Positions 1-64,000 of a stretch of DNA of 64,000 nucleotides are shown here, piece after piece. The notes under the pieces were generated by a model. It was not told the DNA's origin, made no database searches, and worked only from the letters and a program-made list of their open reading frames with translations. The stretch's first letter is position 1. Each line of letters begins with the position of its first letter. A program made the position numbers and the translations under genes. The DNA is from Moniliella sp. 'wahieum' (taxonomy: Eukaryota), in contig RSEE01000120.1 of assembly GCA_003971905.1 (NCBI GenBank), positions 62,001 to 126,000 on the forward strand, in the 5' to 3' direction.

Positions 1-1253
1 GATTCTGGTACGTGCCCTTGCTTCGTTTACCCCCACGCCTTTTTTAAAACGCCTCTGATTATTCGTCTCTAGGTTCCCGACGGTGCCAAGGAAGTCAAGG
101 TAAACAGTACCATTGCCATAATTGGTGAGCAAGGGGATGATATCAGTGCGCAGATGCCATCGCTGCCGATGAGTCGCTTAAAGAGACCGCCGACGGGGTC
201 CAGGCTGCCCTGCCCCTGCTCCTGCTCCTGCCACCGCTCCGCCCCCCCTCCTGAAGCCACCAAGTCCACATCTCCTTCCTCAGATCCCAAGCCTGTGCCT
301 AGCTCTTCTCCTTCTCATCTTCTACACCACCTCTAGCTCGCGTATTTTCGCCTCTCCTCTTGCGCGTAAAATCGCCCAGGAGAAGGGTGTGCCCTTGGGG
401 CAACTCAAAGGCACAGGTCCTAATGGACGTATCATCGAGGCGGATGTAGAAGCGTACAAGCCCGTCTCAGTCCTTCTGTGCCTCCGAAGCCAAAGAGTGG
501 GGCCCTCTCCCTTCCCTTGATGGACCCGCTGCTGCTACATTACTGATCTTCCTGTCTCCAACATGCGGCGGACCATTGCTGCCCGTCTCTCGGAGAGCAA
601 GCAGCAACTGCCACATTACTATGTGTCGATTGACGTGGAGATGGATCGGGTGCTGCGGCTCCGGGAATTGTTTAACGCAGCATCGGCCGAGCAGGCTCGG
701 GGAGACAAGGACAAGATCAAGGCCGCAAAGTTGTCGGTTGGGGACTTTATTACCAAGCCACCTCAGTCGCGTTGCAGCAGTGCCGAGGTGAATGCGGCAT
801 GGTATGGCGATACTATCCGTCAGCATCACGTGGCTGATATCTCGATCGCTGTCGCCACACCCACTGGCCTGATTACGCCCATTATCCACAATGTGGGTGC
901 TAAGGGTCTCGCAGTCATTTCGTCCAGCACGAAGGAGCTGGCTGCTAAAGCTCGGGCGGGTAAGTTGGCCCCCTCGGAGTACCAGGGTGGCACGTTTACC
1001 ATCTCCAATATGGGAATGTTTGGCATCTCTCATTTTACTGCCATCATCAACCCGCCCCAGAGCGCAATCCTGGCTATTGGTGGGACTGACCAGCGTTTGG
1101 TGCCGGACCCTTCGTCGGAAAGGGCTTCAAGACGGTGCCGGTTATGCAGGCGACGTTGTCGTCAGACCATCGGTGATTGATGGCGCAACGGCAGCACGCT
1201 GGATGAAGGCGTTCAAGGATACATTGGAGAATCCGTTGTCGTTGATGCTTTGA
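1..1253 (+). CDS. LAT1: Pyruvate dehydrogenase E2 (dihydrolipoamide acetyltransferase), 5' end lies before the window; frameshifted
   Basis: Lipoyl-domain tail (VPDGAKEVKVNSTIAIIGEQGDD after intron 8..72), E3-binding motif (RIFASPLARKIAQEKG..KGTGPNGRIIEADV) and catalytic domain (MRRTIAARLSESKQQLPHYY; YQGGTFTISNMGMFGISHFTAIINPPQSAILAIG; DHRVIDGA across a frameshift; ends LENPLSLML*). Confidence 0.95.
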
Positions 1254-1538
1254 TTGGTGTCACTACCCTGCCACGGTACTTGTTTTTGTTTCGATCCTCT
1301 CGCTGGCTGGATCATGTGCCTGGACCGTCATCTCATTTTTAGTTTGCTCTTTACGATCCTCACGACGCTCTTCACGACACACTATTACCTCCATCTCCTT
1401 CACGTTACCCACAGTACCTCCATCTCTCAATATCTATCTTGCCTACCACTACGTTCTCTTTCTGCCCTCAGAATAATTCGCGCATAACGGCATAGATTCG
1501 CCATAGAAGAACAATGGCTGCCACGTGACAGCACCTGA

Positions 1539-1669
1539 TTACTTGGAGCGGGCACGCATCTTTCTGCGTTTACGGCGGAGACGGCGCATGCGTTTCTTCC
1601 TCCACTTTGCGCGCACTGGCAGACGAGGGGTTATGCAACTGCATGGACACAAAGGGATGAAACCATACT
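1539..1669 (-). CDS. RPL41: 60S ribosomal protein L41 (eL41), 25 aa; start codon split by a 53-nt intron (1616..1668)
   Basis: A(1669) + TG CGC GCA AAG... gives MRAKWRKKRMRRLRRKRRKMRARSK*, the canonical eL41 peptide. Intron reads GTATGG...GCATAAC...CAG on the minus strand. Confidence 0.92.
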
Positions 1670-1739
1670 TGTCGACAGGTCGTAGTATGCGCACGGGTGG
1701 TGGTGGGGGGAAGGGCAGCGCCGCCCTACGTTCCGTCCC

Positions 1740-1748
1740 TATATATAG
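1740..1748 (-). promoter_or_regulatory. TATA box of RPL41
   Basis: TATATATA about 70 bp upstream of the RPL41 start, in an otherwise GC-rich promoter. Confidence 0.55.
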
Positions 1749-2078
1749 CTCCAGCAAGCCCTGTCCGGGGGCTGGTCTGTGCCACCGACAGTGACGTCGT
1801 CAATCCGTTCGAACCACTCAGCCATGTTTCAATTTCACAGCACCAGGCCTCCCATAGCGCCTGGGGTTGTGGTTGGTGGCGGCTGCAGTGTCTGCTGTGG
1901 TCCATGCGTCCACCGTCACGCGTCACACACCTCATCATGCATATTTGCGTGGGGCAGCTTACGCGAGCGCAGGGCTAATTGTGTGGGGTTGTGCCCCAGA
2001 TGACTTATGGGCGTGAGGTGCTTCAGCCTCGCTTCCCCGCCGTGGGCCCTTCCTCCTTCGCCCCTCACCACCTTTACC

Positions 2079-2600
2079 ATGAAGCTGAAGACTCCTACAA
2101 CTGATTCGAACCCCCCTACGTCTGCGCCTGCTGCCGGCCCTGCTCAGGCCCCGCCCCCCCGCCCCTCACCCGTGCGCCCGGCCCGCCTCCTCCGCCCCCT
2201 GCTGCGCCTGTGCGCCCCTCGTTCCTGGTCGCGCCGTCAAAGTCGCTGGGTTTGGCGCTGCCATTGCCGGCGGCGCAATTGCGGCATCTTTGGTGTGAAC
2301 CAGTGGAACTCGGTAAGTGCCCCCCTCCCTCCTCTCCGCGATCAAGATGCTGACTGGTTCGACTTGCGGCGTGTGTGTTTGGGTGTAGGGGGGAAACAAC
2401 AAGACCGATGCCGATCGAATCCGCGAGACAGAGGAGGCGTAAACAAGTTACTACGCGAGTCCCAGGCACAAGCAGAGGCAGAAGCAGCGAAGGCGAGGGC
2501 AGCGAAGGACCAGGCGGTGCAGCAAGCCGAGGCAGCTTTTGCCTCGGTTGATCCGCAGGAGCCCAAGAAAGGCGGAAGCTGGCTCCCGTGGAAGCGTTAA
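2079..2600 (+). CDS. Small hypothetical single-pass membrane protein (2 exons, frameshifted)
   Basis: ATG at 2079, Pro/Ala-rich N-terminus, hydrophobic stretch (VAGFGAAIAGGAIA.IFGV), clean intron 2313..2388 (GTAAGT..GCTGAC..TAG), Ala/Gln-rich helical C-terminus ending KKGGSWLPWKR*. No family recognised. Confidence 0.55.
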   Translation: MKLKTPTTDSNPPTSAPAAGPAQAPPPRPSPVRPARLLRPLLRLCAPRSWSRRQSRWVWRCHCRRRNCGIFGVNQWNSVSAPLPPLRDQDADWFDLRRVCLGVGGKQQDRCRSNPRDRGGVNKLLRESQAQAEAEAAKARAAKDQAVQQAEAAFASVDPQEPKKGGSWLPWKR

Positions 2601-2790
2601 AGATTTGTCGCTGTTCAACGATCATCCCTCTCCTGGGAATATTAGCTGGCCTCTCCTTTCAGGCCCTGGCACTCCACTGTTTCCCCTCCAGCCACTTTCT
2701 CTTTTTTGGCGTACTCCCTTATCTGGCCCCTTGAGCTGTCACATAACCTGCTCCATCCGTTCCATCGTCCACTACCTTCTCGGTTACACT

Positions 2791-2835
2791 GGCTTCACTG
2801 GCTCCACTGGCTCCACAGGCTCCACAGGCTCCACT
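2791..2835. repeat. 9-bp microsatellite (GGCTCCACW)x5
   Basis: ggcttcact ggctccact ggctccaca ggctccaca ggctccact read directly. Confidence 0.85.
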
Positions 2836-3065
2836 TGGGAGCCAAGCGTATCCCCCATCCATTTTTATTGACCAACTACAGGGGTAAAAGTGTGTATTGA
2901 TACCATAGTTCTGTCGGTTTGGAAGTTCCAACACCCCACGTAAGGCCCTGCTAGGTTGATGCATACAACACCACCTATTTAGAGAAAATGGAGGAGAGTG
3001 TACATTAAAGCATTGGGAGGGGGGGGGGGGATGGTGAAAGAGGCATGGCGGGATTAGGGGCCGAT

Positions 3066-4087
<1,022 letters not shown>

Positions 4088-5456
4088 CGTGAAGTCTCTG
4101 CAGTTCAGGCTGGAAAGAGGGTGGACGGGCAGAGAAAAGAGGCCCGGCAGCCATCTCCCGCCCAGTCCACAAAATTTCCTCTGGGGGAGGCTTTTGCACC
4201 GATCGTGCCCGTGTTTCAATGCACGAAGCTGGTACCTGTTTCTGGTGGCAATTTCACCTTCAATTTTATCTGCCGTTGCGCGTTGGCAGCCTACCAGGCG
4301 GGTCGGCGTCATTCATATTCACCATCCATCCATCGCCCCTCAGCGCCTCAGCCCATTACCATTAGCCGGGTTGGCGCCTGCTAACGCAGCCCGCCTTCTG
4401 AATAGGGCATATTGATGAGACCTGGAGTCCGGATGGTCCTCGAGGGTGATGCAATCGCACTGATGGTGGTAGTGGTCTAAGCCAACCAGCAACGCCTACT
4501 GAGGAACATCAAGCAGCGAGTCGCCACCAGGGGCTAAGCTGCGGAACAAGGAAAAACAGGAGAGAAAAACAACAGAACTCCTAGGCCTGAGGAGGAACTG
4601 AAGGGACATTGGCCAAAGCACGAGCCACCCGGTGGCTCAACACATATCAGCACGCCTAGTATCCAGGCTACACAAGTGCTAAGCGCTTAGGCACGTTCCG
4701 CCACCTCCGCCATCCCTGTGCGGGTCATTTCAGTTGTGAGTACAACACTAGTACCAACCCCGGTTACCTATTGCTATCGCTGTCCAACCAGCAAGCGATA
4801 CTCTATGATCATCGAAATCATCCACGAATGCAATACTGGACAGGTCATCATCCCAACCTGAGCACAACGGACATGCATATGCCTGCCTTCCACCTTGGCA
4901 AATACATGCGAATCCATATTCGCTCCTTGGGGATTCACATGGAACGAGTTAAGAAAATCGCAGTACATCCACACATACAACGGGAAACGGAGGGAAGAGA
5001 TGGAGAGGGCAATCATAACAACATGGTGCCCGGGAAACGCACTGGGGCGAGAGGCATGATGATGGAAAAAAGGGAAGTTGATGATGAAAAAGAAAAAGTA
5101 TGAACAATGCCCACAGTACGAGAACCGCGACCGAGGAGTCGGCGCTACGCAGGATAAGATCCAGCACTGGAAACAAAAGGGAAATGCCTGGAAGGTGTAC
5201 GATGATACAGGACAGATGATAGGCCGATGACATGGATGGAAAGACGAGAGGAGAGACAGAGGTCAACCGGTGGGGGTATGATAGCACCACCTAAGAGAGA
5301 AGGAAGTAGTCATATAAGAATGAAAACTAGAAGCGCTGTGGGCCACGAGACTTGTGGCCGGGGTATAGTACAGGCGAATGGCGTGGGCTGGCGTCGGAAG
5401 GGGAAAAAGAGGACAAACCTCTCCAACCGCATGCATGCCTGGACGAGTGGTTAAGA

Positions 5457-6713
5457 TTAGACCCAACCAAGATCTTGCCGAACCTGGGTCATCTCAAGAA
5501 TATGCCTTCCTTCCTTGTACCGCTGTTCTGGCTTGTCAGCGTGGACGTAAGACCAGCCAAGCCGCTCGCCACACAAGAAGCAGTACATGTCCGCCACAAA
5601 CATGGGCACCCGTAGTAAGCATGCGGGTCTGGTGCGATCCCAACACAGTGTTACTGGTTGAATTTACCAAGTAGGCTGCTGAGCTGGTTCCTGTGAACTG
5701 AGTAGAGACCAGCTCATCTGGAAGGCTCACCGCAATCCCACACGAGCCGCACCGCCACACCGCCTCCCCAACAGGGTACACGTCCATGATCATCCTGGTT
5801 GACGGAGACGCAGGATGCAGGCAACGGTCAAACAGCGTCTTGTTTTGTCGCCTCTGTTCCTCCGACCGGTCTTCGCCATTGGACTCCCACTGAGGAAAAA
5901 ACGGGTTGAGGGTCCCAAGCTAGGCTAATAGCTCCTTAAAGTACGATCCTTGTGGCGAGGAGCCGCGACTCTGGGTCTCTGTGTGGCATGGTGGGCCATT
6001 CTCTCTTCAGTGACGTGCATGCCTCTTGCAGGGCAAGCAGCACACTTCTCGGCGCTTGGTGTGTGCCCCCCGTTGGGTCAAGATGATCGGTACGCACTCG
6101 ATCTTGCCATCCTCGTGTCGTAGTTACAGAGATCGCAGCCTCGGCGCGAGCGCTAGGTGACGGGCTGGTAACGGGGGGTGAACAAGTGTACCGGAGCGGG
6201 GCCTGCAGGGGTAAGGTGGGAAAATGTCGGAGGGGGACTGATTGCAGGAAGTGCTGGATTGGCAGGGCCAGACAAAGATGGAAGAGGGGGCTTGAACGTT
6301 TCCTTGGAGGAGGTAGTGGTACGTCGCTCCTTCCTCTAGCTATGCTGGAGGGGAATGCATGCTCAAGCAGGGCATCCTCTGCGGTACGGGGAGGTGCGAA
6401 TCCAACTCTCCCGACCATCTCTGGACCGGACTAGCTGGAGAGAATGAGCAAGAAAAACTCAGGTCAGGCGGGAAGACAGCCCTGCCGACGGACAAGCTGG
6501 GTTGGGATCGGGATCGAGGTAGGGGGGTAGCATGGGGCGCTTGCCAGCGGCCCTGCTGGACGGGTGCAATCGATGGCGAGGTGTGGCAACATCGACGGGC
6601 TCTGTAGCCGACATGGTGCTAGGGCCACGGGTTGTGAGGCGAGGGCGGTGGCGTGGCGTAGAGGAAGGCAGGGCTGTAGGTCGCATGCTGATAAGGCGCA
6701 ACGGAACTGACAC
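5457..6713 (-). CDS. Yippee/Mis18-family zinc-binding protein with a long low-complexity N-terminus (5' end uncertain)
   Basis: VWRCGSCGIAVSLPDELVSTQFTG..AAYLV..RMLTTGAHV|VADMYCFLCGERLGWSYVHADKPEQRYKEGRHILE..GWV* (one +1 indel near 5600) has both CxxC pairs and the QRYKEGK/R motif of Yippee proteins. Probable acceptor TTTTTTCCTCAG near 5891; upstream exons are inferred from ORFs 5936..6713. Confidence 0.8.
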
Positions 6714-7398
6714 ATACGTCGCTCAATCAGCGGGCCAGCAGGAGGTGTGGGTGCTGAGGGGACTGGATCTGAGAGCTCGCAGACAGATGGGAGATGGCGC
6801 GTGAGCACACGAGCGGCGGGGCTGCGATGCTCAGACCGCTGTGGCATTCACTCGGACCGAGGTGTAACTCTGTGAATGGCAGGCCGGGGGGATGAGGCGG
6901 TGGGTTGAGTGGAAGATGGGTGTCGTGCTAGATCCAACGTCGAGCCACGCAGAGATAGGAGGTTACGCGGTACGGGAGCCAGCAAGCGACTGTGGCAAAC
7001 GGCGTATAGGGGGGGCCTAGTTCAAGGATACTGCACCAAAAAAGCCTCTGAGGCCCGAGGCACACACTGGCACAGACCAGCTCATCCACTGGTCAATGAT
7101 CGATATTGGTGGGTTTTGGTGGCCTGAGTACTCGGACTGAAGATGAGTGGCGCTCAGAGCGTCACAGTCACTAGCTAGCTATTCACTCCGGTCACATGAC
7201 CTGCCAAAATTGCAACACGCAAGATCAATCGGTCAAATTTCAAAGGCCAAATTGATACTCGATAGTCGCTAGTCGATAGGACGTGATAAATTGAAATGCA
7301 TATCGCTGGACAACAGGTGTCCACCACGCCTGCATGGCGGGCGGGCTTGTCCTCCGCTACTGGCCAACCTCGTCTGTCGCCGTCGTTGGTGCAGTGGC

Positions 7399-9150
7399 AT
7401 AGATTCATCCGTCGTGCGTCCTTGGCTGCGATCGATCATCGGCCTTATGCGCGGGAGACCACTTTTTACCCAAGTCGATGCCGTCTTGCAGCAGCAGCGC
7501 GGCCTGCGTGTCGCGACAGATGTGCGCACCCTCGACGATGTCGCTCTGCCCTATCATCAGCCTCTCCGGCACGCTGCCAGTCACCTTTCGTGGTTCGCAG
7601 TACAACATTCCTCCTCTGTTGTCTGGGTCCCACATTCTTACCGTGTGAGCCACCGTTTGGTCTATGCCGAACCCACGCGCGGCATAGCCGTGCGCCGGGA
7701 CATCTCTTGTACAGCTTGATGGTCGTGTTGGGTTCGGGCAGGTCAAAGACGGACCGGGCTCGTATCTTGCGCGGTGGGAACGCAAGTGGGAAGCCAGCAA
7801 CTTAATTGATCTAATGGCCGACTTACAAGAGTGCTTGGTGCTGACCTGCCTGCATATGCGGTACCGGCTATAAGGAACCCGTGGCCTCCATTGCCGTTTC
7901 GCCTGTACCAGCCCGGCCGCTCCTGTGTCCCTGCTCACACACAATCTTACTTGCCCCCTCAGGTTCAGGTTCTGGCTCGATTCCATCTCGCCCATCCCCA
8001 TCCTTCAGAAAACACTCATTACAAGCCCCCATCGTCGCCAGCTCCTCCAGCAGCGGGGCAAGCGCTCTGGCGCCTCCCATGCCGCCTCCCAAACCCCTGG
8101 GGCAACGACAGTCGCTGCTCATTTAACGGGGGGCAACCTGGAAACGGGTATGGTTCACAGCCCTCACTGGTGTTTACGCCATCCCTCTGCACTCACCCTC
8201 CCGCCAAGCGACGTGTGTATGCGCCGAGCTATGCCCGTCTGGCTCTCAGCTACCATCATCCCTCCCCGACGGGCAGGCACATCCTGCCGGGTGGGTGCAA
8301 CCCCCTCTCCACTCTAACAGCCTGCCCAATCCCCCTCGGGCACAGTACCTGCCAGGATTAATACAGGACGGTTCTCTAGCTCACCACGCTGTCGCCTCCG
8401 GCTCTCCCGCCAACACCGCTACCAGTCAAGGCGTTGCATCCCCCCATACACACTTTCTCTTCTCATGTTCCGATGCCTCCCACTGGGGTGGGGGTTCCCC
8501 CCCCCTTGTCTGAACCACATGATATTATGGACGAGGAGGAACAACCTGTGGTGCCCAAACAGGCACCTGTGCGGCCGCCTAACCCGGAGCTGCTGAGGTT
8601 GCACCATCAACTGCATGCTCGTGTGGCCGATCGGGTCGGCGCCATTTTCCGCTCATTGGACGAGGAAGCGCAGGGCATGAGCGATGATCTGAATTGTGGC
8701 CAGATGGCCATATCGGATGAATCGCATCGGCTTGAGGTGGTACGGGATGTGTGCCGGTCACATGCGGAGCGCTTGACCTCACACAACGAGTCTGCCGCTC
8801 AGACCTTGGAGACGGTTCAAGCGAGAATTGTGGAGCGACTTGAAGGCTCCGAGGCTGGTGACGACTGGATTATGGCCACCAGCATCCCGGGCCAGCAGTG
8901 CGTCTGCTCCTTCGCTTGTTGTGGCCCAGCCAGATACGAACTTTTCGCCCTCTTGCCCTCTTGCAGGTTGATTGATTTGGTGGCCGAGAGCAATGCGATT
9001 GAAGACACCATGCACCAGCTTTCACGGGCGTTCAATGCGGAGACGATCACCCTGGATCCCTTTCTTAAGAATATGCGCATGCTTGCCCGGAACCAGTTCC
9101 TCAAACGTGCATTGGCGATGCCGATTGCTAACCAAGTGCCATTGTCTTGA
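7399..9150 (+). CDS. VPS23: ESCRT-I subunit Vps23/Stp22/TSG101, frameshifted
   Basis: UEV domain pieces (DSSVVRPWLRSII; TLDD.RSAL..LSGTLPVTFRGSQYNIP; WVPHSY..EPP), Pro-rich linker, coiled coil and Vps23 core (LIDLVAESNAIEDTMHQLSRAF..ITLDPFLKNMRMLARNQFLKRAL). Intron 8898..8966. The start reads ATAGAT, probably an error for ATGGAT. Confidence 0.88.
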
Positions 9151-9394
9151 AAATGTGAGCGAGCGGGGCCAGTACAGTGTCTCTTGCCTATGATCTGTTT
9201 TATGGGAGCTCAGCGCACTGACTTTCTTCCCACTTACTATCTTCCACTTGGCATACCCAAAACCCAAGTAGGCCTTATAATGCGCCACGAAAGCACCTTC
9301 TCCTTACTGCAACAGTCTCAGGGAAGGAGGGTCTTACCCAACAAACAAGATGCCATCGGGGAAGGCTAATCAGATTGAGGAAAGGGCGCGCGGC

Positions 9395-10745
9395 TTACGA
9401 CTGATAGACCAGTTTGGCCAGCTCGGAGATGTGCCCACAACCCGACTTGCAGCATCCGCCCAACCAGATTGAATCAAACGGAACAGGACCTGAACGGGCG
9501 GTGAGGGCGGGATTGTGAACAACGGCGGTGAGCAGATTGCGAGCCCAGGCCTGTTCCTCACTGTGTCCATCCTCGTCGCCCGTGTGCGGGGCAGCAGATT
9601 TGTGTTCCCCCGTAGCATCACTGCGCCAGACACGGGCGATTCCATCCCACACCAGTCCACCGTCAGGATAGACAAACAAAGACGGGGCTCCCGAGGGCGT
9701 CGCCCATTGGGTCTCTCCTTGGGGATCCAGCGCTGCGACCAAGTCTCGTACAATGCTTTGGATAAAGTGGGGTTTGGTGCAGTTGACTCCAAGACCGACT
9801 AGGGGCCAGAAGAGGTAGCCGAGGGACGAAGGGCAGAAACCAGGTCCGATGCCGTGTGTTTGGGCCCCGCAGAGGGATATGGCAGAAACACATCTACGTC
9901 CCGATGGGCATGATGGTCTTCCTCTGTTCCTGAAATGCGGGAGGGAAGATTAGGGAAGACAAAGCTCAGAAGCGCAGGGGACGGTGAGTGATACCACGTT
10001 GGGTCAAGTGCTTGTCCAGTGCAGCTAGGACCTTAACGATCTCTTCTGCCTCGTCCAGACGAGGAATCGTTTCAAAGGCAATTAGCCCCACACGGGACCA
10101 AAGCTTCTCTTCGGCCGACAGGGCCAAGAGGCGGTCCAAATGAAACTTGTGCACGTCCAACAGGACTTGAGCCTCAACCTGTGGGTCACCAGCCTTACCA
10201 GCAGGTGCATAGTCGCCCGTATCTGCCACCAGCACGAAAATGAGAGAGGTCAGTACTCGGTGCGGATCGTCGACATCGATGCAGGGTCGCCGAATCAAAC
10301 GTACACTCTCGTCCCCCTTCAAGCATCGCACCGTAAGGGCCTAGAGACAACGCCACAATTGCATCAGGTTGACCCTCGGCACGCGCTGAGTCGGCAGCTT
10401 CGGCGGCGAGACGGATGGACTCGCGCATAAGGTGCTCGGCGCTGCTGGGAGGATACACGGGGTTGGGGGTTGGGAACGGGAAAAAGACGGGACCGAAGCC
10501 TGGTACGATGCCGTCTCTACAATGCGGCTACCCGACTTGATGAAGGCTGCGTGAGCGGCACGTACAGCGTCGTGGCCGTGCCACTTGCCCTGCTGGTGGT
10601 TAGGATCGAGCAGGGTGGCGCTCCACAAGGGTGAGGGCATTTCCAACCCGAGGTCGTCCTCCATGAAAGTGGCAAAGCCTCCGTCCAGGACGCCAACACG
10701 GGCCGGATTGAGACGCCCGGCAAACACATCCATATTGGCGGTCAT
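9395..10745 (-). CDS. Homocysteine S-methyltransferase (Sam4/Mht1 family), frameshifted
   Basis: VGVLDGGFAT..PLWSATLL..VRAAHAAFIKSGSRIVETASYQAS; VALSLGPYGAML; LIAFETIPRLDEAEEI; FVYPDGGLVWD; C-terminal Zn-binding GGCC motif (WLGGCCKSGCGHISEL). Confidence 0.9.
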
Positions 10746-12572
10746 TCTCGCTTCTTGAAGAGACTGGACGCAGAGGTTTGAAGCTTGAAGTTGGCAGGTG
10801 GTGGAGAAGAGATGTTCTTCCGCAAGACAGCTGCGTTAATCTTAACTTAACTACCCGTGGTCACGCGTCACGGCGCCACATGAATATCTCCGCCGGGAAT
10901 CAGCCGAAATGACGTATTGTAGCGTTGAAGGAAGTTCAGATGTTCAGACATTCGCGGTAGGAGCCTCAGGCACTGAGCCTGAATATATGGGCTGTGAGGC
11001 TCACCGGTCACCGGTCACCCTAGCTTACCAGTGAGGTCACCCGTCACCATCACTTGCGCCAAAATTCCATTCAATTCCGCTTTGCGGCTCAGCAACCATC
11101 GGGGAGAATAGCGCGATTGCATCATTCACTAACGACTTCACTACCTTCACTACTTTCATTAGTAGCTGCGTATATGGAGCCGACCATTCGAACCGTTTCC
11201 TCCTTCCTCCTCAGCATCAGCAAAAAGGACTTGCGGCAGAGGTGGCTACGTGGATGGACGTCTTGCAGGCCGGTGCGGTCTGAACGGCGTGCTGCACACA
11301 ACAATCCGATCATTGTAGCTCACTTTCATCTTCGCTTGGATCACTGGATCATCCAAACACATTTAGTAGGAAAGAGAAATGGAGGAGCTTCTTGTAGATT
11401 CCAGGGCAAGAGAAGGAAAATAAAAGGGATCTTGGCCACAGATTTGGGGCACCAACCAAAACCCGGAACCAACTAGGTGGTATCACCTTGAGACGTATCA
11501 GTTGTTTTGCTTGCGCGCCGCTTCGGAATGAATAGAGGACTTGTTAGCGCAATTGAACCATGCGATTGATCCAAAGTGGCCTTCCTGGTATATGTCCACC
11601 ACAATCTCATGTCCACCCTATTGCTGTCTGAGGAAGCAAGTGCTTCTGCCTCTCTCTTGTGGGAGGAACAAAGGCGCTTCGCAGTTGCCAGAGAATATTT
11701 GTCAACCGCTCAGGCAGTTCCGCCAGAGCCGTAGTACGGCCCTCGTACGCCTTCACACAACAAGACCACCCAAAGGAGCAGAAAGGATCCCAATGGCCTG
11801 TGCAATGGCCCAGCTCACAGTCAATATCCCGTTGCTATTGAAACAGAACTGAGGTCCAATTCTCTTGCAACTCTGCCTGCGGGATCAGGGAGATGGGTCG
11901 CGATCGATATCGTTTCCTGTCGCTTACAAAAGCCCCGGTCTCAAAGTGGCCTCTTAGATCTTAGGGCCCTCCGGTGATGATGCCAGTGACGTGTGCGGTG
12001 CAGACCCCGTCTCTGGAGCCGTGAGGCCAGCCGTCTTCCGCGGAGCGAAGATGGTACCGAGTTGAGCCGATCGACGTGCATACGCTTGGAGCGCGGGGCC
12101 AGGGCCAGGCGCGCGGTCGGGGCACGAGAGATGTGGCCAGAGACGACGAGAGGGGAGTAGAGGAGAGGTGCACTGCGTGGTGGAGGCGCGGTGAGGCCTG
12201 CGGTGAGGCCGGTGAGGGTGGACGATGGCCAGGAGGGCGTTTGCAATGTTTCTTGTCGCAGCGCGCCCAGAGGGGCAGCAGCGGGGCAGCCGACGAGCTC
12301 CTGCCGGCTGCCGCCCAGCAGCCGTCGCAGCGCGGCACGAGCACGGCAGAGGGGCAGTGTTCGCATGCCGGCATGCACGCAGCATCACGCATCATGCATC
12401 ATGCATCATGCGTCCGAGTGGGTTAGGTACGTTAGCCGCCCAGGCTGTGGTGGGGCGGCGCGCCCATCCAGCTCATCGCCATCGCCTTGCGCATCGCCTC
12501 CCGCATCGCGCCCCGTCGCCATCGCCATCGCCACCATCGCCACCATCCCCACCCATTGCCGGGGCCTCAGCC

Positions 12573-15500
12573 ATGAGCGCACTTCCAGGCCACAGCGACC
12601 GCCCCGAGCCAGCAGCCAGCCCCCTCCCCCCCGACGACGACTTTGACGACGGCAACATTGCTGCTGCTCTCGACGACCACAAGCCCAAGCCCAAGCCTAG
12701 CCCCACTCCCGATCACACACCTCAGTCTCAGCCCCAGCCCCCGCCTCTCGCAGCCCCCCCCGACCTTCCCACCACAGCAACGGTTGCCGACGCACCTGAT
12801 CATCACGATATGGAAGAACCTCCTCCCGAGGACGAGGACGATGGCGATATTGGTCTTGTCGCATCACCGCCATCGTCTCCACGACCACAACCCCCCACTC
12901 AGCCCGCCCCCTCGACCAAGATTAATCTTCAGTCCGTGCCTCCGTCTCCGCATCATTCCCAGATCGTGCGCCAGTCATCGCTCAAGGCCAAGGGTTGGAC
13001 GAAGAGATTAACGACACATCACCCGCGGCGTCACGTACACCCTCGCCTGCACCCGCCCCTGCTCCTACTACCTCTGGGGAAAGTTCTGCCTCTCCTTCTG
13101 AGCCTCTTGCTGAGCCTTCACCCCCCAACACCCCTTCGACTCCCGAAGAGTCACACAAACCCCACGTTGCCAGTGGTGTCTCCCTCACCACCAGCCCGGC
13201 GGTTGAGGAAGATCAGAAGGCGCAGCCTACCCCTCGTGCGTCAAGGGAGTCGAATCGGTCCTCAACCACACCTCGTGGCTCAGTTGAAGACAAGCCCTCT
13301 CTCCCTCAGAGCCGAGTTGTGGTTGTTGTGCCAGAACCGGAATCCACAGACCCCAAAGCTAAAGGAAAGGGGAAAGCCTCGCCTTCGAAGGGAGACAACA
13401 CCACTAAGCGGGGTAAGAAGGACAAGGACAAGAGCAAGGAAGAGGAAGAGGAAGAGGAACGCAACCCTCTCAATTTGCGCGAAAGCGATCTGCTCCGGGT
13501 GAAGGCGCGGATGGAACGAGGCTGGGGTCGGGCTGCGTCGCCAGTAAAGGAGGAAGAAGAGGTGGACGTGATGGCCGACGATGACGACGGGTGGCAAGAG
13601 ATGCCGGTAATGCGGACGATTAATGAGGAAACCGAGGCGTACAATGTCCTAGACGAGGAAGATCGTAAGCGGCTTCACTTTCGTGTGCCATCACCCGAGA
13701 GAGTTGCGGCCGCCGCGGCCGAATTACCCCCCCCCTTCCCGATCCCAAGCGAGGCCATGCTCGTATGGGTTCCAAAAGTAAGCGTCGTTCCCTGTTAGGC
13801 GCTGGGAATGCGACGGGACAAACCTTGGCGTGTACGACGCTCGTGGATACGAGTGGCGGGCCCGGCCCGAGTCCGACTCGGAAGGGGCGGAGATGATGAT
13901 GAGGATGCGCATCTGGATGAGATGGGGCCCGGACGTGGGTACACTCAAGTGCATCTGGACGAGGACGAGGAGGCAGCAGCTGTATGCTGCGACCGAGTAC
14001 CTCTTCTCCAATGTCGACCGCAACCCGTATTCGGAAAAGCCGGCGGTCGATGCCGCTGCACAGATGAACACGCCAAGGATTCCTGAGCGAGGGGCAACGA
14101 ATTGCGTATGTAGGGTTGTGTGCGCTTCTCGCACGGCAAGTGAAACCCCGCTGCTTGTCCCTCCACCCTCAGCGAAGAGCAAGAAACCTCCTCCGCCCGA
14201 CTTGGGCAAACCCAACCGCGCGTTAGCCACAGCACTGGACAGCGGCCACGCGTGGATCACAGATGTGCTGGCCAAACTCTATCTTCATATGGATATTGCC
14301 CCGCCTGAACAAACCATGATTGCGCAACTGGGTCAACATGGTGTGCTTCCCTCAGACCTGGCACCGACCCTGATCACAACCCAAACGATCGACAATCCCG
14401 ACTTTGATCCGGACGCGCTTGCGGAGCGGGAAAAGGAGGAGGAAGACCGGACGGAAGTGCAGGCTCTAAGCCAAGCCGTCGACGGGGCCCAGTCCACAAC
14501 TCCATCCGCCGAGGAGCCCGACGAGGCCACGCTCGTTGGCGATCCTTCTCTTCTACGGACCTACGTCTGAGCCAGGATGAGGAGACAGGGGTCAAACCGG
14601 CCTTGCTCGATCCCAACTCGGCGGCGCAGGGCAACATTGGGGAACTTCGTGGGCACACCGAGTGGGCAGTGCGCCACACACACAAGAACATGGCCCCTCT
14701 TCCCATGCATGGCGCGCCCAATGAGCCCGTGGGCCCCACCCCCGACTCTGGGTCGGCTGATGCGCCGGCCGCAGGCAATCAGCCCCCCCCTCGGGCGTTG
14801 CTGGGGACGACAAAGGGCGCTGGCCACAGCCCCAACGGCCTTGGCGGGTGTCAGTACCGAGGTGACCTCTGCTGATCGAACCATCACGCTCGACCTGCGT
14901 TGGACCGTGCTGTGCGATCTGTTTTTGTTGGTCACGTTTGATGCGGACTACGATGCGCGGAGCCGAACATTACTGGAGCAGGTGGCGGCAGCGTTGGGGT
15001 TGAGCGCACTGGATGTACCAAATTTGAGACGCGGATTGCAGAGACGCTGGAGATTGATGATGGCGCTGCTCGTCATTTGCGCTTGCGCGACCGGCAAGCG
15101 ATCCAGAAACGCGCCGCTGCGGCCAAGCGGCGGCGGTTGCTCATGATGGGCCTGGCTACCATTGGCGGCGGCGTGGTGTTAGGGCTGAGTGCTGGGCTGC
15201 TGGCGCCCATCATTGGGGTTGGGTTGGGCGCTGCGTTCAGTACGATTGGTATTGGGGGCACGTCAGCATTTTTTGGTGGCGCAGGCGGTGCGCAGTCATC
15301 ACCACCACCGCCACCCTTGCTGGTGGCGGCATGGCAGGCAACAGTATGGGTCGTCGAACGCGCGCGGTCAAGGTGTTCGAGTTCAAACCGGTTCACAGTA
15401 ACAATCGCTTTCGCTGCATTCTCGGCATTCCTGGGTACGTTTTCCCCTTCCAGCCTTCTATTTTGATGTGCACCCGAGCTAATCATTGATGAACAGGTTT

Positions 15501-17397
15501 ATGAACGGTGCCCAAGATGATCCCCGTCTCCCCTTTAGTACGGTGGATAGCATGATGGGCGACCTGTTCAGTGTGCTGTGGGAGCCGATTTGATGCGCGA
15601 GATGGGTGCAGCGATGGGCATCTTGTGGAACGAAACGGTTGCTGCTGGAATTCAACAGCTGTTAGCGGCCACCGTGGCAGGCAGCTTGATTGGTGCGTTG
15701 ACCTGGCCTTTGTGGCTCAGCAAGCTGTCGTACTTGATTGACAATCCTTGGTCCAATCGCTCGACCGCGCCAAGGCAGCGGGGCTGATCCTGGCGGATGT
15801 GATCGTGCATCGCCAGATGGGCTCGCGGCCGTTGACATTGGTTGCGTTTAGCCTGGGCGCCCGTGTCATTTTCTATGCGTTGCGAGAACTGTATCGGATA
15901 AACGGGTTTGGGCTGGTACAGGATGTCTACCTTGTCGGGGCTCCCGTGACGGCGAGCGACAAGGTGTGGCGCCAAGTGCGCTCCGTTGTCGCTGGCCGGT
16001 TTGTCAATGGCTATTCTAAGACCGATTGGATCTTGGGCTACCTGCACCGTGCCACTTCGGGCGGTTTGGCGTCGTCGCCGGCTTGCACCCCATCACCGGC
16101 GCACCTGCCGTGGACATGTGGACCTGACGCAAATCGTGCCGGGTCACTTGGCATACCGAGCCTTAATGCCACTGGTCCTGGGCGAGCTGGGCTTCCGCAC
16201 CACGGCCGATTACTTTGACGAGCCCGAAGATCTGTCCAAGATTCCAGAGAGGGAGGTACGACCGATGACAGAGGAAGAGCTGCGGGAGCGGTGCATGAGT
16301 AAACTATGCCTCGGCCGGGGACGAGGAGAAGATTGCCACGGCGATTGCAGCGGCACAGGCGGCCAAGGGCCGCCACCACCACCGACCAAGACGAATGCGT
16401 TTGCCAACTTTTTCAAGCGAAGCAGCAAAAAGTCCTCGACCCCAGCGGCTACGCCCACTCGGCCAAACGGGGTGGCTAGCCCCCCACGGAAAGCCAAGGC
16501 AGCGGCGGCAAGCGCACCGGATTATGATTACGATGAGGACGTGGATGTGGAGGGCGAAGTGCGGGAGACGATGGCCCACTGGAGCAGAAGAGAAGCACGA
16601 CACGCCTTCCTCTTCCGCACATCCCTCACCTTGGTGGGCCCGAGCCAATCGGTTCGATCCCGACGCCATTCTGGCCGAACTGCGCAGTGCTGGGATCGAG
16701 GTCAAGGAGTTGCCGTCCAACATGCCTATTCTCCAAGTCAGCCCGCCCGCGGCGCGGACAAACAGTGTACCGGCCCCTCGCCACGTCACCTTCGACATCC
16801 ACCTTGTCGCTGGCCGCCTCTACCGCCTCGGCTCCTGTCTCCACTACCTGACCGATGGCGCAAAGCGAAAGACCTACACCGAATCCAACTTATCCTCAGT
16901 CTGGGGCGAGGCGGACCTTGCTGCCCCGTCAGCGCGTATGGCTCTACCACCCGTCTTTCCGCACTGGCGCCCGAGGTGAGAGAAAGTTCCGGTGGCGGTC
17001 TGGGCGCTTGGGGGGAATCCAGCACGCACCTACCTTCTCTCCCTGCCGTATCCAACGTTCGTTCGGGTCGGTGGGGGGAAGCCGAGACCAGCGAGGGGGC
17101 GGAACTATCGCACGGACTCGCTTCGCCCCCCTGTACCCCGTCTTCCTCCCTCCTCACCTGTCGGACTGCGCAGCCTCTCCCTCGCCCCCCCCTAGCACCG
17201 CTAGCACCGCTAGTACCACCAACCTCGCTTCCCCGCGCTGGGGACTGCGACCGCCACTGGTTCCTCCGCCCGGGCGTCGCACTGCCCTCGACTTGGACCT
17301 CCCCTTGCCCCCGCCCCCGGCCACACCGACGCTCACGTTTGGCGCGCAGGATGGCGAGATCACATTGCAAGAGGATGAGAATCCGTGGGGGTCGTGA
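12573..17397 (+). CDS. DUF726 / TMCO4-like (Mil1/YFL034W family) membrane protein with a long disordered N-terminus, frameshifted
   Basis: TITLDLRWTVLCDLFLLVTFDADYDARSRTLLEQVA; RRLLMMGLATIGGGVVLGLSAGLLAPIIGVGLGAAFSTIGIGG; intron 15435..15496; ALTWPLWLSKLSYLIDNPW; GSRPLTLVAFSLGARVIF; VVAGRFVNGYSKTDWILGYLHR; VPGHLAYR; ends EDENPWGS*. Confidence 0.88.
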
Positions 17398-18086
17398 CGG
17401 CTTGCGCACAGCGCCCAAGCATGCATGCGGCGTGAGGGGACGGAGGGAGGACCTCGATTGGCAGTTGCTGGGGGTTCGGCTGTAGCGTACCTACCTACCC
17501 CTACCTACTACCTACTTTCTTCTCATTCCCATCGAATCAATTGTGCTACCCATCTATCAAGTCACGGTGCAGCGTCCGGGCCAATAGGCCCAGGCGCGTT
17601 TTTAGGTCGCAGCGTAGCGCAATGAGATGCATTCATCCGTCGCTCCTCGTTTCGCCTCCTCTCACCTCACGGTCGGTTTGTTGTGTGTGGTCGAGTACCG
17701 TGGAGCCTAAGCTAGTGATCAGTAGCTGGACGTTCAACCAGGGCAGAGCGGATGAGAGTGAGGTAGGAGCCTCTACCTGCCCAAACCAGTACCAGAGGAT
17801 TAGAGAAAGGAGCCTATCAAGCCAAGAACCAAGCTTCGACCGATCAAAGAGCAAATAAGGCCTAGGGGCCGACATGGTATAGAATTGTTCGTGCGGATGA
17901 AGACAGGGATGGGTCAGACAGCGTTCTCAAAACAGATGCGCAAGATGAGGAAATGCGAGCAACGAAGGAAGAAGTGTGTTGGTGTGTGTGGGATGGGGGG
18001 GGGGTGACAAGAACGCCAATTATAATAGGTAACATGTAAATGGAAAGCCAGAAGGGAAGGAAGGTGCACCCCACCACATCCGTCAC

Positions 18087-19777
18087 CTACACGCTTGACA
18101 CCGGGACGGCTTGCGGTGCCATGCCGAACGTCGGTGTAGGTACGTTGAGCAGGGCCTGGAGCTGAGCTTGGGCTGCGGCCTGCGCTTGCAGTTGCGCTTG
18201 CGCTTGACATGTGCTTGAACTTGGGCTTGGATCTGGGCCTGGGCAAGGAGTTGAGTCTGGAGCTGGGTCTGGAGCTGGCTGAGCTGAGCCTGAAGCTGAG
18301 CCTGGAGTTGAGCCTGCAACTGGGCCTGCAACTGGGCTTGGAGCTGAGCCTTGGCTTGGGTTTCAAGCTGCATGCGCATCTGCTTCTCGACTTTGGCCTG
18401 GGCGCAGGCCAAGCTATGCGCATAGCCTGGACCGACGTCGTGGCCAACATGTCGGGTGCGCCGGTAAACTCGCTTGGGCCTTGGTAAGGGTCTGCAGCCA
18501 ACGTGCCAGCAGCTGCGGTGGCACCAGCTGTTCGCTGCTGCTGGCTGCGTGGGCGACCAGGTGGGCCCAGGTGGCGGTGGGATACTGCGGTGCGCCCGTG
18601 GGAGGCGTATAAATCCCGACGACGGTACCAAAGGCACCGACGAGGCTACCGCCGGAGCTGGCGCCGCTTTCTGTGCCGGGAGCTGTGCAAAGGGTGATGT
18701 GGTGGAGTGGGCAGCGCGTAGCTCGTAAACGGCGCAGTGGGAGGGAGGGGCGAGCCGTTCTCTACCAAAGGCGCGGCAGGTGGTGTAGGAGTCACCGCTG
18801 CGGGGGCCGAAGTCAAGCCGTCCTGTGGCGATCGACGGGGGCAAGCACGGGCAAGCTGAACCATTCGGGTCATCTCGCGTGACCGGAAGGCGAGCAACGC
18901 CTCGGACCGTGCCTTGAACTGCCTCAGCTCGTCGGGGCTGACAAGAATGAGTAACCGAGACCGCGCCAAAATGCCAGCTCCATCTGAGTTACTGTGCGAG
19001 GGGAAGGAAGCTGGGCCAAGGAAGCCCACGTCTTGGCTGTATACGTGTGGTCCTCGAGCAGCTTATTGGCCAAAATCAGAGGCAGACACCGACACACGGT
19101 ACTCGACACCAACCACGTCGGCTGTAATGTGGGGCTGGCGGCACTTGAAGCGGTACACGAGTACCCTGGCAAAGACAAACAGGCAACACGTCAGCATACA
19201 TCAAAACGCGGCCCACAGCAACAGGAGGGGTGGGGGGGAAGAACGTACAAGGCTGTATAAGGTCTCGGTCGTTGCACGGAGAGATCGAATCAGGTCGCGG
19301 ACACAGCGACAAAGGCCGTCTTGGCTGAAAGCGGCGCAAGACTGCGCGCACCTCCGGGGCTGCGCAGCCACGACAGGCGAGATTGGTTCGGTGGCAACAA
19401 GAGGGGGGATGGCGCATGGGTGAGCGGGGCGAAGGTGGAGCTGGGCTCGGCGGAGAGAGGGAGCTGGGCAGGGGCGGGGGTGAACCAAAGAAAGCAGACC
19501 AATTCGCAAAACCATTGAGCGAGCTGGGTGGAGGTCTGGGATGGCCGTGTGGGGCGGAAGCGCTTGGATGGCGGGGCGAGCCCGTTGGGCCATTGGGAGA
19601 CGGGGCGGGGGGCAGGGGGTGGGGCGTGGACGGTGGCGGTAGGAGCAGCCGGGGGGCAGAGGTAGAAACAGAGGGGGAAGAGGAGGGGGAGGAGTAGGCG
19701 GGGCGCGTCCGCCTGCCCAGCAGGCTGGAAATAGTGCCGGGTGCGCAGGACGAGGAGCGGGAGCGGGGCGCAGTCAT
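18087..19777 (-). CDS. Pho80/Pcl(Clg1)-type cyclin with Ser/Pro-rich N-terminus and Gln/Ala-rich C-terminus, frameshifted
   Basis: Cyclin box: FVRDLIRSLRATTETLYS / LILANKLLEDHTYTAKTWASLAQL..VTQMELAF..GL. Intron 19166..19248 (GTACGT..GCTGAC..CAG). (QAQL)n repeat near 18230-18360. Both ends are approximate. Confidence 0.78.
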
Positions 19778-20326
19778 GATGGGCGGGGGCGGAGGGAGGC
19801 GGAGACCGAGTACGAAGAGGACGAGGGCAAGGAAGAGAAGAGGAGGAAGAGGAAGAGAGAAGAGGAAGGTGGTGGTGGGAAAGATGCTACGCTGTCCTAC
19901 TGTATTATACCAGATCGCCACGCCGTCGGCCGTCTGCAAGGGGACAGAGTGTGCCAGGGTGCCGCAGGGTGCAGTGATCATGCATCATGCATGGCGCACC
20001 ATGCGTCATCCACTGGCTGGCTGCGGAGGTGCGTGCGGCGTGGCAGTGCGAACGGAGCGCCGACGCAGCGCAGGAGAGCGCAGGAGAGCGCAAGCGAGCG
20101 CAGGGCGCAGCACACTGCGCAGCGGGTCACGATCGCCGAGCACAGGTGCCTGCACAGGTCAGAATGCAGAATGCCGGCCATACGCCATGGCGGCGCGGGG
20201 GCGCAGTGGCGTGCAGGGGCAGGAGAGCGCAGGAGAGCGCAGCCCCGCGCGGCGCCAGTGGAGCGACGAGACGTGTGGGCCGCGGGGCAACCAAATCCAT
20301 TCTGCCCATTCGACGAACGACGGTGC

Positions 20327-20360
20327 ATGCATCATGCATCATGCATCATGCATCATGCAT
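20327..20360. repeat. Heptamer-palindrome array (ATGCATC)x5
   Basis: atgcatcatgcatcatgcatcatgcatcatgcat, the longest perfect member of the intergenic heptamer family described in the findings. Confidence 0.9.
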
Positions 20361-23300
20361 CGCCGCGCAGTTCTGACTTGGCAAATTCACCGCGCATTCG
20401 CTTGATTAGCTTGATTAGGTCGTCAGTTCTTGTGCTTCCACGAGTCTACATCACCGATTGGCGTCGATAGCACGCGGCACTCTGCCTGCACGCCGCACCC
20501 TCTCGCCCAGCCTGCGACGGCGTGGCTCCCCCAGCGGGTGCTTCTAATCACCTCACCAGCCACGCCACAGGCCGCCAGGCCCCGCCTCCCGCCCACTGGT
20601 CCCACCCGCCCTCCCATCCCACATCCGCGCCATATGCGTCCCCCGCTTCCTGCCGCCTTGCCACCCGCCCCGCGCGGCACAGCGCCCGTGCTGCCGTCCG
20701 CTGCCGAATCCGGATTGCGCTCCGCCGCCTCAGCGTCACGCGTCCCGCGTCCCTCGTCACTCGCGTCACCGCGTCACCACCACTGAGCATGTGCATATCA
20801 ACCGCTGGGGCTGGGGGCAGCCGCTGTAAATACACGCCTGGCCCAGGTCATCGATCCGGTCCTCGGCATCGAGAATCCTCTGACATCGCACCTCTGACTG
20901 GGTCTGGCGAGTCGACCAAACGGCGAGTCCCTCCCCCATAAGACGTCGAGGACGGTCCGTTTCCACGGGGTCCGGTTGTGTCACGCCTCACGCGTGCCGC
21001 TCCTCGTCTGCATCATCAATCTTTTTAGCGCGGTGAGTCACCGGCACCACGCTGAGCAGCATGTAAAGCTTGTAAAGGTCAGCCAGTCATAAGTTTCTCA
21101 GCCTCTCAGTTGAGCGCATGTCATGCGTTCCTCGATCATTGATCGGCCAACGCCCATCGTTCGTCGGCGTCAATAACATGTAACATCAGCGTCTAGCTGC
21201 GGTCGTGGGCGAAGAGCACGAACGGTACATAGATATTAGATCCTCTTCAGGCTGTGGTGCGGAGCGACAATCGACGCCCGCATGAGGCCCGACGACACAA
21301 GCGCCGTTCTGCCAAGAACAAAGACTGCCAGTGTATCATGTAGCAACGCGCAGCACGTAGCACATACTAGCACACCGCGAGGGTAGCATGTGCCTGTAAC
21401 AGCAACACGATCACAAAAGGTGCCTATAATGGAGCAGAGCATACCAAAGAAACTAAGGGAAAAGAGAAATGGCGTCGTTCCCCACCGTGCTCTCGGAGCT
21501 TCGTGTTTGTCTGGCTAGTCTCAGGAAGGCGCTCCCCCTGAGCGGTCCGCGGCTCAGCGCCAGCCCTGCTGAGCCTCGGCCTCTCCGGGCCTCGACAAAC
21601 TGAACATGAGCCCGTAATGAAAGGCCGCGGTGTTACAATGCGATGCATGACATGATGCATGACATGGACCAGCCGCCGTCTGTTGTTTATCACATCTTAC
21701 TTCTTACATTCATTACAGCTTTACGCCATTGAATTTCCAGCTTAAGGCCGTGGGTCATACCAATTACTGCTCCCGCCCACCTTTGCGGTGCGCGACGCCA
21801 TAATAAGAGGATGGAATGGTGTGTGCGCTGACCCGCTGGTGGCGGCCGCGGCGTCGCCTGGCTAGCCGAGCCATAGGCCGATTCAAGCCGAGCGTTGAAC
21901 CTCAGCTTCAGCCTCAGCGGCTGAGTGCTGGCCTGCGCCGGCGTGTGACATGGGACGCGTGACGCGCTGACTGAGGTAGCACCACACGGGCACACCAGGG
22001 CGGGGCGAGATGTCAAACGCGTCCAACTGAACCCACGCCACGCCAGGTCCCGCTGTGTGAGATCTGAGTCACCTCTGAATTTGAGAGAGCCAACACATGT
22101 AACAGAAGGCTGGCCGCGGAGCTGGGCAGGCTGGGCAGTGGCTGGGCGGGCGAGACGGTTGGGCGCTGGATTGCGGGGCCAGGGAAAAGAGCGGGATGGA
22201 AATTCAATTTGGGTTGCCGGATCCCGCCTTAGTTACCGGTTACCCCGGTTACCGCTTATGCGGTAAGCACCGAGTACAAATGTCCCGCTACCACACCCAC
22301 ACCCCACCAAAGCCGAGCGGGGGTAAGGAGCAGGCAAAGGCAGCTTACATCCGTCGTATGCTGCGCAGCAGGAAGGAAAAGCAGCGCTCCCCTACACTTG
22401 CCCTCTGCTCGGGTGGGTTGCAGACGAGGCAGCCAACGGCATGAATCATGAATCTTGCGTGCACGTGGGAAAGGTGATGCAGACGTGGGACTATCGACTA
22501 TCGGTTGTCCCATGTCCTGGGCGCAGGGTAGGGCAAATGAAGCTCATCAGGCGTGGTAGGGGTCGGCCGGTGCATGGTGCGACAGCACGCTAGCTCCAAG
22601 GCAGGTACAGAGCACTCGGCACGAGCTGGGCCCTACCTGGCTTCCCTAGGCCCTACGGGATGTCCATGGACATGGTACACAACACTCGGCCACTGCCACC
22701 CAATGCGACACGGCCAGGAACGAGGCGGCACACTGGCCTTGCGCCCGATGTGATCCAAACCCCACTGCCTGTTGTCAGATCTCAATCGCACCAGGGACGA
22801 AGAAACTTGCCGTCCCTACCGCCCCCCTTGCTCCACCCAACAAAAAGAAGCCGGGTCGTCCGAGCACCACGCAGGAGAGCGCGGTACACATTACCGCCGC
22901 GGGCCAGGCACAGCCTCCCAGTCCCCGCCGCCCGCCCGAGGCTGAGCAGCTGGCAGAGCTTGCCGCTTCAAGCTTCAAGCTTCACACCCAACGCCCAACA
23001 TGCAACGCACGTACGAACGTCAACGTGTCAACATTCAACGTATTCATCCCTTCACACGTACACGTGGTTGCCCAGCGGCCAGGCAAACATTTTGTCCCCG
23101 TCAGGGCCTCAGCCCCCAGCGCCTCAGCCTTGAAAGCCTCAGGCACCTCGTGCATCATGCATGCAGCCTGAGCGCTGAGCCGTTGAGCCGGTCAGCGCGC
23201 TGGGCCTCCGATCTGGAACGGCCGCCTGTAGTGCGGAGCTTGTCTACTAATCAGGCCCACACAGGTCCAACCATCCAGCCACGCTTGTCCACAGCCAGTT

Positions 23301-26276
23301 CCTAGTTACTAGTATACCCTTTAGCTTCATTAGCTTCACTAGTAGTGACACAAATCCAATCCATTCCCCTCGCTCGCCCCTGGAGAGGAGGCAACCTGAC
23401 GCGCGCGCCTGGTGCAGCAAGACGCAGCCAAATACAGCACTCCATATCGACCTAATAGCCTTGGTGTATGTATGGTGATCGGGTGGCCGGCGACGCGGCG
23501 ACGGGGGCCGCTCACGGTGATCTGCAACACCCCACCTGTTCACTGTTCAATCGTTCACAGCGTGCTGAGTGCTCGCTGAACAAGCTCGCAACTGAGCGCT
23601 TGATCGCTGAACGTTCCATCGAATGCGTTGAGACGGTTGAGCTTCACACGAGTTGTCTATAGTGGGATCTGGGAGTCCATGCGATCTTCAAGCTCCAGTC
23701 TTAGTTACTCTAAGTATCCACATCAACGTTCGACAAGGCGATCAAAAACAAAGCAAAACGGAAGGGGTGGCGGTGAAGAAAAAGGGGGAACGTGCAACAT
23801 GGGAAGAAGATATGCGGCGGGCTCTGTACGCGCGCACGCGCACGCGCGAGTGGCTTGGCTCTAGCTATATATTATACCACATCTCGACAATCGATCAGTA
23901 TGTCACGCATCGCAAGCAGACTCCATGGCAACAGGAACTTCGAGCTTGAGAAGAATTGTGGGAACGTTGTCGTTACCAGGGGCCAAGAGCGAGGGGCAAG
24001 GGGCAAAACCGCGCGTGCGAAAACAGGAGCGCTTCAGCCGAAGAGCGCCCGAGAAACTAAGTCTGGATGTGGAAAGTGGAGCCGGTGGGTTACGCCGGTT
24101 ACGCGTTAAGCAATAAAGTTTCACTGTGGATGCGCGAAAGGCTAGTGGAGCTTCCAACTGGAGGCGAGCGCGGAGAGTCCGCGGGGGCGTCAGCGAGGGC
24201 GATGCTGACGCGCTGAAGCCTATTGCCTCCACTAGACATGGGGAGGAATTTCGAGCATGTAAAAGACCCACAGAAGAGTTTTGGAGTCGCGCGAGCAGGC
24301 TCCGCGAGAGGGCAGTACTAGTGACCGCGATAGTATTGCTACTAGATTGCCAATGGGCAAAAATGAAGTCCCAGATGGCGAATGACAGGGTGTGAATCGT
24401 TGCCCCTTAACGATTCCTTTGGACCTGGGCGCATTGTTGGGAGAGATGGAGATGCACACGGTATGCCTTGTTTAGATAACCGATCGGTAGGCCAGATGGC
24501 CAGATGCAGCTCACATCGGCTCAATTACATGTATCGTTGTCGAACAAATGAACGGAGTGCAAGGAAACACCTTTGTAAGTCGTTTTCACTTTCCACAGCA
24601 TCCCGACGAGGGCTGGCGGTGATGCTTTATACGACCACCATCCTTGAAACACATTGCACGGCTAACAACAGATCTGGGAGCCCCCCCCATAGAGCAGTCT
24701 CGCCTCGCTCGTGGATGAGTTGATGGGATTTTCACCGTACTCGATTGGTAAGGGCAACAACAGCCGACATGAACTGGACAGAGGGAGAGAGTATTAGTGC
24801 CCTCTCTCGCTTTCGCCTCTATTACCTTTCCCCAATCGCCTCGTACTAGGTAACAACACAGATATATTACTTGGATGCCCCACAGTACTAGCTGAACCTA
24901 CTATACCCCCTGGGAAACGCCGTATTCAATAGGCAATGTACTATAGTAGGTCCAACCATGCCGACCTCTACGTGTACGAGGTCCATAGGAGAGTATATGG
25001 AGAGAGTTACCGCCATGATAAACGACCCGGGGCCTAATATCCTCCAACCCATATGTGGCACCCGCTCGCCACAAACTTCGCATCTGCCTGGACTTACGAC
25101 CGTGAGGCATCTCGGAAACTATACTATCGATACGCACCCCGCACTCGACTATCTCCACTATTGCTCCCAACTTTGTGCGTACGAATCGACACTCCTCCGG
25201 GCAAACATTGGCAATCTGGAATATCATCTCGCTATGCAAGACGAGTGTCTACTAGGCCAGCTTTTTGCTTCTCCCTACAACAAGACCTACCGTTCTGACA
25301 ACCACACTCGCCTGACGGAGAGAGGAAGTAGCGAGCTTGACCGATGTAGGGGACCTATAAACGCATAATAGGCAGTGTCACCTGGTGCGTTTCTACTCTA
25401 GTTTACCTAGGTTTCTCTTCCAGATGTACCTGACCCACTTCCTCAGGATCTATACATGGCTTCGCACATATAAACAACTCCAACGCAGCCAGCCCTTTCG
25501 CAGGGACCCGGCTCTCCGCCCCACGCCACAGGGCGACTTGCCCTCCCACCGTCCTCATCCACCCAGCTCAGGCAACCTCCCCCCCCACCCTATAGAAGAA
25601 GCGCACGGTTCACAATCGTGTCTCTTCCATATCTGTATAGCTGTTGGCCCGTCGAGATCCCCCTTTCTAACCCTAGAAGTGAGGGCCAGTGAGGTAGCCC
25701 TAGTTGTATATATATAGGGGAGACCACGCCAAAGCAGCACTCTCGCCAAACTATATAATAAACGGAGAATGTGTTACGACAGTGACTGGCTTCACCCCCG
25801 CTGGGAGCACTTCCGCTTCCGTATAATGTCAAAAGCACGACAAACATGAACTGCTCGTTACCCCCTTCGAGACCCTTATTGCTACAATCCCGGGAGATTA
25901 TGCAGTTTGCAGATAAATTCGCTCAGCGGCGACGCCATGTGTCTCCTACATCTGTTCCGTTCTGCAAGTGAACCGAATAAGGTGAGAAAACCTTCGTCCG
26001 TGGGGTTATCGGGCTACTCGTCCCGTCCATTGTAACGCAACAGATGCCTTTCCGCTTTTTGGCGAACACGGATATTGCTTTCTCTCTGCGTATACTGGCA
26101 ACCTGGCAACGTTCTCCTTCTAAGTCTGACTGGACGTTACGACTTCGTAACATAAGAGCTGAGCAGCAAGTGGATCAGAATGGGGGTTCGATCACCATGT
26201 TGTACAACAGAAACCAAAGGAGGGACTTTGCCCACGGAAGGTCGGCGCAAGCAAAGTCCCTTCAGTGAGCATTGAT

Positions 26277-26925
26277 CTAGACCTCTTGCGCCTCCCATGG
26301 CTTCAACCGCTTTGGTAGAACAGCAGCCGTCGGTGGTTCTTCATTGATCTTCCATCGCCAACCCAAGTCAGCAGCTGACGACTCATGCGAGCAGAACAAG
26401 AAGAAGATGAGTAAGACAGGTGCGTACCTTGAGTGGAATGTCGCGGATCCCCGGGATCTCATCTGCCCTTCCTGTACTGATCAATTCAACAATCGCATCA
26501 AACGAGGGGGGGTACCGTTCGCTCTCTGGCGTGGCATTCTCGCCTTGTGACTGAACAAGGGGCTCCTGTGGGGCCTCAAGTGTCGCATCAGGCACGGTGG
26601 AACCGTGAGCCGACTTCCAGTTCAGATAGTCCTCATGCGAAAAGGGTTGGCCAGCCCTGATGGGCGGCAGGATAAGTCAGTGTCTGGCCGTATTCAATGC
26701 AAATGGGAATACACACTTGCTGGAAAAATAAAAGGCCTTGGCCCGGTCAATGGTGTCAGCAATGCCCTGCTCGCTCGCGCCCTGATTACGTTGGGCCTCC
26801 ACAATGCCCGCAATGCCGCCCTGGAATTCGATATCGGCGGCCCAATCGTGGGTGTCGAAGCGGGCGAAGATTGCGTCCATGTCGTCGTTGACACCAGGAT
26901 CAGATCCAAAAGGAGCAGCAGCCAT
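26277..26925 (-). CDS. PEX39: PEX39-like (C6orf226/YJR012C family) KPWE-motif protein, 3 exons
   Basis: DAIFARFDTHDWAADIEFQGGIAGI..IDRAKAFYFS; YPPSFDAIVELISTGRADEIPGIRDIPLK|INEEPPTAAVLPKRLKPWE. Introns 26657..26716 and 26349..26427 (AAG acceptor). Family recognised from the FDxYDW..EFQ.G, SF..IVELI..G..IPGIR and KPWE motifs. Confidence 0.72.
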
Positions 26926-27504
26926 GGTATACGCAACCCTGGAGTTGAACAGATCCCAGACCCCAAGAGTTGGCAAGAGGCAGCAACAGCAACAGCACGC
27001 CGGCTGAGCTGACGATGGGGAGATGGACGGTGCCACCGGGTACACGGGTTTGCTCACCCCGGACAAGAGCATCAGCAAGGCGAAGCGGACGCGACTAATG
27101 GGAGGTGACGTAATCTATTGTCGCTGTGAACGTTCAACTTGAACTTGAACGTTCAGCCCAACTGGCGACCACTGCCAGACCAGCCATCGACACGCCCAAT
27201 ACAGCGACGACGACGGCGGCCCAGCCATCGCAGTGGCTCCTCGTCCGGTCCTGTCCTCGGTCCACGTTCTGCACACCGACGCTGCCCCTGCCCCTCTGTC
27301 TGCTGTCTGCCTCCCACCCTCCTCCTCAGCATGGCCCACCGCGCGCCCGCAATGGGCACCGCCACCCACTCGGCTGCCCAGGCGCCGCTATCGGGTGCCC
27401 AGGCCGGGGCTGCCGACGCTGGCCACCATCACCGCCCGCGTCACCACCACTCTGCCACGCCCCAAGCTGTCGTAGCCGATGCCGGCGCCACGACCCAGGA
27501 CACG

Positions 27505-28616
27505 ATGAGCGTCCTCCTTGCCACGGCCGGGTACGACCAGTACGTATTTTTTTTCCTTGGTTCGCTGGCCCCTGTTGACCATTCTCTTACTCACCCCCCC
27601 TTTTCAGCACCATCCGTTTCTGGGAAGCTTGGAGTGGGCTCTGTTCCCGTACGGTCGCCTATGGTGACTCGGCAGTCAATACGTTGGCCATCAGTCCCAA
27701 CAAGCACTGGCTTGCTGCTGGTGGGTACAACAAGATCCGCGTCTATGATTGCACCACCTCCACTCCGCCTGCTTCGTCGGGGTCGATGGCCAACTCGGGT
27801 CGTCCGGCGGGGGATGCACCTGTGCTCGATTTTCCTGCCCACAATGGGAATGTAACTGCGCTGCTGTGGCAGATGGATGCGCGTTGGCTTGCAAGTGGCT
27901 CGGACGATGGTACGGTCAAGATCTGGGACATCCGCATGCCGGCTCACAAGCCTACCCGCTCGTACCCGCACCCCCAAGGGGGGGTGAATGATTTGGCGGT
28001 CAATCCCAACCAAGGTGAGATCGTGGCCTGCGACCAAGCTGGCTCAGTCAAGATCTGGGATTTGGCCCAGGATAACTGCACGCACGACATCTGGCCCTCT
28101 TACGACCCCTGTGTTCCCATTCGTTCCGTTTCTGTCGCCCTCGATGGCACCTATCTCTGTGCCGGCGATGAGAGGGGAAGTGTCTATGTGTGGACTCTGA
28201 CCCATCGCGATCCCATCTCGCCCGGGGCAGAATCGGAGCTGGACCTGGGCGAGATGCAAGCCGAGGATGAGTTCCAGTTACAAGCTGCCAGTCAATTCCG
28301 TGCCCATTCCCAGACGGAGTTTTTGACAAAGTGTCGGATCAGCCCCGATTCCAACTGGTTGGCCACTACCTCCTCGTCGGACAAGACAATCAAAATTTGG
28401 AAGCGCGGGAAAGACTTTAAGTTCACCATCGACAAAGTCCTGGAGGGACATCAACGATGGGTATGGGACGCTGCTTTTAGCGCCGACTCGGCCTACTTGG
28501 TAAGCGCTAGTTCGGACAACACGGCCCGGCTCTGGGAATTGGCCTCGGGTACTACTGTGCGCCAGTACACTGCCCATCGCGCTCTGGTGGCCGTCAGTCT
28601 TAACGACCACCGTTGA
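27505..28616 (+). CDS. LST8: TOR complex subunit LST8 (WD40); possible upstream start at 27331
   Basis: MSVLLATAGYDH|TIRFWEAWSGLCSRT (intron 27540..27607), HNGNVTAL..WLASGSDDGTVKIWDIR, NPNQGEIVACDQAGSVKIWDL, LEGHQRWVWDAAFSADSAYLVSASSD. Confidence 0.95.
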
Positions 28617-29768
28617 TCTCATCGAAGAGGTGTGTTTTATCTTAATCTTAAGTTCGTGCCGAATCCTTGTTGCTTTTCTTTAAGGCCTAGGAAAGTCATC
28701 ATCGCATCATCTCCATGGACCTTGCGGTGAAGATATGGGTCGAGGGTTGGCATAGATGCTGCAGGCGCCACAGCTCGATGGTTTTGGATTGGTACATGAG
28801 ATGCGTATAATGTGTATCTATGTGGCACAAGGGACCTTTAAATGAGTCCACTGCAGAGAGAGGCTGCGCTGGATGCCCTTGGGAACAGAACCGGCAAGTG
28901 TAGCTAGATCTAGAGTTGTAATATGCCATCTCTTTTCGTCCCCCTCCCGGCCATAACAAACGATACAAAGGCGAAGAAGGTACTCTGCTTTTCTGGCTGG
29001 CTCCCAGTCATGAAAAGCGAGGCAACTGTGATCGATGCCTCCCTCCTTCGCTTCACGTTTGAGGTCAACCAAAAAAACTGTAGAGAACAGAGGCCGGGAC
29101 AAGGACAAAGTCACGCGCACTCATCCCACTTGGCGTGCTTGGCTCGATCGCCCCCCCCCCCACAACGTGAAGTCAACGGAGGGCGCGTCGCGATTGGTTA
29201 AAGTGGGAACGAGAGGACTTTGGTTTTGCAGTGGAGGTATGGCTGGTGGGAACGGGGAGTACTTTCTGGGGTATATACACCAACTAGGAGGCTAAAATGT
29301 TTTGAAGGCATGCCGCCGCGTTCAGCGTTTATATAGGCTGGACTCACGAGTTTGTTCCATGTTGGCCCGGATGACCGAGAACGTGTATTGCTTGCAGAGC
29401 TCCTTCAGACAGCAATAACAACCCGCCAGTGTTCATCTAACCGCTTAAGTGTATATTTACGAAAGGCACAATGTTCCGTGTATGGGTGGAGAAGGCATGA
29501 AGTTACTCATCAGCTTAGTTGAAAAGCGTACAAATACAGGTGAATGCGACGGATATATGTGGCACCGAGAGTGGGGGAGAGGGAGCTAGCAGATGACCAT
29601 GGCACAGTTAACTGAATACGCATGGGTGCGCTTGTGCAGACAGGGGGCAGGCCCAGTGTTGAAAGAGCGGGGGTGTCCAGTTGAAAGGACAGACGGCGAA
29701 CACAACTAGGGAGCAGGAGCTAGGTCTTCGGATCATAAGAGGTCCTCAAACCCAAGTCCAGCGGTCGC

Positions 29769-31075
<1,307 letters not shown>

Positions 31076-31819
31076 GGCTGTAGTGGGCTGGTAGAGAGAC
31101 GGCGCAGCGGGGGGTGGGGAGGGACTGAGAAATGGGGCGCATGGCGGGCGGCATAAATACGCGGCCGATAGGCTCCCACCCAGCCGGTTTGCCGCAAGAA
31201 GAAAAATTGTGCGGCCCCACGGAGGGCACGGGGGCAGTCGGGCGCGCATGGGTGGGATGCCCCGCGGCCAAGCGCTTGCGCCACACTGGCGCCGTGCTGC
31301 GTCGCCCACACGGGCACAATGCACGCCGGTGTGAATCAGCGCATGGGGGCCCCAGCGCATTCTAATTGGGCAACACGGTGCGATGTTATCTATGTTGCAA
31401 ATTGCATCCTAGGTCCCCACCGGCGGCGGGGTCATTTTTGGGTGCTCGCACGGCCAGCGGCAATTCCACACCCTACCGTGCCCGACCCAACACCACCCAT
31501 CGTCCCATAGCTTGCTTCGACACTGGCCTCGACGCCTGGCTGCGCGCTCGCCACTGTCCAGCAGTTTGACTGTGTACTGGTGGCAGCCCGCCACGTAGTC
31601 TTGGATGGAAGCGGGGCAACCCCACCTTCCCCGCGACACTCACGTCGTTCTCTCCCAGGAACCTTACTAACCTATCGCTTCACTTTGACCAAGGCAATGA
31701 ACAGAAGAAACGTAATGTCATTGTGACAACACAGCAAAACTGTGTGGCCCTCTGCCTTTTCAGCCCAATACGCGTACAGAGGATGGGTGCACAAGACGAT
31801 TGAGTCTTGCCCATAACAC

Positions 31820-33993
31820 CTACGGGCCCGCGGGCCGGTCTTTGTTCCTCCATCCCTTGAGAGGCGACGACAGATCTTGATCTTCGCTGGCGAGAGGGTC
31901 ACCCATGCTCAAGCTGCCTACGCCACCAACATTACCAAGGGGTCCAAAAACCGCAAGCGGGCGCAATGCGCGTTCGTTCCCACCCTTCTCAGTACTGTGA
32001 GATCCGTTCGAGCTGCCACTGCCAAATAGGAAAGGATTGGCTCCAAGTTTGGACCCAAAAACAGTGTCGTCCTTGAGTGCCTGGACGGCCAATTGGTTGG
32101 ATGACCCGGCGGAGCAGGAAGAGAGGGCATTGGCACTTCCGGGGGTAGGATTCGCTCGCCCTTGTGTGGAAGCGCCAGGTCCCATGCGGACTGGTGGTTC
32201 AGGGTGAACCGAACCATAACCACCGTCCGACTCTTCTGATTCGTCGCTATCTTCGTCTGAATCCGAATCCGAGTCCTCTGTTGGCTGTGAAGGAGCAGGG
32301 GGAGCAAGTGTCAATGCTGCGAAACGTGAGAGTGGTCCGGCGGCGGCGGCGGACGCGGGTGGAGCTGTAAGGCCCAGGTTCTCTCCCCGATCCAGCAGAC
32401 GACGCGAACTGGGTGGCTGCTCATCCAATCCGCCTGCCATAGAGATCATCTCGTCTTGAATAGGTATCTGGTGGCCATGACTTGATGAAAGCAACGCGGT
32501 ACGAGCTGGAACAGATGGATATGCCGTAACTCTGGGGGGTGTAGGCAAATCGCTGCCACGAGAGTGTTCCCGTCGGGTAGGAATACTTGCGTCATCGGGC
32601 CTTTCTGATGGAGGTCCTGATGTATCCCTTATCTTATCCACATAACCTTCTTGAGCCAGATTGCGTGACTGGCTTGGGGGGTTTCCTTGGCCAAGACATA
32701 CTCGGCGTGGCGGCGAGCGATAAGTTCATCGGCTGAAGGGCCGCCCCGCTCGACCGAGCGCAATAGATCGTCAACCACTAGCCTTGCGGCTTCCTTGGCA
32801 GGCGTCTTGAGCCACTTAGACCGAGGAATAGAGAATTGCATCATGACTGGCGGCGAGGTTGACTTGCGCTCCACTCGGACAGGGGAGAAACCGGCATTGC
32901 CAGTATTGCGAGCAGGAGTGATGCGCAGATCCGCAATGCCATTCCACAGACCTTCCGCCTCATTGAACGGAGCAGGGGCACGAGGGGTTCTCTTTGCGGT
33001 GCATACATCTTATTGGGGAACCAGCGACATCGGTAAAGGGGGTGATGGTTTGTCTTGCCTCCCCCTCCCCAGCCATAGGTGTAGCGACAACCTTAGCACC
33101 AAATCGGTTACGGGTCATGTGGGCTGCCGCAGCTGCAGCTAGAGATGCACGGCGCTTGTTCATTGCACTTGTGTCGAGTGACTCTCGAGTAACTTGAGGA
33201 GGAGTCGCCATATCCTGAAGGACTTTACCCGCACCAACCCTAGAATGGGGAACGACTCGAGGTATTGAGAAACTAGAGTCAATCATGGGGCCAGGGATGC
33301 TCGACTCTGTATCAATAGGAGAAAGAACCTCCTTCCTGCTCTCCCATGCGGCAAGATGCTTTTCCAGACCCCGCTTCGCCTTGGCGAATGGCGACCCAGA
33401 GGTGAAGATGGAGACTGAGCCATCCTGTGGCTGGACATCTGCCAGTAAATCTTCCTTTCTCTGGTCTGCCTTGCGAGTCGGTCTAGTAGGAGTAATGCGA
33501 GGTCCAGGGACTTCATCCTTCAATGCCCCGAGAGATGGACGTGGAGGGGAGCGATGCAGCTCAGCGGGTGATGAAGCCAGGTGGGGTTTATCCAACGGGC
33601 CGCTGCGCTGAGGTTGATCTAGGTCACGAAGAAGGTCTCGTGGTTCTGCGATATTCGAAAGATCGCCCTGAGGATCGAAAGATATACTACAGAGCTGCTC
33701 GGTGGCAGCACTGCCTGACGCATCCACCTGGGAATTCTTCATTCATCGTCAGGTTGAGTGAGATGAACCTGAGCGGCCGTTTCAAAGAACATGCGCCAAA
33801 ACTTGGATGCCTCGCTAATCTTAAGACTCTGTTCGCCATACCGCCTGATCTTGGGCAGAATCCTACCTTGAATCGTCTCGTGGGCATGGGCAAAGTGGGC
33901 ATCAATGCGTTGAAGAGTGAGGGTGATTTGCTGGTCGACTTGAAGGATCGCCTCGTTAATGGGGATGTCAGGGGGCGGGCGTGGGTGTGACAT
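31820..33993 (-). CDS. ASK1: DASH/Dam1 kinetochore complex subunit Ask1 with a long disordered C-terminus, frameshifted
   Basis: N-terminal Ask1 domain (PINEAILQVDQQITLTLQRIDAHFAHAHETIQGRILPKIRRY..ISEASKFWRMFFETAA) and later SPPVMMQFSIPRSKWLKTPAKEAARLVVDDLL, typical of fungal Ask1. Confidence 0.87.
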
Positions 33994-34262
33994 AATGAGG
34001 ACAAAATGGAAATGGTGGTGCGGTGTCAGAGATAATAGCTGGTGTGATAATGTGCCGCTCGGCAGGCTGTCAACAATATAGCCGACAAGATGACGGTGTG
34101 GAGCAGCGCGTGTGGATCTACCCGTCGCGTATTCAATGCCAACACAAATATTCAACATTTAAATCGACTAGAAGACCACCGGGCCTACGGCCCGGTCAGC
34201 TGGGGCTTCGCCCCAGCTTGATGCTTGGTGCACCGTCGCCATCTTAGCCACCGGGTCCGCCT

Positions 34263-34375
34263 TCGCCACCGTAGCCACCGGTCCACCGTTCCACGCTGGA
34301 GGGTGCTTGGTCGCCACCTTAGCCACCGTTCCCCCGTCGCCACCGTAGCCACCGGTCCACCGTTCCACGCTGGAG
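34263..34375. repeat. 39-bp exact direct repeat inside the Helitron body (34263..34301 and 34337..34375)
   Basis: tcgccaccgtagccaccggtccaccgttccacgctggag occurs twice with a 74-bp period. Confidence 0.9.
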
Positions 34376-34422
34376 AGCGGAATAGTATTCACCACTACGC
34401 CTCGGGCGGAATTTTATCACCC

Positions 34423-35061
34423 ATGTGCATCCGCCTGGCTGCGCCCGCCTGGAACGCGCCGGGTGAAACGTGCCAGGTGGCATGCTTGTGTAATTTTACG
34501 TAAAGTAAAAAGGGGGTCTGCGAGATATAAGAAGGGAGATGTGCATCCGCCTGGCTGCGCCCGCCTGGAACGCGCCGGGTGAAACGTGCCAGGTGGCATG
34601 CTTGTGTAATTTTACGTAAAGTAAAAAGGGGGTCTGCGATATAAGAAGGGAGATGTGCATCCGCCTGGCTGCGCCCGCCTGGAACGCGCCGGGTGAAACG
34701 TGCCAGGTGGCATGCTTGTGTAATTTTACGTAAAGTAAAAAGGGGGTCTGCGATATAAGAAGGGAGACGTGCCAGGTGGCATGCTTGTGTAATTTTACGT
34801 AAAGTAAAAAGGGGGTCTGCGATATAAGAAGGGAGATGTGCATCCGCCTGGCTGCGCCCGCCTGGAACGCGCCGGGTGAAACGTGCCAGGTGGCATGCTT
34901 GTGTAATTTTACGTAAAGTAAAAAGGGGGTCTGCGATATAAGAAGGGAGATGTGCATCCGCCTGGCTGCGCCCGCCTGGAAGCCGGGTGAAACGTGCCAG
35001 GTGGCATGCTTGTGTAATTTTACGTAAAGTAAAAAGGGGGTCTGCGATATAAGAAGGGAGA
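34423..35061. repeat. Tandem array of a 114-bp unit (5 near-full copies plus one 69-bp truncated copy)
   Basis: Unit atgtgcatccgcctgg...tttacgtaaagtaaaaagggggtctgcgatataagaagggag starts at 34423, 34539, 34653, (34767 partial), 34836 and 34950. Copies are near-identical with no spacers. Confidence 0.95.
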
Positions 35062-36495
35062 TTCGCCTCCCAGTAGTTCTTCCGCTCCTGTTCCGCCCTA
35101 TGAGGATAGCTTGGGGGTAGCTTTGAAGGGGACAATGTGAAATGGGCTATACTTCTGCCGCCTATTTTTTTGTCCTTGACAACAGATACGCCAGCTCCCT
35201 GCCTCTTGAAATGCCATCGGCTCTGTGCAGTTCATCAGGCTCGTCTCCACCCCAGCGTCTGTTTAAGGAGGGGGATTGCTTTGGATGCCGGTATAGACCA
35301 GAGGGAAAGGAGAAGCAATCACACGGTACATCAACCCATGAGAGGGAGAGACACACGAAGGGGTGAAGGAATATCTAAAACTTGGTCATACGCACAGCCG
35401 GTGGGTATATCTGTGTGTGAGCCGTCACTGTTTCTTGAAGGTGCGACCAAATCTTCTTTGTATAACGCGCTAGAGTGATACCTGGGACCTGCGATGACAT
35501 TCATTTTTGCCGTGAATAAACACAAATGTCTTCCTCGCGGCCACACACACCAGCTGGGCTTTTTAGAATCATCATACCTTGAGGAGATGTTTCTCGAGCT
35601 CTCGCAAACATAATAGCTCGCGTCGCGACTGGCGAAAAGGTTAGTCCTGGTTTTAGCTACCTATGGAATACATGCCCTCCACTGGAGAGACAACGCACTT
35701 TACCAACATTTCCCTGAAAGGAACGAAGCCATTGGACACACAGAGTTTAAACGAAAACACAACAAAAAGTGTTTTTATCTGAGGAAATGCTGACACGTCT
35801 TCTCTTGATCGTTGAGCCGCGGGGAAGGCGACATTGTGCTCACACAGCCACAGATGTGTCTGCAGTTTTTCTCCTTTCTTGTGCGAGATGATTATAAGCT
35901 CACCGCCGTTGGTTCAAAACAGTCCCAGCGGCACCTCTCCAACACAACAAGCCCTGTCTATTGCATCATCTTTCTATGCCATCGCCTCTTGGGATAACAT
36001 CTCACACCCATTTTTCGCGGGGTTTAGGCCTGTGGCTTCGTGACGATAGAAAGAATTTAGTGAATACCACACGCTGTACTACAATATAAGCCGTGACTTG
36101 TCTGGCAGTAGCAGCACGGACGACGTTCTATCCGCTGGGTTATAGTTGAGATGGACCGCAATGGAGCATAAAAGGTAGGACCGTAAGCGGATTCAGATTG
36201 GTGATAGGGAATATAATGGAGGTGAAGCTTCAACTTGAAGGAAGAGTGAGAGAGAGACCAGTGAGGAATAGTAAACATGGCTCTGTAGCCACGAGGGGAA
36301 GTTTCCGGTTCCCTCTCATCTTCAGCTTCATCCATGCCCCTATCTGGCTCACCTTCCTCTGGTTGTGGGCTGTACTATTCGCATGGTTTTTGTTGACGCT
36401 ATAACGCGGAGCGTGTAACGAGCTGTACCACCCGGTAAAGTATCCCCCCCCCCAACAAAACGCAGCCTAGAGCTTACTCAGGCTTTTACCCTTTT

Positions 36496-38920
36496 TTGAA
36501 GCTTGAAGCTCGACGCTTGAAGCTCGAAGCTCGAAGAGCTTGAAGCTGCTCCAACGCTGGAAGGCTTGGCGACATAGAACGTGGAACGCTGAGTGGCGTC
36601 ACACGCGTCACACGCTCTGCTACAGACCAACCGTGAGTCGTACTGTGGGTAGAGCTCCAGTGCCCAGTGCGTGCCTGTACGTGCCCATGGCAGTGCTCAG
36701 TGGCTCAGTGGCTCAGTGGCTCAGTACTTCAGTACTCTTCATGTACTCATTCAGCATTGAGAAGATGGAGAGTATAGGCACATGTCCGCATGCATCTGCC
36801 CCCTAACAAGAACAATCGGACGAAGTATTCCTGTGTACTAAAACCTCTCACCCGCTCCATCCTCTATATTCACTTGCAACCCAGAGTGGAGACGCAGAGC
36901 GGCGCTGGAATAGTTGGGAAGAGGGTGTTCCGACGATCCTGAGACTGAGATCTGAGAGGTGGGCTTGAAACTCTTGAGGCTCGATACTTGCTTCGACCCA
37001 CGGGCGCGCGGGCTCTCACACGCATCCGGCAACGGGCACTCTGAGGCTCAGGCCTGAGGCAGCTGTGGCCCTGTGGCCCTGTGGCCCTGTGGCCCTGTGG
37101 CCCTGTGGCCCTGTGGCCCTGTGGCCCTGTGGCCCTGTGGCCCTGTGGCCCTGGGCCCTGTGGCCCTGTGAGACAGTGAGGCCAGAGGGCCGCCTGGACC
37201 TGACCCGCTCCAGCCTGAACAACAAACTCGCGCCTTCGAGACTTCATCAATCATCGATCATCGATCATCTCCTGCAGGGGATCTCAGATCGACTCAGACC
37301 TCAGACGGGGGGTCCGGCTATAGGAAGAAACCGGGACATGGGAAGAAGATGGAGTAGGTGAAAACGGAGGCATGTCCCTCTCTCCACCGAGTATTTCAGG
37401 GCCAGGAACCAACATCGTGAACCGCGTGAACTGTGTGGGCGCCATGTATCCTGGGCCATCACTGCCCCAGACCTGAGCCTGAGCAGCCGGAAGGGGGGAG
37501 GCCGGGGAGGGTCCTCAGTGAGGCCTCAGGGACTGACCTCAAGTGTTGCGACCTGCGGGAGGGGGCGGCAGGGACGCAGGACGGCTGGGGACGTCGTGGA
37601 TCGTGCAGGAGGGTTGCTGTTGCAATGTAAAATTCCGAGTCACAGCGCGTGCCCTGTGCCATGCGACGCGTGACGTGACGCGTGAAGCGCAAAGATACCG
37701 ACGGTGATACAATGCGATGCATGTGAAGATGGCGTGCCGATGGTGTGGGGGCAGTGCCAGCACTATTGCAATAGTCATGCTCATGCATCATGCTCCCAGC
37801 ACGTGAGGAGTGACGCGTGGCATCACGCATCATGTAACACGCAACGCGGTTACCGGTTACCGGTGACCGGTGGCGCGTTCCGCATTTACGCGTTACGCGT
37901 TACGGGCCATGTCGTGGCTGACGAAGCGCAGAACGCAGTACGCCTCCGTACTCAGTTGGGTCCGTTGAACGTGTTGAACGTTGAGTACATTGAGTTTAGT
38001 AGTACTCGAGTACTCCCTAGTCCTCAGGCCTCACTTGATAAATGTCGAATTACTAGGTACTGAAGTACTGAGTTACTAGTTACTAGTTGGTGAAGCTTCA
38101 AGTACTGAGTGTACTGAGTTACTCGGAGTACTCTACTGAGGTTCTGAAGTCCCTAAAACAATCACCAGCGTTGTCACGTGTCACAATCACGAGTGCCCAG
38201 GAGTCACGCTGTGTTAGTGCCAGGGAGTGTTGTGACATGTGACATGTGAATGTGATGCATACGAGGCTGAGGCTGAGCCTGCCGGTGTTAGGAGCGCGAG
38301 GGCTGAATACGCTGTGCCCAGGCTCGGGGCTCAGGCGCTCAGGCTCAGCGCAGTGCGAGTGGCAGAACGAGGTGCGTGAGTTAAACCTTACGCGTTAACT
38401 AACACCCTGTAGCGTCGATCGCCGTAGCGGCGAGCAGTGGCGGAGCCCGCCCACTAGCACTGCCCATTCTCGCGTAGTTGGACGGGCTATCATGCATCGG
38501 TGAAGCGTGAGGACCATCGATCATCGACCGTTCATTGCCAGGACATGGCGTGGATGGATACGATCGTGGATGGATCGATGGCATATGGACCCCGTTCCAC
38601 CCCGATCCATCTGCGCAGGGCGAGCGGCTGAGCGCAAGGGAACAATGAAATGAGCTGTCCATTGATCGTCGGTGGTGCATAGTGATGCTGAAGCTGGAAG
38701 AGTGCAATTCAATGTGGGCACATGGAAGATTGACACGTAGGCGGCTGGGCAAGGGTGTGTGGGCTGGGATGGCGACTGCTCGGAAGTGAGTTCGCAACAA
38801 CAAAGGGCTTCTGTCTTCCCTAGGGCATCAGTGCATCAGCCATGAAATATTAGCCATCGCTGAGGCTCATCGGCTCAGCGCTCCGCTCATCCGAAGCAGC
38901 GGCTAGTGACTGTCACTAGG
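36496..38920. repeat. Dense cluster of heptamer-palindrome islands (AAGCTT, AGGCCT, ATCGAT, ACGCGT, ATGCAT, ACCGGT, AACGTT, AGTACT, ACTAGT, ACATGT cores)
   Basis: Examples: 37251 tcatcgatcatcgatcat; 37847 cggttaccggttaccggtgaccggt; 37886 ttacgcgttacgcgtta; 38073 ttactagttactagtt; 38091 tgaagcttca; 38231 tgtgacatgtgacatgtga. Confidence 0.85.
37063..37170. repeat. 8-bp microsatellite (CTGTGGCC)n, about 13 units
   Basis: Read directly; one unit lacks a T. Confidence 0.95.
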
Positions 38921-39470
38921 ACCATCCTAACCAACAAAGCCGCCGCCACAGAGCTCCAGGACCCGTTCCCATCCCATCCCATCTCCCATCCCATCTCCCT
39001 CCCATCCATCCATCCCATCCATCCCCATCTCCCATCTCCCGCCCCGTCGCGTCTCCCCCGTCGGCCTTGCTTGGCTCTGCGCTGCCCCCGCACCAGCGGC
39101 ATTGATTGCTCGCTCTCTCCCCCTCCCCCCCCTCTGGTGCCTGTGCCACCCCCTGCCCTGCCAGCAAGCAGACATGCTGTGCGCCCCCCCTGCTCTCTCA
39201 CGCCTTGCCCTGCTGACCCTTCCTCTCCTCTCCCTCGCAGCAGCGACGCATCCTCGTCTGTGCCACCACCACCCCACCCTCCCCTCCCCTTCTCGTCCCT
39301 CGCCGAATGCCTCCCGGCGACGCTGACGAAGAGGAGCCCACCGCCACCACCAGCTTCGACTCCCACCCACCCTTCCGCCAAGCCCAGCACCCCTGCTTCT
39401 GCGCCCCCTCCCCCGCTCCCCTCTGCCCCTGCGCCGCCCCTCCCCTGCTCCCCTGCTGCGCCTGCTGCCC

Positions 39471-42400
39471 ATGATGATGGCCTGCCAACCTGCGCGCTAC
39501 CCCACCAGTCCTTTTCCGCTCGGCCTTCGGCTGCCAGCTCCCGCCACTTCTCACTGTGTTGCCCCCGACGCGTACGTTTTCTGTCCTCTGCGTGCGGCCT
39601 GGCGTCTGTGCGGGCTCTTCCGGACTAACCTCCTGTTTCACCCCGCAGCCTCACTTCCGACCGCTCCATCCCCGCGCTGCACACCGCTGGTACGGCGGCC
39701 AACCTGAGCCGCGGGTGCCTCCTGCCGCTCTACCCCACCCTAGGCGGACAGCTCTATGCTATTTCACGCGAGTATGGCCTGCCATCGATTGGCGGCCTCA
39801 GCGTATATCTGGTCGATGACGGCTTTGGCTCACTCGGGCCCTGTATTGGCGACAGTGCCTGGCGATCCATCTGGGCGCCTTACTTGCTGATGAGCCTCTG
39901 CTGCTTACTCGGGCCAAAGCGGCTCTTACTCTTCTGCGTCCTTCCCCACTCGGTCTCGTCCACCCACCGCCCTGGGCCTCGACTCTGATGCAAGCCTCAT
40001 CATGGCCACTCCCCGTTTGCCTATTTTGCCGCATCGAATGGGCGGTGGAGCCAATGCGCGCCTGGTGGTCAGACTGGGTTGCCGAAGCCCGCACAGCCGC
40101 CGGCCTTGAACCTACGCAACCCCTGACCTCTAATCCCTCTGCACCCTACACTCGCGCACTGCTCTCGCCCCTTCTGATCGTCCCGCCGGCTGGCTCGGCC
40201 CCAAACCCCTGACACTGAGCACACCTGACTATGCCCAGTCGGCCTCTCATCCACCCCGGATACTCTCGAACGAGTTTGGCGGGCAAAGGCCGAAGCGAAA
40301 GAGGACTTTCGTCGATCGACCGAACACAACAATCGCTCGCGGTACGGCAGATAGCTCGGTCACGAGCAGCACGTCTGCGTCCTTACCGCAGATGCAGTTA
40401 CAGGCCTGGCCCAAAGTTCCTCGCCGGGCCGAATTCCCCTCTACTCCCCGCGACAGGCAAGGATCGTGTCTACCCTCCTTCACATCGCCCCCCTTGGCCC
40501 CTGGCTCCATCCCTCTTCCGCCCCGCTCTCTTCCCGAGGCCGAATCGTTCCCAGTCTCTCCTCATCCACCTCCATCGACCTCTCCCATGTCCATTGCCGA
40601 GCGGCGCGGGTCTCCCCAACGCCTAAGTTTGCTTCGAAATCCTTTGCCCTCAAATCGTTCGCCACGAAAGCCGATCCCTACCACTGCGTTGGGGATCAAC
40701 TCTGGCCTCAACAGCCGGAGCTGACGCCCCCTACGCCCGTCTTCGCCTCCGGGTTGAGTGAGACATCCGTTCCCGCCATGGAAGAACAGGCCCTCTCCAC
40801 CGCCTCCCCTAACCGATCTTCTGAAGTGTCCTGGCCGACACCTGACCCATCACCGGTCGTGGGAGTCGAGGCAGATGACGAGAACCAAGTCCCTGGCCCA
40901 TGGGCACCGAGCTTGCACTGGCGTCCCACTCAACAAAGGATCAGGTACCGTCCCCTCTTGTTCCCCGGCAAGGCACGTCTTGGCCCATCGCCAAGACAAA
41001 TGATCTTGTTGGGGTTGACGTCGGGGCACCTTTGACTGGCCAAAATGAGTTGTCTTCCAGCCCGCAACTCAGCGAAGGGGTTGATGAGTCCGCGTCGTCG
41101 AAACCTCCCTCCTCGCGCGGGTTCAAGCAGGGATTCTCCCCAGTGGAGAGGCCATGTCTGGGAAAGATGAGCGCACTGCGACGAGTCGGGTGACTCATCC
41201 TCGCTTTTCAGCCAGCAGGAAGTCTCCGAACCCGGTTCGAGCGAAACACCTTACGTCGTCGCGACAATTCGGAGGAAGGGAGCCTGCCAGCGCTTCTGTA
41301 TTCGTCCCCACTGCTGCGACAGCTCCACCTGTGAAACTGGAGAACCAGCTGGAGCCCCGCCAGTCAACACTGGAGGCATGGAAGCCTTTGGCCTGGACGA
41401 GGACGAGTGGGCGGAAATGGCAGTCGTCCAGCCTATTTCAATGGGCCAGGACGCTGACTTAGACAGATCCGCAACCGAAAGCCGAAAGGAAGAGCCCAGC
41501 GTTTCTGTCCGCTCACTGAGTCAGGACCGTCCCTTGTCCGGCTTTAGCCTCACCTCATTCGGATTTGGCATGGATGCCGATCCTTTCAAGGCGTGGAACC
41601 GGTGGGGGAACAAGCACCGTCAGCTGGATCCGCCTCCAACAGATCAGGAAGGGGAGGTTCCGGTCGCAGATGGTGTGGGTCATGTACCGACGCTCTCAGC
41701 TGATCCCTCCTGGATAAGAGCAAGTCCCTCCTTCTTTCTCCGCTCAACCTGGACGCGCCCCAGTTCCAGACGACCACGTCTCAGATCTTTCGGGGCAGAG
41801 TAGCCCCGCCACTCAGCTTGTTGGGGCGGAGGAGGAGAGTGTCAGGCCAACACATTGTCCGATCCCACTCCAACCACACCATCGTACCCTCAGCCCCACT
41901 CTACTGCATCCGGGCATGGAGAGGCAGCGGAGGCAGCGGGGTGACGAAGCAGCCTCCGAGCTACTTCCAGATGTGGGGTCTGGGGTTCCCCCTCCGACGG
42001 TTTTGGAGCCTGCTCCGTTCCAACTCATGGCACGGAGCCCAGCCCAGCGAGAACGATGAGCAACCGGCGACAATGCCTTCATCGTGGAGCGAATGGAGTT
42101 TGCAATCGTCCCAGTCTTTGACTGAGGCGGACCGAGCGGCTATGAAAGAGATCATGGGCGACCCAGTCGCGCTCGACCACAACGTCGCCCCGCCTCGGTT
42201 TGTCGGCAAGACATCGTTGGAGGGTTCCTTTGATGCACCCCACGTTGATGCTCAAGCGCCGTCACTAACCAAGGGCGCACATGAGCTTGAAGAGCAGCCT
42301 CTGTCACCTTCTATGAGCGGCAGCATATCGGTTGACACGGAGCTCAGCAGCGGTGGAAAGGGGATCCATTGACCACCATTGAAAAGGCATGCGCTCTCTC

Positions 42401-45400
42401 GCCCACGGCTAAATCAAGGACTTTTCCTCTAGCTTAGCTCAAGCTCGCTTGCATGGGTTACTGGGTTCTACCGACTCACCTCAGTTTTCGTCGATGACCA
42501 TGGACCCAGCCACACCCCACAAAGACTTTGTCTAGTCGAGAGTACGTTGCCATTCTCCAGTCGGATGATGTTCCGGCCTCCCGGCCTCCCTCTTTTGCTG
42601 ACTCAACTCTGTCCCCACTCGCCCTCACTTCTGCTCCCCAGACACCCGTATGCGTCCTCCACTTTTGCTGCCGCCACCACTTCGCCTACCAGCAAACGCC
42701 GCTGGGTTCCCATCAGCTTCAGTTGCTCGGTCCGAGAGCGATCCGAAGTCGGAGCCGGTGCAGATCGAGGGGGAAAACTGGCAAGCACCCCAAGAGGGTT
42801 TAGTATCCATGGTCAGTCGCCCCAAGCTACACAGCCTGCCTTGCCCGTTTCGACCGTCAAATCCATGTCGACCACGGGAGGTGTTTATGGACATACGTTC
42901 TTCTCTTGCTGCGCCGGACGGAGGACGACTTCCACTCGGCTCGCGGGTCGCTCGACCAGTCGGTCATCGGTCCGCTATCCCCCGTCCATGACTTCCCCCC
43001 CAGGAGCCGCTACATGTCACAGGCGACGGAGGTAGCACAGTTCGTCCCTGAATTGGACAATCCTGTCACTCCTTCTACGCCCATGCCGCAGGAGGGGTGG
43101 GGGACCTGTCTGAGTCCTCAGGTTTTCTCTGGAGGATCGTACGCTCTCTTCTCGGATTCCAGCTCGTTGGGTCCTAGCGGAACTACGGTACGAGAGCCAG
43201 AGTCGATCACCGCGGAGCCGGAGAGGGCGAAGGATGTCGGCAGGAGGCTAGGACCAACTCCTCGAAAAGATCCGCCTTGTCCTTGGACCAGCCCAGCAAA
43301 GCGGAGACAACACCGTATTTTGTCCCCGTCTTCCGCCTCGCCTTCCTCGCGCTCCCAGGGAACAGCATTAGAGGACACGGAAGGGGCAGTCCCCCCGCCG
43401 TTACCTGCTAAGGATATTATGTGGACCAAGCACAGGAGACCACCCCACGGGCCCCCTCGGCCCCCTTTCCCCCGGCAGATGTCATTGGCTGGGCGGGGCC
43501 TGGAACCCGATGGTCTCACTTGGAATCATTCCGATCCGATTGAGATTGCCCAAGCGGATCCCTGATCAGTCCGCCTCCACTTCGGGAATGGCCGCCTCCT
43601 ATCCGCATCTCTCAACCCACCTCGATCAGCTCCCAGTCAAGCGAGGCCGAGCCGAAGCAGGCCCCTTACCCATCGTCCAAGTTCTCAGACAGCTCTTCGG
43701 AGGATCCCGAGGAGCCGTTGCAGGCTACCCAGGTGTCCAAGCCACATGTGGTCGAGGATATGTCTTCTCCCCCCCTTTTCCCCAGGACAACGCCTGGTGG
43801 AGCAAATCTACCGTCTCGCTCGATTGCGGCGCTGTTGAACAACTACCACCACATGTCGGCACAACCGCATCCCGCTCCGCATCGCTTGGGCAACTTGCTG
43901 GATGACGACCCTGACCCTTTCCGCCCCCCTCAGGCCCTGCTGTACCCCAAAGCGATGGAGGTCATGGGTCAGGGATGATGGGCACATTGCCAGGTGGTGC
44001 GGCCTTCCCTTCCGTCGCGCCATACTCGTACACTCCTCTCTCTACGTACTCTTCCGCGGGCTCAGCCATGGCCCCAGGCGGGGTGGGACCAATGTACACG
44101 CCTGGCTACTTGATTGGCGCCGGCCCGAACCAGATGACAACCACCCCCCTGATTGCCCAGAGCATCGAGGAGGTGGATGAGCCTGCGCTGTCGGCACCTT
44201 CGTCCAGTTACTCGATTGTGGCTGACACGGTCAAAGAGGATGAGGAGAGCATGAAAAACGTACATTCCATGTCGACCGGCCGGTCAACCCTCTTGTATGA
44301 GGGTGTTACGATGGCGTCGAAGCCGTCGAGTGTTTTGCTCCACGACGATAGTCTACCCAGTTTGCCCGACGCGCTCGACCAGGCAAAGGGTCAACGGGCC
44401 GAGGACGCAAGGGAAGCCGATCCGCCTCAAGGCACCCTGTCGCTCTCCTCGCATGGTGGTTTGGATTCCGAGCAGAGAGGTTCATCACCAGCTCTACCGG
44501 GGAGCGAGTCGAGCGGTGTGTTTCCGTACCGTCTGTCGCGCGATCTGCCCAACCCGGTGGGCGAGCAGAACAGCGAGATGTTGGGTGAGCGGGGCGTTTC
44601 ACCCTCGGGCTTGTTCAATGGATCGCTTGACAATTCGGGGATGCCGTCGATGCAGGCCTTGATGGACGGTACCATGGCTGACCTGAGCCCGGGCTCCACT
44701 CCCGTCATTCCTCAAGATGGGTTCCGTCCCGTTGAGCAAAACAAGGACACCCATGAGATGCCTGCCGCTGCATCTCCGCTCCGGACCTCGCTTCCTATGG
44801 CGGGTGTGCACTCCTCGCCCCCGCCGGCGAATGCGGTGGGAGCGATGGCCGGTTCCGGGGCTGATACCTCGACCGAAACGGAGGACACGACCTTGACCCC
44901 AATGCTGCCCATGCGGATGTTGGAGACGGAGGATAAGACGGGGCCCGCCCCGATCCGAACAGGTTGAGTCTGCGCTGCTCGTCGCACCTCACTCCTTGTC
45001 TCCCAGGGGTCCAAAGGATGGGAGGGGGCCAACGAGGCGAACGACATTATCCGTCGCGGCAGCACCGTGAGCCAATGTCACCGTTCCACCGCCACCTATC
45101 GTCAATCCGACATGACTGCCTACTCGTCCCGTCGTGACGAGGAGAGCCGGACGACCAGCCGCGCTTGGAGCCAAGATGGGTCAGAGTATCTTTTCGGAAC
45201 AGAGTGAGCGGGTCCGGTCGACGTTCTATCCAAATGACCCTTTAACACACCGGGCGGAACGGCGGCCCAGCCCGACACGGCGGCGCTTTCCAGTCCTCCA
45301 CAAGGCGGCTCCGACCCGTCTGCGCCGGCCCAGCCCGCTACTCACACCCAGTCCACTCGTTCTCCTCCTGTCGCCGGTGGCCAACAGCCGATATTGGGTT

Positions 45401-46359
45401 TGGGCCTGGGACTTACTCTGGACGAAGAATCGACGCGGTCCAACCGCCCCCCACCTCTGCGGTTGCGCAAATGGGCGCGCGCCTCTCCCGCTTTACAGAC
45501 AGCCCCGCTGCCTGTGCCGGAGGGTGATCGTGTACGTGGGACAGCACCTTCCAATATTCTGTCGCTTCAGAGTGACAAGGACATTGAGAGTCGTCTGGAC
45601 GATATGCTCAAGTACGCCGCCAACCTGCCTGCTGGCCAACACGACCTTTCATCTCCCTCTGCCCAGCTCGATAGCAGTCAGATGTCACCTTCGCCTCCGC
45701 GCACTGCTCCTTTACCTTCTTCAGTGTCCAACGCTACTATCACCCCTTCGTCCACCCACCCCATCTTGCCTCTGCGCTCCTACCACCCCATGACAACGAG
45801 CCTGAGCTATCCAGAATGACTCCAGGCTCATCGTCCCAAGGTAATTATCACACGCCTCTCCCTCAGGAACAGAGAGGAGTTGGACCCAGTATCTCGCTCG
45901 CAGTATGAGTCGCCACTGGCACCCGAGGCGCCCTTACCTCCATGGGAGATTGCATCCTTGCCGCCACCACCGCCTGGATGGGTCCCCCCCCCGCCCCCTC
46001 CTGGCTGGGAGGCTGGTAAGCCCCTCCCTCCACCTCCCCCTGGCTGGCCTCCGCTCGGTCCTTCCCCCTCGAAATCAACCCCTGCCACGCCCATCACGCC
46101 TGGCTCGTGGGGAGCGGGCCCAGCTCGGCCCAAAGCACAGGCGAGGAGGCCGGTCCATCCTTCGCCTCGCAGGGTGGCAAGCCATGGCCAATTGGTGGAA
46201 CGGAGGTCAAGCGGGACCAAGTCGGTGCCGGGGCAAGGTCCTACGGGAAAACCCCATTCACCCTCGCGAGCTCGCCGTGTGCTAGCAGCCGCAATCCCGA
46301 TCCGTCGCAGTTCCTCCCAACTCGTCAGCTGCCAGCCCGCACGCGTCCCGCTTCTCTGA
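39471..46359 (+). CDS. Very large Ser/Pro-rich, low-complexity hypothetical protein (multiple frameshifts; boundaries uncertain)
   Basis: Chain of overlapping + strand ORFs (39988, 40392/40466, 41378, 41818, 42906, 43718, 43975, 45394, 45880) with consistent Ser/Pro/Glu-rich composition and a C-terminal PPPPPGW repeat. Preceded by a pyrimidine-rich 5' region. No recognisable domain. Confidence 0.5.
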
Positions 46360-47019
46360 CCTGCCCCCCAGCCCTCATCTGACCCGGTTCAGTGATGCCC
46401 TGCCGACCAGCCCGCATCGCTCCCAGACCTTGGCTCAACGCTTGGGTCACACTGCTCCTTTGCCCGACGCACGAGCTGCGTTTACGCCCCTGGGCGCCAA
46501 CTCGTAGCTGTGCCTCGATCTTTGCCTCCTCTCCCCGCTCGCTTTCCCCCCCTTTTGTGCATCCATGTATTTTATGGCTCTAGCCCTTTCTGTGCAGGCA
46601 TCTGTATGGTTTCTGACCCTCCCCCCCCCCGCTTTGCGCCAGATGGCGAGGAGAGCTGTGTTTGTAGGCAGACGTGACGGCGTAAGGACCGTGTGTTCAT
46701 CAATAGCTTGGATGGCGTAGCAGCCTGATCGAGAGGCGACTGAGAAGGCGGCGCCAGAAGCTGCCCACGCTAATAGACTGGCTAGCAGACGTGGTGCGCA
46801 AGGTAGGCCAGGATGGCCGTAGGCCACATCAGTCTGTGGTTGCAACTGATGCACCGATCGATATATTGACCACGTGTTCATGTTATTCCGGCCGCAGTCT
46901 GATCACCTCGATCGATGATCGATGATCGATTGCTGATCGCCGTTGCGGCTTTCTTGCTGTGCCACCGCCACCATCGTCCACGTCCCTCCCATTGACCAGC
47001 CAGTGACCTCCTCGTCACA

Positions 47020-48305
47020 ATGTCCGAAAAGACCCCCTCACTCTCTCTGCCAGCTCCTCTCTCCCGCTGCCTGCTTTCAACGCGCTCTCTGGTTCGTTGC
47101 CTGCTCTTTGCCTGCGCTGTGCCCGCTCTGTGCCTGCTCTGTGCCCACCCTTACTTGACCTCACGCTCACTCCCCTCCCCCCCTTGTCGTAGGCAAGCGC
47201 GTTGTTTTGGCCAGCGGCAGTCCGCGGAGACGCGAACTGTTGGCAGCGGTGGTACGCACATCCTTTCTTCTGTGTTTGGCTTGGAAAGGGAGAGAAACGG
47301 GAAAGCTGACTTGGAATGGCAGGGCCTGGTTCCCGAGGTGGTCAAGTCGACCTACGAGGAAGATTTGCCCAAGTCGGATTATGTTGACGAGAAGATTTAC
47401 GAGTATCCAGTTGAGACGGCTCGGGAAAAGGTGCGTGATTTTGCATTGTGGTTCCATGATCTTTGCTTGTGTTCCATTCTCCGCTATTCTCCGCTGGAAG
47501 GTATTTCTGAGGCACGGCGAAAGCCGCAGACGATCCTGACCCCATATCTTCCTTTTTCACAGGGAATCGAGGTGTACAGGCGCCTAGTGGTGAGTCCCCC
47601 CCCCCCCCCCCCCCCCCTGCCCTTTGCCATGCAACCACAGCAGCTTGGGACGCAGGCTAATCGCTAATCATCTGCCTGCTATCGTCATACCATGAAGGAG
47701 GAGGACCCGGAAAATGCACCGGACGTGGTCATTGCTGGTACGTTTGGTTTCGGCGGACTATGCTCATGCACATGCCACATCATACTAATCAACCCCCCCC
47801 CCTTTTTTTTGCCCCATGTCCAGCCGACACGATCGTCATCAAGGATAATGAGATCCTGGAAAAGCCGTTGGACCGGAACGATGCGTTACGGATGCTGATG
47901 GACTTGAACGATGGGTCGTGCGAAGTGGTGACGGGCATTGCTGTTGTCCATCCCATCCTCGTCAGTCCTGGCTATGATCAAGTACGTTTGGAGCTACAGT
48001 GTTCGGGGGGCCCATGGGCTTGCTTACGTCGTTACTGAGTCTCTGGGTACTGACCACTTGCTGTACTTAGGAGCATGGCCGAAAAGACCAAGGTTAACTT
48101 TGCGTGGAATCCCCCGGAGCACCTGTTGGCCTATGCCAACTCAGGGGAAGGAATGGACAAGGCAGGTGCCTTCTCCATCCAAGGTCCGGGCGCGCTGTTT
48201 ATTTCCTCCATCGAGGGCGACTACAGCAACGTGGTGGGTTTCCCTGTTCATGCTTTCTTCCGCTTCCTTCACGACTTGTTGGAGAACGACGAGATTGAGT
48301 TCTAG
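47020..48305 (+). CDS. Maf/YhdE-family nucleoside triphosphate pyrophosphatase, 7 exons
   Basis: KRVVLASGSPRRRELL; VVKSTYEEDL; ADTIVIKDNEILEKP; YANSGEGMDKAGAFSIQGPGALFISSIEGDYSNVVGFP. Introns 47092..47192, 47252..47322, 47431..47562, 47590..47697, 47738..47823, 47981..48070. Confidence 0.92.
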
Positions 48306-48459
48306 ACTGGGTATCACGCGGCGCTTTCCTCGCTTTCCTCGCCCTTTTCGTCTGTCCTCTCCTCTCATATTGTCATCATCATCTTCTTGATCCCCTACAA
48401 AGCAGCACATAAATGGGAGGATCATGTGCGTAGTATTAGCAGTCCGGTGGTCCCGACAG

Positions 48460-49337
48460 TTACCGGAACGGGTTGGCTGCCACAGCAGGCGGAGCCGGCT
48501 TGGAGTCAAAGTCGAATTTCCTGGACTGAGATTGCTCAGTCTGGTCGGAGGCAGGGGACTGGGCATGCGAGCGAGTTTCGATGTTCGGACCGATGCAAGG
48601 ATGTTCGGCAAGGGAAGGTCTTCTTGGGTACGGATGGCGACACGCTCTTTGGCAAATTCGCGCTCGGCCACCGACTTGGCCATATGTCCGCCATCTCTCT
48701 GGCCTCCACCAGGGCGAACCGAGTAGCAGTCTCGTGCTCGGCGCGCAGAGCATAGTACGCACCCAATTGCGCTGGTAGGCTTCGAGGAGCGACATGTTGC
48801 CTTTTTCGTGCAGGGCGCACGGCTTGGATCAGGCTGCGGACAAGGACCAGAGCATACATAGGTTAGCACACAGGTAAATGACTTGTCGTCTTTCCCACGA
48901 AGAGATCCACGTACTCTTCCACATTTGGATTGCGTCCATAATCGCGCAGGTTCTCGCCCTTGCGGCGCGTATCGTACTGGGCGGCAACCAGCTCGTCGGG
49001 CTCGACCAGCGTTTGCGGCCGGGCAGCTTCCCATGGGTGGTCCTTGTAGAACTGAGTACGGACACGGTCGGCAAGGTATCGGATGGTAGGCAAGTTGTAC
49101 TATGGTTCTTGTGCAATTTACGCTCAATGCCATCGGTCTTGAGGCCCTGCTCCAGGCGGCGGGTGTACTCGAGGTGGGCAGCGGTCTTGCGGGCACGGTT
49201 GTAAGGCGGGGGCAAGGCGGGTTCTCGAGCGTGGCGCGCAGCCAGCTCGGCTCCTCCTTCACGTACCCGCCGCGCATGAGGCGCGACACGAAGACGGGCA
49301 CCTGGCCCGCAATGTTACGGCTGCCGTTGGCTGGCAT
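48460..49337 (-). CDS. RSM25: Mitochondrial small-subunit ribosomal protein mS23 (Rsm25), frameshifted
   Basis: RNIAGQVPVFVSRLMRGGYVKEEPSWLRATLENPP; PTIRYLADRVRTQFYKDHPWEAARPQTLVE; YGRNPNVE; FYALRAEHETATRFALVEA. Confidence 0.8.
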
Positions 49338-49706
49338 GACGGCAAGCTCACTCGCACGACGGGGGGGGTGGTGGGGTGGGACTCTAGCGCTTAGCCCTCT
49401 AGGGCCTGTCTGCGGCGCTGGGCAGGAACTACTAAAATTCCTATTCCGATGCGCGCCTTCCAAGCCAATGTGCATATTCCGCCCATTTCCTCGTGCACGC
49501 CGACTGGGGTGCTCAGCCGGCTCCAGCTGTTCACAGCCCCACGCGCCCAGGGTTTGAGCCTGTTATTAGGGCCTGCGGCTGTGGACACGACGGCTACGGA
49601 CCCAGTTGAGTATGCCATTTTCCCATTTCGCCGCTCGCATCCCATGCTTATTACCCAGCTGGACATCCAACGGACATCCAACAGGCGCCCTTGGTCGCTT
49701 CAGTAG

Positions 49707-51131
49707 TCACACCACCAGCGGCACCGTGCTCAGACATGGAAACGCCTCCTTGGCGGACAGACCACCATTTGCCGCTCGTGCGAAATGTAGCCCTTCATGT
49801 AACCCTTGGAAACAAACAAACGTCAGCACAGTTAACGCGCGCGCAATTGGACTCCTGCACACATACCTTGGCAACGAGTGTGGCGATATACCACTCGGCT
49901 TCAGCCATCTCCACCGCGACACCGTTCCAGACTAACGCGGCGTGGAACTTCGAGATGGGCATGCGCGTATCTTTCTGAGAGGCCAGCCAGGTACGTCGGA
50001 ACAAGGTGCGCAAGCAGCCAGCTCGAGCCCTCTCCAACGCAGGGAAGACACCCTTACGGATCAAGACCGTTTGCCTTGCCAAATGGGCATCGTCGTACAG
50101 CAGATCATCATACGCCTTGACATTGCCCTGTCGGAAAGCTTCCGTGAAGGGTCCATAGAGCCAAGCAATTGTAGGGAAAGTGCGCAAGAGCGCCGGGCTG
50201 GGAAGCGTGCCTCTCTGCAAGCGAAGGGGGACGAGGAACTGGAGGATGAGCTCTTGGTTGTGCTGGCAGAGGCATAGCACTGATCAAAGGCAAAGGAGAG
50301 GTGCTGTTCGGCCTTACTGTATTCTTCGTCAAGAAAGGCGAGCACACCTTGATAGAACCGGAACGTGACCTGATCGGAACGAGGGAACGTTTCCAGAGGG
50401 AGCACGCCCGCAGCATCCAGAGCACGAATAATGTTTTTGCACAGCGACGTCTTACCCAAACGGAAATAAGCCTTGCAAATCAAGTTGACTACTGTGTAGG
50501 CTCCCAGCCTGCGGCTCTCCTCGGGCTCGGACGTGCGGTCGCTTACACAGACAGCAAAGGCCTTGTTCAGTTGCCGCGCAGCCTCCTCAAGGTGCTTTTG
50601 TTTGCTTACTCCACTTGGCCCGGCCCTTGTGGGCGCCAAGACACTGGTGGCCGTGTCAAGGCGAATGGAGAGGCGCACATAGTCGCGTAGCACTTGAAGT
50701 AGCAAGGGCACGATCCAACTTCCGGGACTCAAGGTTTGGGCAAAGCGGAGCACAGATGAGGTGAGTGTACCCTGGATCTGGACGGCAGTAGTAAGGTACG
50801 ACACGGCAGCAGGCACGTCGACCAATGGAGGTGGATGCGGGGGAGGCTGGCCTGGAGCAAAGTCATCATACCCCATGCGTGCATCTGATGCAGCCTTGAG
50901 CAGGGTCTGGAGTACCTGGAGGTGGTTTTCGCACAGGCCCTGCCACGGCTCCATCAAGTAACCTTGGCATCGACGCAGGGCAGCGAGCAGGCGATTCGAC
51001 GGGACGTTCTTGATGCTCAGCATGAGCTGCGAGGCAAAGGGAGAGTGTACGGCAAATAGCAGCGCTAGCTCCGCTCCATTTTTCGTCTGCGAACTGGCGA
51101 CAACTGCATCGGCAAAGCCCGGAGCGTCCAT
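49707..51131 (-). CDS. CSN12: PCI-domain protein Csn12/PCID2 (Thp1-like), frameshifted
   Basis: LEEAARQLNKAFAVCVSDRTS..SRRLGAYTVVNLICKAYFRLGKTSLCKNIIRAL; FPRSDQVTFRFYQGVLAFL; E.E..IATLVAK|GYMKGYISHERQMVV.SAKEAFP, with an intron near 49797..49867. Confidence 0.87.
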
Positions 51132-53131
51132 GGTGGCGCCAGGGAGAAACAGACGGCGGCTGTGAGTGGTTCGAGAGGAGGTGTTTAATCAGGTCGCACT
51201 GCTGGAACCATCCATGTACGGCCAATGCAGGAGACAGATGGGTTTGGTGATGGAAATCGGTGCAAAAGCAAACACGTGAGCCTGACAAGACATGGGTTGT
51301 TGCACCGAACTCTTGCATTCCGCTTGTCTATCTCAGATCGTACGTGCCACAATCTCATGATGCATGATGCATGATGCCCATGATGTATGGTCATCGATCA
51401 TCGATGATGGCCTCACGCTTTTAAACTTCGTCTTTCCGTTACACGTTGACGCGTTAACGTCTGCTCAACGTGTTTTGAGGCAGAAGACAAAAGCTGCTCA
51501 CGTTCAACAAGCTTCAACAGCTTCAACGCACGTTCACATGTTCCCACGTTCTGAACAAACGTCCATCCGCTGTGTGGCGCTCGTGTGAAGAGCCCTGCAA
51601 ATGAGCTGGTGTGGCTCCCGCCTGTTCTGGACATTGGCGCATAGCATTTGCAAAAGCTTTGCGACAGGGGAGAGGGCAATTATTGTGATGATCAAGAGAT
51701 TAGGAGGCCGAGTGCTAAGGGTGCGGTGGAGCGGAAAGCGGAAACGACGTGGTTGTTGGGATTGTTTGGGGAGCAGTCTGCGGTGACATGTTTTCTGCTC
51801 GGAAGGAGCATTAGACCTCTCAGATCTCTCAGGGCAACAGGAGGATCTGGAAAAGGAGCCGGACGGGGATATGGATCAGGTGATCGATCACCCTCCCAGG
51901 CCTGAGGCCCAGGCGAGAAAAGCGGGTACAAGGTACGTGTCTCAGGATTTGTTGGGTACAGGGACTGGAGCCGATCGACCGAGAATAGTGCTGCCGACGC
52001 ATTGATGGCGCCGATGTGGATTCGGGTGGATCCTGCGGGCATACGAGAAGTTCTTTTTGTACCCCGACCGGCTGGCATGCACCAGGCGACTTATTTTATG
52101 AGAGGAAAGTGCGGGGGAAGAGCCGGGGAGATAGGAGAACGTGCTAGCTAGGGTCGTGGCTACTGTGGGACGCAAAAGCTATACGTATTCGCGGAGACAA
52201 ACAAGAGCCACAATGTCATGTCCGCCCTTCCCCTTTTACTGGACAACGAGAAAAAAGGCAAGCGTCGGCAAGGGGTGCCGATGGCGATTAATGGAGAGAG
52301 TGGGGGCATCGTATGCTCCTCCTACAACGGAAGGAGGGGCAGGTAGCACTGGTGGTGAGAGCAGTGGAGCTGGCGGCGCCAAGGGTGGGAGGTGGACAGC
52401 GGCGGGTGGAATTGGAGAGGGGGCTGCACTGCCCTGCCCACTCTGCCACGTTGAAGCTTGTGCGGCGTGACATGTGACATGTGAAGCGGCAGAGAGAAGC
52501 GGGGGTGGAGGGCTGGCCCGTGCGCGTGCAGGGAGCGAAGCCTAAATGGCCAGGGCGCGATAGGGCAGGCCCCGTGCAGCGCGGGAGGCGCGCGGGGCCC
52601 AGGGTGTGCTGGTCGCCTCACCAATCCGTGTGGCAGCGATAAAAAATCAAACGAGGCAGTCGCCAGGCACGCAACCGCAGTCCGCTGCGCCCGCCCGGCG
52701 CCACTGTCGGCCCTTGCAGCTTGCGGTGATGGCACTAATCATTAGTCCAGCATTAATCAGTCGGCAGGCGCATGGCTGCCCCCTGCGCTGCCCGTCGCAG
52801 CCGCCAGCACGGGCCTGGGCGTGCGGCCCGGACTCTGGCCACAGCCCCCATGCCGCTCGGTGCACGCTCGAGCCCATGCGAGGCGCCAGTGTGCCCATGG
52901 GAATCCGCGTCCGCACGGAGCCTGTGGAACGCATGCCGCCGTGCGCTCCCGTTCCACCCGGCACCCGGGCAGTGTCTGCTCTCCGCATACCTGATTCTGC
53001 AGCGCAGCGGTTATCTGCAAGACTCCGTTATTTAATCTTCCGCCTGGCCCCTAGCCCCACACCTTTTCCTCCAACTGCTCATCAGCCGCCGCCCTCTCCC
53101 CTCCCTCCTCTCTTGGACCATCGTCGCTGCC

Positions 53132-54315
53132 ATGTCTGCTGCTCCCCCCAACCCCTTCGTTCGCCAGCCTGGTGCGTACCATCCCCCATGCACTCTCCTG
53201 CCTCGCCGCCTGCTGTGCTCCTCGCGCGGGCAGCATTAACCGTTCTTTGCCCCTCCTCCCTCCCCCCTTCCCACAGGCCTCGCTGCCCACTACCTCGCCC
53301 TCCCCCAGGGCAAGAAGGTGCAGGCCGAGTACATTTGGATCGACGGCTTTGGCGAGATTCGCGGCAAGACGACCACGCTCGATGGCCCTGTCAAGTCGCT
53401 TGCCGACCTGAAGGAGTGGAACTTCGACGGCTCCTCGACCAACCAGGCCCCCGGTGGCAACTCGGACGTCTACCTTCGTCCGGCCGCTTTCTTCCCGGAT
53501 CCCTTCCGTGGTGGCAACAATGTCATTGTTCTCGCCGAGTGCTACAACAACGACGGCACCCCCAACAAGTCCAACCACCGCTACGCGGCCAAGAAGATCT
53601 TTGACCAGGTCAAGGCTGAGGAGCCTTGGTTTGGCATTGAGCAGGAGTACTCGCTTCTTGGTGAGGATGACCGCCCTCTCGGCTGGCCCACCAACGGATT
53701 CCCCGGTCCCCAAGGTCCCTACTACTGCGGTGTCGGCGCTGGCAAGGTGGTTGCCCGTGACCTGATTGAGTCGCACTACCGCGCCTGCCTGTACGCTGGC
53801 ATCAACATCTCGGGTATCAACGCTGAGGTCATGCCCGCTCAATGGGAGTTCCAGGTGGGCCCCTGCCTCGGTATTGAGATGGGTGACCACCTTGTCGTTG
53901 CCCGCTACCTTCTTCTCCGTGTGGCGGAAGAGTGGGGCGTCAAGGTTACCTTCCACCCCAAGGCTGTCCCCGGTGACTGGAACGGCGCTGGTGCTCACAC
54001 CAACTACTCGACCAAGGCCACCCGCGCTGAGGGCGGCATCAAGGCCATTGAGGCTGCGATTGAGAAGTTGAGCAAGCGCCACAACGAGCACATTGCCGTG
54101 TACGGTGCGGACAACGACCAGCGCTTGACTGGGAAGCACGAGACGGGCCACATTGGCCAGTTCTCCTCGGTGTGGCCAACCGTGGCGCTTCGATCCGTAT
54201 TCCCAGGAGTGTTGCCGCTGAGGGCAAGGGCTACCTCGAGGACCGCCGCCCGGCGTCCAACATTGACCCTTACCAGGTCACTGGCATCATCGCCGAGACG
54301 ACGCTCTTGCTCTAA
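53132..54315 (+). CDS. GLN1: Glutamine synthetase (GSII), one intron 53172..53276, frameshift near 54170
   Basis: [119 protein letters not shown]. Confidence 0.97.
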
Positions 54316-54999
54316 GGTGGCCTCCGGGTACTGTGTTAGCTGATGTTGTCAGCTGGCATACCTCCCTTCGGCTTATGCAGGTTGCTTGTGGCTGTTGTTC
54401 TTGACAGTTCCCGGCGCTTCAGGCTGCGTTTCTTCTTTCACCCCCACGCCCTCGATGGCGTGTAAATTGATACTCTCTCAAATCTGAGATCTGATGGATA
54501 TCAGATTCGTTGGGCTCTTGATAGAACCATTGACGCTAGACAGCATGCATCAATGCCAGTGTTTTCATTCGCCACCACTAGTAAGCGCGCTAGTAAGCGC
54601 GTCGGCGCTGCGCTGCTGCTGCGCCACTACCTCGTCGGCATTATCTCTCACTTTCCCCAAAACAACTTACACGTCACCGCCCCCAACCAATTAGTGTCGG
54701 CTACCAAACCTGGTGTCAGGCATGTGTCATGCATGTCATTCACATCATCGTGATCGTCGAGGATTCATCGATCATCGATCATCGACCATCGTAGACTTCT
54801 TGTGCGGGTGGGCTACAGGAGGCTACAGGCCGGTTGCCTGAATCAGACAGGTGCAGCTGGTGGGGCTGCTGGAAGAGGCATTCCCACCAGGCGATCGCGG
54901 TTCGATCATGTATTGTTGTCTTTCCTTCCTGTCTCTGCCCATGTTGCTCGGGCCGGAACAGGCTTACAGCTTGGGGCCAGTCATCCAGTGGACGTCGGC

Positions 55000-56217
55000 T
55001 CAGAACATCATCGTCTCCCGTTGCACCAATCGTGGCACCCGACGGAGGGCTGGGTCGTCCTTGGCGCCCGCCCAAAGATAACCATCCAATTCGGCCTCGG
55101 TCATAGAGGCCATCCAGGCGAGAGAGGGGGTCTCTTTGGCCAATTGGTGCGCCCGCGCCACCATCCTCGCCCCCGCTTCAAGCGAGGCTGCACGGACCCG
55201 GTACCCATCTTGAGCCGACAACACTGGTCCCGGCTCCACTTTCTTCCCTTCTGCACCAGGAGGATCGACATAGGGCTTCCAGTTGTTAAGGCTGGGCAGG
55301 GGGCACGCAGTCAAGTCCACCACACCAGCTTGGTGCAGCATGGTGGGGATCACGTTGTCCACAAACATGGGCAGCAGCTTGGTGGGGGGCAGATGACAGG
55401 AAAAGTCGGATCGGGAACCAAATTTGGTGGACAATGTGTACAAGAGGAAAAAGATCTTCTTGGCCAACGCCACCTGGCAGCCATCCACCTCGGCTCGGTC
55501 GGCAAAGCCTGGAAGGGAAAAGAGAGTGTACACGGTCACATCCAAGCCTGCCAAGTCGGCCTCGTCCTGCCCTGCCTCTTGCCCGGACTTCTTTGCCCGT
55601 GCAATGGTCAAGCTGCGCGCCTCGTCGCCCCTGCGAAGTGCATGAAGAACAAAGGCACCCAAATCGGAAAAGCCCTGCGATTGCAATTGCTTTCCCGTCT
55701 CGTTGCATGTTGCCACGAGTAGGTCCACCGGCTCCACCATGGGGCTCGTCCGCTCCCCCACCATGATCCCCGGCAGGGTCGGGTGTGGGGTTTCCCGCAT
55801 GAGGTTAACGCTCCAGATTCTGCTCACGTCCTGGGACGTGAGGGATGCCAAGCCATGAGCAGAGAGGCGGGAGGCCCCCTCGGGCGCCGCATCCAGGTAC
55901 AGTCCCACCAGAAGACGAAGGATGTTGTCGTACACGCCTGCGCCCGTGGCGGCATGGAACTCGGCGCGATAGCCCGACAGTCCATTGAGCAAAGCCAGTA
56001 CAGAGAGAAAGTTGATTTCATCGGCGATCGAGTCAAAGTTAAGGGGGAAGAGGATGCCGTGCGTTTGGCTCAGACGTTCGAACTTAGCTTGCTCGATGGT
56101 ACGCAACACGTTGTCCATCTGGGCCTCATCCAACACAATCCCGCTCGCTTCCCGTAGCGCAGAACACGAAGCCCTCAGCTCCGCTACTGTGTTTTCCTTG
56201 GGTGGGAAGGTACTCAT
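55000..56217 (-). CDS. QNG1: Queuosine salvage protein (DUF2419, Qng1/C9orf64 family)
   Basis: Intact ORF with FPLNFDSIADEINFLSVLALLNGLSGYR, LPGFADRAEVDG..VALAKK, LPMFVDNVIPTMLHQAGVVD, YRVRAASLEA and ELDGYLWAGAKD..RRVPR; these match DUF2419 motifs. Confidence 0.82.
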   Translation of the reverse strand: MSTFPPKENTVAELRASCSALREASGIVLDEAQMDNVLRTIEQAKFERLSQTHGILFPLNFDSIADEINFLSVLALLNGLSGYRAEFHAATGAGVYDNILRLLVGLYLDAAPEGASRLSAHGLASLTSQDVSRIWSVNLMRETPHPTLPGIMVGERTSPMVEPVDLLVATCNETGKQLQSQGFSDLGAFVLHALRRGDEARSLTIARAKKSGQEAGQDEADLAGLDVTVYTLFSLPGFADRAEVDGCQVALAKKIFFLLYTLSTKFGSRSDFSCHLPPTKLLPMFVDNVIPTMLHQAGVVDLTACPLPSLNNWKPYVDPPGAEGKKVEPGPVLSAQDGYRVRAASLEAGARMVARAHQLAKETPSLAWMASMTEAELDGYLWAGAKDDPALRRVPRLVQRETMMF

Positions 56218-56518
56218 CTCGTCTCCAGTTGCCGACAAGGACGGTGGTGTTGTGGTCTCTTGGGAAGTGTAGAATGCGAGGGAACCTTATCCCTCTGAGG
56301 ACAGAAGGCCGACGTCAGCGCGTAAAAGTTTCAATTATGTCCGAATCTCAGTATCTTCACAGGCACAAGCCAAACAAGCTGGGGCCAAGTCCTGGCCAGT
56401 TCCAGACAAAGAAAGCCGTGTATCGATGGGACGGTTCTCAGATCTCAGATCTCACTCACATGACTCATGGCTTACTCTCTACAAAAAACGTGCACCTCAC
56501 GGAAAGGAGGCGTTGTGT

Positions 56519-58283
56519 CTAACAACCGTGAGGAGTTGGAGTCAATGGAAGCGAAACATGGAAGGTATAGATGCGCAATCGCGGCCGGAAAAGGCGTCGG
56601 CTGTCAGAGGGTGGGAGCCAGCGAAGGAGGAGGCGCACCTGAACCACAGAAGACTTGGGCAGCTCGGAAGGGCAAGGCGGTGTAGAGATGGAGCCTCCCG
56701 AAGAAGAAGTCAAACGGGCCAAGACACCATGTTTCCTAAGGGACTCGGTGATCTCCCCCGCCCGGACCGAGGCCACGGATAAAAGCGAATCGGATAGGCC
56801 ATGGGTCAACTCGTTGGACCCAAGAATGTAGATTCCACCCGTGAACGTCGTGATGGGCGCCTCGTTGATCAAAGTAACATGTGACGCGGACAATCCGCTT
56901 CCCACTCTCTCCGAGCTCTTCGGAGAAGGAGGGACACTACGTTGGGCCTCACGCTCGGCCCGCGTCACCAAGCGGTAATCACGAGCGATGCCTCGGGCCG
57001 CAGCACGCTGAGCATCCGCCGCAGCGCCTGTAGCCCCCGCCGGCGGCTCGCGAGGGGCATCGGGCTCATCTTCGAGAGGGGTAAGGGCGGATGCCAAGGG
57101 GTATTCAGCAGCCAGCGGGGCGAGGGCAGGGTGCGCACCCATGTGACGCTCGAACCCAGTGGCCAGGAAGACTGCATCATACGTCACTTCTTCTACAGAG
57201 GATGTGGAGGAATTTTCGAGGCGGAGGGTAATGCCTTGGGGGCTTGCCTCCAATGGGGTGGCTATGGTACTGGGCCGCAAGCGGATCGTGCCGTTCTCGG
57301 TGTCGTGACCCAATAGTTGGTCCTCGATGGGCAGAGGCTCGACTTGCTGTTGGTATATCGTCTCGTACAAGGTGTCGAGAGTGTGGGTGGACCACTCCAT
57401 AGTTTGTTCGGTGCCATTCCACCAATCGGGCCTGCCTTTCCGGCAGGGGTTGTCGCCAAAACGTATTGGTTGACTCGGGATCAAAGGCGGCGCCATTGAC
57501 AAAGGGACTGTCATCCGAAGGAACAATAGCCGGGCGACGGTAGATCGTCTCGATTTGCGCCCCCGGAAAAAGGGAATGAAGATGACACGAAATCTCTGCT
57601 CCACTTTGGCCGCATCCAACGACGGCAAGGCGGGCGTTAGGCTTCAACAATGGTTGCAATGCCCGCAAGCCGGGTAGATAATTGCCTGAATGAACAATGC
57701 GGGGGACTTTGCTCGCTTGCTCTGCGCTGTACAGCTGAGACCAGGGTGGTGGGACTGAGGGCGTGCCCCCCACAGCTACCGAAATGTTACGCGTCAAGAT
57801 GCGGCAAGCCCCCGAAGGGGTAGCTACATCCACAGCAAAGATACGTCCCTCCTCCGGAGTATCCAGAGGTGTGACGAGCTGGACACGATGGCCAAAACGA
57901 ATGGTATCCGGAGGCGACTCGGCCCGCATACGGCGCGCACACCACGCTAAATACGCAGACCACTCACGCCGGGATGGAACGGAATCGGAACGATTGATGT
58001 ATGAGGCGAGACGACCTTGGCTAAAAAGATAGTTGTAGTAGGTAAAGCTCGAAGTGGGATCGCGCAGCATGGCCATGTCCTTGAGCGGGCTGACTTGGAG
58101 CATCGCACCGGGAAGCAGGAGAGATGTATGCCAGCGAAACTCGGGATTGGCCTCGAGAAAGGCGATCTTACCCGAGGGTAGCATACCGCCCGCATTCTCG
58201 CGGAGCGACACGGCGAGCGAAAGATGGGCCGGGCCAAAGCCAACACCGACAAACTCGAGGATGGACGGCTGTGGGATGGACAT
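56519..58283 (-). CDS. sid1: L-ornithine N5-monooxygenase (siderophore biosynthesis, Sid1/SidA), frameshifted; true stop may be ~56604
   Basis: FAD motif VGVGFGPAHLSLAV; FRWHTSLLLPGAMLQVSPLKDMAMLRDPTSSFTYYNYL..GRLASYIN; PSRREWSAYLAW; NADPH motif AVVGCGQSGAEI; PSDDSPFVN; TNYGVV; YDAVFLATGF; THGLSDSLLSV..VRAGEI. Confidence 0.93.
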
Positions 58284-59641
58284 GGCGGCCTTTTGGTGGA
58301 GCAGATGACAATGACGCTTACTGAGCAGCGGCGCGGGAAGTATGACTGATGCCTATGCCGTAGTGGTTGTTGTGCTTGTCCCTGCAACACGCAAGAACAG
58401 GGGGGCTGGCAGGGGTGCCTTTAAAGAAACACCCATACACCCCCCTGTCGCGGTAGCACAAGTGCACGGTGTCGCGTTTCCACACTGCCGGCGTTCATCT
58501 CACGTCTCACGTGCTTGCGGTCTCAACTATACCCAGATCTCTTAACCCTCCGCTCTCGACTCTTCGCGCAATCGCGCTGGCTTCAAGCTCAGTGCAGTCG
58601 TAAGCTTTCAAATAAGCTTCGAGAGCAGCTTCAAGGGGAAATATTCCGTGGTCCCAGTGACTAGCTAATGGTCTGATCCAGCTTGAAAGGAAGCGCTCGA
58701 CCAGCATGGTGTGTGGAGGCGCTACGCCTGGTTGCAACGGTCTCGTGTCTGGTGCAACACACCACCATCTGGAATGGCCTCATGATGCATGATGCACGAT
58801 GCATGGTCTCATCGCCCCACGTCGTCGATGATCACCATTATCGATGATCGATGATCTTGGATCTTACGAATCTTACGACACTGTCTCTCTGCTACGCGGT
58901 CCCCTGTATTCTCAGAGGGCACATGCACATGGCGGTGCGCCTGGGTGTGCTTGCTTTCATTTGGCCGCTATCGTTGGCACATGTACAAGTGCTGCAACAT
59001 GTAACGTGGAGGTGTAGGTACAGCGGATATAGGTCAAATTTCAAAGCCGAACGGGACAGCAATTGAGGACTGTGTGGTGCACCAAGCGGGTAATAAAGAG
59101 CACCCTTTGGGTTGCCAAATTTCAAAACTCAATTCCGACTCCTGAAGCTGAAGGTTGACTTCAACTTGAAGCTAGAAGCTCTGAAGCTTGAAGCATGATG
59201 CGTGACATGCATGACAGCCGGTTCATCGATGATTTGCTTTGCTGTCCCTGTCACATGTCACATTCACATGCGACTTGTCACATACACGTCACCGTCACCC
59301 ACCGGCCACCTCTCCAAGCTCCCTATCTGGGTTCGCGTTCAAGGTACACCCTACTCAGTACTCAACCTCAACATCCAACCGTTTAACTTGGAACTGAACA
59401 ATACAGTCATCGGTCGTCTTCGGCTGGCACGTGGCATCAGCCGATTTTTAAGAAAGCCACCATCCACACGCGCCAGCTTCACGCCCAAAGCAAGCTTCTG
59501 CGCCCCACACTCCATCCATTGGTTCGTCTCGTCTCCTACACTCACCCCCCTCCTTCTTGTGCGTCCGCGCTTCGTCGTACTTGGACTACCGCTCTCGTCT
59601 CCTGCTCGCCCAAACATAGCGGAAAACGCTGACCAGTCGTC

Positions 59642-59700
59642 CTATCAGATCCACAACAGGACCAAGTGAGCCCAAGCGATCTCATCCATCTCATCAGATC
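59642..59700 (-). promoter_or_regulatory. Two near-consensus iron-responsive GATA (SreA/Urbs1-type ATCWGATAA) sites in the sid1/acyltransferase divergent promoter
   Basis: Minus-strand ATCTGATAG (59642..59650) and ATCTGATGA (59691..59699), each one mismatch from ATCWGATAA. A further GATAA lies at 58838..58842. Confidence 0.35.
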
Positions 59701-59998
59701 TCTCCAGATCACCTCTTGTTGGCCACCTACTCTCCGCCAGGCCCTCAACCCTCGGACCTTGCCTGAAATCCGTGTAGCAGACCCGTCTTGGCGTCCTTCC
59801 TACAACTGCCTCAACCCTCTCCAATAACCTCTGTCCCGCCGATCCCAGCTTCACCGGCTCCGCATTAGCTCAGTCAGGACGGCCCAACACAACCAACATC
59901 ATCAATTCATCCATCATCATTGGTCATACCTGCCACCAACGCTGCACTGAGCTTCTCACGTCCCTGCTCAATCCACCAGTCACTAGTCAGCGCTCAGC

Positions 59999-61431
59999 AT
60001 GAACGTCTTTCACCCAAACTCGGGATTGTTCTCTCTCGCCTCCTCCACCGACCCAGCAGGACGGCATGGTCCGGATGATCGTGTTGATTGGACCCTGAGC
60101 AAGCCTTTGATCTTGCCTGCGCCCTATACCGTATCCAAGTTAAGCATCCAAGCCACGTTCGTTAATAGCAAGTCGCTTACCGGCCCTAATGATTCAATTG
60201 CGCGTCTTACCTTCAAGGCGGATGCACCTGGCGAACTCGACCCTTGTTTCGATGAGCCAATCGAGTTTCATGCTCCACCGCCCCATCCTTCCTTCTACGA
60301 TACCATGCAAGAGCTTTCGCTGAACACACCGCGCAACCGGGCCGAGTCGTTGTGGGGGTCCATCGCGGTTACCTCTGTTGATGACAATGCGCACCAAAAG
60401 AACGATGCCAGTTTTCTTTTGCACGCTGAGGAGTACAAATTGTGGGCAATGCTGCTCCTCTACTTTGAAACCTTCCCAGGTGCCGAAGGAGTGAAGGTAA
60501 TCCGCTCTTTGGGAACGAAGAGTCCGAATACCGAGGTGCGATGGTCATTTGGCCTCAGTCTCCCTGCCTATTGGTGTGACAAGAATCTCTCTGCAGTCGT
60601 GGCGATTACTCGCGACGAGTTTTGGGTTTCCTCTCCGCCAACTTGCCCGCACCTTTCCCCCTGGGTTCCCCTCCCTCGGCCTCTGAGCACACTGGCACCG
60701 CCGAAGCCACCTCCAGGTACATTGGTGTACCAGCGTTACCTTCCCGCCCTGTCTAAGATCCTCCGCTACCGCCTGATTGATGATGGTCCGGCCCCGGGTC
60801 CTCCAGGTGGGCTGGACAAGGGCATCCTCCCTTTTGATGGGGAAAGCGCCGATGCGAGCGGTTCGTTTGGTGGCGACGTACCGCTGTTTGGCAAGTGGCA
60901 GAACTCAGACCGGGTCAACTCTGGCTGGCGGCAGCGTGGTCCGCTTCGCGAACATTGGGACTTTGTCCATGAATGTGTCGACGACGAGCATCGGTGGGGC
61001 TTGATCGGGACATGGGAGAACGTCGGGACCGGGTCCGGAACCGAGGCTGAAAGCGTGGGTGGTGAAGAGTCATGGGGGTACGTTGAGCTCTATTGGCCCG
61101 CCTTTTCCAATATTGCCCGATGGGCTCAGCCCTCCGATCTAGGCCTCCATGCTTTGGTGGGCAACGAGAAGTTCCGTGGACCAGGATTCGTGCGAAGCTG
61201 GATGGGAGCGGCGGTCCATCTCGCCTTCTTGTTGTCGCCTGGGGCGCAGCGCTGTCTCTCCGAACCCCGAGCAACACAAAGATGGTAGGCTACGAATGTC
61301 TCGTGGGCGGCCAGGTGGAGCGTCTGATTGACTTGGGCCACAAACGCTCGGCGCTTGTGGTCTGGCAGCGCGACGGGTTTTTCCAGCTGTGCCCCATGGG
61401 GCCCCTGGCTCAGCACGTGATGGGTAGCTGA
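59999..61431 (+). CDS. N5-hydroxyornithine acyl/acetyltransferase (SidF/SidL/IucB-type GNAT), frameshift near 61275
   Basis: PPKPPPGTLVYQRYLPALSK; FGKWQNSDRVNSGW; WGYVELYW; DLGLHALVGNEKFRGPGFVRSWMGAAVHLAFL; CLSEPR..NTKMV; LIDLGHKRSALV..RDGFFQLCP. This is the AlcB/Acetyltransf_8 siderophore acylase pattern. Confidence 0.88.
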
Positions 61432-62536
61432 TTGTGCTTGATTGAAAGACTAGCAAGTGAACGGCAGCATCTCTCTTGAAACTGAAGGCAGGGGGCGTTG
61501 AATAGAGAGATGGAAGTGAGTTGGCAAGTTGGTGGATGTGCGGTGGTATGCAGGGTCCATAGTAATGCTGCTGCACGCTCATCGAACTCATCGGCACAAG
61601 GTCGTGCGAAACACACGCTCGGATGTACTCTCTCTTCGCGTAGCCACGCGTGTGAGGGCATGACATCATGATGAACCGTGAACGCGTGAACATTCAACTT
61701 AGCGCCACCGGCTTAATGTTGGCTGGGCAAAACGGTACACACATGGCTGCTATGGCTTGGCCACGTGTGAACCACTTCTTTTGCGAACACCAACTGTTGC
61801 GCCCCGGTGTCCTAACGCAAAGGCGACCGGAGCGAAGATCCTGAGTTGCCAATCCCACTGTGCTGAACACTTCGCACCACGTGCTACACGCTCTTGGCGC
61901 GCGCTCAACCTGTCCTCTCTCCCCTGCCTCCTCCTGCTGCCACGGAGAGCGCCGGCGACATGGCATCGCTATCATGGCGACAAAGAGATGTCACGTCACA
62001 TGCGAGGTAGCAAAGACTCGACGCCTCGGCTCCTCTCCCTCGGTTCAATGTCATCGCTCGTATCCCCGACGCTCGTCTGCTCGCCATGTATACATGGGTG
62101 TGGGGCACTCGCAGAGACACACGAGGTGCTTGGGTATCGGGAACGAGGCGATTTAGCACTCAGTGTCCTCGGTCCCGGTCATCAAAGCTTCTTCACGTCA
62201 TCCTCCTCCCAGTACATCTCGTCGACGAGGTAAAGGGCAGTGCCGTGGTTGCTAACGGCATGCTTCAGCAGCTTGTGGACAATGCTTTCGGCTAAGCATG
62301 TTTCCAACCGGCATACCATGCGGCGGCCGCATCTGCTCTCCCAACACCTATACACCTAGTGGGCAGACAACGCCGGCAGTACCGACAGCGGCGTGCACGC
62401 CCCCTCCTTCACCTATTATTAGGACGAATGATTGCTACTTAAACCCCCCATCTGGTCGGACCCTCATTTTCCCCTCACCACCCCACTTCCCCCCCTCTGC
62501 TCTCTCTCCTACCCGCCCACGCTGTGCATTCATATC

Positions 62537-63902
62537 ATGCAGCTCACTGCCAACTTCTCGCCCTTTCGGCTGTTCTTGGCGCGCTGGCCGTGTTCGCTCA
62601 GCCCACCTCCCCCATGGGGCAGGAAGTCGCGATGAAGCGCGGCCCTCGTGGCAACCTTCTTGACTCGAACGGTCATGTGTCGTACGAGAAGATCGCCAAG
62701 GAGGTCGACCATCTGCGGTCCAAGTATGTCCGCAACATGAAGAACTACGAGGCCAACACCGGCTCCAAGCATGCTATGGACGCTCTCCATCTGCTCTCCC
62801 CTGCCCAGCGTCGCGGCACCGGCACCGTGTCTCTCACTGACACGCAGAACCAGGAGCTGTGGGTCGGTAACATTGGCTTCGGCACGCCCGTGCAGCAGAT
62901 TCCCATTGGTATGTTCTTTTCCTGTTCTTTCTTTTTTCTGGGTGTTTACTAACTTTGCAATTGAGCGCTACAGACTTTGACACGGGTTCGTCTGACACGC
63001 TCGTCAACCCGTCCGCTACACACCGTCCAAGTCGAGCACCTCGAAGGACACTCATACCACCTTCCAGGACTCGTACGGCGACGGCACCACGGCCTCGGGC
63101 GAGGTCTACTCTGACAAGCTTAGCATCGGTGGTCTGACCGCGAACACGGCGTACATTGGCCTCTCGCAACAGCAGTTCATCAAGAACGAGGGTACGAGCC
63201 AAGGCATCAGCGGTATGGCCTTCCCCTCCCTGGCCTCCTTCCAACAACATGAACCCTACTTCTTCTCTCTCATCAAGGCCAACGCTGTGGATGCCAAGGC
63301 GTTCCAGATGAAGCTTCGCAAGCAGGGTTCCACCCTCACTCTGGGATCGGCCAGCCAGGGCGCTAGCTACACTCCTGTCACCGATGCCGCTTACTGGTCT
63401 GTCTCGGGGTCGATCAGCCACGGCGGTTCGTCGCATAACTCTACCTCGCCTTCTACTTCCCGCAAGACCCGTCGCCAGTTTGGTTCAGGCTCGGGCTCGT
63501 ATGGCAGTGGTTCGGGCTCGACTGGTGCTGGATCCGGCTCCGCAGGCTCTGGCAAAGGCAGCCAGGTTAACGGCATCATTGACTCTGGCACGACTCTGAT
63601 TGTTGCGCCTACGAGCGATGCCCAGGCGCTGTTCTCCGCCATGGGCTCAAGACGTCGAACCAGCAGGGCCAATGACTGCGACCTACCCCTGCTCGCAGCA
63701 GCCTGATGTGAGCTTCACCTTTGGCGGTAAGACCATCCCTCTGGGCGACACCACTTCGTTTGGCACCGCTTCCGACGGCTCGTGCGTGTTCGCCGTGGTG
63801 GGTGCAGATGTTGGCAGCGCTGGCTGGATTGTGGGTGACCCGCTCTTCCAACAGACCACAGTCACCTTTGATGTTGGTGGCAAGCGCGTTGGCTTCAACT
63901 AA
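62537..63902 (+). CDS. Secreted pepsin-like (A1) aspartic protease with signal and pro-peptide, frameshifted
   Basis: Hydrophobic N-terminus (LLALSAVLGALAVFAQP), pro-region ending QRR, LWVGNIGFGTPVQQIPI|DFDTGSSD (intron 62909..62973), SYGDGTTASG flap, IIDSGTTLI, WIVGDPLF, FDVGGKRVGFN*. Confidence 0.93.
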
Positions 63903-64000
63903 GCACAACCCTCTCCCTTCCAAAAGAGGGGGGTGATCAATGATCGACTCCTACAGGCTGAACCCCTCCCCCTCTTTTATCTCTTGTTCTCTTTCCTTCC

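What the first reader, a model, noticed from the sequence alone, without database searches (positions are those of the whole stretch)
7128..61700. Window-wide intergenic 'heptamer-palindrome grammar': (A-NNNN-T palindrome + 1 nt)n using all 12 GC-containing cores
Seen in sequence: intergenic DNA is studded with short arrays of 7-bp period. The unit is a 6-bp palindrome starting with A and ending with T, plus one spacer base, so every junction is TCA/TGA/TTA (equivalently TGA-N4-TCA). Examples: ATGCAT 20327-20360 (x5), ATCGAT 46911-46930, ACCGGT 11001-11019 and 37847-37871, AAGCTT 22965-22984, AACGTT 27127-27155, ACATGT 52467-52484, ACGCGT 37886-37904, ACTAGT 38073-38088, AGATCT 56436-56454, AGCGCT 23168-23180, AGGCCT 37519-37528, AGTACT 59352-59364. 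Of the 16 possible A..T hexamer palindromes, all 12 that contain G/C appear. I saw no arrays of the four pure-AT ones (AAATTT, AATATT, ATATAT, ATTAAT). Each island keeps one core and decays into 6-8-bp variants at its edges; I did not notice such arrays inside the coding regions. Ordinary slippage does not explain why unrelated repeat units share one period and one symmetry rule. Inference, two models: (a) binding arrays for an abundant dimeric factor that reads T(C/G)A half-sites at fixed spacing regardless of the core (a general chromatin, nucleosome or origin organiser); (b) scars of a recurring nick/fold-back or template-switch process at TNA sites that writes local palindromes. I am not aware of a description of this rule-based family.
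Basis: partly seen in the sequence, partly recalled or inferred. Interest (0 to 1): 0.85.

Follow-up and report, generated by a model that had tools for sequence, protein, structure and literature searches.

The report
Palindromic 7-base repeats between genes
The DNA between the genes of this smut-related fungus is peppered with short runs of a 7-letter repeat whose unit is always a small palindrome of the form A....T plus one extra letter; the pattern is real and specific to this genome, it most likely records an unusual way in which this DNA slips and duplicates itself, and the rule behind it is still unexplained.

Summary
The window is nuclear DNA of an unnamed Ustilaginomycotina-like fungus.

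- **Enrichment.** It holds 59 period-7 runs of at least 11 nt whose unit is a 6-bp A....T palindrome plus one base. Block-wise dinucleotide shuffles give 3.4. The C..G, G..C and T..A classes sit at chance, at 10, 5 and 8.
- **Specificity.** No other period or spacer shows the effect. In 425 kb of unrelated control contigs it is absent.
- **Location.** Only 1 of 59 runs lies in Pfam-supported coding DNA, against 11.5 expected. The runs concentrate between divergently oriented genes, at 3.2 per kb against 0.57 per kb elsewhere.
- **Growth.** Arrays grow by direct 7-bp duplication. The spacer is the same on both sides of a palindrome 58 times, complementary 10 times and otherwise different 6 times.
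It fails: 20 of 21 TNA-bearing perfect arrays have a palindromic core, where 1 in 16 is expected.

My best reading is slippage or microhomology-mediated tandem duplication of self-complementary heptamers in open promoter DNA. Why the unit must be A....T is not explained, and hairpin stability does not account for it.

The assembly is rich in frameshift errors. No reads or whole genome could be obtained, so confirmation in accurate reads is still needed. The scan's earlier notes describe only bacterial heptamer arrays, which are a different phenomenon.

The parts
11001..11019 (.). (ACCGGT+C) array, 19-nt perfect period-7 run
12389..12411 (.). (ATGCAT+C) array, 23 nt. The flanking units ACGCAT and ATGCGT are mirror images of each other.
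19977..19992 (.). (ATGCAT+C) array, 16 nt
20326..20361 (.). (ATGCAT+C) array, 36 nt with 5 palindromes; the longest in the window
22965..22984 (.). (AAGCTT+C) array, 20 nt
36496..36547 (.). (AAGCTT+G) array with degenerate GAGCTTC units, at the left edge of the densest cluster
37250..37269 (.). (ATCGAT+C) array, 20 nt
37847..37872 (.). (ACCGGT+T/G) array with 3 palindromes, the only array with unlike spacers. It is followed at 37886 by an ACGCGT array.
37886..37904 (.). (ACGCGT+T) array, 19 nt
38071..38088 (.). (ACTAGT+T) array, 18 nt
38231..38249 (.). (ACATGT+G) array, 19 nt
46910..46930 (.). (ATCGAT+G) array, 21 nt with 3 palindromes
51356..51405 (.). (ATGCAT+G) array of 22 nt, then an (ATCGAT+C) array of 15 nt that starts 14 nt after it ends
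52467..52484 (.). (ACATGT+G) array, 18 nt
54765..54785 (.). (ATCGAT+C) array, 21 nt
56436..56454 (.). (AGATCT+C) array, 19 nt
58781..58856 (.). (ATGCAT+G) array of 16 nt and (ATCGAT+G) array of 17 nt, in the space between the ornithine-monooxygenase-like gene and the acetyltransferase gene
59182..59263 (.). Four TGA at exact 7-bp spacing with changing cores (AGCT, AGCA, TGCG), then an (ACATGT+C) array at 59249-59263
36496..38883 (.). Densest cluster: 18 of the 59 A-type runs of at least 11 nt lie in 2.4 kb
19977..24108 (.). Second cluster: 14 of the 59 A-type runs lie in 4.1 kb with no coding signal

Best explanation
The arrays are a genome-specific class of self-complementary heptanucleotide microsatellites. 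I read them as by-products of DNA replication and repair, not as protein-binding arrays.

**Shown by the sequence**
- The unit is A-w-x-x'-w'-T plus one spacer base. It is repeated head to tail with the same spacer each time.
- Arrays carry partial terminal copies and eroded in-phase flanks.
- They are excluded from coding DNA.
- They pile up between divergently oriented genes.

**Inferred**
- New copies arise 7 bp at a time, by replication slippage or microhomology-mediated tandem duplication, for example when an Okazaki flap re-anneals one unit out of register.
- Self-complementarity of the looped-out unit lets it fold back, either as a 5-bp stem with a T-n-A triloop or as a mini-hairpin closed by a 5'-pyrimidine...purine-3' pair. 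The slipped intermediate would then escape flap removal and loop repair.
- Open, negatively supercoiled DNA between divergent promoters favours such structures.
- Contraction and point mutation then erode the arrays into the many runs of 11-13 nt.

**Unexplained.** Nothing I tested shows why only the A....T class (a T-n-A junction, mostly TCA/TGA) expands.
For: - **Direct duplication.** In 10-mers of the form T-n1-[A....T]-n2-A the two spacers are the same 58 times, complementary 10 times and otherwise different 6 times. Palindromes with other outer bases show roughly 1:1:2. Spacers are identical within 7 of the 8 arrays that have two or more spacers.
- **Length distribution.** Run lengths are bimodal, 10-13 nt and 15-23 nt. 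The A-type share rises from 3.9% at 10 nt to 17 of 21 runs at 16 nt or more.
- **Erosion.** Flanks hold degenerate units in 7-bp phase. Run boundaries fall in all phases, as expected for eroded arrays.
- **Coding depletion.** 1 of 59 runs lies in coding DNA, against 11.5 expected. A 7-bp insertion or deletion shifts the reading frame, so selection would remove such events.
- **Location.** 18 runs lie in 5.6 kb of divergent intergenic DNA, against 4 runs in 7.0 kb of convergent or tandem intergenic DNA (P = 4e-4).
- **Core preference.** In runs of at least 15 nt the second base w is a pyrimidine in 17 of 20. That gives a core of the form 5'-Y-x-x'-R-3'. DNA tetraloops and minidumbbells reported so far are closed by 5'-C...G-3' or 5'-T...A-3' pairs and are linked to a 3'-strand slippage model (passages of PMC9975016).
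- **Published mechanism.** Microhomology-mediated tandem duplication is reported as the main source of tandem duplications in fungi, is depleted from coding DNA, and is limited by the Rad27 flap endonuclease (passages of PMC13167724 and bioRxiv 10.64898/2026.02.28.708716).
- **Background.** Other short tandem repeats of period 6-9 are also 2-4 times denser here than in the control loci.
Against: - **Hairpin stability does not explain the rule.** A..T units give the least stable three-unit hairpins, with a mean of -2.9 kcal/mol. T..A gives -3.1, G..C -5.4 and C..G -5.8.
- **Real arrays fold weakly.** Seven of 8 real arrays fold no better than their dinucleotide shuffles (z from -1.2 to +0.8, energies -1.6 to -8.1 kcal/mol). 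Only 37847-37872 stands out, at z = -3.65.
- **The short runs are themselves enriched.** Runs of 11-13 nt number 38 for the A-type and 21 for the three other classes together. Slippage from chance seeds does not predict this.
- **The strand-polar asymmetry is unaccounted for.** A..T runs number 59 and T..A runs 8.
- **Promoter clustering also fits a regulatory role.**
- **No direct data.** I have no polymorphism, no sister species and no reads, so slippage is inferred from static sequence.
- **Gene orientations are my own assignments.** They rest on Pfam hits and a codon-score track and cover only three divergent regions.
Confidence: 0.45

Rival explanations
1. The arrays are cis-regulatory or structural promoter elements kept by selection. 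They could be homotypic clusters of palindromic binding sites, or cruciform or unwinding elements read by a structure-specific protein. Slippage would only supply the variation.
For: - The runs are concentrated in the central part of divergent intergenic regions.
- The dyad symmetry of the unit is what dimeric factors or cruciform-binding proteins read.
- Several cores resemble known fungal sites, for example ACGCGT, which I recall as the MluI cell-cycle box (recalled, not tested).
- At 59182-59205 four TGA keep a 7-bp phase while the core changes.
Against: - Thirteen different cores follow one rule, which no single sequence-specific factor would read.
- A factor that read only TSA would not need palindromic cores, yet 20 of 21 arrays have them.
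- There is no consistent strand orientation towards genes (my reading).
- Three promoters in tandem orientation hold 1 run in 2.7 kb.
- Predicted hairpins and cruciform arms are weak.
- Conservation could not be tested.
Confidence: 0.2
2. The arrays are scars of a sequence-directed enzyme that acts at T-N-A. One version is repeated insertion and excision of a transposon with a TNA target-site duplication, which leaves two bases of each inverted terminus (TnA-wx|x'w'-TnA, that is +7 bp per cycle). Another version is a nuclease that makes 7-nt staggered cuts centred on TNA, followed by fill-in.
For: - The predicted product T-n-A + 4-bp palindrome + T-n-A with the same n is exactly the repeat seen (58 of 74 such 10-mers).
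- Odd palindromes centred on TNA are enriched: with arms of 5 bases there are 43, against 12.5 expected. Those centred on ANT, CNG and GNC are not enriched.
- From recall, not tested here: TNA is the target duplication of PIF/Harbinger-type elements, and DNA transposons favour promoters.
- One TGA-flanked pair of 11-nt inverted termini lies at 37045-37479.
Against: - Thirteen cores would need many element families or termini.
- None of the 267 ORFs of at least 100 codons scanned has a transposase domain.
- The predicted phase, with a run starting at T and ending at A, is not favoured: 3 of 26 runs of 10 nt have it, and longer runs are spread over all phases.
- The single candidate pair of inverted termini lies in low-complexity DNA.
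Confidence: 0.15
3. The arrays are an artefact of long-read base-calling, polishing or assembly and are not present in the organism's DNA.
For: - The assembly is error-rich. The single-exon adenosylhomocysteinase gene is broken into at least three reading frames. Its pieces map to contiguous residues 27-118, 124-227 and 225-388 of PDB chain 1b3r_A, and further frameshifts are visible near both ends.
- No independent reads could be examined.
Against: - A base-caller knows nothing of coding sequence, yet only 1 of 59 runs lies in coding DNA, against 11.5 expected.
- Reverse-complement symmetry across 13 different cores is not a property of strand-specific signal errors.
- Runs are perfect over 13-36 nt, although the errors seen look like scattered single-base deletions.
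- The runs cluster in particular intergenic regions.
Confidence: 0.05

Closest known systems
Short tandem repeats born by microhomology-mediated tandem duplication (fission and budding yeast; PMC8639346 seen in listing only, PMC13167724 and bioRxiv 10.64898/2026.02.28.708716 read as passages)
   Same: - Head-to-tail duplication of a short unit with a partial extra copy.
- Expansion to several copies.
- Depletion from coding DNA.
- A proposed link to flap processing during lagging-strand synthesis.
   Different: - Those papers describe no rule on the unit. The words 'palindrom' and 'hairpin' occur 0 times in the two texts I searched.
- Here one period (7) and one symmetry class (A....T plus 1 base) dominate.
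Expandable repeats that fold into hairpins or minidumbbells (CCTG, TTTA, ATTCT; PMC9975016, passages)
   Same: - A looped-out repeat folds into a compact structure closed by a 5'-pyrimidine...purine-3' pair and is thought to escape proofreading and mismatch repair.
- The cores favoured here in long arrays are of the form 5'-Y-x-x'-R-3' (17 of 20).
   Different: - Those repeats are pyrimidine-rich units of 4-5 nt in single disease or bacterial loci.
- They are not a genome-wide family of 7-nt self-complementary units with interchangeable cores.
- No structure of these heptamers has been solved.
Intergenic heptanucleotide repeats of bacteria
   Same: - Period 7.
- Intergenic location.
- Fast-changing copy number.
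- Function unknown.
   Different: - Those arrays are prokaryotic.
- Their units are not palindromes; symmetry arises from two opposed arrays.
- Here the unit itself is self-complementary and the host is a fungus.
Transposon excision footprints (canonical Tc1/mariner footprint; PIF/Harbinger TNA duplication); recalled, not read here
   Same: A duplicated target (TnA) flanks a short palindrome made from the two inverted element ends. Each cycle would add a fixed number of bases.
   Different: - Thirteen cores are present.
- No element or transposase lies in the window.
- The predicted phase is not favoured.
Unstable tandem repeats in yeast promoters (Vinces and co-workers 2009); recalled, not read here
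   Same: Short tandem repeats concentrated in promoters, where copy-number change can tune expression.
   Different: Those repeats are AT-rich and of many unit lengths and compositions, with no symmetry rule.

Membership tests
Microsatellite / short tandem repeat | Head-to-tail direct copies of a unit of a few bases | tested here: met
   There are 33 perfect period-7 runs of at least 15 nt. Tandem Repeats Finder also lists the arrays.
Microsatellite / short tandem repeat | Copy-number polymorphism between individuals in steps of one unit | not testable with these tools
   No genome is held, no run was listed, and no close relative's DNA could be fetched.
Microhomology-mediated tandem duplication | The duplicated segment is followed by a partial copy (the microhomology arm), so the run is longer than two whole units | tested here: met
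   The 20 A-type runs of at least 15 nt measure 15-36 nt, which is two or more units plus 1-8 nt. Only 1 A-type run is exactly 14 nt.
Microhomology-mediated tandem duplication | Seeds are chance microhomology pairs, with no preference for a sequence class | tested here: not met
   Sub-two-unit runs of 11-13 nt are already enriched: 38 are A-type and 21 belong to the C, G and T classes together.
Transposon excision footprint (TNA duplication) | An element family with matching termini and a transposase | tested here: not met
   None of 267 ORFs has a transposase domain. One weak pair of inverted termini was found. Only this window was testable.
Transposon excision footprint (TNA duplication) | The repeat is bounded by the duplicated target (the run starts at T and ends at A) | tested here: not met
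   3 of 26 runs of 10 nt have this phase. Longer runs are spread over all phases.
Binding-site array for one factor reading T(C/G)A | The phase and half-site are kept while the core is free | tested here: not met
   20 of 21 TNA-bearing perfect arrays have a palindromic core, where 1 in 16 is expected. TSA enrichment occurs only at period 7.
Binding-site array for one factor reading T(C/G)A | Conservation in orthologous regions, or bound protein | not testable with these tools
   No sister-species DNA is available. The best unnamed protein relatives are 79% and 92% identical, and only their protein sequences were returned.
Bacterial heptamer repeat arrays (STRR-like) | Prokaryotic host, non-palindromic unit, often two opposed arrays | tested here: not met
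   The host is a fungus. The unit itself is palindromic. Flank deviations are not mirrored in general.
Cruciform- or hairpin-forming inverted repeat | The single strand folds markedly better than composition-matched controls | tested here: inconclusive
   One of 8 arrays reaches z = -3.65. The other seven have z from -1.2 to +0.8. The nearest-neighbour model does not include two-residue loops.
Sequencing or assembly artefact | Occurrence is independent of biological context | tested here: not met
   The runs are depleted from coding DNA (P = 4.5e-5) and clustered between divergent genes.
Sequencing or assembly artefact | Absent from independent accurate reads | not testable with these tools
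   No sequencing run was listed.

The most novel reading that the evidence does not exclude
This fungal lineage has a dedicated, strand-polar process that 'writes' arrays. The process could be an enzyme that recognises T-N-A within small palindromes, or a structure-dependent reaction in supercoiled promoter DNA. It would add one self-complementary 7-bp unit at a time. The resulting palindrome arrays would form a promoter-specific layer of genome organisation, for instance as unwinding or cruciform elements between divergent genes. On this reading the A....T rule is the fingerprint of that machinery, not of ordinary slippage.
Probability: 0.2. Interest if true: 0.85.

Novelty: new variant of a known kind. 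Interest (0 to 1): 0.6.

Why it matters
Microsatellite composition is usually explained by base composition and slippage. A family in which 13 unrelated cores obey one period and one symmetry rule is a clean natural experiment on what makes a repeat expand.

- **If the rule reflects DNA mechanics,** such as mini-hairpins closed by a pyrimidine...purine pair or supercoiling between divergent promoters, it gives a testable sequence code for tandem-duplication hotspots.
- **If the rule reflects an enzyme,** it points to an undescribed mutational or organising activity in a group of fungi that includes plant smuts and skin yeasts.

In practice, these loci would also be highly informative strain-typing markers.

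Tried and rejected
- **Whole genome.** None is held.
- **Sequencing runs.** None was listed for 36400-39400, so neither accuracy nor expression could be checked.
- **Earlier notes of the scan.** There is nothing for this genome or for look-alike proteins. Word look-ups gave only bacterial heptamer arrays or nothing.
- **Metagenome scan.** A scan for three ATCGAT palindromes at the 7-bp period gave 123 stretches, stored as 122 loci. None shows the multi-core grammar. I used only the 33 loci of at least 5 kb as controls and excluded their own ATCGAT arrays.
- **Stop-codon idea.** TNA is a stop codon on one strand for every n, and period 7 covers all three frames. I rejected this because strand orientation towards genes is mixed (my reading) and because the idea does not explain the palindromic core.
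- **'4-bp palindrome plus any triplet'.** Among the 12 non-palindromic period-7 arrays, 5 hold a 4-bp palindrome, which is about chance (my reading).
- **Extended palindromy of whole arrays.** Flank deviations are mirrored at 12394 only, not in general.
- **Hairpin thermodynamics as the cause of the A..T rule.** Rejected.
- **General TSA richness of all short repeats.** Rejected.
- **Elements with inverted termini flanked by TNA.** One weak hit. The inverted-repeat scan mostly paired arrays with each other.
- **Rfam and tRNA scans.** No matches.
- **Codon-score gene map.** It is noisy because of the frameshifts, so gene orientation was assigned for 10 intergenic regions only.
- **Literature.** Searches gave nothing on such a family, and a search for the heptamer words found 0 papers. 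PMC3152781 and PMC7218506 (mitochondrial palindromes) were read as passages and do not describe it.

Full report
**What the window is**

The window is eukaryotic nuclear DNA with 58% G+C. ORFs carry fungal housekeeping and siderophore domains: a 2-oxoacid dehydrogenase E2, an arginine methyltransferase, Vps23, adenosylhomocysteinase, DASH Ask1, glutamine synthetase, L-ornithine N5-monooxygenase, a GNAT acetyltransferase and an aspartyl protease.

The best named relatives of the monooxygenase-like ORF are Malassezia, Kalmanozyma and Tilletia, at 45-49% identity. For glutamine synthetase they are Ceraceosorus and Malassezia, at 79-80%. Unnamed proteins reach 79% and 92%. I therefore take the host to be a fungus of, or near, the Ustilaginomycotina with no close named relative. 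No whole genome is held, and no sequencing run was listed.

**The assembly is inaccurate**

The adenosylhomocysteinase gene (about 31074 to 29800, minus strand) has no intron, yet it is spread over at least three reading frames. Its pieces 30696-31007, 30361-30741 and 29813-30406 align to contiguous residues 27-118, 124-227 and 225-388 of PDB chain 1b3r_A. Reading the DNA shows further single-base losses in the first 25 codons and near 29900.

That is at least six frameshifts in about 1.3 kb, which is typical of a draft polished from long reads only. So the '6-8-bp variants' at array edges cannot all be taken at face value, and the arrays still need confirmation in accurate reads.

**The observation**

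- **Perfect arrays.** Of 33 perfect period-7 runs of at least 15 nt, 21 have a unit made of a 6-bp palindrome plus one base. Twenty of those 21 start with A and end with T.
- **Spacer and outer base.** Pairs of identical hexamer palindromes separated by exactly one base number 22 for outer base A and none for C, G or T. Thirty dinucleotide shuffles give 0.0. Spacers of 0, 2, 3 or 4 bases give 0-2.
- **All runs of at least 11 nt.** There are 59 A-type runs, against 10, 5 and 8 for the C, G and T types. Block-wise dinucleotide shuffles give 3.4, 7.3, 8.0 and 4.0. At 13 nt or more, A-type runs number 35, against 0.24 in shuffles.
- **Other periods.** The equivalent constructions at period 5 (4-bp palindrome plus 1 base) and period 9 (8-bp palindrome plus 1 base) show nothing.
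- **TCA/TGA.** Enrichment among repeat units is confined to period 7, with 19 observed against 6.2 expected.
- **Odd palindromes.** Those centred on T-N-A are enriched (arms of 5 bases: 43 against 12.5 expected). Those centred on A-N-T, C-N-G or G-N-C are not.
- **Cores.** Thirteen of the sixteen possible cores occur.
- **Cited examples that fail.** Two are not period-7 arrays: 27127-27155 and 37519-37528.

**Specificity to this genome**

A scan of metagenome contigs for three ATCGAT palindromes at the 7-bp period returned 123 stretches, stored as 122 loci. I kept the 33 loci of at least 5 kb (425 kb in all) and set their own ATCGAT arrays aside. In these, A-type runs of at least 12 nt number 22, against 53, 29 and 10 for the C, G and T types. 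The window has 47, against 4, 2 and 3. No other contig shows several cores together.

**Where the runs lie**

- **Coding DNA.** One of 59 runs falls in 12.4 kb of Pfam-supported coding sequence, against 11.5 expected (P = 4.5e-5). Nine of 59 lie at or above a codon-usage threshold that 46% of the window reaches.
- **Clusters.** The runs are clustered: 18 lie in 36.5-38.9 kb, 14 in 20.0-24.1 kb and 9 in 58.8-60.0 kb.
- **Gene orientation.** For ten intergenic regions I could assign the orientation of both flanking genes. The three divergent regions hold 18 runs in 5.6 kb. The seven convergent or tandem regions hold 4 runs in 7.0 kb (P = 4e-4). These orientations are my own inference, and the sample is small.
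- **Within a region.** In the siderophore gene pair's intergenic region the runs occupy the central 900 bp and are not found next to the start codons.

**How the arrays grow**

- Around an A....T palindrome flanked by T-n and n-A, the two spacers are the same 58 times, complementary 10 times and otherwise different 6 times. Palindromes of the other classes show roughly 1:1:2.
- Within an array the spacer is constant, in 7 of the 8 arrays that have two or more spacers.
- Flanks contain degenerate units in phase.
- Run lengths form two groups, 10-13 nt and 15-23 nt, with one run of 36 nt.
- Run boundaries fall in every phase.

This is the picture of direct 7-bp tandem duplication followed by erosion. 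It is not the picture of fold-back copying, which would alternate complementary spacers.

**What does not explain the rule**

- **A factor that reads only T(C/G)A at 7-bp spacing.** It would not require palindromic cores, yet 20 of the 21 TNA-bearing perfect arrays have them.
- **Hairpin stability.** It favours the wrong classes. Three-unit strands fold at a mean of -2.9 kcal/mol for A..T, against -5.8 for C..G, -5.4 for G..C and -3.1 for T..A. Seven of eight real arrays fold no better than their shuffles.
- **Whole-array palindromy.** It is not general.
- **The transposon-footprint model** (TNA duplication plus two bases of each terminus). It predicts the right product. Against it stand thirteen cores, no transposase among 267 ORFs, no favoured T...A phase, and only one weak pair of inverted termini.
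- **A stop-codon function.** TNA is a stop codon on one strand for every n. The idea fails on mixed strand orientation.

**One positive lead**

In runs of at least 15 nt the second base is a pyrimidine in 17 of 20, which gives cores of the form 5'-Y-x-x'-R-3'. Compact DNA tetraloops and minidumbbells reported so far are closed by 5'-C...G-3' or 5'-T...A-3' pairs, and they are linked to a slippage model of repeat expansion (PMC9975016, passages). Such two-residue loops are outside the nearest-neighbour model used.

Negative supercoiling between divergently transcribed genes (the twin-domain model, recalled) would favour unwinding and such structures. That fits.

**Conclusion**

The arrays are real with high probability, are specific to this genome, and behave as tandem duplications. 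I put 0.45 on structure-assisted slippage or microhomology-mediated duplication of self-complementary heptamers in open promoter DNA. I put 0.2 on selected promoter elements, 0.15 on a T-N-A-directed enzyme or transposon, and 0.05 on artefact. The rest is unassigned.

The restriction to A....T (a T-n-A junction, mostly TCA/TGA) is unexplained. I found no description of such a family. The scan's earlier notes on heptamer arrays concern bacteria, where the units are not palindromic.

Noticed in passing
window 29800-31074 (minus strand): The adenosylhomocysteinase gene has no intron but is broken by at least six single-base frameshifts. This suggests the assembly is a low-accuracy long-read draft. 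Other genes are also split over overlapping frames, for example the ornithine monooxygenase-like gene at 56522-58352 and the DUF726 gene at 14942-16215.
   Followed up: yes
window 34235-35062: A tandem repeat with a 114-bp unit (about 3 copies, 98% matches) shows nested 69-bp and 183-bp periods. It is preceded by a 74-bp repeat at 34235-34375. It overlaps long ORFs on the minus strand that have no Pfam family.
   Followed up: no
window 37063-37170: An array of 13.6 copies of CTGTGGCC (period 8, not palindromic, no TNA) sits in the middle of the densest cluster of heptamer arrays.
   Followed up: no
window 18247-18351: A repeat with a 12-bp unit, GGAGCTGAGCCT, runs to about 9 copies at 79% matches. 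It may be coding, because the period is a multiple of 3.
   Followed up: no
window 47596-47617: A run of 22 C. Its true length is doubtful given the assembly's deletion errors.
   Followed up: no
window 56522-61288: A siderophore-type gene pair in divergent orientation: an L-ornithine N5-monooxygenase-like gene on the minus strand and an Acetyltransf_8 GNAT gene on the plus strand (start at 59999). The 1.7-kb space between them holds 9 of the 59 runs.
   Followed up: partly
window 20000-26600 and 34200-40000: Two stretches of about 6 kb have no codon-usage signal and no RNA family or tRNA match. Apart from one weak DUF2160 match below the curated cut-off, in an ORF inside the 114-bp tandem repeat, they have no Pfam match either. 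That is unusually long for a compact fungal genome. Each holds one of the two largest clusters of runs.
   Followed up: partly
window 27127-27155: Two perfect 10-bp palindromes TGAACGTTCA lie 19 nt apart, with AACTTG repeats between them. Perfect palindromes of the form T-n-A....T-n'-A are about twice as frequent as in the other classes (10, against 7, 4 and 2).
   Followed up: partly
window 37045-37479: A 435-bp stretch is bounded by 11-nt inverted termini (1 mismatch) and flanked by TGA on both sides. It is the only candidate for a TNA-duplicating element, and it lies in low-complexity DNA.
   Followed up: partly
window 23536-23640: GTTCA words on the left face TGAAC, TGAGC and TGATC words on the right. 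This is a larger, loose inverted arrangement of TCA/TGA words that is not a period-7 array.
   Followed up: no
loci L015, L036, L038, L045, L058, L066 (contigs of one metagenome assembly, 68% G+C, 190-540 kb): One organism with very long contigs carries ATCGAT arrays at many places (1-5 per 20 kb) but none of the other cores. I did not check whether these arrays are coding.
   Followed up: no
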